Shown here piece by piece: positions 1 to 38,879 of a DNA stretch of 38,879 nt. Position numbers and translations under genes: made by a program. Source of the DNA: an uncultured Cytophagaceae bacterium. GTDB taxonomy: Bacteria > Bacteroidota > Bacteroidia > Cytophagales > Spirosomataceae. Positions within the stretch are counted from its first letter, which is position 1, and the number at the start of each line of letters is the position of its first letter. Below the pieces are notes generated by a model. That model was given only the letters and a program-made list of their open reading frames with translations. It was not told where the DNA came from and made no database searches. The stretch spans positions 1-38,879 of the forward strand of contig CAILUB010000002.1 of NCBI GenBank assembly GCA_903837305.1, written 5' to 3'.

Positions 1-222
1 GATCTCAAACTCAAATGGACAAATAAATCAATGCCATATAAAGAAATTTATGATAATCACAAACAAAATAATAACAATCTATCTAATAGAGAAGTTGAAT
101 TATTAAAGTTTAGATTTTCTAAAGATATAAAAAGCCAAAAAGATGCTGGTATAAAGTTTAATTTATCTAAACAAAGAATAGACCAAATTGAAAAAAGGGC
201 ATTGATGAAATTAATTTCTTAA
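1..222 (+). CDS. Sigma-70 region 4-like HTH protein, probably 5'-truncated
   Basis: LSNREVELLKFRF..SQKDAGIKFNLSKQRIDQIEKRALMKL matches the sigma region 4 pattern; the frame is open from base 1, with first ATG at 31. Confidence 0.75.
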   Translation, partial: DLKLKWTNKSMPYKEIYDNHKQNNNNLSNREVELLKFRFSKDIKSQKDAGIKFNLSKQRIDQIEKRALMKLIS

Positions 223-243
223 TACTTGGCAAGTGGATAACTG

Positions 244-273
244 AAAAGACAGCCCGAAAGCTGTCTTTTTTTT
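244..273. terminator. Bidirectional intrinsic terminator
   Basis: AAAAGACAGC-ccgaaa-GCTGTCTTTT followed by a T run, between convergent genes. Confidence 0.8.
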
Positions 274-448
274 AGCATCCCGAATTGTACGCAAGGGTGC
301 GGCGGACCATATTGTACTATCGCCGCTCAAACATACGCCTCCGCCGACTAATCCGACTTCGTGCAAATCCCTTTGCTTCGCTTTGATCTCAAAGAGGATT
401 TATTGAGGTAGGGTATGTCTTTGCAGGGTTATGCCTTGGCAGGCATAA

Positions 449-1672
449 TCAGATATTTTCATTATAGCATACCCAGGCATCACGTAAAAATTTGACTTCC
501 TGTTTGCTTGGGTGTGGGAGTATATCAGGTGCTTCTTTAGTTAAAGGCGGGTATGTCTGAATATTGATATTCTTATTTCCCAGCCGGACCCAAGCCATAT
601 ATTCGTCAAGATCCAAAAAATCTTTCTTTTTTAAATCAAATAACCCGGCCATTCTGTCAGCTTCCTTGTCTCCTATTCTAAAAACTATAAAAGCGTTCAC
701 GTTGCCGAAAACCGATGAAAGAACCTTTGGCGATATTTCTTCAAAATCGTGATGTGCTAGTACCCAACCAACCTGCTTGTCTCGGCTCTTAGCAAGCATT
801 TCAGAAAAGTAAGGGCTGGCACATTCTTGAAATTCATCTACATAAACAATCAGGGGTTTTCTGTTCTTTATTTCAAATTCGCAATAGCTGACTATTGAAT
901 AAACGATTAAGTTAGATATATAAATTCTTGAAGTCCTTGACATTCGGCTGGTATCAACCAAGAGTGATTGATTATTTTCTAATAAGCGGTCAATGTAAAG
1001 CTCGTTCTCGCCAATAACAAAATCCCTCATTCTTCCATCGCAAATTTCCATTAGTCTGGAAGCTACACGCTTGGCGCTCTCAATCTTATCCTTGTTCCGT
1101 CTGATGTTCCTATCAAGTGCGTCAAACTCTTCCCAGTACCCGGCTACATTGGCAGGCATTTTATGGTTCTTCCGTGTTTTCTCGTAAAGCAAGAAGTCAA
1201 CCAGGTAATCAAGAGCTTTTTGATCATCTTTAAAAGCTCTTAACGCTTTACCAATTATCTCGCGCATTAATACCGTGCTTTCGGGGTTAGGACTAGTGAG
1301 GGTAACTAAAATGTCCAATACCTGGACGAACTCGGTAATTATATCATCTATGATATAACCCTGTTTTTTAAGCGGATTGATTACTATCGGATTGTTAATT
1401 GAAACGTAGCGGATGTTTTTGTCTTGGTTTAAATGGTGTAGTCTTTTAGAGCTGTCTCCTTTCGGGTCTATATAAACTATAGATATATCTTGGCTGATGT
1501 CATAATGAGCCATACGTTCCATTAAAACTGATTTACCCATTCCGGTTTTACCCAAGACGTAAGTATGGCTAAACCTGCTTTTCACCTTATTAATGATAGG
1601 CAAGTCTTGGTTAAGGTCTTGAAGTATGCCTAAATCTAACCTATATCTTTCTTGGTCTTTTCCGCTTTCCAC
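449..1672 (-). CDS. Type IV coupling protein-like ATPase (VirD4/TraD/HerA-FtsK superfamily)
   Basis: Walker A HTYVLGKTGMGKS, IDPKGD, Walker B IVYVDEFQ, SRDKQVGWVLAHH, GNVNAFIVFRIG; no N-terminal TM segment. Confidence 0.85.
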   Translation of the reverse strand: MESGKDQERYRLDLGILQDLNQDLPIINKVKSRFSHTYVLGKTGMGKSVLMERMAHYDISQDISIVYIDPKGDSSKRLHHLNQDKNIRYVSINNPIVINPLKKQGYIIDDIITEFVQVLDILVTLTSPNPESTVLMREIIGKALRAFKDDQKALDYLVDFLLYEKTRKNHKMPANVAGYWEEFDALDRNIRRNKDKIESAKRVASRLMEICDGRMRDFVIGENELYIDRLLENNQSLLVDTSRMSRTSRIYISNLIVYSIVSYCEFEIKNRKPLIVYVDEFQECASPYFSEMLAKSRDKQVGWVLAHHDFEEISPKVLSSVFGNVNAFIVFRIGDKEADRMAGLFDLKKKDFLDLDEYMAWVRLGNKNINIQTYPPLTKEAPDILPHPSKQEVKFLRDAWVCYNENI

Positions 1673-2370
1673 TTTTTAAAATCCACTTCGTTCTTTTTTT
1701 CTTCTACAATCTGCTCGGATAAACGTGCTTTCTGTTTAGTTTCTTCAACAACATAACCCTTGATAGCTTCCTGCATTTCAAAATCATTAAACTGCGTTCC
1801 GTTGGGATTAAATATTGATGATGTAATATAGGTTTGCAAAGTAGGTGGCATTGCTGATATGTCAATCTGCGTTAAAACCATTTTCATAAAATCGGCTTTA
1901 GCAAGCGCTTCTTGTGTTTTAGCTGACTTTAAATTAACATCTGCCATAGAATTTAGATTTGCTATCTCAAGAGCTTTTAACTGATGCTTCCTGCCCTCTT
2001 GTTCGTCACTAATAGCTTGTAATGCGTTTTGATGTTGAGCTAATTGAAGCTCTGCTGCTCTCTCTGCCTGTTGAAAAGCTCCTGCTATAAGCATTTCTAA
2101 AACTTCCTGATTAACGGCTAATTTAGCTTGTAAATTAAGAATTGCTGTATTGGCTATATTGATTTTTTCAATATAAGTTGTAATGTGGTCAATTCTTCCC
2201 TGGTCGTATCTCCAATGCTTAGATCTCCACCATTTTGAAATTCTGGTCTTAGGATTGGGGGTTTCAAGCATTTGATTTAGCTCTTGAACCAGATTAACGT
2301 AATTCAAGTTTAGGTCTGATAAATTGAATTGCCCGATACCTTTTTCTTTGTCTGCTTTCGTGTATGCCAT
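1636..2370 (-). CDS. Coiled-coil hypothetical protein in the mobilisation-like operon
   Basis: 244 aa, rich in Q/A/E/L heptads; coupled to neighbours (TAATG overlap at 2370). Confidence 0.7.
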   Translation of the reverse strand: MAYTKADKEKGIGQFNLSDLNLNYVNLVQELNQMLETPNPKTRISKWWRSKHWRYDQGRIDHITTYIEKINIANTAILNLQAKLAVNQEVLEMLIAGAFQQAERAAELQLAQHQNALQAISDEQEGRKHQLKALEIANLNSMADVNLKSAKTQEALAKADFMKMVLTQIDISAMPPTLQTYITSSIFNPNGTQFNDFEMQEAIKGYVVEETKQKARLSEQIVEEKKNEVDFKKWKAEKTKKDIG

Positions 2371-2906
2371 TATAGTACTATCTCCTTTTCGCAGTATTCA
2401 CAAAAAACAGTTTCAAGATATCTTTTACAATGTTCACACTTATCAGTTATATAGCGTTCTCTCGTTTGCACATTATTACAATGGTCGCAAGTCCATTTTG
2501 TATAGACTAAAATGCTTTTATCGCATTCCTTATTAGGGCAAGCAACATATTTTAAGGGAAATATTTTATGAAAAATAGATAAAATAGAACCAAGTAATAA
2601 CCCAAAAGCAACTGTATTTAAAAGCAATATATATAAAAGTGTTCCTATTAATTGGCTATTGTAAACTTGTTCTTTAGAAAATGGAGATGGCCAGAATAAT
2701 GGCCAAGTAAAGAATGTGTTTGAAGTATCGACAAAAACTCTCCAGGTCACAAAGACAGGGAAAACAATAAATATAGTTACTCCGAATAAAATTCTATAAT
2801 TATCTCTAAACTGAACTTTTTTAGCGAAATCAGACGCAAATAAATTTCTTTCCAAATAGTCTTTCAAACCTCCACCCCTCCCATTCTTTTTTGATATTTC
2901 CAACAC
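2370..2906 (-). CDS. Membrane protein with two TM helices and a C-terminal Zn-ribbon
   Basis: Two hydrophobic segments, then CPNKEC, CDHC, CEHC, CEYC; true start may be the TTG at 2867. Confidence 0.7.
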   Translation of the reverse strand: MLEISKKNGRGGGLKDYLERNLFASDFAKKVQFRDNYRILFGVTIFIVFPVFVTWRVFVDTSNTFFTWPLFWPSPFSKEQVYNSQLIGTLLYILLLNTVAFGLLLGSILSIFHKIFPLKYVACPNKECDKSILVYTKWTCDHCNNVQTRERYITDKCEHCKRYLETVFCEYCEKEIVL

Positions 2907-3507
2907 AAAGAACAGAGAAGCAAAACTGTTCTTCGGTGCAATACTTTAGTCCTAGTCTGTCGCTGTAAGTTTTCCACCACTTCTCGTATATAGATTTGTC
3001 TTTAGCCAGTATCTGATATTTATCTCGCTTCTGATTTAGGTAGTCGTGCCAATTAGGTTTTTCTTCTTCTATCTCAAGAAATACAAGTTTGTAGGCGTTT
3101 TCTTTTTTGTAAATAATAAGAGCGTCAGGGATTAAGAATGAAAAATGCGGAAATAGTGCAGTGTAAAAATCTTGTCGCTTAAATTCTTTTAATAAAAAAT
3201 CTGTAATTAGTAAAGAGTGTGCTGTAAAATTATTAACTGGTATTTTTACAAGGGTATAATAAGATTGGTCTTTTAGTATCTTATGAGTTTGTTCCGTTAT
3301 GGAATAGACTTTATTAAAGGTTAGATATCCGTTGTCAGTAAGCCATTTAAGTTTCTTGGGCGTTCCTAGCTTGTTATTAAAGGCGTTTAGGTGTTCTTTG
3401 GTCGTGTATCGGCAGATATAAGCGAAATAAAAAAAATCAAACAGTTGTTTGAAAGATGAACCTTTTGTAAGGTCGTTTAGGTCGGGGTATTTGTCCTCGT
3501 TCCGCAA
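2830..3507 (-). CDS. Replication-relaxation (Replic_Relax / MOBC-like) protein 1
   Basis: N-terminal wHTH-like region, HSLLITDF, and PDA-x-FLEIEE (D-x16-E-x-E); lies upstream of the coupling-protein-like gene. Confidence 0.7.
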   Translation of the reverse strand: MRNEDKYPDLNDLTKGSSFKQLFDFFYFAYICRYTTKEHLNAFNNKLGTPKKLKWLTDNGYLTFNKVYSITEQTHKILKDQSYYTLVKIPVNNFTAHSLLITDFLLKEFKRQDFYTALFPHFSFLIPDALIIYKKENAYKLVFLEIEEEKPNWHDYLNQKRDKYQILAKDKSIYEKWWKTYSDRLGLKYCTEEQFCFSVLCVGNIKKEWEGWRFERLFGKKFICV

Positions 3508-3688
3508 TTTATAGGTTTTACTATGGTGTTTTGTTTAATGTCAATAACTTAGATGAGTTTTTATAGGTTTGTATAATGGCGTAGCTGTTTGAATGAAGCC
3601 CGTGCGTTCATTGACTGTCATCAGGCAATGATAAGGAGGGGTTTATTGAAACACTTCATCTTAGGGCGGGTTTGCTTGGGTTTAAAAT

Positions 3689-4150
3689 CTATCCGTATTT
3701 TTTAATCGTGCTTTCTTTTAAATATTCACTCATGCTCTTCTTCGCTTCTCGTATGTTCCTTATGATCTCATAATTCTGCCAGGCTTTTTCGCCTCCGTAT
3801 TTCTTTTCCAGTTCGTTTAATTGTTCGTCTAACTGTTCCATTTTACTTTTGGTCTTTTCTTTATCAAAATTTATAACTCCAGTTCTACTGTTTACCGTTC
3901 CTGTTATGGGTATTTTAATCATATCCGATTGTATCCATTTGTAGCCGATAATCACACCCTTTGCGTTCTTAATCTTCTCGCATTTCACATTACTACCTTG
4001 TGCTTTTCTGTCATTTCTCGTTCTTCTTTCAAGGTTGCTCATCTTATATCTGTATTGTTTACATATCTGTTCAGCTTCATCTAAAGTCAAATAACCAGGG
4101 TATTTTGCTTTTAAGGCTTCCTCTAATTTTATTCTTAATCCTGTTTGCAT
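3689..4150 (-). CDS. Hypothetical protein (start re-called at MQTGLRIK)
   Basis: The longer ORF overlaps a better small gene; the ATG at 4150 follows that gene's stop. Confidence 0.65.
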   Translation of the reverse strand: MQTGLRIKLEEALKAKYPGYLTLDEAEQICKQYRYKMSNLERRTRNDRKAQGSNVKCEKIKNAKGVIIGYKWIQSDMIKIPITGTVNSRTGVINFDKEKTKSKMEQLDEQLNELEKKYGGEKAWQNYEIIRNIREAKKSMSEYLKESTIKKYG

Positions 4151-4154
4151 ATAA

Positions 4155-4304
4155 TTATTGTTTATAATCGTCATCTTCTTCATCATAACAATCTTCACAA
4201 ACACATCTATCGTCAAAATCGTTGAAATAAAACCATTCACCTTTTTGTATTTCCTTTCCACAATCTCGGCAAGTGTCGCCGAATTGACTTATAAAATGTT
4301 TCAT
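4155..4304 (-). CDS. Small Zn-finger protein, 49 aa (not in ORF track)
   Basis: MKHFISQFGDTCRDCGKEIQKGEWFYFNDFDDRCVCEDCYDEEDDDYKQ has two CxxC pairs and an acidic tail. Confidence 0.75.
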   Translation of the reverse strand: MKHFISQFGDTCRDCGKEIQKGEWFYFNDFDDRCVCEDCYDEEDDDYKQ

Positions 4305-4342
4305 ATGTTTATGTTAAAAAGGCGAACAGTAAGGCGTTTTAA

Positions 4343-4948
4343 TTAGTTTTTAGCCTGTAATAAGGGCTGATCTGGCACTTTTATAATGCCATTTTCTATT
4401 TCAAATTTCTCAAGGAATGGCAACTGCGGTATATCTATCCCTACACTTCGCCAATCCCTTGTCTGAATTGAAAGAATGATGTTTCGTTTCTCTTTGCTGG
4501 TAACGGCCAGGTTATACATCATTAGCGTGTTCTTCTCGATATCCAAGAAGTTTTTATAGTTCTTAAATTCAACGGTCTTTGATATTTTCTTGGCTGCGAT
4601 TAATTGCGATAATGTCGGTCTGTATGAATGCCCCACTAGGTTAAGGACAATATCGGGTTCATGTTCAACCTTTTCATTCACCACCTGGCAATCTCTCTTG
4701 TTAATTTCGTAGCCGAGCTGATCATATTGATTTTCCAATTCGGCTTTTTCTTTCTGATATTTCTCATACAATTCATCTTTGGCTTTCCGGATTTGACCTT
4801 GTTTTTCAATAAGCTTGTGAAGTCCCTTAGCCTTTCGGATGTTTTCAATTTCTTTCGTGGTGGCTTCTTTTAAAATGTCCGCTAAGCCATTGCGGATATC
4901 TGACAAGACTTCTCCCAAAGCCCTGTCAAGTGTGCGTGCGTTTGACAT
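4343..4948 (-). CDS. Hypothetical coiled-coil protein
   Basis: 201-aa ORF in operon orientation, directly downstream of the long hairpin. Confidence 0.7.
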   Translation of the reverse strand: MSNARTLDRALGEVLSDIRNGLADILKEATTKEIENIRKAKGLHKLIEKQGQIRKAKDELYEKYQKEKAELENQYDQLGYEINKRDCQVVNEKVEHEPDIVLNLVGHSYRPTLSQLIAAKKISKTVEFKNYKNFLDIEKNTLMMYNLAVTSKEKRNIILSIQTRDWRSVGIDIPQLPFLEKFEIENGIIKVPDQPLLQAKN

Positions 4949-4986
4949 ACGTTTTTTTGTTAATAGTTAAATCGAGAATGACGCCT

Positions 4987-5126
4987 TACTGTCCGTCTCG
5001 CCCATTGGAAAGCAGCGGATACCTTGGAGCCTGTCAAGAATAAGCAGTTATCCATCACGGTATGTGTGGGTAACTGCCCTTTACTGGCTTTAAGGTGCTG
5101 CTACAATGGAAGAAGACGGACAAGTA
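4987..5126 (+). promoter_or_regulatory. Long imperfect hairpin, candidate ssDNA (Frpo-like) promoter
   Basis: Five stacked stems with G-T pairs on the + strand; the 3' arm reads TTTACT-N16-TACAAT, opposite TGTCAA in the 5' arm. Confidence 0.6.
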
Positions 5127-5152
5127 GACATGACTATTAACAAAAAGGTTTT

Positions 5153-5701
5153 TTAAAGTTCTATGACTGAAAGGTTTTGGAGTCCAAAATGTATTGCTCT
5201 GTCGATATCTTTATCCATAAAAACATCTATTCTGTTCGTATATCGTCTATTCATCCGGTCGGCTACGGTGCAATCGCCAATCTTGTCAATTCTTAATTTG
5301 GTTTTTAAAGGGTAGGCGTTTGTGGCAACTATGCACTCGCCTTTCTTGTATCTCTGGCAAATATCCGTCCCGTCTGCTGAGATGCAAGGGCTGGCGTCTG
5401 TTTGCTCTGATACGGAATTATAAGCGGATATTTCTCTGATCGTTCCCTGCTTTTCATCAGGGCAAATAACGGCGTCTAATGAGCAGAGGGGGTTTGCTTC
5501 TCTTTCAGATATTTCGTCAATTTCATTTGATACATTTTTATCTTGTCTGTGTGATATTGTATTCTTGATAAGGTATAAGCTATCTTGTCTTTGTTCTCCT
5601 TCATACGCTTCAACCCTGCTCGATATGCCTATGACGGCTATACCAAGCATTAAGGCGGTTAAAATTATTAATTCAGCTTTTTGCTGGTTGATGTTTTTCA
5701 T
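5153..5701 (-). CDS. 3D (Asp-Asp-Asp) domain protein with N-terminal membrane anchor, putative lytic transglycosylase-like
   Basis: ISAYNSVSEQTDASPCISADG, IVATNAYPLKTKLRI, VADRM..RIDVFM. Confidence 0.85.
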   Translation of the reverse strand: MKNINQQKAELIILTALMLGIAVIGISSRVEAYEGEQRQDSLYLIKNTISHRQDKNVSNEIDEISEREANPLCSLDAVICPDEKQGTIREISAYNSVSEQTDASPCISADGTDICQRYKKGECIVATNAYPLKTKLRIDKIGDCTVADRMNRRYTNRIDVFMDKDIDRAIHFGLQNLSVIEL

Positions 5702-5717
5702 AAATTTATTTTTATTT

Positions 5718-6158
5718 TTATTTATTAAATTGTCGCTCTAATTCCTCTATGTTTGGAAATGGTATAAAAATTCCAGTCCGCTCGCCGATCATTCTGTTTA
5801 GCACTTCATACACTTTGTCAATCTCGTTTGATTTTAGCTGGGTGGTGCTTTTCTTTTTAAGCAATTCTTTTTGAATTGGTCGCCATAGATATTCTTTGGC
5901 GTTTATAGTGTCCCAGGGTATATCAATTTCTTGCTTCAATAATTTCTTCATATCAAACCCTGCGTCATTTAAGGCTTCTGATAGCTGAGTAAAATAAAGG
6001 TGTAGGGCTGCGTTTTGCTTGTCTGTGCGTGTTTTACGGTGTAGCTTGATGATTATATCTATCTGCTTGCCATCGAAGTTTGAAAGGTACTTTTTAAGCT
6101 GTGGCGTGTATATTATTTCACCGTCTTTTATTGTTGCTTGAAATTTAGGCTGGATCAT
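5718..6158 (-). CDS. NinB/Orf-like recombination accessory protein
   Basis: RTDKQNAALHLY and KSTTQLKSNE..YE motifs; lies after SSAP and SSB-like genes. Confidence 0.6.
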   Translation of the reverse strand: MIQPKFQATIKDGEIIYTPQLKKYLSNFDGKQIDIIIKLHRKTRTDKQNAALHLYFTQLSEALNDAGFDMKKLLKQEIDIPWDTINAKEYLWRPIQKELLKKKSTTQLKSNEIDKVYEVLNRMIGERTGIFIPFPNIEELERQFNK

Positions 6159-6219
6159 AAAGTTAAAACTTGGAGGAACGGTCTAGGTGTTACGCCGGAC
6201 CGCCCTCACTTCGTTTTAT

Positions 6220-6471
6220 TTAAAATGGCGGTTCTTCGCCTATTATCTCGATCTTGTCATCTTCCTGTTTCGGCTTCCAGTCATTAAGGTCGGCATAAAG
6301 CTTTCCCTCTTTGCTTTCCTTAATGTCGATGTTGACATAATTTGCTTCGTTGGCTTTGCTTTTAAGATACTCAATAAAAGTTTCTACCTTAAAGGATAGA
6401 TTAGCCTTTACGAAGTCGGGAGCGTTCTCACGTCTATTAACAAATAGACCTTTTACAAATTCTTTTTCCAT
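6220..6471 (-). CDS. Small putative ssDNA-binding protein
   Basis: Beta-rich sequence with an acidic tail ending EEPPF; follows the annealing protein; start re-called at MEKEF. Confidence 0.6.
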   Translation of the reverse strand: MEKEFVKGLFVNRRENAPDFVKANLSFKVETFIEYLKSKANEANYVNIDIKESKEGKLYADLNDWKPKQEDDKIEIIGEEPPF

Positions 6472-6475
6472 TGTT

Positions 6476-7036
6476 TTATTCAGCCCACGCTTCAATTATT
6501 CTTTTAGCGTTGGCTTCATTTAGTTCTTTAGTGCTTTTAATTACGATACCCGATTTGTTGGCGATAAGATTTAAAATGTCTTCTTCTTTCGGGTTGTCGC
6601 CAAGTTCTTTTGCCACCTTACTTCTTAAAAGGTTTAGTCCTTGTGTTCTGAAGTGAATACATTGTGTTTGCGTTGTCTTTGATAATTCTGCTTTCTTAAC
6701 CTCATCTACGCTTGCCACGCTGTCAATTACTCCAATACCCATCATAGCCAGGGCTCTGCCTACTGCTGAAGTTTCCGCGTTCTCTAAAGCTGAAGTCTTG
6801 TTAATATATCCTTGTCCGACTACTGCTTGACTATATCCGGTAAATTCTCTCTGCTCGTTGGCGTTCGGTTTAACTGTGGCTTTTACAATTATGTGGTCGC
6901 TTGTCGGATCGCTGACTAATTGGGTGGTTATACTTCCATTTTCGTAATTATGATTAAAGTAAATTATTCTATCAGCTACCAAGACATATTCCTTGCCTTG
7001 TATTTTAATAGCTTTATCTTTTAAATCTTGTGTCAT
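6476..7036 (-). CDS. Single-strand annealing protein (Rad52/Sak/ERF-like)
   Basis: IQGKEYVLVADRI and SALENAETSAVGRALAMMGIG. Confidence 0.75.
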   Translation of the reverse strand: MTQDLKDKAIKIQGKEYVLVADRIIYFNHNYENGSITTQLVSDPTSDHIIVKATVKPNANEQREFTGYSQAVVGQGYINKTSALENAETSAVGRALAMMGIGVIDSVASVDEVKKAELSKTTQTQCIHFRTQGLNLLRSKVAKELGDNPKEEDILNLIANKSGIVIKSTKELNEANAKRIIEAWAE

Positions 7037-7053
7037 AAATTTATTTGAATAAA

Positions 7054-7737
7054 TTAATATCCTGCTACGGCGTTGATATATTCTTCACTCTCTAAAATCC
7101 TGTTCTTTACTGTCGGCTCAATCGTATATGCTTTTTCAAAGAAATTCCAAGCAACTGTCGTATCTCCGTTTGATAATCTTAAGTATTCCTGTATTCTTGT
7201 TAGATATTCTTCATACTGCTGTTTCCTTTCTCTTGCCCCTATGATAGCCCCATATATTTTTTCAACAATTTCCGATGACGCTTCTTCCTGTTGGTCATAT
7301 TCGTTTTTTAAATCCTTGTAAGCGTCCTCGATTTTTTTATTGGAAATCAATATATCTTTAATGCCAAAATAGGTTTCTTTCTTGTAAACGGTAACAATGT
7401 TCACATCAACCAAATTTCCCTCATACGGTTTGGCATATTTATGGTCTGATCCTCCTCTGTAATAATCGTAATCGACCTTATACGCTTTTGTGATTTTACC
7501 GTTTACTGCCCTAGCTATTTCTTCTGCTGTTTCCCTGTCCTCGAAATGATATCCGCATACTTCATATAAAGTAAAATCTTTATCGGGTATCTGTCTATAT
7601 TCGGGAGTTTCGGGACAAACTACAATGCGTATTCCGGCTTCTGCTTTTTTTAATTTGATATACCAGTCAATCTGGTCTTGTGTTAGTTCAAGCAATTCTT
7701 TATCAGTTAATTGCTCAAATGGTTTTTGAAATTCCAT
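7054..7737 (-). CDS. Hypothetical protein
   Basis: 227-aa ORF in the early operon. Confidence 0.7.
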   Translation of the reverse strand: MEFQKPFEQLTDKELLELTQDQIDWYIKLKKAEAGIRIVVCPETPEYRQIPDKDFTLYEVCGYHFEDRETAEEIARAVNGKITKAYKVDYDYYRGGSDHKYAKPYEGNLVDVNIVTVYKKETYFGIKDILISNKKIEDAYKDLKNEYDQQEEASSEIVEKIYGAIIGARERKQQYEEYLTRIQEYLRLSNGDTTVAWNFFEKAYTIEPTVKNRILESEEYINAVAGY

Positions 7738-7743
7738 ATTTGT

Positions 7744-7893
7744 TTATTTAAATAAATTAGTGTTTGATTTGTAGGGTTTTTCTTCCTCTATATTGGTAAT
7801 GAATTGAAAGAAGTTTTTAACGAAGTTGGGAGTTTCCCATTTTAAATCATCTTCTTCTTTTATTATTCCGTATTTGTCGCTGAAGTATGCCAT
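7744..7893 (-). CDS. Small hypothetical protein, 49 aa (not in ORF track)
   Basis: MAYFSDKYGIIKEEDDLKWETPNF...; TAATATG coupling to the upstream gene and it fills the gap. Confidence 0.6.
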   Translation of the reverse strand: MAYFSDKYGIIKEEDDLKWETPNFVKNFFQFITNIEEEKPYKSNTNLFK

Positions 7894-7894
7894 A

Positions 7895-8227
7895 TTATTT
7901 AATTAATTGTCTTAATGAATTATCTTGATTTTCCAGTTGAGTGTAGTTAATTAGGAAGTCAAATATTTTTACTTTCTTGTCGCCTTTTAATTGCAAGGTA
8001 TCGTCTTGTCGCAAAACTGTATTTGCGTTCTCTACTTTTTTTTTAGCGTCTAGTAATATTTCTCTTATTTTCGCTTTAGCTCCCCCCTGGTCTTCCTTTC
8101 TAAAATAAAGGTGTTTGATGTAGCTGTATTGCTTATCGGTTAATTTTGAGATCAAGGCTTCCGGTATATCTTCGCCTAAAAGATTTGTTAAGTCGTGTGA
8201 TAGTGCAAAAATTTCATAGTTTGTCAT
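7895..8227 (-). CDS. Hypothetical protein
   Basis: 110-aa ORF in the early operon. Confidence 0.65.
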   Translation of the reverse strand: MTNYEIFALSHDLTNLLGEDIPEALISKLTDKQYSYIKHLYFRKEDQGGAKAKIREILLDAKKKVENANTVLRQDDTLQLKGDKKVKIFDFLINYTQLENQDNSLRQLIK

Positions 8228-8246
8228 ACGTTTATTGATTAGTTTT

Positions 8247-8435
8247 TTAATCTGTTACGAATTGGGGATTTTTTTCGAAATGTCTGTTGATCTTTTTGTT
8301 CCAGTTCTTGACTAGCATTTCGCCGACTTTGTTTTGGGTCATGCAAACCCTTTCTACATTCTTTAAAAATTCTGTTTTTGTTTCATCATCTGTTTTAATG
8401 AAGATTACTGCTTTCTTGGTTTTTACTGTTACCAT
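8247..8435 (-). CDS. Small putative ribbon-helix-helix regulator
   Basis: Beta strand VIFIKT then two helices; first gene after a promoter. Confidence 0.45.
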   Translation of the reverse strand: MVTVKTKKAVIFIKTDDETKTEFLKNVERVCMTQNKVGEMLVKNWNKKINRHFEKNPQFVTD

Positions 8436-8464
8436 AAGGATAGGTTATTTAATTATCTATTTTA

Positions 8465-8492
8465 ATTATAGCAAATATACTAGTTATTTCAA
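8465..8492 (-). promoter_or_regulatory. Sigma70-type promoter of the early operon
   Basis: TTGAAA-N16-TATAAT with extended TG (TTTGCTATAAT). Confidence 0.7.
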
Positions 8493-8625
8493 GTGTTTAT
8501 AGGGCATTTTATTAATGCTAATGTAAGCATAAAAAGCGATTGATAAAAAACTTATCCACTTCAATTTTTTACTAGATATCTTTTTATAATAAAAACCCCC
8601 AATCCGAAGAAAGGGGGAGGATAAC

Positions 8626-8826
8626 TTATTCCTTTGGAAAATCGTTATCCTTTTGGGGGGTGGCAAGTTGAATGGTGTAGTCGGGTTTATTCCCACCATT
8701 ATCCTTGGTGGGAAAAACGGCAACCTTTACTTCACCAAATACCGAAAGGTCAATAATGCCAGAGAGATAATCGTTGCCGTTCTTATCTTGCTTCTTCCAT
8801 AAAACACCGATCTGCTTTGACTTCAC
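8626..8826 (-). CDS. DUF736-like small protein
   Basis: IGVLWKKQDKNGNDYLSGIID..KPDYTI; SD AGGAGGT before the GTG start. Confidence 0.7.
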   Translation of the reverse strand: MKSKQIGVLWKKQDKNGNDYLSGIIDLSVFGEVKVAVFPTKDNGGNKPDYTIQLATPQKDNDFPKE

Positions 8827-8841
8827 TTTACACCTCCTGTT

Positions 8842-9564
8842 TTAGGCTGTTAATGCCAAAAGCTGATTATGGCATTTAACGTGTTTCTCAAGGGCTATGG
8901 GTGGCGGTGCTGTTTTAAGCGCTTCCGTACAAGCCATATAATAGGCAAAAGCGTTTCGGTCCGTAAATTCTTCATGGCTGGGGTGCAACCATTCGTCTTT
9001 GACGGTGGTTAATTGCCTAGGTGAGATGATGTTCTTGCCAAACATCAAACCCATTGCTTTAAAGGCTTCATCGTCCGTCATCGGTCGGCTTTTAAGCGTG
9101 TCAATGTCGGCTGCTATTTCCTTAAAGCGATAAATAGACTTGTAAAGGGTTGAAATGATCATCGTTTCAAGATCGTTCCACACAAGGCGTGAGTGCCTCC
9201 TCATCGCCACTATATCGCCCGATAAGGCAAGATTGGAACAAATGAACACCGATGCACCTGTGGCAATTCCGATAGCTATACTCTTATCAAGGCTGTTGCG
9301 GTACGCTACTGATAAAGCAACGTCAGAAGCCTCGCCTTTAAAAGAAAGTATTGCAAAAAGTTGGTTGCCTTGTCTTGCCAGTCCGTAAGTTTCAGAAGAA
9401 AGAACGTAGTCTTTGAGGATGTTACCGGATATTTCTATCACCCTGTTTGCCAAGTCGAAATGCGATACCGGAATGAACGTGTCGGTCTGCTCTGGGACAG
9501 TAATAAGATCGAGAGCGTCCCTCGTTACATATTCACCACCTCTTGCCATCATTAATCCATTCAT
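8842..9564 (-). CDS. DUF932-family protein
   Basis: PVSH, RNSLDKSIA, ASVFICSNLALSGD..RRH motifs; SD GGAGGT. Confidence 0.75.
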   Translation of the reverse strand: MNGLMMARGGEYVTRDALDLITVPEQTDTFIPVSHFDLANRVIEISGNILKDYVLSSETYGLARQGNQLFAILSFKGEASDVALSVAYRNSLDKSIAIGIATGASVFICSNLALSGDIVAMRRHSRLVWNDLETMIISTLYKSIYRFKEIAADIDTLKSRPMTDDEAFKAMGLMFGKNIISPRQLTTVKDEWLHPSHEEFTDRNAFAYYMACTEALKTAPPPIALEKHVKCHNQLLALTA

Positions 9565-9578
9565 AAAACACCTCCATT

Positions 9579-9755
9579 TTATTTGTGATCATCTGATATG
9601 CCGGAACGAGCAAACATCGGAAAAACGTGTTTCAATTTGTGGTGTTTGATGTATTTCTCAGCTTCTTCTTTCGTTTCAAACCAAATGGTATTACCTTTTT
9701 TATCCCTTATGAGCTGGCAAGTGGTGTAATTAAGTAGGGCAAATATTCTCAACAT
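9579..9755 (-). CDS. Small hypothetical protein, 58 aa (not in ORF track)
   Basis: MLRIFALLNY..WFETKEEAEKYI; SD GAGGTG. Confidence 0.65.
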   Translation of the reverse strand: MLRIFALLNYTTCQLIRDKKGNTIWFETKEEAEKYIKHHKLKHVFPMFARSGISDDHK

Positions 9756-9922
9756 TTTTCACCTCGCTTATGTATATCTTTCCACCAGGGAGGAGGAGGT
9801 ATTGGGTTTATGTTTTCATTCAAGTGCAGGAAAACCCACTTATCAAGCTTTTGTTGGCATTTTTTACATAGAGATTTATTGTTTTTTGTAAATTTTCCAC
9901 ATTGACAACATCTATTTTTCAT
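9749..9922 (-). CDS. Small Zn-binding protein, 57 aa (not in ORF track)
   Basis: MKNRCCQCGKF..LCKKCQQ..PIPPPPWW; SD GAGGTG. Confidence 0.65.
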   Translation of the reverse strand: MKNRCCQCGKFTKNNKSLCKKCQQKLDKWVFLHLNENINPIPPPPWWKDIHKRGEKC

Positions 9923-9953
9923 TGTTCACCTCGCTTTGTTTTTTAAAGGGCAA

Positions 9954-10124
9954 TTAATTTATAAGGTGCTTTAATTCGGTGGCGTATTTGTCGGCTGTGG
10001 CAACTAATTCGTTATATCCTGGGTGTTCTATTCTGCGGTGGTATGGAAAGGCGAATTGAAAATGGTGTATTTCAATACAAATTAGTAGAAGTTCTTTTCT
10101 AAGTAATAATATTTGGTCTGGCAT
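9954..10124 (-). CDS. Small hypothetical protein (start re-called at MPDQIL)
   Basis: TAATATG coupling to the upstream small gene. Confidence 0.55.
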   Translation of the reverse strand: MPDQILLLRKELLLICIEIHHFQFAFPYHRRIEHPGYNELVATADKYATELKHLIN

Positions 10125-10125
10125 A

Positions 10126-10266
10126 TTATTCGCCGTTATAGGCCAGTTTCTTACACTTCGGACAAGAAGCAATATGTCCACCTCCATATACTTTCAAAAC
10201 AACGAAAAGCGTTTTTCCGCAAGACAAGCATTTAACAAGTTTTTTGGTCCTGGCAGTAAGGCTCAT
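10126..10266 (-). CDS. Small Zn-ribbon protein, 46 aa (not in ORF track)
   Basis: MSLTARTKKLVKCLSCGKTLFVVLKVYGGGHIASCPKCKKLAYNGE. Confidence 0.7.
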   Translation of the reverse strand: MSLTARTKKLVKCLSCGKTLFVVLKVYGGGHIASCPKCKKLAYNGE

Positions 10267-10269
10267 AGC

Positions 10270-11025
10270 TTAATAAATTAATGGTCTTAAATTTCCTTTG
10301 TGATCGTAGCAGACGGCATCTTTGGGGTTTTTAATCAGTCGGTAATAGTTCGGATAAGGCATAAACAGAATTTTGTCTGATAGTTCGCACTGGGCTACTA
10401 TTTTAAAAATCATTTTCTTAATTTCGCCCTTTATGGTCTGGTATTCAGGGGTATTGTATTCGATATGTCTTTTGTACGGAGGGAAATTACGGGCTAACAC
10501 GATTAAATGTTTAGCGTTCTTGGGAGTCTTGAAATCCATTATCGGTTTCAGCTTCTTAGTGTAGAGTTCGCCTGTAGACATTCGCCTTTCAAGTTCCAGG
10601 TAAATTATCTTATCATCTATTTCCACAAAAGCATCGGGCGTATATCCTCCTAATCTAGGCTCGTGCTTAATGCTAAACCCTCTATTCCAATAAGCTGCAA
10701 ACATTGAGATTAAAACGTCTTGCTTCATGCTATCGTGTTCTTCCTTTAATTGTCCCTTTTCTCTTGTGTACTTTGGATCTATATCAAGTTTTCTATATAA
10801 AATTTTGGTCGGTCTGTAAAATTGTCTTGGTGTATGGCGATAATGGTCATATTTATCAAGTACGGGTTCAATAAGTTCCTGTTTCAAAAGTTTTCTAATA
10901 TATAACCTGGCATTCTTATCAATTCCCTCTATGGTCTTAGCTGTTGGACTGGCAATAACACTTAAATTGTTGGCATTTAAATATTGCAGTGTTCCAAATG
11001 CTTTTTTAACTTCTGTGATGTTCAT
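10270..11025 (-). CDS. Replication-relaxation (Replic_Relax / MOBC-like) protein 2
   Basis: wHTH-like N-terminus, EEHDSM, and TPDAFVEIDDKIIYLELER (D-x12-E-x-E). Confidence 0.75.
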   Translation of the reverse strand: MNITEVKKAFGTLQYLNANNLSVIASPTAKTIEGIDKNARLYIRKLLKQELIEPVLDKYDHYRHTPRQFYRPTKILYRKLDIDPKYTREKGQLKEEHDSMKQDVLISMFAAYWNRGFSIKHEPRLGGYTPDAFVEIDDKIIYLELERRMSTGELYTKKLKPIMDFKTPKNAKHLIVLARNFPPYKRHIEYNTPEYQTIKGEIKKMIFKIVAQCELSDKILFMPYPNYYRLIKNPKDAVCYDHKGNLRPLIY

Positions 11026-11028
11026 AAT

Positions 11029-11496
11029 TTACACATTAGCGTGATATTGATTTTGCGGAGCAAACTTTTTGCTATGCGCTTTAAAATGACATCTATCACA
11101 TAATAAAATTAAATTGTTTGGATTATTATTTGGAGTGCGTGTTTTTGATTTACCCATAAAATCTTCATGATGTAAAACAAGTTTTCTCTTTGTTTCTCCA
11201 CAATATTTACATTTATTCCCGTCTCGTTTATATACAGCTAAAACATTATCAAAACCATACGTTAATACAACCGGATAAGTTATATTACAATTTGTACTTT
11301 GTTTTAACTCCGTATTCCTTTTTAACAAATAATTTTTTGTTATTTGTTTTGCCTTTTCTTTGTTTGGACGATATTTCTTTTGATATTCATAATGGCATTT
11401 TTTGCAATGCCCTTGTCTAAAATACCTTTGTCCACTTCTAATTATATAGAATTTGTCTATTGCTTTTCTTTTTAGGCATTTTTTACAAATTGGCAT
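11029..11496 (-). CDS. HNH endonuclease with N-terminal Zn finger
   Basis: RDGNKCKYCG..LVLHHED..NNNPNNLILLCDRCHFKAH. Confidence 0.9.
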   Translation of the reverse strand: MPICKKCLKRKAIDKFYIIRSGQRYFRQGHCKKCHYEYQKKYRPNKEKAKQITKNYLLKRNTELKQSTNCNITYPVVLTYGFDNVLAVYKRDGNKCKYCGETKRKLVLHHEDFMGKSKTRTPNNNPNNLILLCDRCHFKAHSKKFAPQNQYHANV

Positions 11497-11756
11497 ATTA
11501 ACAAATTTGCGATTAACTTTCGGCGAAGTCGAAAGCTGGGGGGTTCATCTTTTATGCGTATATTGCTAAAAGCGAAGCTCCCAGCTTTCGGGTTTTCTTG
11601 CCACCTTTTGGTGGTAGAAAAGGCGAAATGTTAATCGCACTATAATAGCGATTTTTCGCTAAAGTTATTTAAATGGCGAATAAAGCGGTGGGTACAAATT
11701 GCTTTTGCGGATTTTAGAAATTGTTATTTTCAGTTATCCACAAGCTGTATATTATT

Positions 11757-11784
11757 ATTATAGCAAACTGACATAATCTTTCAA
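11757..11784 (-). promoter_or_regulatory. Sigma70-type promoter reading out of attP into the HNH operon
   Basis: TTGAAA-N16-TATAAT (TTTGCTATAAT); perfect DnaA box TTATCCACA at 11734-11742. Confidence 0.65.
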
Positions 11785-11920
11785 GGGCTGAAAACGGGCT
11801 GAAAATAGTTTCTTAAATGTTCTTTTATATAGAAAATTGTCTTATATGTTCTTAGCGGAATATTGTTTTGTTCCCGTAAGTTACGATTTTTAATATGCTT
11901 TGGAAATAAAGCTGTAAATA

Positions 11921-11974
11921 ACTTAAAATCCCTCGGAGCCTCGCTCTGTACGAGTTCGATTCTCGTCCCAGGCA
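11921..11974 (+). other. att core: 3' half of tRNA-Leu(UAA)
   Basis: Anticodon loop CTTAAAA, TCCCT, long variable arm CGGAGC/GCTCTG, T arm ACGAG-TTCGATT-CTCGT, acceptor strand CCCAGGC-A; no 5' half or D arm upstream. Confidence 0.9.
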
Positions 11975-11988
11975 TTACTTGTAAAATT

Positions 11989-12021
11989 AAGGGGTTATGG
12001 CCGATAGGCTTAACCCCTTTT
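11989..12021. terminator. Hairpin terminator between the att core and integrase
   Basis: AAGGGGTTA..TAACCCCTT followed by Ts. Confidence 0.7.
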
Positions 12022-12061
12022 ATATTGCTTTGGAAATTGCTGGGCTGAAAATGGGCTGAAA

Positions 12062-13030
12062 TCAGAAAAAATTGTGCCCTAAGAACTGCAAATACCGCTG
12101 TGTCGTTGCCAGATTTGTATGGCCTAAAAGGTTCATGATCTCAATCAATGGTCTGCCTTCCGTTGCCAGTTTTGAAGCATATCTGTGGCGTAAATTATGC
12201 CAATTCCATTTAGTAGGAAACTCGCATAATTTGACAGCCTGTTCAAGAAAACGAGGGTAATCATCCCATTCATAGAATACCTTGCCCTTTCCGGTTATTC
12301 CGTTTAAGCAAGGCGGTAAAGGTACTATTCTGGCTGTCAAATTGCTGTTTTTGGCCTTTCTAGTATAAAGGATAACCTTATCATCCCGAATATGGTCATA
12401 TGACAGCCGTACAGCCTCGTTTATGCGACAACCGCTCTCTGATACAAAATCGAACAGTAAACGTTGTCTAGGGCTCAAAACTTCACGTACAAAGTCAATC
12501 TGTGATTGAGGAGGAATGTATTTTGCGTTTTGGTCAATAGAATACATTTCAATCCCGATAACAGGGTTTTTAATATCAAGTTCTTTTCGCCTTATTCCGT
12601 AAAAGAAAAGTGCCTTTAATAACCTGATCATGGAATTGACTTTAAAATAGCCCCTATTGGCCTTTTTAAGCCGTTTAGCTTCCAATTCTACAAGGTCAAT
12701 AATATCTTTCTTTCTAATCCTTGAAACCATTATATCCGTACCGAGAAAATCGATCAGCTTTTTCATATACCTTTTGTTTTCCTTGTAGTAATCAAGCGAC
12801 TTAGTATCTTTGATAAAATCGAGCCGGTCATTTACAAGGTCCAAGAGCTTCATGTCGGTACGAATATTGATAATCTTGTTTTGCAAATCCCGCAGATATT
12901 CCCTTTCAGCGTCCTGGGCTTGCTTCTTGGTGAGATACACGGATTTTGAACAATACTTAATCCCGTTAAAACTTCCGAGATAACGCCATCTTTCGCCGCG
13001 CTTTTTAAGCTTCCGTTTCTGGGCTGGCAC
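12062..13030 (-). CDS. int: Tyrosine integrase
   Basis: GCRINEA (R), HNLRH (HxxR), LLGH, TQRY (Y); SD AGGAGGT before the GTG start. Confidence 0.95.
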   Translation of the reverse strand: MPAQKRKLKKRGERWRYLGSFNGIKYCSKSVYLTKKQAQDAEREYLRDLQNKIINIRTDMKLLDLVNDRLDFIKDTKSLDYYKENKRYMKKLIDFLGTDIMVSRIRKKDIIDLVELEAKRLKKANRGYFKVNSMIRLLKALFFYGIRRKELDIKNPVIGIEMYSIDQNAKYIPPQSQIDFVREVLSPRQRLLFDFVSESGCRINEAVRLSYDHIRDDKVILYTRKAKNSNLTARIVPLPPCLNGITGKGKVFYEWDDYPRFLEQAVKLCEFPTKWNWHNLRHRYASKLATEGRPLIEIMNLLGHTNLATTQRYLQFLGHNFF

Positions 13031-13167
13031 AGTCCACCTCCTTGAATTTTAATGTGCAATATTTGAATTTTTGTTAAACTGTAATTTCCTAAATGGATGG
13101 TGGTTAGGTTTGAAAAGCAAAAGGTGTTTAAAAAATTCAAGGAAGGATGGTGTGCTTGTGGTTCGTT

Positions 13168-13386
13168 ATGGACTATCATATCATCAGTTCCCAGGAGTTA
13201 GCCGGTAAGCTTAAGATGTCGTTAAAAACGATGTATAAGCTATTAAACGGCGGACAGATACCTGGGAGCAAAAAGGTCGGTGGACTTTGGTACATTGATC
13301 TGAACATCTTTGAAGCCTCCTTTTCAAAACCCACTATCAAGGTTAAGGCAGACGGCGGCTCTATGAACCGCCATAATCTGCAATAA
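13168..13386 (+). CDS. xis: Excisionase-like HTH protein
   Basis: SSQELAGKLKMSLKTMYKLLNGGQIPGSKKVGGLWYI; divergent from the integrase. Confidence 0.8.
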   Translation: MDYHIISSQELAGKLKMSLKTMYKLLNGGQIPGSKKVGGLWYIDLNIFEASFSKPTIKVKADGGSMNRHNLQ

Positions 13387-13391
13387 CCACT

Positions 13392-13414
13392 GGGGCGGAT
13401 ATTCCGCCCCTTTT
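13392..13414. terminator. Intrinsic terminator
   Basis: GGGGCGGA-tat-TCCGCCCC-TTTT. Confidence 0.8.
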
Positions 13415-13577
13415 ACTTTTTACATTTATGTTTCTTTTTAGGTGCTTTAAAATTGTCTGTAAATGCTTTCCCCCAACCCGTACAAAGTTGCCTGACTGCT
13501 TCCTTTCCAAATCCTTTTGCTACTTTTCCTGTTGCTTTAATTCCTGAATACTTTAGAAAATCACTTGTCAAACTCAT
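13413..13577 (-). CDS. Small cationic peptide, 54 aa (not in ORF track)
   Basis: MSLTSDFLKYSGIKATGKVAKGFGKEAVRQLCTGWGKAFTDNFKAPKKKHKCKK; SD AAGGAG. Confidence 0.55.
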   Translation of the reverse strand: MSLTSDFLKYSGIKATGKVAKGFGKEAVRQLCTGWGKAFTDNFKAPKKKHKCKK

Positions 13578-13653
13578 CTTCCGTTCTCCTTTGAATAAGA
13601 TTTTCTATATTCTAGTTTGGATGGTTAAATCTGAACAAGAGAAGATAAGGGAA

Positions 13654-14007
13654 TTATTGAGTAAGTTTTAACTTCTCGTACATTGACTTGTAATAAGCTA
13701 CATCTGTCTTAACGTAAGCGCTCTTTTTCTTTTGCAAGTCGGCAAGCCATTTTTTACCTTTAAGAGTATTTATTCGGTTTTGTATTTCGGGGTTGCTATT
13801 GTGCAAGGAAAAATGACAACCCTGACAAATAGGAATTATGTTCTCCCAACAATAACGTAAGGCTGATGACGTACTTTTGGGGTAGTAGTGATGACCGCAG
13901 GATACTGGCTTTCCGCAAACTAAACATCTGTCATAAGTTGCTCTAACTAATTCTTGTAAAAGCTTATCGCATTTATTGCGAAGTGTTTTGATGTTTGGTT
14001 TTTTCAT
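13654..14007 (-). CDS. NinG/Rap-like HNH endonuclease
   Basis: KCDKLLQELVR..CLVCG..GHHYY..LRYCWENIIPICQGCH. Confidence 0.8.
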   Translation of the reverse strand: MKKPNIKTLRNKCDKLLQELVRATYDRCLVCGKPVSCGHHYYPKSTSSALRYCWENIIPICQGCHFSLHNSNPEIQNRINTLKGKKWLADLQKKKSAYVKTDVAYYKSMYEKLKLTQ

Positions 14008-14110
14008 AATAATTTCCTTACCCCGCCCGAAAGCGGAGCGACTTTTCTAGTTGTTAGCACTTGAAAGTCGAGTATTAAGTTGTATTCACCTTTAGGGCGA
14101 GGTAGGGAAG

Positions 14111-14281
14111 TTATTTAGCGTATTTCTCTATAATCAAATTACAAACTATTTTTGCCATTGAAAGTTTTTTGCCAGATTTTATTGATGTTCTTTTAGCTTC
14201 TCTTAAGATATTATAAACATCCTTGGTAATTCCAACCTGCTTTTCCAATTTCAATTCTTCTTTGTCTGAATATAATTGCAT
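14111..14281 (-). CDS. Small RHH-like DNA-binding protein, 56 aa (not in ORF track)
   Basis: KQVGITKDVYNILREAK..SMAKIVCNLIIEKY. Confidence 0.6.
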   Translation of the reverse strand: MQLYSDKEELKLEKQVGITKDVYNILREAKRTSIKSGKKLSMAKIVCNLIIEKYAK

Positions 14282-14478
14282 ATACGTGAATATATCTTGC
14301 TATATCTGAATATAGAGGGCTCTTCCAGCTCTTCCCTCTGGAATGTAAGGTCCAACCCCTAAAATCTCGTTTAGGGTCATAGTTGTCCACGTTCCGTCGG
14401 TTTTCGCAGTTTTCGCCCTATAAAGACTATTATTGCTAATAATCTCTAAGGAGAGCCAAATAAATTTGGCGATTTTTG

Positions 14479-14673
14479 TTATTTTGTGATCGGGACCAAG
14501 TAATTCCAACCGCATACAGGACAGGTTGTTTTTCTGCCTGTGGCCATGTAAAGCAAATAAAAAACCCCTGGAATAACAAAAAACAGGAGTAAGAATAATA
14601 GCAGGATACAAGATCCTCGGTTTTGAATTTTTGGTCTGCCTTCGTATTGGCAGTTTGGACATTTTATAGTCAT
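14479..14673 (-). CDS. Small membrane Zn-ribbon protein (LITAF-like topology)
   Basis: CPNC, hydrophobic stretch, CPVCG. Confidence 0.75.
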   Translation of the reverse strand: MTIKCPNCQYEGRPKIQNRGSCILLLFLLLFFVIPGVFYLLYMATGRKTTCPVCGWNYLVPITK

Positions 14674-14865
14674 ACAAAGAAAGTCTTATCAACAAGGCGG
14701 GTAAACGTAGGAAACCGCCTCATTAACAAGACTATCTTTGCCTACGTTTGTTTATTTTATTTACTTGTTGATTAAGGGCAGATACTAGTTATCTACCCAT
14801 TATTCCCCAGCAAGGAGGTTACCGGGAAATCCCCATGATTAATGAAATTTGCACTTCACAAGTTC

Positions 14866-14903
14866 ATAATAGCAAAATGACAGAATCCGTCAAGTGGATA
14901 ACT
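14866..14903 (-). promoter_or_regulatory. Promoter with adjacent DnaA-box-like motif
   Basis: AGTTATCCAC-TTGACG-N16-TATTAT (TTTGCTATTAT). Confidence 0.65.
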
Positions 14904-14956
14904 TCGGGATTTTTATTTGAAAATTTGGTATAAAAATAGTAGCTAAGGGGGTTAAA

Positions 14957-16399
14957 ATGGATAACACGTTATATTACGGTGATAATCTTAATATTCTTCG
15001 ACACAAAGTAAAAGACGAATCTATTGATCTGATTTATCTTGATCCCCCATTTAATAGCAAAACCGATTATAACATCCTTTTTAAAGAACCAACCGGCGAG
15101 CTTTCTAAATCTCAAATAATGGCCTTTGAAGATACCTGGCATTGGAGCGAGGAATCAGAAAAAGCCTTTGAAGAAATATTAATGAGCCATTCAGAAGTTG
15201 CCGAAATGATGAGAGCATTTAGGGAATTTTTAAAAGACAACGATGTTATGGCTTATTTGACTATGATGTGTGTTAGGCTGCTTGAGTTGCAAAGAGTGTT
15301 AAAAACAACCGGTTCAATCTATTTGCATTGCGACCCTACAGCCAGCCATTATTTAAAAATTCTAATGGATGCCATTTTCGGAAAGAAGAATTTTAAGAAT
15401 GAAATAATTTGGCATTATCGTAAGTGGCCATCGGGTAAAAGACAGTTTCAGCGGAATCATGACATTGTTTTATTTTATGCTAAAAGTGATTCGGCTGATC
15501 GAATTTTTAAACAAATTGATTTTATGGAAAGAACTGAATCAACTTTAAAGAGATTTGGAAAATCAAAGATCGTATCCGGACATGATGAAAACGGAAATAG
15601 ACTTCCCTCACAAGTGGAGGATGTAGAATCGTTGGGAGTACCGAGGGATGATGTTTGGGACATTGGCAGAGTACCGCCCATAAAGCAGTTATTTCCGACT
15701 CAAAAACCGCAACAATTATTATCGAGAATAATTAGAGCAAGCAGTAATGAAGGCGATGTTATTCTTGACCCATTTTGCGGTTGTGGAACAACCATTGTTG
15801 AAGCGCAAAACCTAAAAAGAATTTGGCAGGGAATAGATATAACATTCCTTTCGATAAGTTTAATTAAAAAACGGTTAAAAGATATTTATAATGTAACCGC
15901 TCCGAAAGATTATCAAATATTTGGTGAGCCTACTGACCTACCTGGCGCTTTAGCCTTAAAGGATATTAACAAACATCAATTCCAATGGTGGGCTGTGTCT
16001 TTAGTAGATGGGATACCATACAAAGGCGGTAAAAAAGGTGCAGATACTGGGATTGACGGATATATTTACTTTGCGGACGAAGAAAAATACAAGAAAGCAA
16101 TTATTTCTGTCAAAAGCGGTCATGTTGGAGTTAAAGATATTAGAGAGTTGAATGATGTTGTCGATAGGGAAAAAGCGGAAATAGGGGTATTTATAACCCT
16201 TGAATCGTCAACAGAGCCAATGAGAAAAGAAGCCATTGGCAAAGGATTTTATTATTCGACAAAATTAAACAAGAATTTTCCTAAAATTCAAATATTAACA
16301 ATAGAAGAATTGTTTGATAACAGGAGACCGAACATTCCGCAAGTTGTTTCAATGTATAAGAAAGCGGAAAAATCGGTAGATCAAGGGATGTTAATTTAA
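14957..16399 (+). CDS. Amino (N6-A/N4-C) DNA methyltransferase with C-terminal Mrr-like nuclease-fold domain
   Basis: YLDPPF, FPTQKP, DPFCGCGTT (beta class); C-terminal ADTGIDG..IISVKSG. Confidence 0.9.
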   Translation: MDNTLYYGDNLNILRHKVKDESIDLIYLDPPFNSKTDYNILFKEPTGELSKSQIMAFEDTWHWSEESEKAFEEILMSHSEVAEMMRAFREFLKDNDVMAYLTMMCVRLLELQRVLKTTGSIYLHCDPTASHYLKILMDAIFGKKNFKNEIIWHYRKWPSGKRQFQRNHDIVLFYAKSDSADRIFKQIDFMERTESTLKRFGKSKIVSGHDENGNRLPSQVEDVESLGVPRDDVWDIGRVPPIKQLFPTQKPQQLLSRIIRASSNEGDVILDPFCGCGTTIVEAQNLKRIWQGIDITFLSISLIKKRLKDIYNVTAPKDYQIFGEPTDLPGALALKDINKHQFQWWAVSLVDGIPYKGGKKGADTGIDGYIYFADEEKYKKAIISVKSGHVGVKDIRELNDVVDREKAEIGVFITLESSTEPMRKEAIGKGFYYSTKLNKNFPKIQILTIEELFDNRRPNIPQVVSMYKKAEKSVDQGMLI

Positions 16400-16527
16400 A
16401 ATCGCCACAAGTGCGGAGCAATAAACTTAAAGAATAATAGAATAGTGCCTATTGCCGTAAGCGTGGCGATAAACGTATCAATTACCACGTGCGAAACGTG
16501 GCAGACGAAAGAATAGAAATCTTTCAT
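16396..16527 (-). CDS. Small single-TM protein, 43 aa, lysis-associated (not in ORF track)
   Basis: MKDFYSFVCHVSHVVIDTFIATLTAIGTILLFFKFIAPHLWRF; TAATATG coupled. Confidence 0.55.
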   Translation of the reverse strand: MKDFYSFVCHVSHVVIDTFIATLTAIGTILLFFKFIAPHLWRF

Positions 16528-16528
16528 A

Positions 16529-16693
16529 TTATTGTTTCGGCAATTCTTTTTGCCTTGTAAAATAATAAGTAAATGCCATTCCAGCGAGCATTACAAAATC
16601 TTTAGCATCGACTTTTCCTGTAAATGTTAAAGCAACTAAGGCGATAGCCATCAAGATAAAAACGATTTTGCTCGCGCTTGATAGGATGTTCAT
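16529..16693 (-). CDS. Putative holin, 54 aa (not in ORF track)
   Basis: MNILSSASKIVFILMAIALVALTFTGKVDAKDFVMLAGMAFTYYFTRQK..; two TM segments, directly after the endolysin. Confidence 0.7.
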   Translation of the reverse strand: MNILSSASKIVFILMAIALVALTFTGKVDAKDFVMLAGMAFTYYFTRQKELPKQ

Positions 16694-16694
16694 A

Positions 16695-17492
16695 TTAGTT
16701 ATTGTTAGTTAATATTATTATCTGTCCCATTTCTGGCAGTTGGGTGACTTCCTGAATATCGGATGTCCAAATGCCCATATCAAGCCCGGCTCGATATGTA
16801 TCAAAATTTATCAATAGGCAGGCTTTGCCTTTGGGATCAAGGGCGTAAACGTCTTTTTCCCCTTTCTTTTTTATTAATTTCATACGTTGATTGATTAAAA
16901 GTTGTTTGTTATAAATAGGTTTGGTGATAAAAAAGTCTGTCAGATCGACATATCCCCTTGAATTAGCATCTCCACAAGCCCAGCTCGCCACTCCGTTCTT
17001 GATTAATAACGGCCTTCCTCCAAAATGCGTATGCGGGCCGGTTGACATTCCTGTGCTTCCCATTTTAGCCAATACATCGCCGCGCTTGTACCACTTGTTA
17101 GCTGTGGCTATTATCTTTGTAGCATGTGCCAAAACAAATTCCATTTTAATCGTATCTCCATTTATTGTCTTGGTTTCTGTTTCAAAAAAGAGAAAATTGC
17201 CATATCCTCCGGCCTCATAACCGACATAAGTAATCCAGCCTTTTTCCAATGGCATAACAAGGTCTGATTCTAATGGTCCGGCAAAGTCATGTCCGTTATG
17301 TACTCTCGGCTTTCCGTCCAGGTATCCATAAACTCCTGTTTTCGCGTAGGGTGTCAATCCGAATTCCTGGGAATATTCAAAACCCCCGCCAATGATGTTT
17401 GAAAACTCATCTGTCCGGCCATTCCAAATAACACCGTTCTTTGCTATCGGGAGAGTAAGGGGGAATAGATCCCTGAAATAACTAACGTCCAT
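16695..17492 (-). CDS. M23 peptidase endolysin
   Basis: HNGHDF (HxxxD), GGYGN, LAHA, GSTGMSTGPHTHF (HxH). Confidence 0.9.
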   Translation of the reverse strand: MDVSYFRDLFPLTLPIAKNGVIWNGRTDEFSNIIGGGFEYSQEFGLTPYAKTGVYGYLDGKPRVHNGHDFAGPLESDLVMPLEKGWITYVGYEAGGYGNFLFFETETKTINGDTIKMEFVLAHATKIIATANKWYKRGDVLAKMGSTGMSTGPHTHFGGRPLLIKNGVASWACGDANSRGYVDLTDFFITKPIYNKQLLINQRMKLIKKKGEKDVYALDPKGKACLLINFDTYRAGLDMGIWTSDIQEVTQLPEMGQIIILTNNN

Positions 17493-17727
17493 ATTTTTTT
17501 CTTAATTTTGTAGATTGATAAATTACCTGGTCAGTTGCTTCATTCATTACTTCTTCGTCTAATTCATCTTGTGATAATTCCCAAATATTACCTCCGTGTT
17601 CGATAGCTCCTTGGGCGTATTTTTCAAAAGCTCTTTGACAAAAGAATTTCAGTGTTCCGTTAATATCGGATAACTGCTCGTCTGTTAATTTATCTTCAAA
17701 TTTTGATGTATCAATTTTTATTATCAT
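17482..17727 (-). CDS. Hypothetical protein
   Basis: 81 aa; KY..G..EHGG..EATDQVIY pattern. Confidence 0.6.
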   Translation of the reverse strand: MIIKIDTSKFEDKLTDEQLSDINGTLKFFCQRAFEKYAQGAIEHGGNIWELSQDELDEEVMNEATDQVIYQSTKLRKKYGR

Positions 17728-17863
17728 TTGGTTTATAAATAAAGTTTAATCTGTCTGCTATTTCCTGTCGTTTAGCATCATTCATTTGCTTTATTGGGCG
17801 ATAGTAGCCACAGCAACGTGTATAAACCTCACAAGACTGTCGTTTTAACGTGTTTGGTGTCAT
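17711..17863 (-). CDS. Stand-alone NrdD-like glycyl-radical domain peptide, 50 aa (not in ORF track)
   Basis: CEVYTRCCGYYRPIKQMNDAKRQEIADR parallels the NrdD C-terminal pattern CEVYSRVVGYLRP..WNxGKxxEFxDR. Confidence 0.75.
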   Translation of the reverse strand: MTPNTLKRQSCEVYTRCCGYYRPIKQMNDAKRQEIADRLNFIYKPNDNKN

Positions 17864-17927
17864 AGTTTTATATTAATGAATAATATTTGCCTGACACCAA
17901 GCGGTGTTAGGGTATAAGACGTTTGTC

Positions 17928-18074
17928 TTATTTCTTTATATGTTTCTTTATAATTTCAATAATGCTTCTAACTATACTGGCTCTTAATCCGTAAATTTCA
18001 GGGTACAAATCAAGGAGTTTTTGGCTCGGCATTTCCTTATCTCTGATTTCTTTGATTAAGGCGTTTAAATTCAT
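17928..18074 (-). CDS. Small hypothetical protein, 48 aa (not in ORF track)
   Basis: MNLNALIKEIRDKEMPSQKLL...; starts 3 nt after the upstream stop. Confidence 0.5.
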   Translation of the reverse strand: MNLNALIKEIRDKEMPSQKLLDLYPEIYGLRASIVRSIIEIIKKHIKK

Positions 18075-18077
18075 AGC

Positions 18078-18902
18078 TTATCTATTAATAATTTCTACGG
18101 CTTTTTCTTTTGAAAAAAATGTTGTGGTCGGACTTCCTATTCTGGCTGGTTCGCACATTAACCTTTCAGCGTATTCGGGATAATCAAGGTAAGCTCCACA
18201 ATCTACAACGTGCTGTTCAACTTCAGTTAAGGTGCATCTTTGTATATTAGGAATTAAAGCAAGAGGTTCTAAATATCCTATTAGGTGATTATGATTGCCA
18301 AAATAGCAATCGCAACCTCTGACTATGTTTCTCATCTTGTCTGTGCGGTTTAACTTGCCCCCATTAGTGCCTCCGCCTCCTGTGGTGTGCTGAATATAAC
18401 AAGAATAGGTTTGTCCTGTCCTATGGGGCAAATCTCGCCATTTTATAGGTGTTCCGTGCTTAGGTGGTCTGCCTACTTTTAAAAAAAGAAGACAACTAAC
18501 TCCGCAATAAACTATTTTTCTTTTCTCCGTGCTTAATCTTTGACAAAAACTATTAAGAAGTGAGTAATTAGCAAAGTCTATAACTCGGTGTTCGTGGTTT
18601 CCGTCTGTGACTCCTATGATCTTATCGGCAACTGGTTTGAATAACTCTACTGCGTAATCTTCTTCTTCGCTTTTAATTCTTGTGTTTTTAGAAAAAGGTG
18701 TTGTTTTACTTATTCTGGTTGATACGTTTAAAATATCACCATTTAAAAACAGCCTTGCATTTTCGTTTTGTTCAATTCTTTTTATTTTTTCTTTTAGTTT
18801 TTTTTCAGCTCTGGCGGTGAATGCTTCATCTCCTATGTGAATATCGCCTATAACGTGTAATTCTGCTATTTCATCAGGGATAATCTCCGTAATGATTTGC
18901 AT
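18078..18902 (-). CDS. Calcineurin-like metallophosphoesterase
   Basis: GDIHIG, NGD, GNHE, QH, NHNH motifs. Confidence 0.85.
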   Translation of the reverse strand: MQIITEIIPDEIAELHVIGDIHIGDEAFTARAEKKLKEKIKRIEQNENARLFLNGDILNVSTRISKTTPFSKNTRIKSEEEDYAVELFKPVADKIIGVTDGNHEHRVIDFANYSLLNSFCQRLSTEKRKIVYCGVSCLLFLKVGRPPKHGTPIKWRDLPHRTGQTYSCYIQHTTGGGGTNGGKLNRTDKMRNIVRGCDCYFGNHNHLIGYLEPLALIPNIQRCTLTEVEQHVVDCGAYLDYPEYAERLMCEPARIGSPTTTFFSKEKAVEIINR

Positions 18903-18903
18903 A

Positions 18904-19191
18904 TTATTTTTTTAAAGTTGTTTTTATCCAAGCAAGGTCTGTTTGAATTTGAGCAAGCTGCGCTTCTATCTTTGCGTTAATTATTTGATAATCATCAACC
19001 TTATTTTCCATTATACCTATTCGGTAAAAAGCATAACTGAATACGGCCATAATAATAGCCATTAATAAACCTATTATCCAAATAAATTGGGTGTTTTTAT
19101 CGCAAGCATCAATTTTGTCGGCTAGACATTTTTCTTTGTCATCGCAATCTTTTTTGGTGACTAAGTTTTCTTCACTTGTAATTGTGACCAT
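18904..19191 (-). CDS. Single-TM coiled-coil protein (holin/XhlA-like)
   Basis: One TM segment followed by a heptad tail; follows the tail genes. Confidence 0.55.
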   Translation of the reverse strand: MVTITSEENLVTKKDCDDKEKCLADKIDACDKNTQFIWIIGLLMAIIMAVFSYAFYRIGIMENKVDDYQIINAKIEAQLAQIQTDLAWIKTTLKK

Positions 19192-19208
19192 ATTTTTATT
19201 TTTATAGA

Positions 19209-20018
19209 TTAGTCGGCATTTACGACATAATCTTTTGCAAAATACCTATCAAAATAGATTCTAAAATTTTGAATGACGCCGTATCTATTGCTGTATGAGG
19301 ATAGATAATATAACTGGATTAAGTCATTTTTAGCGACCGTGATATCTTCAGAATAATTTATATATGTTTCTGTTGTATTTGTCCTTTCTGTACCGACTGC
19401 TGTTCCATTAACATAAATTATCGCTTTGCCATAGCCACTTGCATTTCCATTCCAATTCGCCTTTAAATCAAACTTAACCCTCACTGTACCAGCAAATCTA
19501 ATTTTAATTTCCTTGCCTAGTACATAAGAGGTATTATTGGTTGATCTCTCTGTATCCGCGCTTGCCTGTAAATTATCTGAGGCAACAACCATTATTTCGC
19601 GCTGGGTTGTTTTGTCTATTAATAATTCTGTTGCCGATATAGCAACACCAACCTTAATGACATACGTTCCTGGTGTAGTTCCTATCGTTCCGTCATCTTG
19701 GACATAGTATTTTTTTCCGACATCAAGACTTGATAGTCCTCTAACAGTTCCGGATAACTGAACGGCCATGGCAGCGTTTGCGCTTCCAGCTTCAAGAGCA
19801 AAGCCGTCAAAGTTTAACCTGGTCGTATCGTTTGCGTCGCAATATTTCCATTGATTAGCTGTATCGTCTAAAAATACCGGTCTAAGAGCTGTTATGGTTT
19901 CGGCTGCTTGAATGTCATCACGAAAACCGCCCGCGTCGTTGACGTTTTGAGATATTTGGTTTAGATCCGTGGCGTTGACTTTCTCGCCAGCCGCGTAATT
20001 GTCTTTAGCTTCTGCCAT
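19209..20018 (-). CDS. Virion tail fibre/appendage protein
   Basis: Beta-rich; LDVGKKYYVQDDGTIGTTPG..VGVAISATELLI; start re-called at MAEAKDNY. Confidence 0.65.
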   Translation of the reverse strand: MAEAKDNYAAGEKVNATDLNQISQNVNDAGGFRDDIQAAETITALRPVFLDDTANQWKYCDANDTTRLNFDGFALEAGSANAAMAVQLSGTVRGLSSLDVGKKYYVQDDGTIGTTPGTYVIKVGVAISATELLIDKTTQREIMVVASDNLQASADTERSTNNTSYVLGKEIKIRFAGTVRVKFDLKANWNGNASGYGKAIIYVNGTAVGTERTNTTETYINYSEDITVAKNDLIQLYYLSSYSNRYGVIQNFRIYFDRYFAKDYVVNAD

Positions 20019-20035
20019 ATAATAAAATTTAATAA

Positions 20036-20590
20036 TTAAGCTGATGCGAAAGTATATTTGCAACTTACAACCAAAACGATTGTATTTGATTTAACCCAGC
20101 TAAAGCCTGCAATATGACTCCAAAGACTTCCTGTGTCGGCGCTCGCTGTTCCTCCGATAAAGTTTCCAAACTCCGTGTAAGTTCCGTTACACTCTGTTTC
20201 GGTAAAGTAGGCTGTACAATATAAGACATTTGAAACGTCTGTCCCGCTCGCTGTGGCGTTTCTGTATGCTTCAGTGGTTAGTTTAACGTCTGTCGCTGCT
20301 GGTGTCGGTGTGCCTGTTCCTAGAGCCATTTTATTGATATAGCAATTATGAGCGTTATTATCACCAAGGGCGTGGGTTAGCGTGGCAAACCCAGCGTTGC
20401 AAATTACGTTTTTATGGTAATCAACATCAAGAAGTTTTCCCAATCGATAGAATTCTATTAATTTAGGAAATTGCTTTCTTAATTTTTCAATTCCTCTGTT
20501 GAATAACCTTTCAATCCAGGTGAGCGTTGATTGATCGTAACGCTTGGCGGTTATTTCGCCTAAGACTTTTACATTTTGATTGTCTTGCAT
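20036..20590 (-). CDS. Tail tip/baseplate protein
   Basis: KNVI..G, MALGTG..AATDVKL..E, ECNGTYTEFG pattern of tail-fibre N-terminal domains. Confidence 0.7.
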   Translation of the reverse strand: MQDNQNVKVLGEITAKRYDQSTLTWIERLFNRGIEKLRKQFPKLIEFYRLGKLLDVDYHKNVICNAGFATLTHALGDNNAHNCYINKMALGTGTPTPAATDVKLTTEAYRNATASGTDVSNVLYCTAYFTETECNGTYTEFGNFIGGTASADTGSLWSHIAGFSWVKSNTIVLVVSCKYTFASA

Positions 20591-20604
20591 ATATTGAAAT
20601 TTAA

Positions 20605-23127
20605 TTAATAAACATACATTGATATATCGAGCAGTCCTTCTCTTTTGCGGTCGTAGATCTCCTGTTCCCCAACATCATAAAACGTAGCAGGAGAATTTTG
20701 GTTGTTGTATTCGGTGGTTACCCATTGCTGTGTAAATGCTGTTGAACTACTATAAATTCTATATTCATCAAGATACCCTTTCATCGCTTGAGTAGCGTTA
20801 TTAATACTAATGTATGTTGGAGACTCAACTGTACCGACTGTGTATGTTGATGTTGTTGATTTTCTTAAAACAGAATTTACATAACATTTATGTTCACCAG
20901 AAACATTGTCAATAATAAATAGTAAATGATAATAAGAACCAGCAGAAATAATACCAGAATGAGCAAAACTTATTCTTCTTTCAGTACCGCCATCATCTTT
21001 TCTCCATCCGAAAGACATATTATTTAAATCTTTTACAAGATAAAATAAATTTTTTGAATTCGTATCTGTACCTATCATCCCAAAATCCGTTCTGGACATA
21101 TTATCAAAATTGATAAGCAAACTAATCACTATTGTTGGTGGGGTTAAAACAGCAGCGTTTAGATTTATATAGTCTGCATTTCCATCAAATTGATATGCTT
21201 TATTTATTTTACCATCTACTTGTGTTGCTCCCGTTACCGTTCCATTATTTCCGCTCGCTGAACTATCATTCGCATTAGCTTGAAAATGTCCGATGTATTT
21301 AGCATTAGCTCCCCAAACATTCTGTGCTCCATAAGTCGCATCTACCGCATAATCTTCCGCACTTGCGTTGCCGTAATAAAGATAAACGATAGTATCGGTT
21401 GAGCTTGAAACGCTTGGGATTTTAGCGTGGACTTCGCCTGTCTTGGTCGCTGTGTCGCAACTAACTATTTCACGAGGACACTCTGTTGTTCCGTTTGATG
21501 TGGTAATTCTAATATCTCCGCCTCCGTTTTGGACATTCGCCCAAAAGTCATCACCCAGTAAGGACAGGTCAATGTAAAGCGGGTAATCGGTTAAATCACC
21601 GCCTACTTTGGTATGGTCAATGGTGATCGCAATTCGTCTGGTGAAATCTTCATTTGCATACCAAGCCCCACCAGTTAAAATTTCGTGAGATAGGGGAGTA
21701 TGCGGTGCCAAAACGAATATCGGGGGCGTGTTGGCTCCAAAGGGGTCTTTTAAAATACTTTCTGCTACGCCTATACTTTGAAGATCCTCATAGGGTGTTA
21801 TTCTTGTTATTTCCTCGGTTACTTCAATCGTCTGATTATCAACATAATCTTTCTCTAAAACTTCGTTTTCTGAAACGGTAATTTGTTTGTTTTGTGCCAA
21901 AAGTAATTTCTGTAAAAACTCTACAATGCCGATAGTTCGCATTGTGGCCAATTCAACAGACCATTGCCCCTCGGTCGGGGTTCGCATACTAAGCGTTACT
22001 CTCTGGATTAAATAATCCTCGTCAAGACTTCGGATAGTGGATTGAATATTGATAACCTGACCGCTTCGCAAACCTGATTCATAAGTTTCAAAAGAACATT
22101 CGGAAATCTTTGAAGCATAAGCCTCTAATTGAGAAGCGCCGTATTGTCTGGCTTCTTCGATTGATTTAATATCTTTATTCGTAATGGCAAATTCATATTC
22201 GCCGTATTCTATAATACTTACGTCATCTTGGACTTGAACCACTATCGGAATTAAAGGAAGTCCTGAAACGACAATCCCGGCCGTGTCTGCCGGTGCTGAA
22301 ACGAATCTGATATATTTCTCATTGTAATTCCACAAAACATCGTAATTCGCGTCTAGGTCAAGATAATCTATACCTACATCTTGGCTTACGCCTCCAACTG
22401 TGACTGTCGGTTTGGCGGAATACTTATAGCCCAAAGCAAAAGTCTTTTTTGTGCCGTCACCGATAAAGTTTTCATCTCTTGAATTGCCGACATACTCGCC
22501 CCCACGGACATAAACCCTATTTCTCATCTGACTTAGATCGTCTTTAACAACTAGGGATTGAAAAATGTAATATCCGTTTGTATCTGTTAAATTATATGGT
22601 GCTAATTCTGTATTCTTAGCAAAAAAATGAATGTCTTTGTCATAGTCTACATACCAGTTATAATTGACCTGCTCGGCTAAGATTTGAAGACATTGAGAAA
22701 CGGGTAAGCGATTAAAAGTGATAGATTTTATCATTACTCCGCAATCGACATTTGCAATGGTAAAGCCGGTAAGATAATTGGTATTTATATCTGAAATAAT
22801 CTCATCGATAGTTTTGTCTTCGTATTTCTCGATAACTAAAGCTCGGTCTAAATAGTGCGTCCAATCCTTACACTGGACTTTGTATTTTAATAAAAGCCCC
22901 TCGATTTCTTCTTCTAATTGAATTATCAAACCTGCAAATATCTTGGTCGTTCCATCTTGAACGGTGATTTCATCGCCGACGCTGGGTTTCCAAGAATGTG
23001 AACCATATTTTTTGGTTTCAAAAGAACAGGTATCAACCTGGATATTTAAAATATTTTCAATGGAAAAACTCGTCCAATTAATGTAGGCGGTGCGATCTGT
23101 TGATTCGATTGTAACTGTTATGTTCAT
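20605..23127 (-). CDS. Tail hub protein with DUF2341 and LamG/ConA-like domains
   Basis: Hub-like N-terminal region after the tape measure gene; RRIAITIDHTKVGGDLTDYP..GGDIRIT..VYLYYGN (DUF2341); DGKINKAYQFDG..KGYLDEYRIYS (LamG). Confidence 0.85.
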   Translation of the reverse strand: MNITVTIESTDRTAYINWTSFSIENILNIQVDTCSFETKKYGSHSWKPSVGDEITVQDGTTKIFAGLIIQLEEEIEGLLLKYKVQCKDWTHYLDRALVIEKYEDKTIDEIISDINTNYLTGFTIANVDCGVMIKSITFNRLPVSQCLQILAEQVNYNWYVDYDKDIHFFAKNTELAPYNLTDTNGYYIFQSLVVKDDLSQMRNRVYVRGGEYVGNSRDENFIGDGTKKTFALGYKYSAKPTVTVGGVSQDVGIDYLDLDANYDVLWNYNEKYIRFVSAPADTAGIVVSGLPLIPIVVQVQDDVSIIEYGEYEFAITNKDIKSIEEARQYGASQLEAYASKISECSFETYESGLRSGQVINIQSTIRSLDEDYLIQRVTLSMRTPTEGQWSVELATMRTIGIVEFLQKLLLAQNKQITVSENEVLEKDYVDNQTIEVTEEITRITPYEDLQSIGVAESILKDPFGANTPPIFVLAPHTPLSHEILTGGAWYANEDFTRRIAITIDHTKVGGDLTDYPLYIDLSLLGDDFWANVQNGGGDIRITTSNGTTECPREIVSCDTATKTGEVHAKIPSVSSSTDTIVYLYYGNASAEDYAVDATYGAQNVWGANAKYIGHFQANANDSSASGNNGTVTGATQVDGKINKAYQFDGNADYINLNAAVLTPPTIVISLLINFDNMSRTDFGMIGTDTNSKNLFYLVKDLNNMSFGWRKDDGGTERRISFAHSGIISAGSYYHLLFIIDNVSGEHKCYVNSVLRKSTTSTYTVGTVESPTYISINNATQAMKGYLDEYRIYSSSTAFTQQWVTTEYNNQNSPATFYDVGEQEIYDRKREGLLDISMYVY

Positions 23128-23129
23128 AA

Positions 23130-24617
23130 TTAATACGCATATTTAGTAGTCATTCCTAATTTCTTAACGATTGCATCACCGATTTGTTCCGCTACTCGAT
23201 TATTCAAAAGTGTATTTCCAGTGATATTAATTGTTATTCCCCCACCTAATTTATTATTTGGAGTTATCGAACCGTTTGATCCAGGTGTAAATAGTTCTGG
23301 TCCTCTTTCACCGACAAGATAGGTTGTGCCTGAACTGACAGGTCCGCCGATCGCTCTACCTCCGCCAAAAACATTGCTTATAGCGTTGCTGGCAGATTGT
23401 ATAAAATTTAATTTTTGTATTTTTTCAATAAGAGTATCTATAAAAGTGATTACCCTCGATAAAGTAGTCGTCAAGCCGTCCCAATATTCTTTAAATTTAC
23501 CTATCCAATAATTTACGGTTTCTATGGCTTTAGTTAAGCCAATCGTCATTATTATAATAAGTCCCTCAATAGCCTTAACCGTCGCTATAATAGCCCCATA
23601 AAGGATAACGCCTATAATTTTGGCGAAAGTCTCAATAAAAGGCATTAAAGGCTGTAATTGTTCCCAAAGCTTTTTTAATTCAGGCTGTAAAGACATTCTA
23701 AATACAAGCGCAACATCATTCCAAGCATTTTTAAGTATGGTTATTAATCCTGTTTTAGCCTCAATAAAATTCATTAAAGCGGTTATTTTTTCATTCATAT
23801 AAACGACGATTCCACCTGCGTTTCTGACGACTTCAACAAATCTGGCAACTTCGTTTAAAGCTTCTTTGGTTGTTCTTACAAAATAGAGCATTACCGGCAC
23901 TAATTGATCACCGATAGCCGCTTTCACATTAAATATTTGTGTGCTTAACTGCGCTTGCTCGCCCGTTAAAGTTTTTGATGCCCTGGCCGCGTCTCCTTGA
24001 AAAATAGAGGCTTCTTTGAGTATTCCGTTGTAGAGTGCCATTCTCACGCCCGCATCACTAGTTACATTCTGCAAATCCATTTGTGAATAACCGGCTTCTT
24101 TTAAAATAATAGAAAGGTTTTTTGTAATACCGGCGTTATCAACCAATATTGAATTTTGATTTTTAATACCCTCGGTAGCCCCCCTAATCGAATCACCAAA
24201 CCCAAGCGAAGCCTGCCTATTGAAAGCGGCTGAATCCTTAAAAGCGTTCATTAAATTAATAGCTTCTGGCAAACTGAATTTAGATGCTAAAAGATTTTTT
24301 AAACCTGCGGCCGCTTCACTTACAGTCATTAAACCGTCTTTTGCCAAGTCTTGCGCAGCCTTCTTTGCTTTGTTTGCATCCTGATTAAAAGCATTCGCCA
24401 CACTATTTAACCCGATTAAGGAATTATTTAATGTATTGCTGGCGTCCGTCGTTTGTTTCAGAACATAGCCAAAACCGCCTGCGGCAACTCCGATTGCAAC
24501 GGCGGCTTTCTTGGCAAACGAGCCAATAGCTTCAAGACTACCATTGACTTTATTTATCTCCTTGCTGGCGTTGTCAACGGCACTAAGGACAATTTTTAAT
24601 TCTTTTGAATTAGACAT
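23130..24617 (-). CDS. Tape measure protein (short, 495 aa)
   Basis: LKIVLSAVDNASK, LVDNAGITKNLS, Trp-spaced helical repeats, GRAIGGPV..YLVGERGPELF. Confidence 0.9.
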   Translation of the reverse strand: MSNSKELKIVLSAVDNASKEINKVNGSLEAIGSFAKKAAVAIGVAAGGFGYVLKQTTDASNTLNNSLIGLNSVANAFNQDANKAKKAAQDLAKDGLMTVSEAAAGLKNLLASKFSLPEAINLMNAFKDSAAFNRQASLGFGDSIRGATEGIKNQNSILVDNAGITKNLSIILKEAGYSQMDLQNVTSDAGVRMALYNGILKEASIFQGDAARASKTLTGEQAQLSTQIFNVKAAIGDQLVPVMLYFVRTTKEALNEVARFVEVVRNAGGIVVYMNEKITALMNFIEAKTGLITILKNAWNDVALVFRMSLQPELKKLWEQLQPLMPFIETFAKIIGVILYGAIIATVKAIEGLIIIMTIGLTKAIETVNYWIGKFKEYWDGLTTTLSRVITFIDTLIEKIQKLNFIQSASNAISNVFGGGRAIGGPVSSGTTYLVGERGPELFTPGSNGSITPNNKLGGGITINITGNTLLNNRVAEQIGDAIVKKLGMTTKYAY

Positions 24618-25112
24618 CTTTCTTTTTTATTAATTGATTTCTGGCTGAAATAATATCAAGGTAGGTTCTTATATCTGTTAAGCGTTCATTTCTGATTTGG
24701 CTTGGCGTCCAGCCGTATTCACGGCTCAACATTTCCATAACTAATTCAGCGGGCGGTTGTGCTTGACCGTCCATTGCTTTCATTAATTCGTATTCGTCTG
24801 TTTTTTTTTAGGGTTTGTTACTTCATCAATTTCTGAATAAAGATAGTCACCGTCATCTGCTGACAAATTGTCAATCCACTCCCGGCTGAATTGTTTTTTC
24901 TCTCCGTTCTCTCTGATTTCTTTTACGCAAACCTCGAAAGCCTTATATTTGCTTTCCCTGATTGAATTCGGATTAAATCCATTTAATCCCTCCATACCCA
25001 TTTTTACACCGTTTAATATGACTGACTGGATTTCTTCTTTTTCCCCCCAAGTTAAGAATGAAACAATATCAACCTCACATTTGGATAATTTGATTGTTTT
25101 TATTTCTCTCAT
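24610..25112 (-). CDS. Tail assembly chaperone G (24783-25112) and -1 frameshift product GT
   Basis: A9 run at 24801-24809 near the end of G; the -1 frame continues TDEYELMKAM..LSREYGWTPSQIR.. to a stop overlapping the tape measure start. Confidence 0.85.
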
Positions 25113-25113
25113 A

Positions 25114-26085
25114 TTAGTTATAGCCGACTACGGTATTAGTTAAGACGATAGCAACCATTTGCGTATCGCTTGAACTATACAGAGCCTTGAATGTTAATGT
25201 TTCTTTTACAATTCCATCCAAATCATCTGATTTAGCCCATTCGGTCAATTTGACTTTGGCAAGATCAATTTTCAATGTTGGGTTTGAAGTCGCGCCGATC
25301 GTGGTTGTAGTATCCTGTATATTTATGCGGATGGCTTTTTGCGTCCCTGCTAAAGCTAATGCTTTATATGTGGTAGCGTCATAGAGTAATTCAATCTTTC
25401 CGGTAATAGAGAATTGCTTGTTAAGATAATCATTAGGCTCGTATGATCCAAGAATATCATCGCTTACGATATTCTTATCAAACTTAATTTCTACGTTTTT
25501 AACACTGATTGCGCTCGCGGCGTCCAGCGTTGCCAGGGAGGCGGCAACTTTTACCGTTACATCTTTAGCTAAGAAATTATAATCGGCAACATAAGCTGGG
25601 TTGTTTGTTGAGGCTGCGCCTAATTTAGCCTTAACAGCGGCTTCAAATTCAACAAATTTACCCAATTCTGCTTTTATGGTTAAATTATCTATCGCCCCAC
25701 AAGCGAATTTAAGCTGTTCGTTGGGGTTTTTAGCTTCAATAGTCAAGGTCGGATGTTGAGCGCTCTGTAGCAAGGCGCAAGTATGATTGTAAGCAGTGGT
25801 TTCTTTTGCTGCTGATGTAATAGTACCAAGTAAAGCACGCAACCAATACCCGAAAGAATTGGCAGTAATATTACCTGATAGTTTTCCCTCTGACCATTTC
25901 TTCGCAATTTTTATATCTGCGGAGTCTTCAATTACCCCCAAAGAACTTTCATCGATGACAGCATCGAATTTGTCGTCAAAATCAGCATTGACTTTAGACA
26001 ACCAATAAGAGGGAGCAACTGCCGTTCCCCTGGTGGCCTCTCTGCCAATTCCGACTTCAATTTTTCTACCGATAAATTTTGTCAT
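25114..26085 (-). CDS. Major tail tube protein
   Basis: IGREATRGTAVAP N-terminus, beta-rich; lies before the chaperone and tape measure genes. Confidence 0.85.
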   Translation of the reverse strand: MTKFIGRKIEVGIGREATRGTAVAPSYWLSKVNADFDDKFDAVIDESSLGVIEDSADIKIAKKWSEGKLSGNITANSFGYWLRALLGTITSAAKETTAYNHTCALLQSAQHPTLTIEAKNPNEQLKFACGAIDNLTIKAELGKFVEFEAAVKAKLGAASTNNPAYVADYNFLAKDVTVKVAASLATLDAASAISVKNVEIKFDKNIVSDDILGSYEPNDYLNKQFSITGKIELLYDATTYKALALAGTQKAIRINIQDTTTTIGATSNPTLKIDLAKVKLTEWAKSDDLDGIVKETLTFKALYSSSDTQMVAIVLTNTVVGYN

Positions 26086-26091
26086 ATTGTT

Positions 26092-26262
26092 TTATTTGTT
26101 ATTTATTAAGTCTTTGGCCTTTCGCTCGGCTTCTTCCTGCGATGCAGCCTTGACGGTAATTTGTTTACCGCCGATATTTGAAAAGAAATATTCTTCCTTT
26201 GTTTCTATTTTTGTTTCTTCGCTTATTTTCAAAGCCTTGTTTTCAAATTTCTTTATTGACAT
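26092..26262 (-). CDS. Small hypothetical protein, 56 aa (not in ORF track)
   Basis: MSIKKFENKALK..YFF..TVKAASQEEAERKAK; fills the gap before the tail tube gene. Confidence 0.65.
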   Translation of the reverse strand: MSIKKFENKALKISEETKIETKEEYFFSNIGGKQITVKAASQEEAERKAKDLINNK

Positions 26263-26266
26263 ATTT

Positions 26267-26677
26267 TTAAGTTAAAGTATAAAGCGCATAACAATCGATG
26301 GCGAATTCTAAAACTCTCATGTTGATTTCTCTGTCTACATATCCGGAAATACCTTTGATATTTACCTTGTGGCAATTACCTCCCAAATCCCAATCATCCT
26401 CAAATTTTGCAATTATAGTATCAAGCAAGGCTTCTAGCGTTGTTTCGGCTGTTGAAGCACCGGCTCCGTCTGCTTCCATTTCTTGATATACTTTGATCTT
26501 GAATGTGTATTTTCTTTCGTCCTCTGTGTTCGTTTCATAAATGCAATCAATTCCCTCTAGTGTAATAACCGCTGACGGATAACCGTCTAAATTCCCCTTT
26601 TCATATCCGTAAACGTTCTTAATACCTGTAATAGCTTGAATATGGGCTGATATGGCTGATTTTATGGCACTATACAT
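26267..26677 (-). CDS. Tail terminator protein
   Basis: Acidic, YPSAVI motif, synteny. Confidence 0.7.
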   Translation of the reverse strand: MYSAIKSAISAHIQAITGIKNVYGYEKGNLDGYPSAVITLEGIDCIYETNTEDERKYTFKIKVYQEMEADGAGASTAETTLEALLDTIIAKFEDDWDLGGNCHKVNIKGISGYVDREINMRVLEFAIDCYALYTLT

Positions 26678-26678
26678 A

Positions 26679-27125
26679 CTATTTGACTAAAAAATTAATT
26701 ATGTTGTCTAAAGCCTTTGAGAAAAAAGCGTTTACGGGACTTTCAGACTTGCTAACTGTTCTATCTACAAACGGATTAGGCTTGTTGCCTGGGTGGTTTA
26801 CTCTCTTGGCGAAAACCATCTTTCCGCCTATTTTAAATGCCAACATCTTTTTAGTCTTTGGTACAATCACATGAGGTCTGCTTCCCTCATGTACCGGTAG
26901 GGCGTATTTAACAGCGGGGTAGATACTTACTGATATCGGTCTATACTCAAGGGTGATACTTCGTCTTAACTGGCCTGTCTTGACTGGTACTTCGCTTTTT
27001 TCTGTGGCTAAAATAAACTTGCCTGCGTCTTTGGTCGCTTTCTGCAATTCTTTATCTGTTATTTCTGGAGCTTTTTTGAAGGCTTCCCGTAATTCTTGTA
27101 AATTGTCAATTTTGATCTCATACAC
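26679..27125 (-). CDS. HK97 gp10-like neck/tail completion protein
   Basis: PVKTGQLRRSI, YALPVHEG, HPGNKPNPF. Confidence 0.85.
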   Translation of the reverse strand: MYEIKIDNLQELREAFKKAPEITDKELQKATKDAGKFILATEKSEVPVKTGQLRRSITLEYRPISVSIYPAVKYALPVHEGSRPHVIVPKTKKMLAFKIGGKMVFAKRVNHPGNKPNPFVDRTVSKSESPVNAFFSKALDNIINFLVK

Positions 27126-27129
27126 ATAT

Positions 27130-27432
27130 TTAACTGTTAGATTTTTCTAATATGGCCTCGATTCGCCTTGTGGCTCCAAAATCAAACTTCTGTATTCCTT
27201 TAACGATATAATCAGATCCGTCATAGGTGAGCTTATCGGTTACTTTGACATTGCTTCCATAATCGGTCACAAGTTTATGTTGTTGTGCTGGGTTACCTTC
27301 GCTTAAAAAGGCTTCCTCGGCTCCGATTGGTAAAATAAAGCCTGTAATTGTTCCGTTTAACGAATAGCTTTCTTTACTGCTTGCGCTAGCCAGGCGGTAA
27401 ACTGAAATTGTTTTGGTGAATATAAATCTCAT
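27130..27432 (-). CDS. Head closure protein
   Basis: 100 aa, beta-rich, DKLTYDGSDYIV; synteny. Confidence 0.7.
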   Translation of the reverse strand: MRFIFTKTISVYRLASASSKESYSLNGTITGFILPIGAEEAFLSEGNPAQQHKLVTDYGSNVKVTDKLTYDGSDYIVKGIQKFDFGATRRIEAILEKSNS

Positions 27433-27983
27433 ATTCTCTTTTTCTTATAAGGGGCTAATAAAAGCTCGATGTCCTGGGTTAAAAACTTGTCCCATTCTAC
27501 TCTTGCGTTTGATATTTCCTCGCTTGAATATCCGTCACTTCTTCGCTTGTTGTAAATTTTAGCAACCAGTTTCATGCAGGCTACCTTGATGGCGTTGGGG
27601 ATATCGGCTGTTTCATACCCTGCCGTATAAACGACATTAATATTTCTAATTCCTGAATACATAACATCAACGTAGATAATACCTGCCTCGTCATCCCTTT
27701 GATAATCGTCAATATCAAAATCTTTAAACAGTGGATCGCTGTTTGTTCCGCTTTTGTATTTCAACCAACGAAAAGAAATGACTGGATAATTGTTAAGAAA
27801 GATAGCGTCTTTGATATTGTCACCATCGAAATATTCGCTGATGTCCGTTTGTTTTTCAATGGCTCGGCCTAAATATTCCTTTACCCATTCGCTGATTGCG
27901 TTCAAATAGACAGTAATGGTTGTGTCATCTGTCGTTCCCGAAAGTCCTATGTGATTTTTAAATTCTGTTAAAGAGATTAACAT
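27429..27983 (-). CDS. Head-tail connector (gp6/gp15-like)
   Basis: LISLTEFKNHIG, YTAGY..IPNAIKVAC, LLAPYK. Confidence 0.85.
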   Translation of the reverse strand: MLISLTEFKNHIGLSGTTDDTTITVYLNAISEWVKEYLGRAIEKQTDISEYFDGDNIKDAIFLNNYPVISFRWLKYKSGTNSDPLFKDFDIDDYQRDDEAGIIYVDVMYSGIRNINVVYTAGYETADIPNAIKVACMKLVAKIYNKRRSDGYSSEEISNARVEWDKFLTQDIELLLAPYKKKRI

Positions 27984-28962
27984 ATTGGTCTTTTAAATTT
28001 TCCCAGCTCCACGCTTGGGCTATGTGATTACTTATTTTTGAATACTTCGTGATATCCTTTCCGGCTATTTCGTCAATCTTCTTGGCTATCTCTTTCGGGT
28101 CAATGTCTGCGATCTCGATTTCCCTATTAATCATCAATTTGTCTACTCGTAAGGGCTTAATCAACAATTCTTTGGGCAAAAACTGATTCTGCGGTGTTAA
28201 ATCGGTCATTATAATGGCCATTCCTCGGCTCATCGCTTCATTCAGCGGTAGGCTCTGCCCTGCGTACCTCCTTGGTAGTACCAACACATCAGCGTCCTCC
28301 CAAATTTCCCAATAATTCTCATAATCGCATACATCTACCCTTACATTCGCGTATCGATTCGATATCGATTCTATGGGAACCTGGCTTTTAATAACTATCT
28401 CAATATTGCTTTTAATATAGGGTATAGCCTTTAAAAATAGCTCTGTTCCGTTTCTGTCATAAGCTGCTTTCATGTTTCCTGCGATATGAATAAATTTATT
28501 TGCTTTCTTTCTTAGTTTAAAGGGCAGGACTTCTCTATTGATCGGAAAAGGGATAAACGCTTTTGGACCGGGGATCTCGTTATAGTGATATAAAATAGGA
28601 GATATGTAGAAATCCGGTCTATAATCCCTGAACCATTCGTAATTTACCCGTAAAATTGATTTAACGCCCACTCTACGCGCTATCTCAAAGGCTTTGGGGT
28701 AATATGGGGTTTCTATGGTGAAAAGAACGTCTATGCCTTCAAAAAAGGCTTCTAGCTGACTCTCTGTCGGTATTCCAGTGACTATTACGGGTTTGTTAAA
28801 TCTTTCAGGATAAATCTTATAAATCTCTCCAGGGTAAAGGCTTTCAAACTCAACTATCATTACTTTGGCTTCTGGAAAGTGTCTGCAAAACTCCCATGTC
28901 TCAACTCCTAAGCCTGTGTTGTCGGCTCTGCCGATGATTCCTAGTCTAATATCTCCTGGCAT
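27958..28962 (-). CDS. GT-B glycosyltransferase (GT4-like)
   Basis: ADVLVLPRRYAGQSLPLNEAMSRGMAIIMTD and WSWE; start re-called at MPGDIRLG. Confidence 0.85.
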   Translation of the reverse strand: MPGDIRLGIIGRADNTGLGVETWEFCRHFPEAKVMIVEFESLYPGEIYKIYPERFNKPVIVTGIPTESQLEAFFEGIDVLFTIETPYYPKAFEIARRVGVKSILRVNYEWFRDYRPDFYISPILYHYNEIPGPKAFIPFPINREVLPFKLRKKANKFIHIAGNMKAAYDRNGTELFLKAIPYIKSNIEIVIKSQVPIESISNRYANVRVDVCDYENYWEIWEDADVLVLPRRYAGQSLPLNEAMSRGMAIIMTDLTPQNQFLPKELLIKPLRVDKLMINREIEIADIDPKEIAKKIDEIAGKDITKYSKISNHIAQAWSWENLKDQYVNLFNRI

Positions 28963-29647
28963 AAATTTGGCCACCGCCATTATAACGACCAATCGTGTGG
29001 ATATTATGTGTTAAAGAAAGCTTGGCTATTAATAACCCAAAAGTTTTTGCGTCTGTGTCGTGAAATTCTGCGGTGATATAGGCTAATTTCTTCATGTTCT
29101 CTTGGCTAATAGTCTCAAAAATACCATATTCGGCCCATTCACAATCGATCTTGAGAACGGCAACTTCTTCCAGTGCGTTGAGAATATCGTTAATACTTAC
29201 CGCTTTAACCGTTTGTTTGGGACAGTTTGACTCACCAACATATTCAATGCGTTTACTGGCCGCCTGTGATTTATAAATTTCTATCGTTTCATTTTTAGAA
29301 GATACGGCAAATTGTCTTAACTCAATATTTTCGATTCCATTAGCTTTAATGTTCTTTTTAAATATTTCTCCGTTGTCGTCTTCCGGCTCGTAAGAGATCA
29401 CTTGTTTAGCTCCCAATAAGGAGGCATAAATTGAAAACATCCCGACGTTGGCTCCAATATCTAAGACTATACCGCCTTCAACGTCTTTGGCTTCCATTTG
29501 ATAAACGTTTTCTTCAAAAATTTCCCTAATTACAATACGATCTGTAATATTATCTTTAAGATCGCCCGGTGTTTCTCTTATAAAAAATTGCAATTTGCCA
29601 AATGGCTCTAACTCATATTCCTCTTTTGTTATTTTAGATTTTTCCAT
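28946..29647 (-). CDS. FkbM-family methyltransferase
   Basis: VLDIGANVGMFS, YEP, LKIDCEWAE, EFH. Confidence 0.9.
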   Translation of the reverse strand: MEKSKITKEEYELEPFGKLQFFIRETPGDLKDNITDRIVIREIFEENVYQMEAKDVEGGIVLDIGANVGMFSIYASLLGAKQVISYEPEDDNGEIFKKNIKANGIENIELRQFAVSSKNETIEIYKSQAASKRIEYVGESNCPKQTVKAVSINDILNALEEVAVLKIDCEWAEYGIFETISQENMKKLAYITAEFHDTDAKTFGLLIAKLSLTHNIHTIGRYNGGGQIYARRY

Positions 29648-30629
29648 CTTTTTTAAGTTTATTTATTATCATTTCTACCCTGTTAATATAGGTGTGATTT
29701 TCCTTTACGTGTTCCATTGCTTCCAGCCTTATTTTGCCCCTTTCCTCGTCTGATTTTACGTAATATTCGATAATATCTTTTAAACTCTCAAAGTCACCAT
29801 GATAGTAGGGGATAAGGTGTTTATAGTATTCAAACTGTTCTTCAAGTCCTGGCACTCTCGGATGTATTAGGAATCCTCCGCGCCCTAGTGTTTCCGGTAT
29901 TCTATCGCTCCAATAATTCGGGCTAAATGTGCTGTCTCCCACAATTACTTTGGCGCTGTTGTAAAGTCTGTTTAATTCATCACCTCGTATGGCATGGCCT
30001 CCGTCAGGGTAAAGTCTGAACCTTGTCCCGTAAGTCTGTTTGAGCCAATTTATTAGGCGTGGTCTGTATGGCCATTCGCCGTGATAGCGGTAAGAGCCAA
30101 CAAATATAACATCATGCTCAAATCTCTTTTCTTTTTCTCCTAAATAGCAACTGGTATGCAATACCGCCGGGGGAAAGAAAAAATGATTAACTCCCATTGC
30201 CTTAAATTCGTCTTGATGGCCTCCGTCTGCTGAAAACACATAATCACTTAGAAAGAACGGGTCATTTCTCAGGTCATCGCCTCGGTCTAATCCTATGTAA
30301 AGATCAAGATGAACAGATACGATAGGCACTTTCTTAGCGGCTAATACTTTCTTCCATTGCTTGCCAACTTCGCACCAGGTACGGGTATAAAGGATAAAAT
30401 CATAACTCGTTTGAGCTGATATGATCCAATTCACCATTTCATCGGTCAACTGATTCTCTTGGACTGGTGTAACTTCCCAGCCGATAGCTTCAAAAGATTT
30501 CTTAATATCGTTTTCTGTGCTGAAAGGTGCGGCGAAATTTCCGACATAGATTATTCTATTCCGTGGGCTTTCTTTTTGTGGGCTTTTAGGCCGTGTTCTT
30601 GTTTGTACTCGTTTCCGCATATTGGGCAA
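29634..30629 (-). CDS. Glycosyltransferase (CgeB / Glyco_trans_1_2-like); start uncertain
   Basis: DVIFVGS, LYNSAK, YWSDRIPETLGRGGFLI, HTYINR. Confidence 0.85.
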   Translation of the reverse strand: MPNMRKRVQTRTRPKSPQKESPRNRIIYVGNFAAPFSTENDIKKSFEAIGWEVTPVQENQLTDEMVNWIISAQTSYDFILYTRTWCEVGKQWKKVLAAKKVPIVSVHLDLYIGLDRGDDLRNDPFFLSDYVFSADGGHQDEFKAMGVNHFFFPPAVLHTSCYLGEKEKRFEHDVIFVGSYRYHGEWPYRPRLINWLKQTYGTRFRLYPDGGHAIRGDELNRLYNSAKVIVGDSTFSPNYWSDRIPETLGRGGFLIHPRVPGLEEQFEYYKHLIPYYHGDFESLKDIIEYYVKSDEERGKIRLEAMEHVKENHTYINRVEMIINKLKKDGKI

Positions 30630-30820
30630 ATAAATTTATCTTGTGGCATTGGTGGCAATTTAGAATCAGGCATGGCGTTGGTTACGTTGCAATCACCGTC
30701 TATAATAACAATCATCTTTTTCTTTAATAACCCTTCCACTTCTTCTCTTTCTATCTGCGTAATATCCCCGGTAACATACGAGCCATTGCCTTTAATGAAC
30801 TGAACAATAACTTTTTCCAT
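30551..30820 (-). CDS. Post-capsid small protein with C-terminal C2H2 zinc finger
   Basis: Start re-called at MEKVIVQF; FICPICGNEYKQEHGLKAHKKKAH. Confidence 0.75.
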   Translation of the reverse strand: MEKVIVQFIKGNGSYVTGDITQIEREEVEGLLKKKMIVIIDGDCNVTNAMPDSKLPPMPQDKFICPICGNEYKQEHGLKAHKKKAHGIE

Positions 30821-30869
30821 AATATTTTGCTTATTCTTGCCTCCCAAAAAGAGAGGCAAAGAAAACAAA

Positions 30870-31922
30870 CTATTTAACTGCTTGTAATTGGAATGCTGCT
30901 TCCGGTAAGGTGTAAACACCGTCAATAGCTTCAGCAACAACCAATTCAATTTGGAGCTTGCTGATAATCTTATCAGTGTCCATGAACATATTGTCACCGT
31001 CTTTGATCCAGTAATAGAAAGGATCAAGGAACCACAATTCTGTTTCGTTGGCTGATGTGCCAAGATTGGCTGGAATGTCTTCACATTCAATAACCGGTCT
31101 ACCAAATATAGTTGATGTGTTGACATCAAAGATAGGCTGTTTGACCTCATCTTTGATTTTGCGCAAGGCTTTCATGCCCATAGCAGAAGTCATCCAAATG
31201 GCATTGCTTCTGTATTGTTCTTTTAAGCCATAGAAAACGTCAACTATATCATCATAGGCCAAATTAGCGCCGTCCTGGGCGTCTACGTTGTGGCCGGTCA
31301 TACCTCTAAAGCCTGTTGGCTGTGAGGAACCTGAACCTACGACAAATGCTGATTCTTCTTGTCTGACAATAGCGCGTGAGCACAAATTTGAAATGTACTG
31401 CACGATATTGAAAGCGGAAGTATTTAACATTTGGCGAGGCATTAAGACTCTGGCAGCCAAGTAGTAGTCAGACAAATCTTGTTTCTGAATGGTTGGGTTT
31501 GATTCGGTTATTTCTGTGTTTTCACCTACCCAATAAGCGGTAACGCCAGTACCCTCTTTAGGCAACTGGAAAGGACCAGCTAAATTGAAAGAGAAAGCAA
31601 CTTTACGCATTTTAGCGATCTTGTCTTTCTTTTCCATTATCTCGTTGGCCAATTCGGTTGGGATGGTATATCCGAAAGAACCTGTAGCACTGGTAACAGC
31701 CTTTTCCTCTACTTTGCCATTGACTAAATCTTTGACAAATTGGGCGGCTTTTTCTATTTTTGTTTCTTTGGTGTCTTCGGTCTTGGCTTCCGGTAAGGTA
31801 GCTTTTAACTCGTTGACGATTTCGGTTTTTAATTCAGGTAAAACTGATTTTACACTGTCGGAGAGCAAACCTTTAAGCTCTTCCATAGAGATCTCTTTGA
31901 TCTCTTGTTTCTTTTCGTCCAT
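30870..31922 (-). CDS. Major capsid protein, HK97 fold
   Basis: GYTIPTELANEI, AYWVGE, GSGSSQPTG, YRSNAIW, TIFGRPV. Confidence 0.95.
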   Translation of the reverse strand: MDEKKQEIKEISMEELKGLLSDSVKSVLPELKTEIVNELKATLPEAKTEDTKETKIEKAAQFVKDLVNGKVEEKAVTSATGSFGYTIPTELANEIMEKKDKIAKMRKVAFSFNLAGPFQLPKEGTGVTAYWVGENTEITESNPTIQKQDLSDYYLAARVLMPRQMLNTSAFNIVQYISNLCSRAIVRQEESAFVVGSGSSQPTGFRGMTGHNVDAQDGANLAYDDIVDVFYGLKEQYRSNAIWMTSAMGMKALRKIKDEVKQPIFDVNTSTIFGRPVIECEDIPANLGTSANETELWFLDPFYYWIKDGDNMFMDTDKIISKLQIELVVAEAIDGVYTLPEAAFQLQAVK

Positions 31923-31932
31923 ATTTTATAAT

Positions 31933-32700
31933 TTATTTTGTTATGCGAAGCAGAAATTCTGCTCCTTTGTCGATAATCTTTGCAGCTTGCCTTATGCGGA
32001 TGATTTTCTTTACATCCGTCATAGCTTCGACCTTTGCCCCCTTTTTATCGAGGGACTTGATATATTTTGAATATCGATAATGTATTGGAAATTCCTTGAC
32101 TGTCTTGTCTGCGTAATAAACTTTTAATATCTTTTTCTTGCTATCAATTTTTTGAAAGATTATTTTGCTTGGTGCTTCTTTCTTATCCCCCTTAACTGCT
32201 ATTAATTCAGTTTCCGGATTCATACCGGCTAATACCGGGCTCCACTCGTAAAGCTTGATCTTCTTAATTACTCTGATTTCTTCTTCGCCTTCCATTTCCC
32301 AAGAATACTCTTGAATTCCGAAACCTATTGAAAATTCGTCCATAATGCCGAATTTAATATCGCTGAATGCTTCCTTTCCTCTCTGCGTTTCCATATTAAA
32401 TTGGCCTTTAACGTATAAACCTTTTTCATCTTCCCTGGCTTCTAACGTCTTGGCGATAGGCTGGTCCCAATTGTGTGACCAAACGCCTTTAGGCAGTTTC
32501 TTTTTTAAACTGTCTGCAAATGCTCCCGGCAGGATCTTGTCACCGCCCAGGTCAACATTGTTGAATATAGAAACGTAAGCCTCAATGATACCTTTCTCTG
32601 CATCAACCTTAAATTCCGAAATAGGAACGATTTTATAAATCTTTTCATCTTCGGATTTCTGGCTTAATTTCTTTTTTATTTCCTTAATTGTTTTAGACAT
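31933..32700 (-). CDS. HK97-family prohead protease
   Basis: YVSIFNNVDLGGDKILPGAF, WSHNW, FSIGF, LYEWSPV. Confidence 0.95.
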   Translation of the reverse strand: MSKTIKEIKKKLSQKSEDEKIYKIVPISEFKVDAEKGIIEAYVSIFNNVDLGGDKILPGAFADSLKKKLPKGVWSHNWDQPIAKTLEAREDEKGLYVKGQFNMETQRGKEAFSDIKFGIMDEFSIGFGIQEYSWEMEGEEEIRVIKKIKLYEWSPVLAGMNPETELIAVKGDKKEAPSKIIFQKIDSKKKILKVYYADKTVKEFPIHYRYSKYIKSLDKKGAKVEAMTDVKKIIRIRQAAKIIDKGAEFLLRITK

Positions 32701-32723
32701 ATTGTTGAATGAGAATTAAATAT

Positions 32724-34778
32724 TTAAAGGGGTGTATAGTCGCATTTACAGTTAGGATGAACGGGTATTTGTCCCTCGATGCTCTTGACGTTCCATTTAT
32801 CGCTTGATTTAACAACGCACTCCTCGCAAGCGCCAGGGCTCAATAACCATTTAACGTCTTCAAATCCGTAATATTCATACATCTTGCGGTGTGCTTCGGT
32901 TACGCCTCTGGCTGTTTCGGTTCGGGCGATCATCTCGGCTCTGTAGCCTTTAGCGGAGGTAAAGACTTCTTCAACTCTTGCCTTTAATTCCCCTAAACTC
33001 TCGCCGTTCGCAATCCCAGCTTTAAGGGCTTTCTCAAAGGCTTCTATTGTAGTGCTATTTATACTCTCGCCTGTTTTGGCGGCTACATCAGCTAACCAAG
33101 CTTTTATAAAGTCCATATCGATAATGGATGGCTCGCCTATCAACTCAGACGCTTGTTTTGTACCTTGCATGACTGTTTGATATAGCAATGGATTTATAAT
33201 ATCGATTGTTGCTTTTAATTCATTATGGGCGTTTATTCCATAATCAGCAGCCAAATCCTTTTTACCTTCCTCCAAGGCGGTCAAAAATCTCTGTTCCTGC
33301 TTCTCAAAGAAGTCTGTAAAGGTTTTTTGCCATAATCCCTCTAATCCTGCTTCTTCGTTCATTCTTGACTTATAGAAAGCATCGATCTGATCATCTGATA
33401 ATCCTTTCTTTTCTGGAACTATCTTAAAAACTATCTTTTTCTTTTCAATAAAGGCGTCAAAAGATTTATCTACAGCCTTTTGACCGATATTTTTCAATCT
33501 TACATTCCTGTTCATGATTCTTTTTTTGATATATTTTTGGGTCTTTAAATCAACGTCCAAAACATCTTTAGCTTGAAGCTCAATGGCTGATTTCTTTGGG
33601 GCTGGGGGATTATTGCCTATCAATGGCATATTTGACATACCCATATAGATTTGATCACCACCATTTACCGGTTCCAAGCCTTCTTCGGCGCGGATTTCGT
33701 TTGTAGTCTTCCATTTGTTCCAAGACGCTGTTTTTCTGTTGGTTTCAGCTTCTTCATCTTTTTGTGCCAAAGGTTCATACCACAACCATAGGTCATCACC
33801 GTATCTTGGGACCAAGAATTCATTTAACTGCTCAAAATATTTGGTAGCCAAAGGCTCCAATGTCCATTTGGCAAAGATATATTCTGATGTGCTAGCCGAT
33901 GCCCTGGTAGCGTCGTTATAGCCAAGCATAGTCTTTGGTACGCCGAATATACCGGCTATTTCATCCCTGTTTAGTTCTCTGGCCATTATAAATTCAAGGT
34001 CTTTAGGTGGTATCATGGCAGGAGTAAACTTCAAACCGCCCTCTAAAAGCATTACTTCATAGGCGTTTGCGTACCCCTGATACTTGTCTTTCATTTCCTT
34101 TTTAAGTCTTTTATAATCTCTATCAGTCAATGTTTTTTCACTCTCCATAAAGCCCGATGGCCTGGCTCCATTCTCAAGCAGTTTAGTATTGTGCTGTCCA
34201 ATATAATCGTTATGCTTGGCCGGTGTTCTGGCTGCTTCAACAACTCCCAAGCCTTTATCTGGATTGCTAGGATTATAATTCTTAAGGAAAATAACCTCGT
34301 CCTTGTCATAGGCATGAGTAGTCTGGCCGATCCTGTATTCATATCCGATCACGTTATTTTGTTTGTCTTTCTTAACGGTCAAATATTCAGGTCTTAATAC
34401 AAAAAGATTATTCGGCTGTCTGCCTCCCTTGCCTCCATCAAGCAACCAGGGCGAAGCGCCGAAAAGATCCAAGTAAGTTATGGATAATTTTATAAAATCA
34501 AATTTGGTTGTGTTCGGATTGAATTTGTAAAGCAGGTCCAATAATTCATGTTCCAATATTTCTTCTACTTCACCGTTCTTTTTGAGCTTGTAAAGCTTAA
34601 AGTCTATGGCTCCCAATGCGTTAGAACGTAAGTCGATACAGCGATAGACCCAGCCGGTATAAAAATCAAGCGCGTCATTCTTGGTAATAATCGATTGTCC
34701 GTATCCGTTGTTAATAAACAGCGAAAGAGGGGGAATGTTCCCCTTAAAGATATTTTTAAATTTTGAATATATACTCAT
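32724..34778 (-). CDS. HK97 portal protein fused to a Mu gpF/SPP1 gp7-like domain
   Basis: Portal motifs NGARPSG, IAGIFGVP, TTNEIRAEEGLEPVNGGD; C-terminal RAEMIARTE..HPNCKC. Confidence 0.9.
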   Translation of the reverse strand: MSIYSKFKNIFKGNIPPLSLFINNGYGQSIITKNDALDFYTGWVYRCIDLRSNALGAIDFKLYKLKKNGEVEEILEHELLDLLYKFNPNTTKFDFIKLSITYLDLFGASPWLLDGGKGGRQPNNLFVLRPEYLTVKKDKQNNVIGYEYRIGQTTHAYDKDEVIFLKNYNPSNPDKGLGVVEAARTPAKHNDYIGQHNTKLLENGARPSGFMESEKTLTDRDYKRLKKEMKDKYQGYANAYEVMLLEGGLKFTPAMIPPKDLEFIMARELNRDEIAGIFGVPKTMLGYNDATRASASTSEYIFAKWTLEPLATKYFEQLNEFLVPRYGDDLWLWYEPLAQKDEEAETNRKTASWNKWKTTNEIRAEEGLEPVNGGDQIYMGMSNMPLIGNNPPAPKKSAIELQAKDVLDVDLKTQKYIKKRIMNRNVRLKNIGQKAVDKSFDAFIEKKKIVFKIVPEKKGLSDDQIDAFYKSRMNEEAGLEGLWQKTFTDFFEKQEQRFLTALEEGKKDLAADYGINAHNELKATIDIINPLLYQTVMQGTKQASELIGEPSIIDMDFIKAWLADVAAKTGESINSTTIEAFEKALKAGIANGESLGELKARVEEVFTSAKGYRAEMIARTETARGVTEAHRKMYEYYGFEDVKWLLSPGACEECVVKSSDKWNVKSIEGQIPVHPNCKCDYTPL

Positions 34779-36169
34779 AAACTTCTAATTGATGGCTTAT
34801 CGTATGTTTTAGCGTAGAATGTTAATGTTAAGGCGTCCCAGTTATCAGGGCTCTCTATGCCCCTGGCTCTCATCTCGTCCTTGCTTTCCATTTGGATCTT
34901 GCCGTCGCCTTTTCTTGACAGTTTCCATTTAATCTCTTTGGCTTCTTCAAAGTCTTCTCCATAAACTCTGCCTTCTTCGTACTTGATCCAGTCGTGGCAA
35001 GCAAAATTAGCTTCTGCTTTGGCGTTTACGAATCTTTCTTTGTCCTCTGGGCTTCCTGCTTCCTGGCAGGCATTGACGTAATATCCTTGCTCGGCTAAGG
35101 CGTCCGTTACTCCTCCGCCCATTCCGGTATCATCAAGAAATACATCGTCCCAGTCTATTTTTAAATCCTTAACGCACCTTATAGTCTCGGCTGCTACAAC
35201 CATAAGATCTTTGCATTTGAATTTCTTAAAAATGTAGGCTCCTTTCTCTGTTCTGATCACCATTGATGTCCAGTTACCGCCTCTGGCAATATCGACGCCC
35301 AATTTTTTCAGCTTTTTAATGACTGGCTTTTCGGTGGTGAACATCGCCGCGTATTCTTCTGTCTTGAATAAGCGGTAATATCCGTTGCGATCCATTTCAT
35401 CTTCATCAGGGAATTCGCACCGGTAAAGAATACTGGCTAAAGGTTTTTTAAGTGCTTTGTTTAAAAAAGGTTCATTGTATCTGCCTTCTTTCAAGGCTTG
35501 GAAACAGTCTATATAAATTCTGTAATAATCGTTGTCGTACCAGCTTAGTTTGAAATGGTTGTTATAAAACGGATTGCCGATCTTGATATAGCAGGTATTC
35601 TCACCTTTACCGGCAAGCATCCTGTAAATGGTGGCTTCGTGTTCATCCGGTATCAGTCCACTTTCATCTTGAATTACCTTTCGTCCGCCCTCTCCCATGA
35701 CAGCCTCAACGCCCTTGCTTGAGTTTCCGGCTTCTACGGAAAATGCCGCTATGCCCCCTCCATTTCTCAATACGATCCTTTCCTTGCTTTCCTCTTGTTT
35801 GAGGCGATCCAGTTTTGTATTCTTTTCAAGCTGTAAATAAAAAAGAACGTTGTCAGATAAATGCTCGATGAAATAGCGCATTATCTTTTTAGCCTGTTCT
35901 TTCTTCGGGGCTACAACTGGCAGAAGTTCCGCTTTAATGCAGGTGCAAACGATACATCCTAAAGCGATAAAAAGAGATTTGCCGTATTGGGTGGTTGTTA
36001 CTATCTCAATGTGCTTGGCTGGCTCAAATACTATTGCATGAAAGATTGCTAACTGGCCTTCGGTTACTGCAAGATTTCCCGGCTTCCCCTCTATGGTAAA
36101 AAGACTAAGAAGGTAAAGGCATACCCTCTTCTGATCCTCTGGTATTATTGGAAGTTCCGGTTTTAACAT
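34775..36169 (-). CDS. terL: Terminase large subunit
   Basis: TTQYGKS, VIQDES, IGNP, LGVDIARGG, LDDTGMGGGV, SPDNWDAL. Confidence 0.92.
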   Translation of the reverse strand: MLKPELPIIPEDQKRVCLYLLSLFTIEGKPGNLAVTEGQLAIFHAIVFEPAKHIEIVTTTQYGKSLFIALGCIVCTCIKAELLPVVAPKKEQAKKIMRYFIEHLSDNVLFYLQLEKNTKLDRLKQEESKERIVLRNGGGIAAFSVEAGNSSKGVEAVMGEGGRKVIQDESGLIPDEHEATIYRMLAGKGENTCYIKIGNPFYNNHFKLSWYDNDYYRIYIDCFQALKEGRYNEPFLNKALKKPLASILYRCEFPDEDEMDRNGYYRLFKTEEYAAMFTTEKPVIKKLKKLGVDIARGGNWTSMVIRTEKGAYIFKKFKCKDLMVVAAETIRCVKDLKIDWDDVFLDDTGMGGGVTDALAEQGYYVNACQEAGSPEDKERFVNAKAEANFACHDWIKYEEGRVYGEDFEEAKEIKWKLSRKGDGKIQMESKDEMRARGIESPDNWDALTLTFYAKTYDKPSIRSL

Positions 36170-36527
36170 ATTCGATTAAATCTTTAACGCCCTGTCTCAC
36201 TTCGTCCATTTCCCTTGTGGCAGTATTTTCTATCTCATGTTTAGGCGTGAATTCGTCTTTTTTCTTTCTCTCTAAATACCAGGTAGCAATGTTTGGATTT
36301 TTCAAATTATCTATAATTGTTTGCCTGGCCTGTAATACAGGCGTTTCTTTTAAAGCCTCTTTTCGCTCAACAAATTCGGGATGTCTATTTTGATAATCAT
36401 AAAGCGTTTGATGACTAATATTAGCCATTAAGCAAGCTTCTTTATCGCTGCAACCCATTGCAAAAGCTTCTTCAAGTTTCTTTAGTGTCAATCCTTGTAT
36501 TTTTTCTGGTCTACCTACTTTTGCCAT
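36105..36527 (-). CDS. terS: Terminase small subunit
   Basis: MAKVGRP, HTH, WYLERKKKDEF; upstream of terL. Confidence 0.8.
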   Translation of the reverse strand: MAKVGRPEKIQGLTLKKLEEAFAMGCSDKEACLMANISHQTLYDYQNRHPEFVERKEALKETPVLQARQTIIDNLKNPNIATWYLERKKKDEFTPKHEIENTATREMDEVRQGVKDLIEYVKTGTSNNTRGSEEGMPLPS

Positions 36528-36528
36528 A

Positions 36529-36894
36529 TTATTCAATTACTACGATCTTTAAGTCTTTAATGGGCTTATTCTGAAAAGTCTTTCGTTGCATGATCTGTTT
36601 CAATTCCTTTTCCAGTTTTAAGATAATAGAAGTTATTTCAGTTTCATATTTCTTCACTCTGATAAGGTCGGTAGCTTTGACGCCCAAAATATTTCTTAGC
36701 TTCGGATCGTTCAAAGGTATAGACTCCCTGGCCATTGGCTTGGTAATGACTGTTTCACCTGTAGCATATGTTATAGCCACTAAAATGACGCCTATAATGT
36801 AAAAGGTGTGTTTGTTTAAAAAAATACCACTTAAGGTCTTTTCCCTTTCGTAGTCTACTTTGATTATTAAATTTTTGCGGATTTTGTCTTTCAT
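36529..36894 (-). CDS. Hypothetical protein
   Basis: 121 aa, TAATATG-coupled to terS. Confidence 0.6.
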   Translation of the reverse strand: MKDKIRKNLIIKVDYEREKTLSGIFLNKHTFYIIGVILVAITYATGETVITKPMARESIPLNDPKLRNILGVKATDLIRVKKYETEITSIILKLEKELKQIMQRKTFQNKPIKDLKIVVIE

Positions 36895-37082
36895 ACGACA
36901 ATAAAGCGATTTAAGTCGCTTCTTCAGTATTGAAGAAACTAGCTATATTTCTCCAATGATTATTTAATTGGTTATTTAATGCTCAAAACATAGGGTAAGA
37001 CACCTATGTTGAGCTTGTTGATACAATGTCCCTAACGAACATTCTTTCACTTTTATTACTTTCTAATTTAATTATAACATAT

Positions 37083-37289
37083 CTATTCATCCCTGCTAAA
37101 AAGCCATTCCATACCGTCTTCAAAGTGCTTAAGTCTTAATTTATAATGTTTATATATTGGCTTACATTCGGATAAAAGTCTTATTTGATACCTTGCTTGG
37201 CTGTAAGACAAACCTAAAATCAACGCTATTTGTTTTGTGTTTTTTCCTTTTATTAAAAGTTTTTCAATCCTCCTGTGTATAAGTATCAT
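37083..37289 (-). CDS. Small HTH DNA-binding protein
   Basis: GKNTKQIALILGLSYSQARYQI. Confidence 0.65.
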   Translation of the reverse strand: MILIHRRIEKLLIKGKNTKQIALILGLSYSQARYQIRLLSECKPIYKHYKLRLKHFEDGMEWLFSRDE

Positions 37290-37345
37290 ATATAAATTAT
37301 TTGTCTTTTGGGAGGGGGGCAGAGTTTTTAGGCTCTGCCCTGGGT

Positions 37346-38143
37346 TTAGTTTTTGCTCATTGCGAGCAGGCTGGCAAAGTGTTGGAAGTCTTTATCTTCT
37401 CCTTTTGTTGCCATTACAAAGGCGAATTGGGACAGTTTGTTTACCAGATATTGACTTCTCTTTTCGTCGTGATGAACGATTAAGATATGGTCAAATCTTC
37501 TTAGGAGGTTCGTTTGGGCGGAAGTTAGATTGCCGACTGTCAGTGATATGCAAACAGGAAAGAAAGAATGATGTCTGGCTGCGTTTATCGGGTCTTCAAA
37601 TAATACTGCTACATTTCCTTTTGTGTCTACATTGTTAAGATTGTAAAGGTGGTCGTGCTTGTACTGTGAGTAATAGAAATATTCCTTTTTTTTCGGGTCG
37701 TAGATACAGTAGCCGACAGGCGTTCCGTCAATACTTCTAATCCTGAAAGCTATCTTACCAGCACTTTTACCCTTATGCTCAACGACTTTCCCGATTTCTA
37801 ATTGTTTGGCAACTTCTTCGGTGATGCCAAGTTCTTCAAGTTCCTTGCAGTAAGCAAGTTTGTAGGTTGGTAATGGTCTTTGCGGTTTGGGTTGTTCGCT
37901 TAAAAACGTTTTCTTGATCCAAGATGCTGCGTCTCTGGGTGTCATTCCCTTTTTATTAACAAGGAAGTTAATCACATTGCCGTAGTCTTTCCCTGTGGGG
38001 TTAGTGTAGCGGTTTTTAGAGGTTACTATAAAGCCATCGCCTTTTAATTCTCCATTTGCCTGAGTGAACGGAATGTTAAGAATATTTAAAAGGTCTTCAA
38101 ACTTTACTGCTTCCGCTATCGCCTTAAAGTCTAGAAATTCCAT
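37346..38143 (-). CDS. Degenerate DnaG-like primase protein
   Basis: GNVINFL..GMTPRDAASWI, KIAFRIRSIDGTPVGY, HLYNLN, VLFED (TOPRIM-like). Confidence 0.65.
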   Translation of the reverse strand: MEFLDFKAIAEAVKFEDLLNILNIPFTQANGELKGDGFIVTSKNRYTNPTGKDYGNVINFLVNKKGMTPRDAASWIKKTFLSEQPKPQRPLPTYKLAYCKELEELGITEEVAKQLEIGKVVEHKGKSAGKIAFRIRSIDGTPVGYCIYDPKKKEYFYYSQYKHDHLYNLNNVDTKGNVAVLFEDPINAARHHSFFPVCISLTVGNLTSAQTNLLRRFDHILIVHHDEKRSQYLVNKLSQFAFVMATKGEDKDFQHFASLLAMSKN

Positions 38144-38152
38144 TGTTTCCCC

Positions 38153-38317
38153 CTAAAGAATGATTGTGCCAAAGATTGTTTCAGTCTTGCCGTTGTTGTA
38201 TTTGTCAAGAATTTCAGTCCAAGAAAGATCTGCGGCACTGTTTAACTTGATATGCGGTCTTGGCTTTACCGATACGGTGTCTTTAGTTTTGTTCTTTTTC
38301 TTCCGTTTTTTTGACAT
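38153..38317 (-). CDS. Small basic protein, 54 aa (not in ORF track)
   Basis: MSKKRKKKNKTK...; SD AGGAGG. Confidence 0.6.
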   Translation of the reverse strand: MSKKRKKKNKTKDTVSVKPRPHIKLNSAADLSWTEILDKYNNGKTETIFGTIIL

Positions 38318-38325
38318 AATCCCTC

Positions 38326-38484
38326 CTAGAGTGATTTTCTGATATTGCGTGGATACTGAAAATTCTCATCTACAAAGATGAAGTCTCCACATTCGCAGAT
38401 AAACACATAGCCAGAGCCGAAAGTCGTGTACCATTTGACCTTGCGTTTACAGCTTCCGCATTCAACTGTTTTTCCGTTTTCCAT
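38326..38484 (-). CDS. Small Zn-ribbon protein, 52 aa (not in ORF track)
   Basis: VECGSCKRKVKW..FICECGD; SD AGGAGG. Confidence 0.7.
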   Translation of the reverse strand: MENGKTVECGSCKRKVKWYTTFGSGYVFICECGDFIFVDENFQYPRNIRKSL

Positions 38485-38732
38485 CACTCCCTCCTTTTAA
38501 ATCCGTCCACACTATGAAATTCGTTTAAACAGTCAGGGCATTTTCCGTTAAAAAAGGTGAGCATATTGAGGGTTTTGTCGGTAGCAAACCAGCTTGTATG
38601 TCCGCAATCGGGACAAACGATAAGGAAATTGTATTGTGCTTTTTCTTTACAAATAGAGCAGATATAGATACGCTGTTTGCCGACAAACATTTCTCCTTGA
38701 TACAGAACTCCACAAAGTCCGCACGCGTCCAT
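38484..38732 (-). CDS. Cys-rich double Zn-ribbon protein
   Basis: Four CxxC pairs; SD AGGAGGT before the ATG at 38732. Confidence 0.7.
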   Translation of the reverse strand: MDACGLCGVLYQGEMFVGKQRIYICSICKEKAQYNFLIVCPDCGHTSWFATDKTLNMLTFFNGKCPDCLNEFHSVDGFKRRE

Positions 38733-38879
38733 AATCACCTCCTAAATTATTATTTGAATGTGCTTTTAATGAAGGATCAATAGGCTCATAAATTCCAGAA
38801 GTATCATTGTACTCAAAATCAGAAATAACTGAAATTGCACTAATCAATCTGAAATGTGTTGCACCAGCAGGAGCATTTA

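What the first reader, a model, noticed from the sequence alone, without database searches (positions are those of the whole stretch)
449..3688. Tailed phage carrying its own relaxase and coupling-protein module (a mobilisable phage?)
Seen: a four-gene overlapping operon (Replic_Relax-like D-x16-E-x-E nuclease, 2-TM Zn-ribbon protein, coiled-coil protein, VirD4/TraD-like ATPase) sits in a genome with complete virion genes and no VirB4 or pilus genes. Known: MOBC relaxases use this motif, and some mobilisable plasmids such as CloDF13 encode their own coupling protein and borrow a mating channel. Inferred: the phage has a second, virion-independent transmission route through a helper or host T4SS, with the TM protein replacing the ATPase's missing membrane anchor.
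Basis: partly seen in the sequence, partly recalled or inferred. Interest (0 to 1): 0.9.

Follow-up and report, generated by a model that had tools for sequence, protein, structure and literature searches.

The report
Mobilisation backbone shared by phages, islands
This temperate phage carries a plasmid-type set of genes for a predicted DNA-nicking enzyme and DNA pump; the same set is the fixed backbone of related phages with four different capsid types and of virus-free islands, and it likely offers a second, untested way for the DNA to leave the cell.

Summary
The four overlapping genes are real, intact and linked to a full virion set. They belong to a conserved integrative backbone: integrase, two Replic_Relax nucleases, ArdC/RadC in most relatives, membrane and coiled-coil proteins, a membrane-less TrwB-like ATPase, a catalytically degenerate primase and, in many relatives, an uncatalogued pseudoknotted RNA.

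The backbone occurs in Ignavibacteria and Desulfobacterota, with virion genes (13 of 41 loci; four capsid types) and without (19); the two states interleave on the ATPase tree. Membrane/coiled-coil and coiled-coil/ATPase fusions support a split coupling protein.

The helper-channel idea is weaker. A VirB4-like gene was found in 1 of 301 Ignavibacteria genomes, against 12 carrying the backbone ATPase; Desulfobacterota, this phage's likely host group, had 15 of 301.

The concept is in print: Bacillus phage 0305phi8-36 has a MobC-like relaxase, a membrane-less coupling ATPase and separate membrane proteins (Pathria 2012). This scan also noted such hybrids on other DNA.

Verdict: new variant of a known, still unexplained kind; DNA transfer is likely (0.5) but untested.

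The parts
449..1672 (-). Membrane-less TrwB/TraD-like ATPase (predicted motor of a split coupling protein); Walker A GKTGMGKS, DPKG, Walker B DE, R297 invariant
1636..2370 (-). Coiled-coil protein; fused to a membrane segment in 14 of 41 loci and to the ATPase in L109 and L123
2370..2906 (-). Two-membrane-segment protein with Cys-rich tail; sequence relatives found in Desulfobacterota loci L027, L031, L032 (plus one weak pairwise match in L109); predicted membrane anchor
2830..3507 (-). Replic_Relax-type nuclease (winged helix plus PD-(D/E)XK domain); predicted MOBC-like relaxase
3508..3632 (-). Candidate oriT/operator: AAACCTATAAA twice (3508-3518, 3560-3570), GCTACGCCAT motif (3576-3585) shared with relatives, small hairpin 3609-3630; untested, folding not above chance
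236..469 (-). Extended -10 promoter (-10 hexamer ends at 461), ~200-nt folded non-coding stretch and terminator-like hairpin (246-263); same layout as the pseudoknotted RNA of relatives, homology not shown
3689..8227 (-). Phage early-gene block (NinB-like and unknown proteins) in the first variable slot of the backbone
8842..9564 (-). DUF932-like protein; 44% to the same-position gene of phage L172
10270..11025 (-). Second Replic_Relax-type nuclease (H97, P130-D131, E144-x-E146, K158 invariant in 13 sequences), first gene of the backbone in relatives
11921..11977 (+). att core: 3' part of tRNA-Leu(TAA); joined integrase-to-Relax2 as expected for the excised form; matches tRNA-Leu of 2 of 301 Desulfobacterota genomes
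12062..13030 (-). Tyrosine integrase, 42-52% to integrases of related elements; 13147-13386 (+) looks like an excisionase (by eye)
16695..36536 (-). Late block: terminases, portal, protease, HK97 capsid, glycosyltransferases, connectors, tail, M23 peptidase; second variable slot
37346..38143 (-). DnaG-like protein lacking the TOPRIM acidic motifs; follows the ATPase in relatives, so the contig is likely a broken circle

Best explanation
The four genes are part of a conserved integrative backbone that occurs with and without virion genes, and they likely form a MOBC-type mobilisation unit: after excision the Replic_Relax nuclease would nick the circle next to its own gene, and a coupling protein split into membrane, coiled-coil and ATPase parts would pump the DNA into a channel that the element does not encode. 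Shown: gene content and order, intact catalytic residues, TrwB-like fold, fusions between the three parts, tRNA integration, four capsid types on one backbone, virion-less relatives. Inferred: nicking at 3508-3632, assembly of the three parts, export of single-stranded DNA, with ArdC/RadC (in relatives) and the dead primase acting in the recipient. Open: the channel. For this phage, whose att points to Desulfobacterota, a passing conjugative element is plausible; for Ignavibacteria carriers a resident T4SS was almost never found.
For: ATPase model aligns best with TrwB-deltaN70 (Z 30.7, rmsd 3.4, 354 aligned), then VirB4-CTD 27.9, DndH-C 26.5, the Legionella coupling complex 26.1, HerA 24.6, and starts where the soluble TrwB part starts. 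Of 43 non-redundant ATPase loci with at least 2.6 kb upstream, 41 have the nuclease within 2.6 kb; of these 40 have the coiled-coil and 32 a predicted membrane protein between them, 14 as membrane/coiled-coil fusions. Coiled-coil/ATPase fusions occur in two distant members, L109 and L123. ArdC and RadC-like genes flank the second nuclease in relatives; these are typical of transferred leading regions (established knowledge). 19 of 41 loci have the backbone without late genes, so they need a route other than their own virions. Two of four fully read integrated phages carry their own O-like or DnaD-like initiator (G063, G064), so the module is not their only replication start. dN/dS among virion-bearing relatives is low in unsaturated pairs: nuclease 0.16 (5 of 15 pairs), ATPase 0.05 (2 of 21), coiled-coil 0.21 (4 of 15). 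The analogous operon of phage 0305phi8-36 can be deleted with no growth defect (PMC3357382). MOBC relaxase plus own VirD4 is a known IME class (PMC5357655).
Against: A VirB4/TraG-like gene was found in 1 of 301 Ignavibacteria genomes (PF19044; G345, not among the 12 carriers) and 0 of 301 with PF03135; only the top 5-10 candidates per genome were scored and MAGs lose plasmids. The two genomes with the matching tRNA also lack one. No membrane protein was predicted in 9 of 41 loci, including L172, the phage closest to this one in layout. The window, G061 and G062 show no recognisable replication initiator (only selected ORFs of G061/G062 were scanned), and the module sits where temperate phages usually keep replication genes. 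The candidate oriT folds no better than shuffles (z -0.57) and its repeat pattern was chosen after seeing the alignment. Virion-less relatives could instead spread as satellites. No nicking or transfer data exist.
Confidence: 0.5

Rival explanations
1. Replication or maintenance module: the nuclease nicks to start rolling-circle-like replication of the excised circle, the ATPase moves or segregates DNA at the membrane, and the RNA and dead primase prime the second strand.
For: Position between early recombination genes and terminase, directly before a DnaG-like gene; no initiator seen in the window, G061 or G062; Bacillus phage papers file Replic_Relax plus FtsK under replication and segregation (PMC9658697, PMC11526630); helper channels are scarce in the main host group.
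Against: G063 and G064 have their own initiators; the fold is TrwB-like, not a replicative helicase; the primase lacks its acidic motifs; the analogous Bacillus operon is dispensable for lytic growth.
Confidence: 0.25
2. Passenger backbone: the module works only in the virion-less islands; phages inherit it by recombination because it lies between the integrase and their gene blocks, and gain nothing from it.
For: Virion-positive and -negative elements interleave on the ATPase tree (at least 8 changes; shuffled mean 10.3) and capsid type does not follow the tree; five loci have early genes but no late genes (L001, L002, L003, L005, L025).
Against: Reading frames and catalytic residues are intact in the window; dN/dS is low between virion-bearing relatives with dS near or above 1, although selection could have acted while they were virion-less.
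Confidence: 0.12
3. HerA-nuclease anti-phage or superinfection-defence system.
For: Pfam DUF87 (HerA central domain) is the best family hit; PADLOC mad8 hit E 4.5e-18; many relatives carry defence cargo such as SMODS and restriction genes.
Against: Structure ranks TrwB above all HerA entries and the protein lacks the N-terminal extension of the HerA chains; no PADLOC hit for the nuclease, membrane or coiled-coil proteins; the genes are fixed backbone, while defence genes sit in variable slots.
Confidence: 0.08
4. Assembly chimera of an island and an unrelated phage.
For: The contig does not close, no single independent contig spans it, and it looks foreign to its bin.
Against: Same order in 12 other virion-bearing loci (labels), in an att-bounded element (G062) and in L172 with the same att-joined layout; similar depth along the window in three runs.
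Confidence: 0.03

Closest known systems
'DNA translocation operon' of Bacillus phage 0305phi8-36 (orf200/201/203/207) and homologues in SPO1, Gamma, GBSV1 (Pathria et al. 2012, PMC3357382; abstract, passages of sections 7-9 and section 15 read)
   Same: MobC-like HTH plus nuclease relaxase, adjacent coupling-type ATPase without a membrane segment, separate membrane proteins proposed as anchor, inside a tailed phage; function unknown.
   Different: Here a ~400-aa ATPase family with a coiled-coil partner and fusions, two nuclease paralogues, a dead primase and an RNA; Gram-negative hosts; the same backbone exists without virion genes. Direct homology to orf200/201 was not tested by sequence; an 802-aa BFVD entry without a name (A7KUX5) ranks fourth and I recall it as a 0305phi8-36 protein.
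IMEs with PF13814/MobC relaxase and own VirD4 (IME class 8, Coluzzi et al. 2017, PMC5357655; passages read) and plasmid CloDF13 MobB/MobC (as cited in PMC3357382)
   Same: Integrase plus Replic_Relax nuclease plus coupling ATPase, no mating-pair genes.
   Different: Tyrosine not serine integrase; coupling ATPase split from its membrane part; two nucleases; 13 of 41 loci carry virion genes; mobilisation untested.
Replic_Relax plus FtsK/SpoIIIE (plus TrbC/VirB2-like) genes of Bacillus temperate phages (PMC9658697, PMC11526630; passages read)
   Same: Nuclease, translocase and small membrane protein together in a temperate phage.
   Different: ATPase here is TrwB-like (FtsK Z 17.5 against TrwB 30.7); those papers assign replication or segregation without tests.
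Streptococcal prophages mobilised by ICEs (Huang et al. 2023; not held, known only from its citation in the review PMC12282955)
   Same: Prophage DNA moved by another element's conjugation machinery.
   Different: Whether they encode their own relaxase and coupling protein could not be read. [quoted passage not shown]
HerA-nuclease defence systems (Sir2-HerA, DUF4297-HerA) and HerA-NurA
   Same: Same ATPase superfamily beside a nuclease.
   Different: Lower structural rank (Z 19-25), longer proteins with an N-terminal extension absent here; no PADLOC match for the partners.

Membership tests
MOBC / Replic_Relax (PF13814) relaxases | D-x(6-17)-E-x-E triad in a PD-(D/E)XK domain (motif recalled from the MOB classification literature) | tested here: met
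   D128-x16-E145-x-E147; D in 64, E145 in 64, E147 in 63 of 65 rows; C-terminal half aligns to NucS and other PD-(D/E)XK chains at middling Z 7.4
MOBC / Replic_Relax (PF13814) relaxases | Family HMM score above the curated cut-off | tested here: inconclusive
   Window protein 18.5 bits against cut-off 25.3; 10 of 65 relatives match, best E 3e-9; a Relax2 relative just passes at 25.5. MOBscan profiles are not available here
MOBC / Replic_Relax (PF13814) relaxases | N-terminal winged-helix DNA-binding domain | tested here: met
   Residues 1-83 align to MarR-type wHTH chains, Z 7-8
MOBC / Replic_Relax (PF13814) relaxases | Site- and strand-specific nicking at oriT | not testable with these tools
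   Needs biochemistry; candidate region only
Type IV coupling proteins (TrwB/VirD4/TraD) | Nucleotide-binding plus all-alpha domain fold of TrwB with intact Walker motifs | tested here: met
   Z 30.7, rmsd 3.4 over 354 residues; G41, G46, K47, S48, D279, E280 invariant in 70 rows
Type IV coupling proteins (TrwB/VirD4/TraD) | N-terminal membrane anchor in the same chain | tested here: not met
   0 of 70 rows have a hydrophobic segment; anchor would have to come from the upstream proteins
Type IV coupling proteins (TrwB/VirD4/TraD) | Curated family score (TraD/VirD4 HMMs) | tested here: not met
   SXT_TraD 50.9 bits against cut-off 366; conj_TOL_TraD 33.7 against 647.55
Type IV coupling proteins (TrwB/VirD4/TraD) | Delivers a relaxase-DNA substrate to a T4SS | not testable with these tools
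Integrative mobilisable elements | Own integrase and att site | tested here: met
   Integrase 12062-13030 and tRNA-Leu core; att-bounded relative G062 and tRNA-adjacent G061, G064
Integrative mobilisable elements | Relaxase-type gene without mating-pair genes | tested here: met
   No VirB4 or pilin family among 42 window ORFs
Integrative mobilisable elements | A helper conjugation system in the host population | tested here: inconclusive
   VirB4-like in 1 of 301 Ignavibacteria and 15 of 301 Desulfobacterota genomes; MAG samples, few candidates scored per genome
HerA defence/repair ATPases | HerA closer than coupling proteins in structure, with N-terminal HAS-barrel extension | tested here: not met
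   Best HerA Z 24.6 against TrwB 30.7; model residue 6-8 aligns to HerA residue 110-157
DnaG primases (gene 37346-38143) | TOPRIM catalytic glutamate and DxD motif | tested here: not met
   Profile matches DnaG chains (E 1e-7) but the glutamate column is V/T/I in 25 of 29 rows and the DxD region reads H-x-E
Catalogued RNA families (Rfam 15) | Match at the family's gathering score | tested here: not met
   0 matches in the window and five loci; only terminator-level or chance hits far below cut-off at E<=5

The most novel reading that the evidence does not exclude
The backbone is a self-contained chassis that loads and sheds whole phage programmes in two fixed slots and exports its DNA without any resident T4SS, either pushed by the split coupling protein into a neighbour's competence machinery or through the T4SS of a Patescibacteria epibiont, with the pseudoknotted RNA and the dead primase as an RNA-based priming device. 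Leads: near-absence of VirB4 in the main host class, ComEC in 5 of 5 genomes checked (common in controls too), and Patescibacteria labels on 3 of the 7 taxon-named relatives of the window's capsid, including the closest three (58-62%; not seen for the second capsid type).
Probability: 0.15. Interest if true: 0.88.

Novelty: new variant of a known kind. Interest (0 to 1): 0.55.

Why it matters
[quoted passage not shown] This family offers a natural experiment: one backbone, with and without virions, with split and fused forms of the pump, in hosts with and without mating channels. If it transfers DNA, temperate phages can cross hosts their tails cannot infect, which would explain one backbone in two phyla. 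If it replicates DNA instead, Replic_Relax/TraD-like pairs are being miscounted as mobilisation modules. The RNA found in relatives is an uncatalogued structured RNA in its own right.

Tried and rejected
Complex prediction of ATPase with the coiled-coil protein gave no answer (score 0.00); this is no evidence either way. No RNA holder was listed for the stretch. Single-sequence scans of viral contigs with the ATPase and the nuclease found nothing; the alignment did. PDB sequence search with the ATPase profile found nothing at E<=0.001, nor did the nuclease profile at useful E; Foldseek gave the nuclease no match at E<=0.001. My recollection that the pXO1-14/16 replicon is a Replic_Relax/ATPase pair found no support in the passages read (PMC4219350) and was dropped. 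No tRNA gene in the window; repeats search gave no iterons or terminal repeat. The bin as host was rejected: its tRNA-Leu(TAA) differs from the att core and 0 of 36 same-genus genomes have the ATPase; I did not run the att pattern over Ignavibacteria as a control. Close capsid relatives in viral contigs (L112-L114) are too short to show the module. A structure string given was out of register; that result is discarded and the count was redone. No covariance model was obtained; sequence-only profiles did not match the window's own non-coding stretch. The tree is the quick IQ-TREE search, the careful one did not finish; clustering of the virion label was not significant (36-46 of 500 shuffles as low). 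Literature searches: replication-relaxation+phage+FtsK, prophage+relaxase+coupling protein+hybrid+mobilizable (33), Replic_Relax (37), Ignavibacteria+prophage+relaxase (126, two unrelated listings), MOBC+prophage+coupling protein (136); none listed this family, but subscription papers are not held and no supplements were read.
Full report
Observation. The window is a whole 38.9-kb contig of a binned assembly. Four overlapping minus-strand ORFs lie at 449-3507 as described. They sit with a full set of head, tail and lysis genes, and no mating-pair family was hit among 42 ORFs scanned. The nuclease carries D128-x16-E145-x-E147, conserved in 63-64 of 65 relatives, and folds as a winged helix plus a PD-(D/E)XK domain (Z 7-8, middling). 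The ATPase model (mean pLDDT 89) is closest to the soluble part of TrwB (Z 30.7), ahead of VirB4 (27.9) and HerA (24.6). It has no membrane segment, nor do any of 70 relatives.

A second Replic_Relax gene lies at 10270-11025. The 3' part of a tRNA-Leu(TAA) lies at 11921-11977 next to a tyrosine integrase. A DnaG-like gene without its catalytic acids lies at 37346-38143; in relatives it follows the ATPase, so the contig is likely an excised circle broken between the two. The att core matches full tRNA-Leu genes in 2 of 301 Desulfobacterota genomes (1 and 3 mismatches) and not the bin's own tRNA, so the host is probably a Desulfobacterota member and the contig mis-binned (inference).

The family. 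The ATPase has 644 relatives in the protein collection. Scans with its alignment returned 33 close loci among 64 from genomes (Ignavibacteria and related bins, four Desulfobacterota; the other 31 are distant ATPases and were left out), 8 from viral contigs and 80 from metagenomes. The conserved order is: second nuclease, ArdC, RadC-like/small protein, a variable slot, nuclease, membrane and coiled-coil proteins, ATPase, primase-like gene, a second variable slot, integrase. The window has a DUF932 gene instead of ArdC, as does phage L172. Among 41 loci placed on a tree, 13 (the window included) have terminase, portal or capsid genes within 10 kb downstream, 19 have none within at least 4 kb, and 9 are too short. 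The two states interleave (at least 8 changes; quick tree). Four capsid types occur: HK97-type here, and phrog_1357, phrog_267 and phrog_4523-like in relatives. Four phage versions were read in full inside chromosomal contigs: G061 and G064 end at tRNA-Thr genes beside the integrase, and G062 is bounded by a 100-bp tRNA-Asp repeat 39 kb apart. L172 repeats the window's integrase-att-nuclease junction with a different virion set. This, with similar depth along the window in three runs of one study, makes a chimera unlikely.

How it most likely works. I read the module as a MOBC-type mobilisation unit with a split coupling protein. Of 43 non-redundant loci with enough upstream DNA, 41 have the nuclease; 40 of these have the coiled-coil, 32 a predicted membrane protein, and 14 a membrane/coiled-coil fusion (ORFs under 70 aa were not called). 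Two distant members fuse coiled-coil to ATPase (L109, L123; L123 could be a frameshift read-through). Upstream of the nuclease a 7-mer recurs, 102 copies in 31 loci against 19 in shuffles, with a shared GCTACGCC-like motif in 18 (pattern chosen after seeing the alignment). This is a candidate oriT or operator; the window's copy does not fold better than chance. Selection keeps the genes in virion-bearing relatives (dN/dS 0.05-0.21 in the few unsaturated pairs). Nicking, assembly and transfer are all inferred.

Results against this reading. Mobilisation needs a channel. In 301 Ignavibacteria genomes 12 carry the ATPase but 1 has a VirB4/TraG-like gene and none a CagE/TrbE-type one; nine of ten carriers checked singly lack one, the exception being a Desulfosarcina genome. 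In 301 Desulfobacterota genomes the figures are 1 and 15. Bins lose plasmids, and few candidates were scored per genome, but the scarcity is real in this sample. Nine of 41 loci lack a predicted membrane protein. The module lies where temperate phages keep replication genes, and the window, G061 and G062 show no initiator, although G063 and G064 do. Replication is therefore the main rival (0.25).

The RNA. Between ATPase and primase-like gene, 46 of 61 distinct loci have an extended -10 box at the ATPase end, and most have a second one 230-290 bases on. The stretch between forms two subfamilies (23 and 17 sequences chosen by promoter spacing; several, such as L070 and L172, were left out). Excluding the terminator, 91% and 90% of cells pair against 80% and 69% in shuffles (0 of 500 as high), with 102 and 165 two-sided changes and G-U far above A-C (144:10, 145:15). 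An internal loop and a hairpin loop covary as a pseudoknot (0 and 1 of 2000 permutations). The structures were derived from these same alignments and the sequences are related, so the shuffle counts are not probabilities. No Rfam family matches. The window has the same layout (promoter ending at 461, folded stretch z -3.4, terminator-like hairpin) but its sequence did not match either profile, so homology is not shown.

Comparison with what is known. Pathria et al. 2012 (PMC3357382; abstract, passages and section 15 read) described a MobC-like relaxase, a coupling ATPase without a membrane segment and separate membrane proteins in Bacillus phage 0305phi8-36, with homologues in SPO1 and Gamma, deleted it without a growth defect, and left the function open. 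I reached this paper through an earlier scan note. Bacillus temperate phages with Replic_Relax and FtsK are annotated as replication or segregation genes. IMEs with PF13814 relaxase and VirD4 exist in streptococci. A 2025 review says no integrated prophage has been found conjugative. Patescibacteria carry a T4SS widely but relaxases rarely (PMC12102498, passages); the closest taxon-named relatives of the window's capsid come from Patescibacteria bins, which is a lead only. The module works like a MOBC/T4CP pair; strict membership of the coupling-protein family fails on the missing anchor and HMM cut-offs.

Verdict. Real, conserved and under selection; a new variant of a kind first reported in 2012 and seen in eight other notes of this scan. 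New here are the shared backbone across four capsid types and virion-less islands, the fusion series, the near-absence of helper channels in the main host class, the dead primase and the pseudoknotted RNA. My searches listed no paper on this family; subscription papers and supplements were not seen. Interest 0.55.

Noticed in passing
L025:7922-8105, L133:11242-11428 and about 40 other loci; window 236-455 (-) by position only: Uncatalogued ~190-nt structured RNA with its own promoter and terminator, four helices and a covarying pseudoknot, between the ATPase and the primase-like gene; when an insertion separates the two genes it stays with either one.
   Followed up: partly
window 37346-38143 (-): DnaG-like family with all TOPRIM acidic motifs lost yet strongly conserved (dN/dS about 0.1); H224 invariant in 29 sequences.
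   Followed up: partly
window 27958-30629 (-): Two glycosyltransferases and an FkbM-type methyltransferase directly after the capsid gene, also in L112 and L114; possible capsid glycosylation.
   Followed up: no
window 14957-16399 (+): DNA methyltransferase fused to an Mrr-like/inactive restriction domain, the only long plus-strand gene; methyltransferases sit at the same place in G061 and G063.
   Followed up: no
window 220-263, 11582-11754, 14893-14902: Repeated GTGGATAAC/TTATCCAC boxes and GACAGCCCGAAAGCTG-type hairpins in intergenic regions; the box resembles a DnaA box (recalled) and also precedes Relax2 in L172.
   Followed up: no
window 30870-31922 (-): Closest taxon-named capsid relatives are from Patescibacteria bins (58-62%), while the att site points to Desulfobacterota and most backbones sit in Ignavibacteria.
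   Followed up: partly
L001, L002, L003, L005, L025, L152, L154, L166: Backbones with phage early genes (ERF and others) but defence or restriction cargo instead of virion genes: intermediates or satellites.
   Followed up: partly
G062:C33 66078-107316; G065:C7 57007-61868: Tandem elements and second integrases at the same site; G062 has two related integrases on either side of the att repeat.
   Followed up: no
L004, L065, L072, G061:C21 248079-250585: SMODS nucleotidyltransferase (CBASS-like) cassettes in the variable slots of phage versions.
   Followed up: no
window 1-222 and 38752-38879: Contig ends differ in character (low-GC sigma70-region-4 ORF; loose contig ends at 161 and 38752 in other runs) and may not belong to the element.
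   Followed up: no
G000 contig C118: Five tRNA-Leu genes with different anticodons in one 450-bp array.
   Followed up: no
L034-L037, L058: Distant ~490-aa ATPases of Bacteriovoracaceae; in L037 and L058 a weakly matching nuclease follows the ATPase.
   Followed up: no

What the first reader, a model, noticed from the sequence alone, without database searches (positions are those of the whole stretch)
4987..5126. 140-nt hairpin that assembles a promoter in + strand ssDNA (Frpo-like)
Seen stems: 4987-4998/5114-5126, 5002-5007/5104-5109, 5011-5016/5097-5102, 5021-5031/5086-5096, 5044-5054/5067-5077. All three wobble pairs are G-T on the + strand, the template for the downstream gene. The 3' arm reads TTTACT-N16-TACAAT with TGC before the -10, the same spacing and extension as the three dsDNA promoters in this genome. 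The 5' arm places TGTCAA (complement of TTGACA) opposite the -35 and a mismatch bubble at the -10. Known: Frpo/ssi elements drive early expression from incoming ssDNA. Inferred: genes 4948-3689 are expressed immediately after ssDNA transfer, which independently supports the mobilisation model.
Basis: partly seen in the sequence, partly recalled or inferred. Interest (0 to 1): 0.85.

Follow-up and report, generated by a model that had tools for sequence, protein, structure and literature searches.

The report
Single-strand promoter in a mobilisable phage
A conserved DNA hairpin in a tailed temperate phage likely works as a promoter only when the DNA is single-stranded, and its place beside relaxase-like and coupling-protein-like genes suggests the phage may also travel between cells by conjugation.

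Summary
The hairpin is real (z about -6, 0 of 200 shuffles) and longer than reported (4954-5146). The window alone does not tell the strand; homologs do. All 3 related loci with complete upstream DNA carry the hairpin before the same gene. G-T pairs fall on the gene's template strand 27 to 5. A -10 hexamer stays on the opposite arm, its second A unpaired in 4 of 4 copies, and the predicted start falls on a conserved leader. The gene points toward a Replic_Relax-like nuclease and a coupling-protein-like ATPase, so leading-region geometry predicts the same strand. The cassette sits in two phages with different capsid families. No sequence similarity to Frpo/ssi was found. Best reading (0.62): a new class of single-strand promoter in a phage that can likely be mobilised by conjugation. 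Unshown: any transcript, the nick site, transfer. A CloDF13-like nick match was no better than chance.

The parts
4954..5146 (+). Whole imperfect hairpin (about 193 nt), folding favoured on the + strand, the template of gene 4343-4948
4954..4967 (+). 5' arm of the perfect 14-bp distal stem (partner 5133-5146); ends 5 nt from the start codon; one compensatory pair in L004; absent in L006
4987..4998 (+). 5' arm of basal stem (partner 5114-5126); template for the first transcribed bases; two compensatory pairs in L005/L006
5032..5037 (+). TGTCAA, template-side partner of the -35 (GTCA kept in 5 of 5 copies)
5044..5077 (+). Inner stem; holds a DnaA-box-like 9-mer (label recalled), flipped in orientation in L004
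5080..5085 (+). -35-like hexamer TTTACT on the non-template arm
5099..5107 (+). Extended -10 (TGC TACAAT); A5103 predicted unpaired, T5102 paired
4949..4999 (-). Predicted 5' leader of the ssDNA-derived transcript (+1 at 4998-4999)
   Evidence: predicted from -10 spacing
4343..4948 (-). 201-aa all-helical protein of unknown family, first gene under the element
4323..4337 (-). Post-stop element complementary to the first ~20 nt of the predicted leader
3689..4150 (-). Second gene (153 aa from ATG 4150), no family; homolog in L007
3508..3688 (.). Spacer before the relaxase-like gene, candidate oriT; loosely conserved C-rich motif at 3668-3680
   Evidence: nick-site likeness not above chance
2830..3507 (-). 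Winged-helix plus PD-(D/E)xK nuclease, Replic_Relax-like (MOBC-like relaxase candidate)
1636..2906 (-). Two conserved cassette genes: 178-aa membrane protein with paired cysteines and 244-aa coiled-coil protein
449..1672 (-). P-loop ATPase resembling TraD/VirD4 coupling proteins (below curated cut-offs)
11921..11977 (+). att core: 57-bp exact match to the 3' half of deltaproteobacterial tRNA-Leu(TAA), next to the integrase 12062-13030

Best explanation
The element is a conserved hairpin on the template strand of gene 4948-4343 that likely acts as a sigma-70 promoter only in single-stranded DNA, and the single strand would likely arrive by conjugation-type transfer driven by the neighbouring relaxase-like and coupling-like proteins. 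Shown: the fold, its conservation before the same gene, its strand bias, the conserved -10 and leader, and the gene order. Inferred steps: (1) the Replic_Relax-like protein nicks in the 3508-3688 spacer and the ATPase hands the + strand, 5' end first, to a mating channel of a helper element, since the phage encodes none that was detected; (2) 4150-3689, 4948-4343 and then the hairpin enter first and the relaxase gene last; (3) the hairpin folds, the 3' arm supplies -35/extended -10 as non-template strand, the unpaired second A of the -10 seeds opening, and RNA polymerase copies the 5' arm leftward from 4998-4999; (4) the basal and distal stems re-anneal behind the polymerase and free the leader and ribosome site from the template; (5) the leader pairs with the post-stop element, closing the message end to end, probably to set its lifetime; (6) second-strand synthesis switches the promoter off; on read-through RNA from the phage's ordinary promoter the same inverted repeat would bury the start region and keep the gene quiet.
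For: Hairpin before the homologous gene in 3 of 3 loci with full upstream DNA, plus the matching half in a truncated fourth. A covariance model built only from L005+L006 finds the window copy on + (33 bits, E 3e-6) and L004 on the equivalent strand (30 bits), and neither on the sense strand at E<=1. G-T vs A-C on the template strand 27:5 (W 6:2, L004 5:0, L005 6:2, L006 10:1); template strand folds better in 5 of 5. -10 hexamers TACAAT, TAAAAT, TAAAAT, TAAGAT, each after GC, each 6 nt before the conserved stem block; second A unpaired with probability 1.0, 0.72, 0.94, 0.79 and first T paired; background rate of that motif 0.0003 per position. L004 reads TTGATA-16-TAAAAT, 10 of 12. Best sense-strand -10 at the same start is 3-4 of 6; L006 has a sense terminator upstream of the hairpin and no sense promoter before the start codon, while its relaxase gene has its own. 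Two-sided changes in basal, spacer and distal stems. Leader-trailer duplex -28 to -37 kcal, best site within -3 to +8 nt of the stop in 5 of 5, next best -12 to -18. Relaxase-like gene downstream in 5 of 5 loci long enough; Replic_Relax above cut-off in L004, TrwB_AAD_bind above cut-off in L004 and L006. Known leading genes lie on the transferred strand with relaxase entering last (PMC11541004, passages). VirB4-family genes occur in 8 of 61 genomes of the likely host family.
Against: No transcript data: no RNA holder was listed (see Tried and rejected). In the window alone the two strands fold almost equally and the - strand z-score is the better one. Only about three independent lineages; L005 and L006 are 86% identical, so p=1e-4 overstates. 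The -35 is 19-20 nt from the -10 in L005/L006. G-T bias cannot tell ssDNA from an antisense RNA. No nick site found; likeness to the CloDF13 site is at chance level in 7 of 7 spacers. The window's relaxase scores below the Pfam cut-off (18.5 vs 25.3) and the ATPase below all NCBIfam cut-offs; fold matches are middling (Z 7-8). [quoted passage not shown] Bacillus phages carry Replic_Relax with an FtsK-type ATPase, read as plasmid-prophage replication (PMC9658697, passage). The cassette occurs without the gene and without an evident hairpin in G411. The strand of the leader-trailer pairing is not resolved.
Confidence: 0.62

Rival explanations
1. It is an ssDNA promoter or priming signal, but the single strand comes from rolling-circle replication of a plasmid-like prophage inside the same cell (Replic_Relax as initiator); the RNA mainly primes second-strand synthesis, perhaps helped by DnaA binding to the inner stem.
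For: Replic_Relax with a DNA-translocase ATPase is read as plasmid-prophage replication in Bacillus phages; Pfam describes both replication and relaxation; Frpo transcripts can prime; a DnaA box in a hairpin can load helicase on ssDNA (PMC6127211, passages); no mating-pore genes detected in the window.
Against: The ATPase's best matches are TraD/VirD4 coupling proteins in 3 of 4 copies and VirD4/VirB4 tied in the fourth, FtsK only weakly; the phage has an integrase, an att core and a primase-like gene; the predicted RNA is a full message with a conserved leader and end element.
Confidence: 0.15
2. The 3' arm is an ordinary dsDNA promoter firing rightward (a ~40-nt RNA, 5114-5154), and the inverted repeat works on the - strand mRNA as a translation lock or RNase III site, with 5'-3' end pairing as in type I toxin-antitoxin messages (comparison recalled).
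For: The site is intact in dsDNA; a T run follows on + in the window and L004; the sense RNA folds at -81.6 kcal and buries the A-rich start region; leader-trailer pairing is conserved; no - strand terminator was found between the 8492 promoter and the gene.
Against: Wobbles favour the antisense strand 27:5 and sense RNA folds 5-25 kcal worse in the four full copies; L006 terminates upstream and has no sense promoter; it does not explain the conserved unpaired A or the template-side GTCA. The lock may be a second role rather than an alternative.
Confidence: 0.12
3. The + strand is transcribed as a 6S-like rod RNA that mimics a promoter and titrates host RNA polymerase.
For: RNA folding also favours the + strand (-87 vs -82; -108 vs -86); length near 190 nt; an unpaired A at the -11-like place is also a 6S feature (recalled).
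Against: No Rfam match at gathering or E<=10 other than two chance rows; no antisense-strand promoter-like site near the left of the hairpin in the window, L004 or L006; the loop is small, not a large central bubble; fixed 49-52 nt from leader start to start codon.
Confidence: 0.06
4. The repeats are ends of a small mobile or invertible element, or protein-binding operators, with no promoter role.
For: Leader and post-stop element form inverted repeats around the gene; the hairpin tip is flipped between the window and L004.
Against: Single copy in window and genome; gene orientation constant in all loci; no transposase likeness; no joints or inversions in 7 runs laid (contigs only).
Confidence: 0.05

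Closest known systems
Frpo1/Frpo2 of F and ssi1-3 of ColIb-P9 (class 1 ssDNA promoters)
   Same: Long imperfect hairpin on the template strand just before a start codon, -35/-10 on the distal arm, gene pointing toward the relaxase side (PMC11541004 passages and Supplementary Table 2; PMC9849209 passages).
   Different: No sequence similarity found (by eye); about 140-190 nt against about 330 nt; single copy; in a tailed phage of a probable deltaproteobacterial host; near-consensus extended -10; post-stop element complementary to the leader, not mentioned in the passages read.
[quoted passage not shown]
   Same: Homology-independent hairpins with reconstituted boxes and mapped starts show that unrelated sequences do this job (PMC12672017 and 10.64898/2026.01.09.698686, passages).
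   Different: Known from IncI1/IncF plasmids of enterobacteria; their sequences were not seen, so direct comparison rests on the empty plasmid BLAST.
MOBC mobilisation regions (CloDF13, pAD1) and IMEs
   Same: PD-(D/E)xK relaxase with a coupling protein and no mating pore (PMC12857230, PMC11389934, passages).
   Different: Relaxase precedes the ATPase with two extra genes between; no significant nick-site match; embedded in phages with full head and tail gene sets.
Bacillus phages with Replic_Relax + FtsK (Novomoskovsk, Bolokhovo)
   Same: Tailed phage carrying a Replic_Relax gene and a DNA-translocase ATPase (PMC9658697, passage).
   Different: Read as plasmid-prophage replication; no ssDNA promoter mentioned in the passage read; ATPase here is TraD/VirD4-like.
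'Conjugative prophage' Phi1207.3 of Streptococcus pyogenes
   Same: A prophage reported to move by a conjugation-like route (PMC4260502, passages).
   Different: The words relaxase and oriT do not occur in that paper's main text; mechanism left open there.
ABC-primosome A-site
   Same: DnaA-box-like 9-mer inside an ssDNA hairpin stem (PMC6127211, passages).
   Different: Here the box is imperfect (one arm 8 of 9 to the perfect box at 11734, the other 7 of 9) and degenerate in other copies; a lead only.

Membership tests
Frpo/ssi (class 1) sequence family | Sequence similarity to F Frpo or ColIb ssi | tested here: not met
   blastn of 4940-5160 against 72,556 plasmids and 50,697 phages: no match at E<=1; no likeness by eye to the five known sequences
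ssDNA promoters (functional kind) | Stable stem-loop on the template strand upstream of a gene | tested here: met
ssDNA promoters (functional kind) | -35 and -10 boxes rebuilt in the stem, absent from the sense dsDNA strand | tested here: met
   -10 in 4 of 4; -35 at 16 nt in 2 of 4 and at 19-20 nt in 2 of 4; sense-strand -10 at most 4 of 6
ssDNA promoters (functional kind) | Lies in the leading region on the transferred strand | tested here: inconclusive
   Gene order fits if oriT is in 3508-3688; nick site and strand not identified
ssDNA promoters (functional kind) | Transcription from ssDNA and not from dsDNA; mapped start | not testable with these tools
   needs in vitro transcription or 5' RACE
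MOBC / Replic_Relax relaxase | PF13814 match and PD-(D/E)xK residues | tested here: inconclusive
   Window 18.5 bits (cut-off 25.3); 1 of 10 family members scanned is over the cut-off, 5 of 10 match at E<=0.1; D128, E145, E147, K160 invariant in 11 rows; winged helix plus nuclease-like fold at Z about 7
MOBC / Replic_Relax relaxase | CloDF13-type nick site near the gene | tested here: inconclusive
   best 6-8 of 11 matches, shuffle fractions 0.12-0.95; a divergent site is not excluded
Type IV coupling protein | TrwB/TraD/VirD4 domain match | tested here: inconclusive
   TrwB_AAD_bind over cut-off in L004 and L006, not hit in the window copy; NCBIfam TraD/VirD4 best hits but under cut-offs
6S RNA | Rfam 6S model match; large central bubble | tested here: not met
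Self-transmissible conjugative element | Own mating-pore genes | tested here: not met
   no mating-pore family among 61 window proteins apart from weak VirB4/TraG likeness of the single ATPase; the contig may be incomplete

The most novel reading that the evidence does not exclude
A group of tailed temperate phages of deltaproteobacteria has a second, virion-free route of spread: their own relaxase and coupling protein feed the excised genome as ssDNA into a helper's mating channel, and a new class of ssDNA promoter switches on an establishment gene used only on that route, its message closed by 5'-3' pairing and locked on ordinary phage transcripts.
Probability: 0.4. Interest if true: 0.88.

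Novelty: new variant of a known kind. Interest (0 to 1): 0.72.

Why it matters
In the passages read, tested ssDNA promoters come from enterobacterial IncF/IncI plasmids. A conserved one in dsDNA tailed phages means these genomes regularly exist as a defined single strand, which is the best indirect sign that the phage-borne relaxase and coupling genes are in use. It would make 'phages that also move by conjugation' directly testable with a 200-nt oligonucleotide and purified polymerase, give a compact ssDNA promoter with near-consensus boxes, and single out a 201-aa protein family of unknown function as a candidate establishment or anti-defence factor.

Tried and rejected
Rfam: 0 gathering hits in the window, 2 chance rows locally. 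Single-protein viral scan found no relative. The 17-nt leader motif in viral contigs gave 5 loci, of which 1 is L004 again and 4 are chance matches without hairpin or cassette. The 201-aa gene: none in genome contigs, 0 of 69 genomes of the likely host family, none in phage or plasmid records; relatives of G000 gave only two ~30-nt matches in 41 genomes. Relaxase profile: 0 of 301 and 1 of 401 genomes (overlapping draws). No fold or family for the 201-aa protein. CloDF13 nick likeness, first noted by eye, failed the shuffle control and is dropped as evidence. DnaA-box pattern count in the window is at chance level (4 vs 4.8). The second nuclease-like gene 10270-11025 aligns only weakly to the relaxase family (E 0.08). 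No RNA holder listed among sequencing runs; contigs laid added no usable hairpin variants beyond one inserted T. The model R1 did not detect the truncated L008 copy; alignment A10 mixes strands and chance rows and was not used for pair counts. MAFFT alignments A5 and A8 mis-register the 3' arms, so covariation was read from anchored pair tables, not from a formal statistic. Earlier findings of this scan: nothing shown. Literature searches listed no paper whose title or abstract start reports an ssDNA promoter in a tailed phage; most were seen as listings only, and subscription papers are not held. Supplementary figures of PMC12672017 and PMC9849209 with promoter structures were not seen.

Full report
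Setting. The window is the whole contig G000:C2. It encodes terminase, portal, protease, HK97-type capsid, tail genes and a tyrosine integrase. Beside the integrase, 11921-11977 matches the 3' half of tRNA-Leu(TAA) exactly over 57 bp in 2 of 121 genome loci, labelled Syntrophorhabdus sp. and delta proteobacterium; most of the 80 listed titles are Desulfobacterota or Deltaproteobacteria. G000's own tRNA-Leu(TAA) differ and the contig has no other match in G000, so the contig is probably an excised phage of a deltaproteobacterium binned with another organism (inference).

Observation. The fold is far beyond dinucleotide shuffles on both strands and third among 968 windows. It extends by a perfect 14-bp helix to 4954-5146. 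From this copy alone the strand cannot be called: -35.7 against -34.7 kcal/mol.

Homologs. The downstream 201-aa protein has 8 close relatives and 66 representatives at E<=0.001, no family and no fold match. Six loci were recovered. Three hold full upstream DNA (L004, L005, L006) and all three carry the hairpin; L008 holds the gene-proximal half; L007 and L009 start inside the gene. A covariance model from L005+L006 alone finds the window copy on + and the L004 copy on the equivalent strand, and no second copy in the window above E 0.17. L004 lies in a 34.8-kb record with direct terminal repeats and another capsid family (phrog_267). L006 is followed by genes that read as chromosomal housekeeping genes (my reading, not scanned).

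Strand. Aligning each arm against the other gives 27 G-T and 5 A-C on the template strand over four copies, with 22 other mismatches and 213 Watson-Crick pairs (anchors chosen by me; an untrimmed count gave 39:10). The template strand folds better in 5 of 5, as DNA and as RNA. The copies are not independent. Two-sided changes occur in the basal stem (2 pairs), the stem next to the -10 (several) and the distal stem (1).

Promoter anatomy. On the arm that would be non-template, all four full copies keep a -10 (TACAAT, TAAAAT, TAAAAT, TAAGAT) after GC, TGC in three, 6 nt before the conserved stem block. The first T is paired and the second A unpaired in all four; sigma-70 is known to capture that A at a duplex-to-single-strand junction (recalled). 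The -35 is at 16 nt in the window and L004 (TTGATA, 10 of 12) and at 19-20 nt in L005/L006, which have the TG extension. The sense strand offers at best 3-4 of 6 for a -10 at the same start, though L006 and L008 have weak extended -10-like words closer to the gene. In L006 a sense terminator precedes the hairpin and no sense promoter lies before the start codon. Known Frpo sequences are listed in the same geometry, start-codon complement first (PMC11541004, Supplementary Table 2).

Directly after the stop codon lies an element complementary to the first ~20 nt of the predicted transcript: best duplex -28 to -37 kcal within -3 to +8 nt of the stop in 5 of 5 loci, next best -12 to -18. L007 and two contigs of run X6 carry it too; L009 does not. 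In L004, L006 and L008 the complementarity runs up to the predicted +1, an independent check on the start; in the window it is 4 nt shorter. In L005/L006 it is also the 5' arm of a terminator-like hairpin (by eye). Whether it pairs as RNA or as ssDNA is not resolved; I favour end-to-end closure of the message.

Source of ssDNA. In 5 of 5 loci long enough, the gene points toward a winged-helix PD-(D/E)xK protein (Replic_Relax over cut-off in L004, 18.5 bits in the window), followed where held by a membrane protein, a coiled-coil protein and an ATPase whose best matches are TraD/VirD4 coupling proteins, under cut-offs in NCBIfam, over in Pfam for L004 and L006. If the nick lies in the spacer before the relaxase and the relaxase enters last, as is typical (PMC11541004), the + strand is transferred and the gene and hairpin lead. 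That agrees with the wobble bias, which was derived separately. The spacer has a loosely conserved C-rich motif, but likeness to the CloDF13 site (PMC5935869, passage) is at chance level. L009 has a RadC-like gene in second place, a gene often seen in leading regions (recalled). No mating pore was detected in the phage; VirB4-family genes occur in 8 of 61 genomes of the likely host family. Against: Bacillus phages carry a similar pair read as plasmid-prophage replication, gene order differs from typical MOBC, and G411 has the cassette without this gene or an evident hairpin in 1.1 kb upstream.

Mechanism and rivals are set out in their sections: ssDNA promoter after mobilisation 0.62; ssDNA promoter or primer in rolling-circle replication 0.15; dsDNA antisense promoter with mRNA lock 0.12; 6S-like RNA 0.06; mobile ends or operators 0.05. 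That it is an ssDNA signal of some kind thus stands at about 0.77.

Known and new. It works like Frpo but is not a member of that sequence family. Three unrelated classes are known from IncF/IncI plasmids (PMC12672017, passages), so a further class is a new variant; its presence in tailed phages with a mobilisation cassette was not found in searches (listings, plus passages of 15 papers; one section of PMC8708921 read whole, which rejects ssDNA promoters for pLS20 because the nicked strand is the non-template one, the very test proposed here). Verdict: observation confirmed, interpretation largely upheld by comparative evidence and untested by experiment; interest 0.72.

Noticed in passing
window 11507-11640: A stronger branched hairpin (+ strand -43.3 vs - strand -35.4 kcal, z -8 over 11470-11760) sits before the HNH gene 11029-11496 and a second PD-(D/E)xK-like gene 10270-11025. 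It also favours the template strand and is followed by TATAAT; unrelated in sequence to the 4954-5146 element. Possible second ssDNA signal.
   Followed up: partly
window 220-247 and 11727-11754: Inverted repeat pair 11.5 kb apart around a perfect DnaA-box-like word at 11734-11742, bracketing the block from att to the ATPase.
   Followed up: no
window 10270-11025: Second nuclease-like gene with a PD-x-E-x-E motif; only weakly alignable to the relaxase family.
   Followed up: partly
window 8842-9564: DUF932-like protein (E 6e-4, below cut-off), a family recalled from leading regions and phage recombination modules.
   Followed up: no
window 27958-30629: Two glycosyltransferases and an FkbM-type methyltransferase between capsid and head-tail connector genes; possible virion or surface glycosylation.
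   Followed up: no
window 14957-16399: The only long + strand gene: N6/N4 methyltransferase fused to an Mrr-like domain.
   Followed up: no
window 5044-5077 vs L004 9880-9915: The hairpin tip is inverted between the two phages while the outer arms keep their orientation.
   Followed up: partly
P0033, P0040, P0042: Distant relatives of the 201-aa protein show W at conserved G columns, hinting at hosts that read TGA as glycine.
   Followed up: no
G000 contig 118 (ARAGORN numbering): Cluster of five tRNA-Leu genes within 450 bp, possibly part of a tRNA array.
   Followed up: no
L142 367-3776 (G411:C50): The relaxase, membrane, coiled-coil, ATPase cassette in a genome drawn from the likely host phylum, with the membrane gene duplicated.
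   Followed up: partly

What the first reader, a model, noticed from the sequence alone, without database searches (positions are those of the whole stretch)
8626..38750. Two translation-initiation styles: a possible two-host lifestyle
Seen: strong SD sites (mostly AGGAGG or GAGGTG) precede int, DUF932, DUF736, ORFs 9755, 9922 and 13577, the MTase, and the primase block 38143-38732. Virion, lysis and recombination genes lack SD and use AT-rich leaders or TAATATG coupling (7891, 10122, 16525, 16691, 18900, 25110, 36525). Inferred: the SD-less backbone, 3D-domain protein and DnaA-box promoters look Patescibacteria-phage-like to me, while the integration module looks like that of a conventional anaerobe such as Desulfobacterota. 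Known: Patescibacteria are epibionts and commonly encode a T4SS. Speculative model: virions are made in the epibiont and the genome is passed to, and integrates in, its partner cell. Plain mosaicism or a recent host jump is the simpler alternative.
Basis: inference. Interest (0 to 1): 0.8.

Follow-up and report, generated by a model that had tools for sequence, protein, structure and literature searches.

The report
Phage shuttling between epibiont and host
This 39-kb phage genome belongs to a family whose virion genes carry no Shine-Dalgarno sites and resemble those of Patescibacteria phages, while its integration and DNA-transfer genes mostly carry such sites and relatives sit integrated in ordinary anaerobic bacteria, so it likely alternates between a Patescibacteria epibiont and its host cell.

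Summary
The split is real: 12 of 63 listed starts have strong SD sites, in clusters; 0 of 29 virion/lysis genes do. The contig is probably mis-binned in a Bacteroidota-like MAG. Its att core is identical to tRNA-Leu(TAA) of four genomes of the Syntrophorhabdus family, and a close relative with SD-less tail genes lies integrated at that tRNA beside an aro operon. The same virion module occurs, without the SD set, as a provirus in a Falkowbacteria-like chromosome. Twelve other viral contigs (GC 33-55%, different heads) repeat the interleaved layout: SD-led integrase, primase, DUF932/DUF736/ArdC; a TrwB-fold ATPase operon; two relaxase-like genes; SD-less early and virion genes. GC3 of the two classes co-varies (r=0.96, 8 genomes), so this is no recent mosaic, and terminases interleave with those of SD-less phages lacking the SD set. 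Best reading (0.5): a two-host shuttle, lytic in Patescibacteria, integrated in the partner, moved by conjugation-like transfer. No complete copy was found in a Patescibacteria chromosome; transfer, expression and virion source are untested. A single-host phage keeping old SD-less late genes remains possible (0.27).

The parts
449..1672 (-). TrwB-fold coupling-protein-like ATPase, no membrane anchor
   Evidence: Pfam DUF87/AAA_10; model pLDDT 87, best fold match TrwB E 3e-13, TM 0.65; in all 13 composite contigs and in host-integrated elements
1636..2906 (-). Conserved 244-aa protein (SD-led) and membrane protein of the ATPase operon
   Evidence: SD -8.7; homologues in the same place in relatives
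2830..3507 (-). Relaxase-like protein RR1 heading the ATPase operon; SD in some relatives, none here
   Evidence: Pfam Replic_Relax E 0.0023, below cut-off; 10 composites
3689..8435 (-). SD-less early operon: NinB, SSB-like, annealing-protein-like, 3D-like, small regulator; promoter-like site at 8492-8465
8626..9922 (-). SD-led block: DUF736, DUF932, two small ORFs (ArdC, RadC or an RHH-like gene in relatives)
   Evidence: SD -11 to -14; Pfam weak hits; relatives
10270..11025 (-). Relaxase-like protein RR2 (winged helix + PD-(D/E)XK nuclease fold), SD-less in 9 of 10 composites
11029..11496 (-). HNH endonuclease, SD-less; promoter-like site at 11784-11757
11785..12060 (.). attP: core 11921-11977 identical to the 3' part of tRNA-Leu(TAA), arm-type repeats at 11785/11796 and 12042/12053
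   Evidence: contig X2 record 14 spans it
12062..13030 (-). Tyrosine integrase, SD-led
13147..13577 (.). Excisionase-like HTH_17 gene (13147-13386, +) and SD-led ORF 13413-13577 (-)
   Evidence: xis 74% identical to that of integrated relative L110
13654..14673 (-). NinG-like nuclease and small SD-less ORFs
14957..16399 (+). SD-led DNA methyltransferase fused to an Mrr-like domain
16529..37289 (-). SD-less lysis (M23 peptidase, holin-like), tail, connector, glycosyltransferases, HK97-type head, portal, terminase
   Evidence: relatives in Patescibacteria-named contigs
37346..38732 (-). SD-led primase-like gene and three small ORFs
   Evidence: PHROG primase E 3e-13; SD -9 to -12; absent from 12 virion relatives lacking the SD set

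Best explanation
The window is the attP (non-integrated) form of a member of an old family of phage/mobilisable-element hybrids that likely alternates between two cells: it is predicted to make virions in an SD-independent Patescibacteria epibiont and to be passed by conjugation-like transfer to an attached conventional anaerobe, here likely a Syntrophorhabdus relative, whose tRNA-Leu(TAA) its att core matches. Shown: the two leader classes, their conservation by gene family, integrated relatives in conventional chromosomes, and the same virion module in a Falkowbacteria-like chromosome without the SD set. Inferred steps: (1) virions infect Patescibacteria, where SD-less early, head, tail and lysis genes run; (2) the SD-less relaxase-like RR2, next to att, nicks the circle and uses the epibiont's own T4SS, which mostly lacks a relaxase, to deliver it to the partner; (3) there the SD-led entry genes (DUF932, DUF736, ArdC in relatives, MTase, primase, integrase) establish and integrate it; (4) after excision RR1, the membrane proteins and the TrwB-fold ATPase export it to an attached epibiont. 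Loss of the virion block would give the smaller integrated elements seen in the same hosts.
For: att core identical over 56-57 nt in 4 genomes of one family, which keep the canonical anti-SD tail (20 of 69 genomes). L110: SD-less tail genes 54-65% identical to the window's, xis 74%, int, intact tRNA-Leu(TAA), then an aro operon colinear with two genomes of that family at 64-72% nt. L152: like arrangement beside cobalamin/methylmalonyl-CoA mutase genes. G075 capsid protein identical to one on an 80-kb Desulfobacteraceae-named contig. G001: same head-tail module, own SD-less integrase, flank NrdR whose 9 other organism-named hits among the best 120 are all Falkowbacteria/Patescibacteria. 7 of 8 viral contigs with a 40-50% identical integrase and 5 of 5 new primase contigs share the layout; the eighth is a T7-like phage with SD throughout. 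Virion blocks of 7 composites: 0 of 115 starts at -7 or better, against 64 of 168 host genes and 25 of 36 in that T7-like phage. AAT directly before ATG: 61 of 282 composite, 90 of 358 virion-relative, 5 of 195 host genes. GC3 of the two classes r=0.96 over 8 genomes. Terminases of composites need at least 5 label changes among SD-set-free phages; AU test rejects window+G075+G076 as one clade, p=6e-70. ATPase fold = TrwB. Patescibacteria T4SS clusters mostly lack a relaxase and MOBC is their commonest relaxase class, 58 of 109 (PMC12102498, passages); anti-SD found in only 48% of Parcubacteria (PMC9297842, passages).
Against: No complete composite was found in a Patescibacteria chromosome; L176 has only the SD-led xis+int in an unnamed SD-less 673-kb contig. 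The integration host reads SD-less genes too: 58 of 168 called host ORFs are weaker than -3 (crude starts). Hosts of the G080/G081-type integrases include Ignavibacteria, themselves SD-poor (30 of 38), where one host would do. In the capsid tree the three HK97-type composites fall in one supported clade, sister to the Patescibacteria-named ones, as a single old host jump predicts. Most early genes have their best hits in other composites, not in SD-set-free phages. The promoter signature with a 16-nt spacer is composite-specific, not shared with those phages. Only 4 of 7 organism-labelled capsid hits point to Patescibacteria, and MAG labels can be mis-bins. The ESM Atlas placed the G001 NrdR nearest clusters of other phyla. 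RR1/RR2 stay below the Pfam cut-off; no oriT was identified. No Patescibacteria partner of Syntrophorhabdus turned up in the literature searched.
Confidence: 0.5

Rival explanations
1. Single-host temperate phage of conventional anaerobes: an ancestor joined a Patescibacteria-phage virion module to an integrative mobilisable element once, long ago; late and early genes stay SD-less because AU-rich leaders work in the host, and the relaxase/ATPase module spreads it between cells of that host.
For: All integrated composites found lie in conventional chromosomes; host has many SD-weak genes; capsid clade and promoter signature are family-specific; single-host phages with a MobC-like relaxase operon are known (PMC3357382, passages).
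Against: No SD gain in 115 virion genes across GC 33-55% while a phage with the same integrase family has SD on 25 of 36; terminases and glycosyltransferases are repeatedly nearest to SD-set-free phages, up to 72% identical; no lipoprotein spanin-like ORF in the window for a diderm host (simple motif scan).
Confidence: 0.27
2. One-way spill-over or hitch-hiking: a Patescibacteria phage lineage carries an integrative element of partner bacteria as a passenger; the element gains delivery to partner cells, where integrated copies are dead ends for the phage and decay to virion-free islands.
For: Virion-free elements with the same integrase, ATPase and DUF932 are common in the hosts, some keeping SD-less remnants (L049, L316).
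Against: The two gene sets are interleaved in 4-5 blocks in fixed order, share transcription units and GC3; xis and an export operon are kept; integrated copies have intact virion genes (L110, G075).
Confidence: 0.15
3. Two hosts, but the SD-independent one is a Bacteroidota/Ignavibacteria cell (as the bin suggests), not a Patescibacterium.
For: The bin is Bacteroidota-like and SD-poor; one capsid hit and one integrase hit are named Bacteroidota.
Against: No DNA shared with the other 368 contigs and no att match in the bin; AAT-before-ATG is 8% in the bin against 22-25% in composites and virion relatives; the provirus with a readable flank is Falkowbacteria-like.
Confidence: 0.06
4. Chimeric assembly of two co-occurring elements.
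For: Low depth; no listed contig spans the whole; loose ends at 7747 and 8507 in one run; no listed piece bridges 37289-37346.
Against: Pieces of both classes at 99%+ identity in runs of three studies; bridges across int-NinG, HNH-att-int and 9922-10124; 12 independent contigs with the same order.
Confidence: 0.02

Closest known systems
Bacillus phage 0305phi8-36 DNA-translocation operon (also SPO1, Gamma, GBSV1); PMC3357382, passages read
   Same: Tailed phage carrying a CloDF13-MobC-like relaxase, an anchorless coupling ATPase and separate membrane proteins
   Different: One host lineage; no split of translation signals; operon dispensable in the lab; here two relaxase-like genes, tRNA integration in another phylum than the virion module's relatives. 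The window ATPase has no match among 50,697 GenBank phage records.
MOBC mobilisable elements (CloDF13 MobB/MobC) and tRNA-targeting integrative mobilisable elements (family traits recalled; MobC link from PMC3357382)
   Same: Relaxase-like wHTH + PD-(D/E)XK protein, own coupling protein, no mating channel, tyrosine integrase/xis, entry genes such as ArdC
   Different: Carries a complete, intact phage morphogenesis and lysis set; oriT and nicking untested
Phages co-targeted by CPR and non-CPR CRISPR spacers; PMC10746230, abstract and two sections read
   Same: Suggests phages that interact with both an epibiont and a partner lineage
   Different: Spacer evidence only, Saccharibacteria/Gracilibacteria/Absconditabacteria; concerns genetic code, not initiation signals; no integration in the partner or transfer machinery in the sections read
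Patescibacteria proviruses (G001 in a Falkowbacteria-like contig; capsid hits in Falkowbacteria and Pacebacteria MAGs)
   Same: Same HK97-type head-tail module, 45-59% identity, same SD-less leaders
   Different: No primase, ATPase, relaxase-like, DUF932 or ArdC genes; unrelated SD-less integrase or none
Phage-plasmids (recalled)
   Same: Hybrid of phage and plasmid-type genes; SD-less ParB in two relatives
   Different: Integrates at tRNA genes; hybrid parts trace to two phyla

Membership tests
Tailed temperate phage (HK97-type siphovirus) | Terminase, portal, protease, capsid, tail tube, tape measure, lysis genes intact | tested here: met
Tailed temperate phage (HK97-type siphovirus) | Integrase with att core matching a host tRNA; integrated relatives | tested here: met
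Tailed temperate phage (HK97-type siphovirus) | Virions made in, and infecting, the integration host | not testable with these tools
   no RNA holder listed; needs induction
Patescibacteria phage | Virion genes nearest to proviruses in Patescibacteria chromosomes | tested here: met
Patescibacteria phage | This element itself linked to a Patescibacteria cell (provirus, spacer, Hi-C) | tested here: inconclusive
   none found; Patescibacteria genomes could not be searched as a group; L176 partial and unnamed
MOBC relaxase | N-terminal winged helix plus PD-(D/E)XK nuclease domain with D...E-x-E motif | tested here: met
   invariant H97, D131, E144, E146; folds
MOBC relaxase | Profile score over the Replic_Relax cut-off | tested here: not met
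   18.5-21.6 bits against 25.3; window RR2 no hit
MOBC relaxase | Cleavage at a cognate oriT | not testable with these tools
   no conserved oriT seen by eye upstream of RR1/RR2
Type IV coupling protein | TrwB-like ATPase fold with Walker motifs beside a relaxase | tested here: met
   HerA, VirB4 and Cag-beta score only slightly lower
Type IV coupling protein | N-terminal membrane anchor | tested here: not met
   absent in the alignment; adjacent membrane proteins may substitute
Integrative conjugative element (ICE) | Own mating-pair channel (VirB4 plus membrane and pilus genes) | tested here: not met
   no such operon in the window or in 7 whole composites
Phage satellite (PICI-type) | Lacks a full virion gene set | tested here: not met
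   complete set present

The most novel reading that the evidence does not exclude
A widespread family of phages with an obligate or regular two-phylum life cycle: lytic in Patescibacteria epibionts, lysogenic in the cells those epibionts parasitise, crossing the contact by hijacking the relaxase-less Patescibacteria T4SS with one relaxase and returning with a second relaxase and its own coupling ATPase, with Shine-Dalgarno presence or absence acting as the switch that allots each gene to one host. Each genome would then name an epibiont-host pair.
Probability: 0.45. Interest if true: 0.95.

Novelty: categorically new. Interest (0 to 1): 0.86.

Why it matters
If the shuttle reading holds, it is a virus life cycle spanning two bacterial phyla, a first natural DNA substrate for the Patescibacteria T4SS, and a route for gene flow between epibionts and hosts. 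It would also make a hard open question testable from sequence: the att core names the partner lineage (here the Syntrophorhabdus family; Desulfobacteraceae and Ignavibacteria for relatives) and the virion module points to the Patescibacteria group. Even under the single-host rival it is an unreported family of phage/mobilisable-element hybrids that holds two initiation styles in one genome over long times. It also warns that such contigs are mis-binned and mislead host prediction.

Tried and rejected
Bin as host: rejected. Single-protein scans of viral contigs with the integrase and DUF932 found nothing; the integrase alignment did. Window terminase in 69 genomes of the att-matching family: 1 weak hit. 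Primase in 301 sampled genomes of that phylum: 1 hit, a virion-free island. RR2 profile in 401 sampled genomes: 0 hits at 1e-8, uninformative because no positive control was in view and homologues were seen in two family genomes by other routes. No CRISPR-spacer-like match to window 1-19500 was recognised in 69 family genomes (only 4 candidates scored per genome; 19500-38879 not searched). DnaA boxes and the 3D-like gene as Patescibacteria markers: rejected. Second, SD-less integrases in Ignavibacteria-type islands are not related to the one in L176, so a 'one integrase per host' idea was dropped. Relatives of the G080 capsid: nearest (72%) SD-less, more distant ones mixed; no host names, so not used. 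RR1 versus RR2 profile comparison weak (E 0.008). Atlas search with the capsid gave no host. No RNA holder listed. Rfam: nothing credible. The scan's earlier findings: nothing. Ten paper searches showed no description of this family; subscription papers and supplements were not seen.
Full report
What the window is. The window is a whole contig (G000:C2), the longest of 369 in a MAG with 16 type IX secretion C-terminal domains, i.e. Bacteroidota-like. It shares no DNA with the other contigs and the bin's tRNA-Leu(TAA) does not match its att core, so it is probably mis-binned. It encodes a full HK97-type head, tail and lysis set, early recombination genes, a tyrosine integrase and xis, a primase-like gene, an MTase-Mrr fusion, two relaxase-like proteins and a HerA/TrwB-type ATPase. 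Pieces at 99%+ identity lie in lake-water runs (30 of 30 bins in each half for X1, possibly the source) and in two sediment studies (16-21 of 30 bins); listed contigs bridge int-NinG, HNH-att-int and 9922-10124; none listed bridges the primase junction.

The observation. 12 of 63 listed starts pair with the anti-SD at -8 kcal/mol or better (background 2.5%), clustered (p=0.001); 0 of 29 virion/lysis genes do; all seven TAATATG couplings are real (first pass, which had two wrong starts).

The SD side. The att core (11921-11977) is flanked by arm-type repeats on both sides, so this is attP. An exact 54-nt scan of 185,579 species genomes gave 4 matches, one titled Syntrophorhabdus sp., all in one family and each a tRNA-Leu(TAA) (three intact, one cut by a contig end); I call it the Syntrophorhabdus family from that title. 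20 of 69 genomes of the family show the canonical anti-SD 16S end. Organism-named integrase hits among the best 120 of 258 are Bacteroidota, Desulfurivibrionaceae, Deltaproteobacteria and two Ignavibacteria. Family genomes carry tRNA-integrated, SD-led islands with a related integrase, ATPase, membrane proteins and DUF932 but no virion genes.

The SD-less side. 7 of 119 capsid hits carry an organism label: Falkowbacteria, Pacebacteria, Patescibacteria group, 'bacterium' (G001), Bacteroidia, Clostridiales, Desulfobacteraceae. G001 is a provirus with the same head-tail order (45-58% for the main proteins) and an unrelated SD-less integrase; the nine other organism-named hits of its flanking NrdR are all Falkowbacteria or Patescibacteria, best 83%, though the ESM Atlas listed clusters of other phyla first. 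Loci of this capsid clade are SD-poor throughout, and 12 larger contigs lack primase, ATPase, relaxase-like, DUF932 and ArdC genes.

It is a family. An integrase alignment found 24 viral loci, 8 at 40-50% identity over the full length (the other 16 are weak or short). Seven of the 8 repeat the window's order: att, SD-led int/xis, SD-less lysis/tail/head/terminase, SD-led primase, ATPase operon with RR1, SD-less early genes, SD-led DUF736/DUF932/ArdC block, SD-less RR2. Two have the window's head type, five have other types; GC spans 33-55%. The eighth is a T7-like phage with SD nearly throughout. SD status follows the gene family. Virion blocks of the seven: 0 of 115 starts at -7 or better; host genes 64 of 168; the T7-like phage 25 of 36 (my own simple ORF caller, which favours nearby SD starts). 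AAT directly before ATG marks 22% of composite and 25% of virion-relative genes but 3% of host genes. GC3 of the two classes co-varies from 0.27 to 0.76 (r=0.96, n=8, not corrected for kinship). This rules out a recent mosaic.

Integrated copies. Of 80 metagenome loci returned, 39 long enough were surveyed; most are virion-free islands or short, and two show tail genes, int, an intact tRNA and host genes on one contig. L110 sits at tRNA-Leu(TAA) beside aroB/aroA and neighbours, colinear with two Syntrophorhabdus-family genomes. L152 sits at tRNA-Leu(TAG) beside cobA, a methylmalonyl-CoA mutase subunit and meaB, and has an abrupt early-gene/tail joint that may be an assembly fault. G075's capsid protein is identical to one on an 80-kb Desulfobacteraceae-named contig. 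So Patescibacteria-type virion genes do lie inside conventional chromosomes.

Continued exchange. In the capsid tree the three HK97-type composites are within one clade (95/99) sister to the clade with the Patescibacteria-named rows, which fits one origin. Their terminases do not follow: the window's groups with G001-G003 (54-57%), G076's with three SD-set-free loci at 72%, G075's with four others; monophyly is rejected (some comparison loci are fragments). The window's two glycosyltransferases also match SD-set-free phages best (55%, 63%). Swapping with that pool is easiest if composites pass through the same cells.

Transfer machinery. The ATPase model (pLDDT 87) matches TrwB best (E 3e-13, TM 0.65), with HerA and VirB4 close behind. 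RR2 is a winged helix plus PD-(D/E)XK domain with an invariant D...ExE motif, the MOBC plan, but stays under the Pfam cut-off. Relatives carry SD-led ArdC (Pfam ArdcN in 3 of 3 tested, 2 over cut-off), a protein reported to act in the recipient of conjugation (PMC7213743, abstract start in a search listing); the window lacks it. Patescibacteria T4SS clusters mostly lack relaxases, and MOBC is the commonest class found (PMC12102498, passages). From this I infer RR2-driven export from the epibiont, SD-led establishment and integration in the partner, and RR1/ATPase-driven return. All four steps are inference.

Against. No whole composite was seen in a Patescibacteria chromosome, and I could not search that phylum as a set. 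The host has many SD-weak genes; Ignavibacteria hosts of some relatives are SD-poor. Early genes and a promoter type with a 16-nt spacer (18 of 38 extended -10 sites, against 1 of 12 in virion relatives and 1 of 8 in host DNA) are family-specific. The 3D-like gene is nearest to chromosomal genes of the Syntrophorhabdus family (69-74% over about 100 aa).

Comparison and verdict. Nearest precedents are Bacillus phage 0305phi8-36 with its MobC-like operon (PMC3357382, passages) and spacer-based dual targeting of CPR phages (PMC10746230, abstract and sections 8-9). Also consulted without finding this system: PMC13059738 (abstract), PMC9723584, PMC12647753, PMC12911398 and bioRxiv 10.64898/2025.12.20.690322 (passages). 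Ten searches showed no description; supplements and subscription papers were not seen. The family and its two-lineage anatomy are shown; the two-host cycle is the best explanation at 0.5.

Noticed in passing
window 8492-8465, 11784-11757, 14893-14866 (minus strand): The three best promoter-like sites all have TTG(A)-type -35, a 16-nt spacer and an extended TG -10; 18 of 38 such sites in 8 composites have 16 nt, unlike virion relatives or host DNA.
   Followed up: partly
window 5153-5701; L312:9462-9968, L313:9454-10026, L314:9019-9573: 3D-like secreted protein gene has 69-74% identical chromosomal homologues in a few Syntrophorhabdus-family genomes, in different contexts: gene flow between element and integration host.
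   Followed up: partly
L176:9607-10960: SD-led xis and integrase of this family inside an SD-less 673-kb contig next to dprA and an SD-less XerC-like gene; host unnamed, looks Patescibacteria-like to me.
   Followed up: partly
L049 (G065:C29) and L316 (G046:C23): Virion-free relatives in Syntrophorhabdus-family MAGs keep SD-less early genes and RR2 between SD-led blocks: possible decayed composites.
   Followed up: partly
L128, L131, L132, L143, L167: Islands in Ignavibacteria-like contigs carry two integrase/xis pairs, one SD-led and one SD-less.
   Followed up: partly
L305-L311: tRNA-Leu(TAA) is an integration hot spot in the Syntrophorhabdus family, with satellite-like islands of 2-14 kb.
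   Followed up: partly
window 27958-30620: Two glycosyltransferases and an FkbM methyltransferase between capsid and head-tail adaptor genes, possibly virion or surface modification.
   Followed up: no
window 17711-17863: 50-aa gene matching only the C-terminal end of anaerobic ribonucleotide reductase NrdD.
   Followed up: no
window 1-222 and 38647-38879: Both ends cut genes; relatives have only about 300 bp between ATPase and primase, so the unassembled gap likely holds cargo.
   Followed up: no
G000:C118:1182-1622: Five tRNA-Leu genes with five different anticodons in a 1.8-kb contig of the bin.
   Followed up: no
L027:269-3093, 11920-14613: Tandem family of paralogous genes with a shared N-terminal motif beside the G001 provirus.
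   Followed up: no
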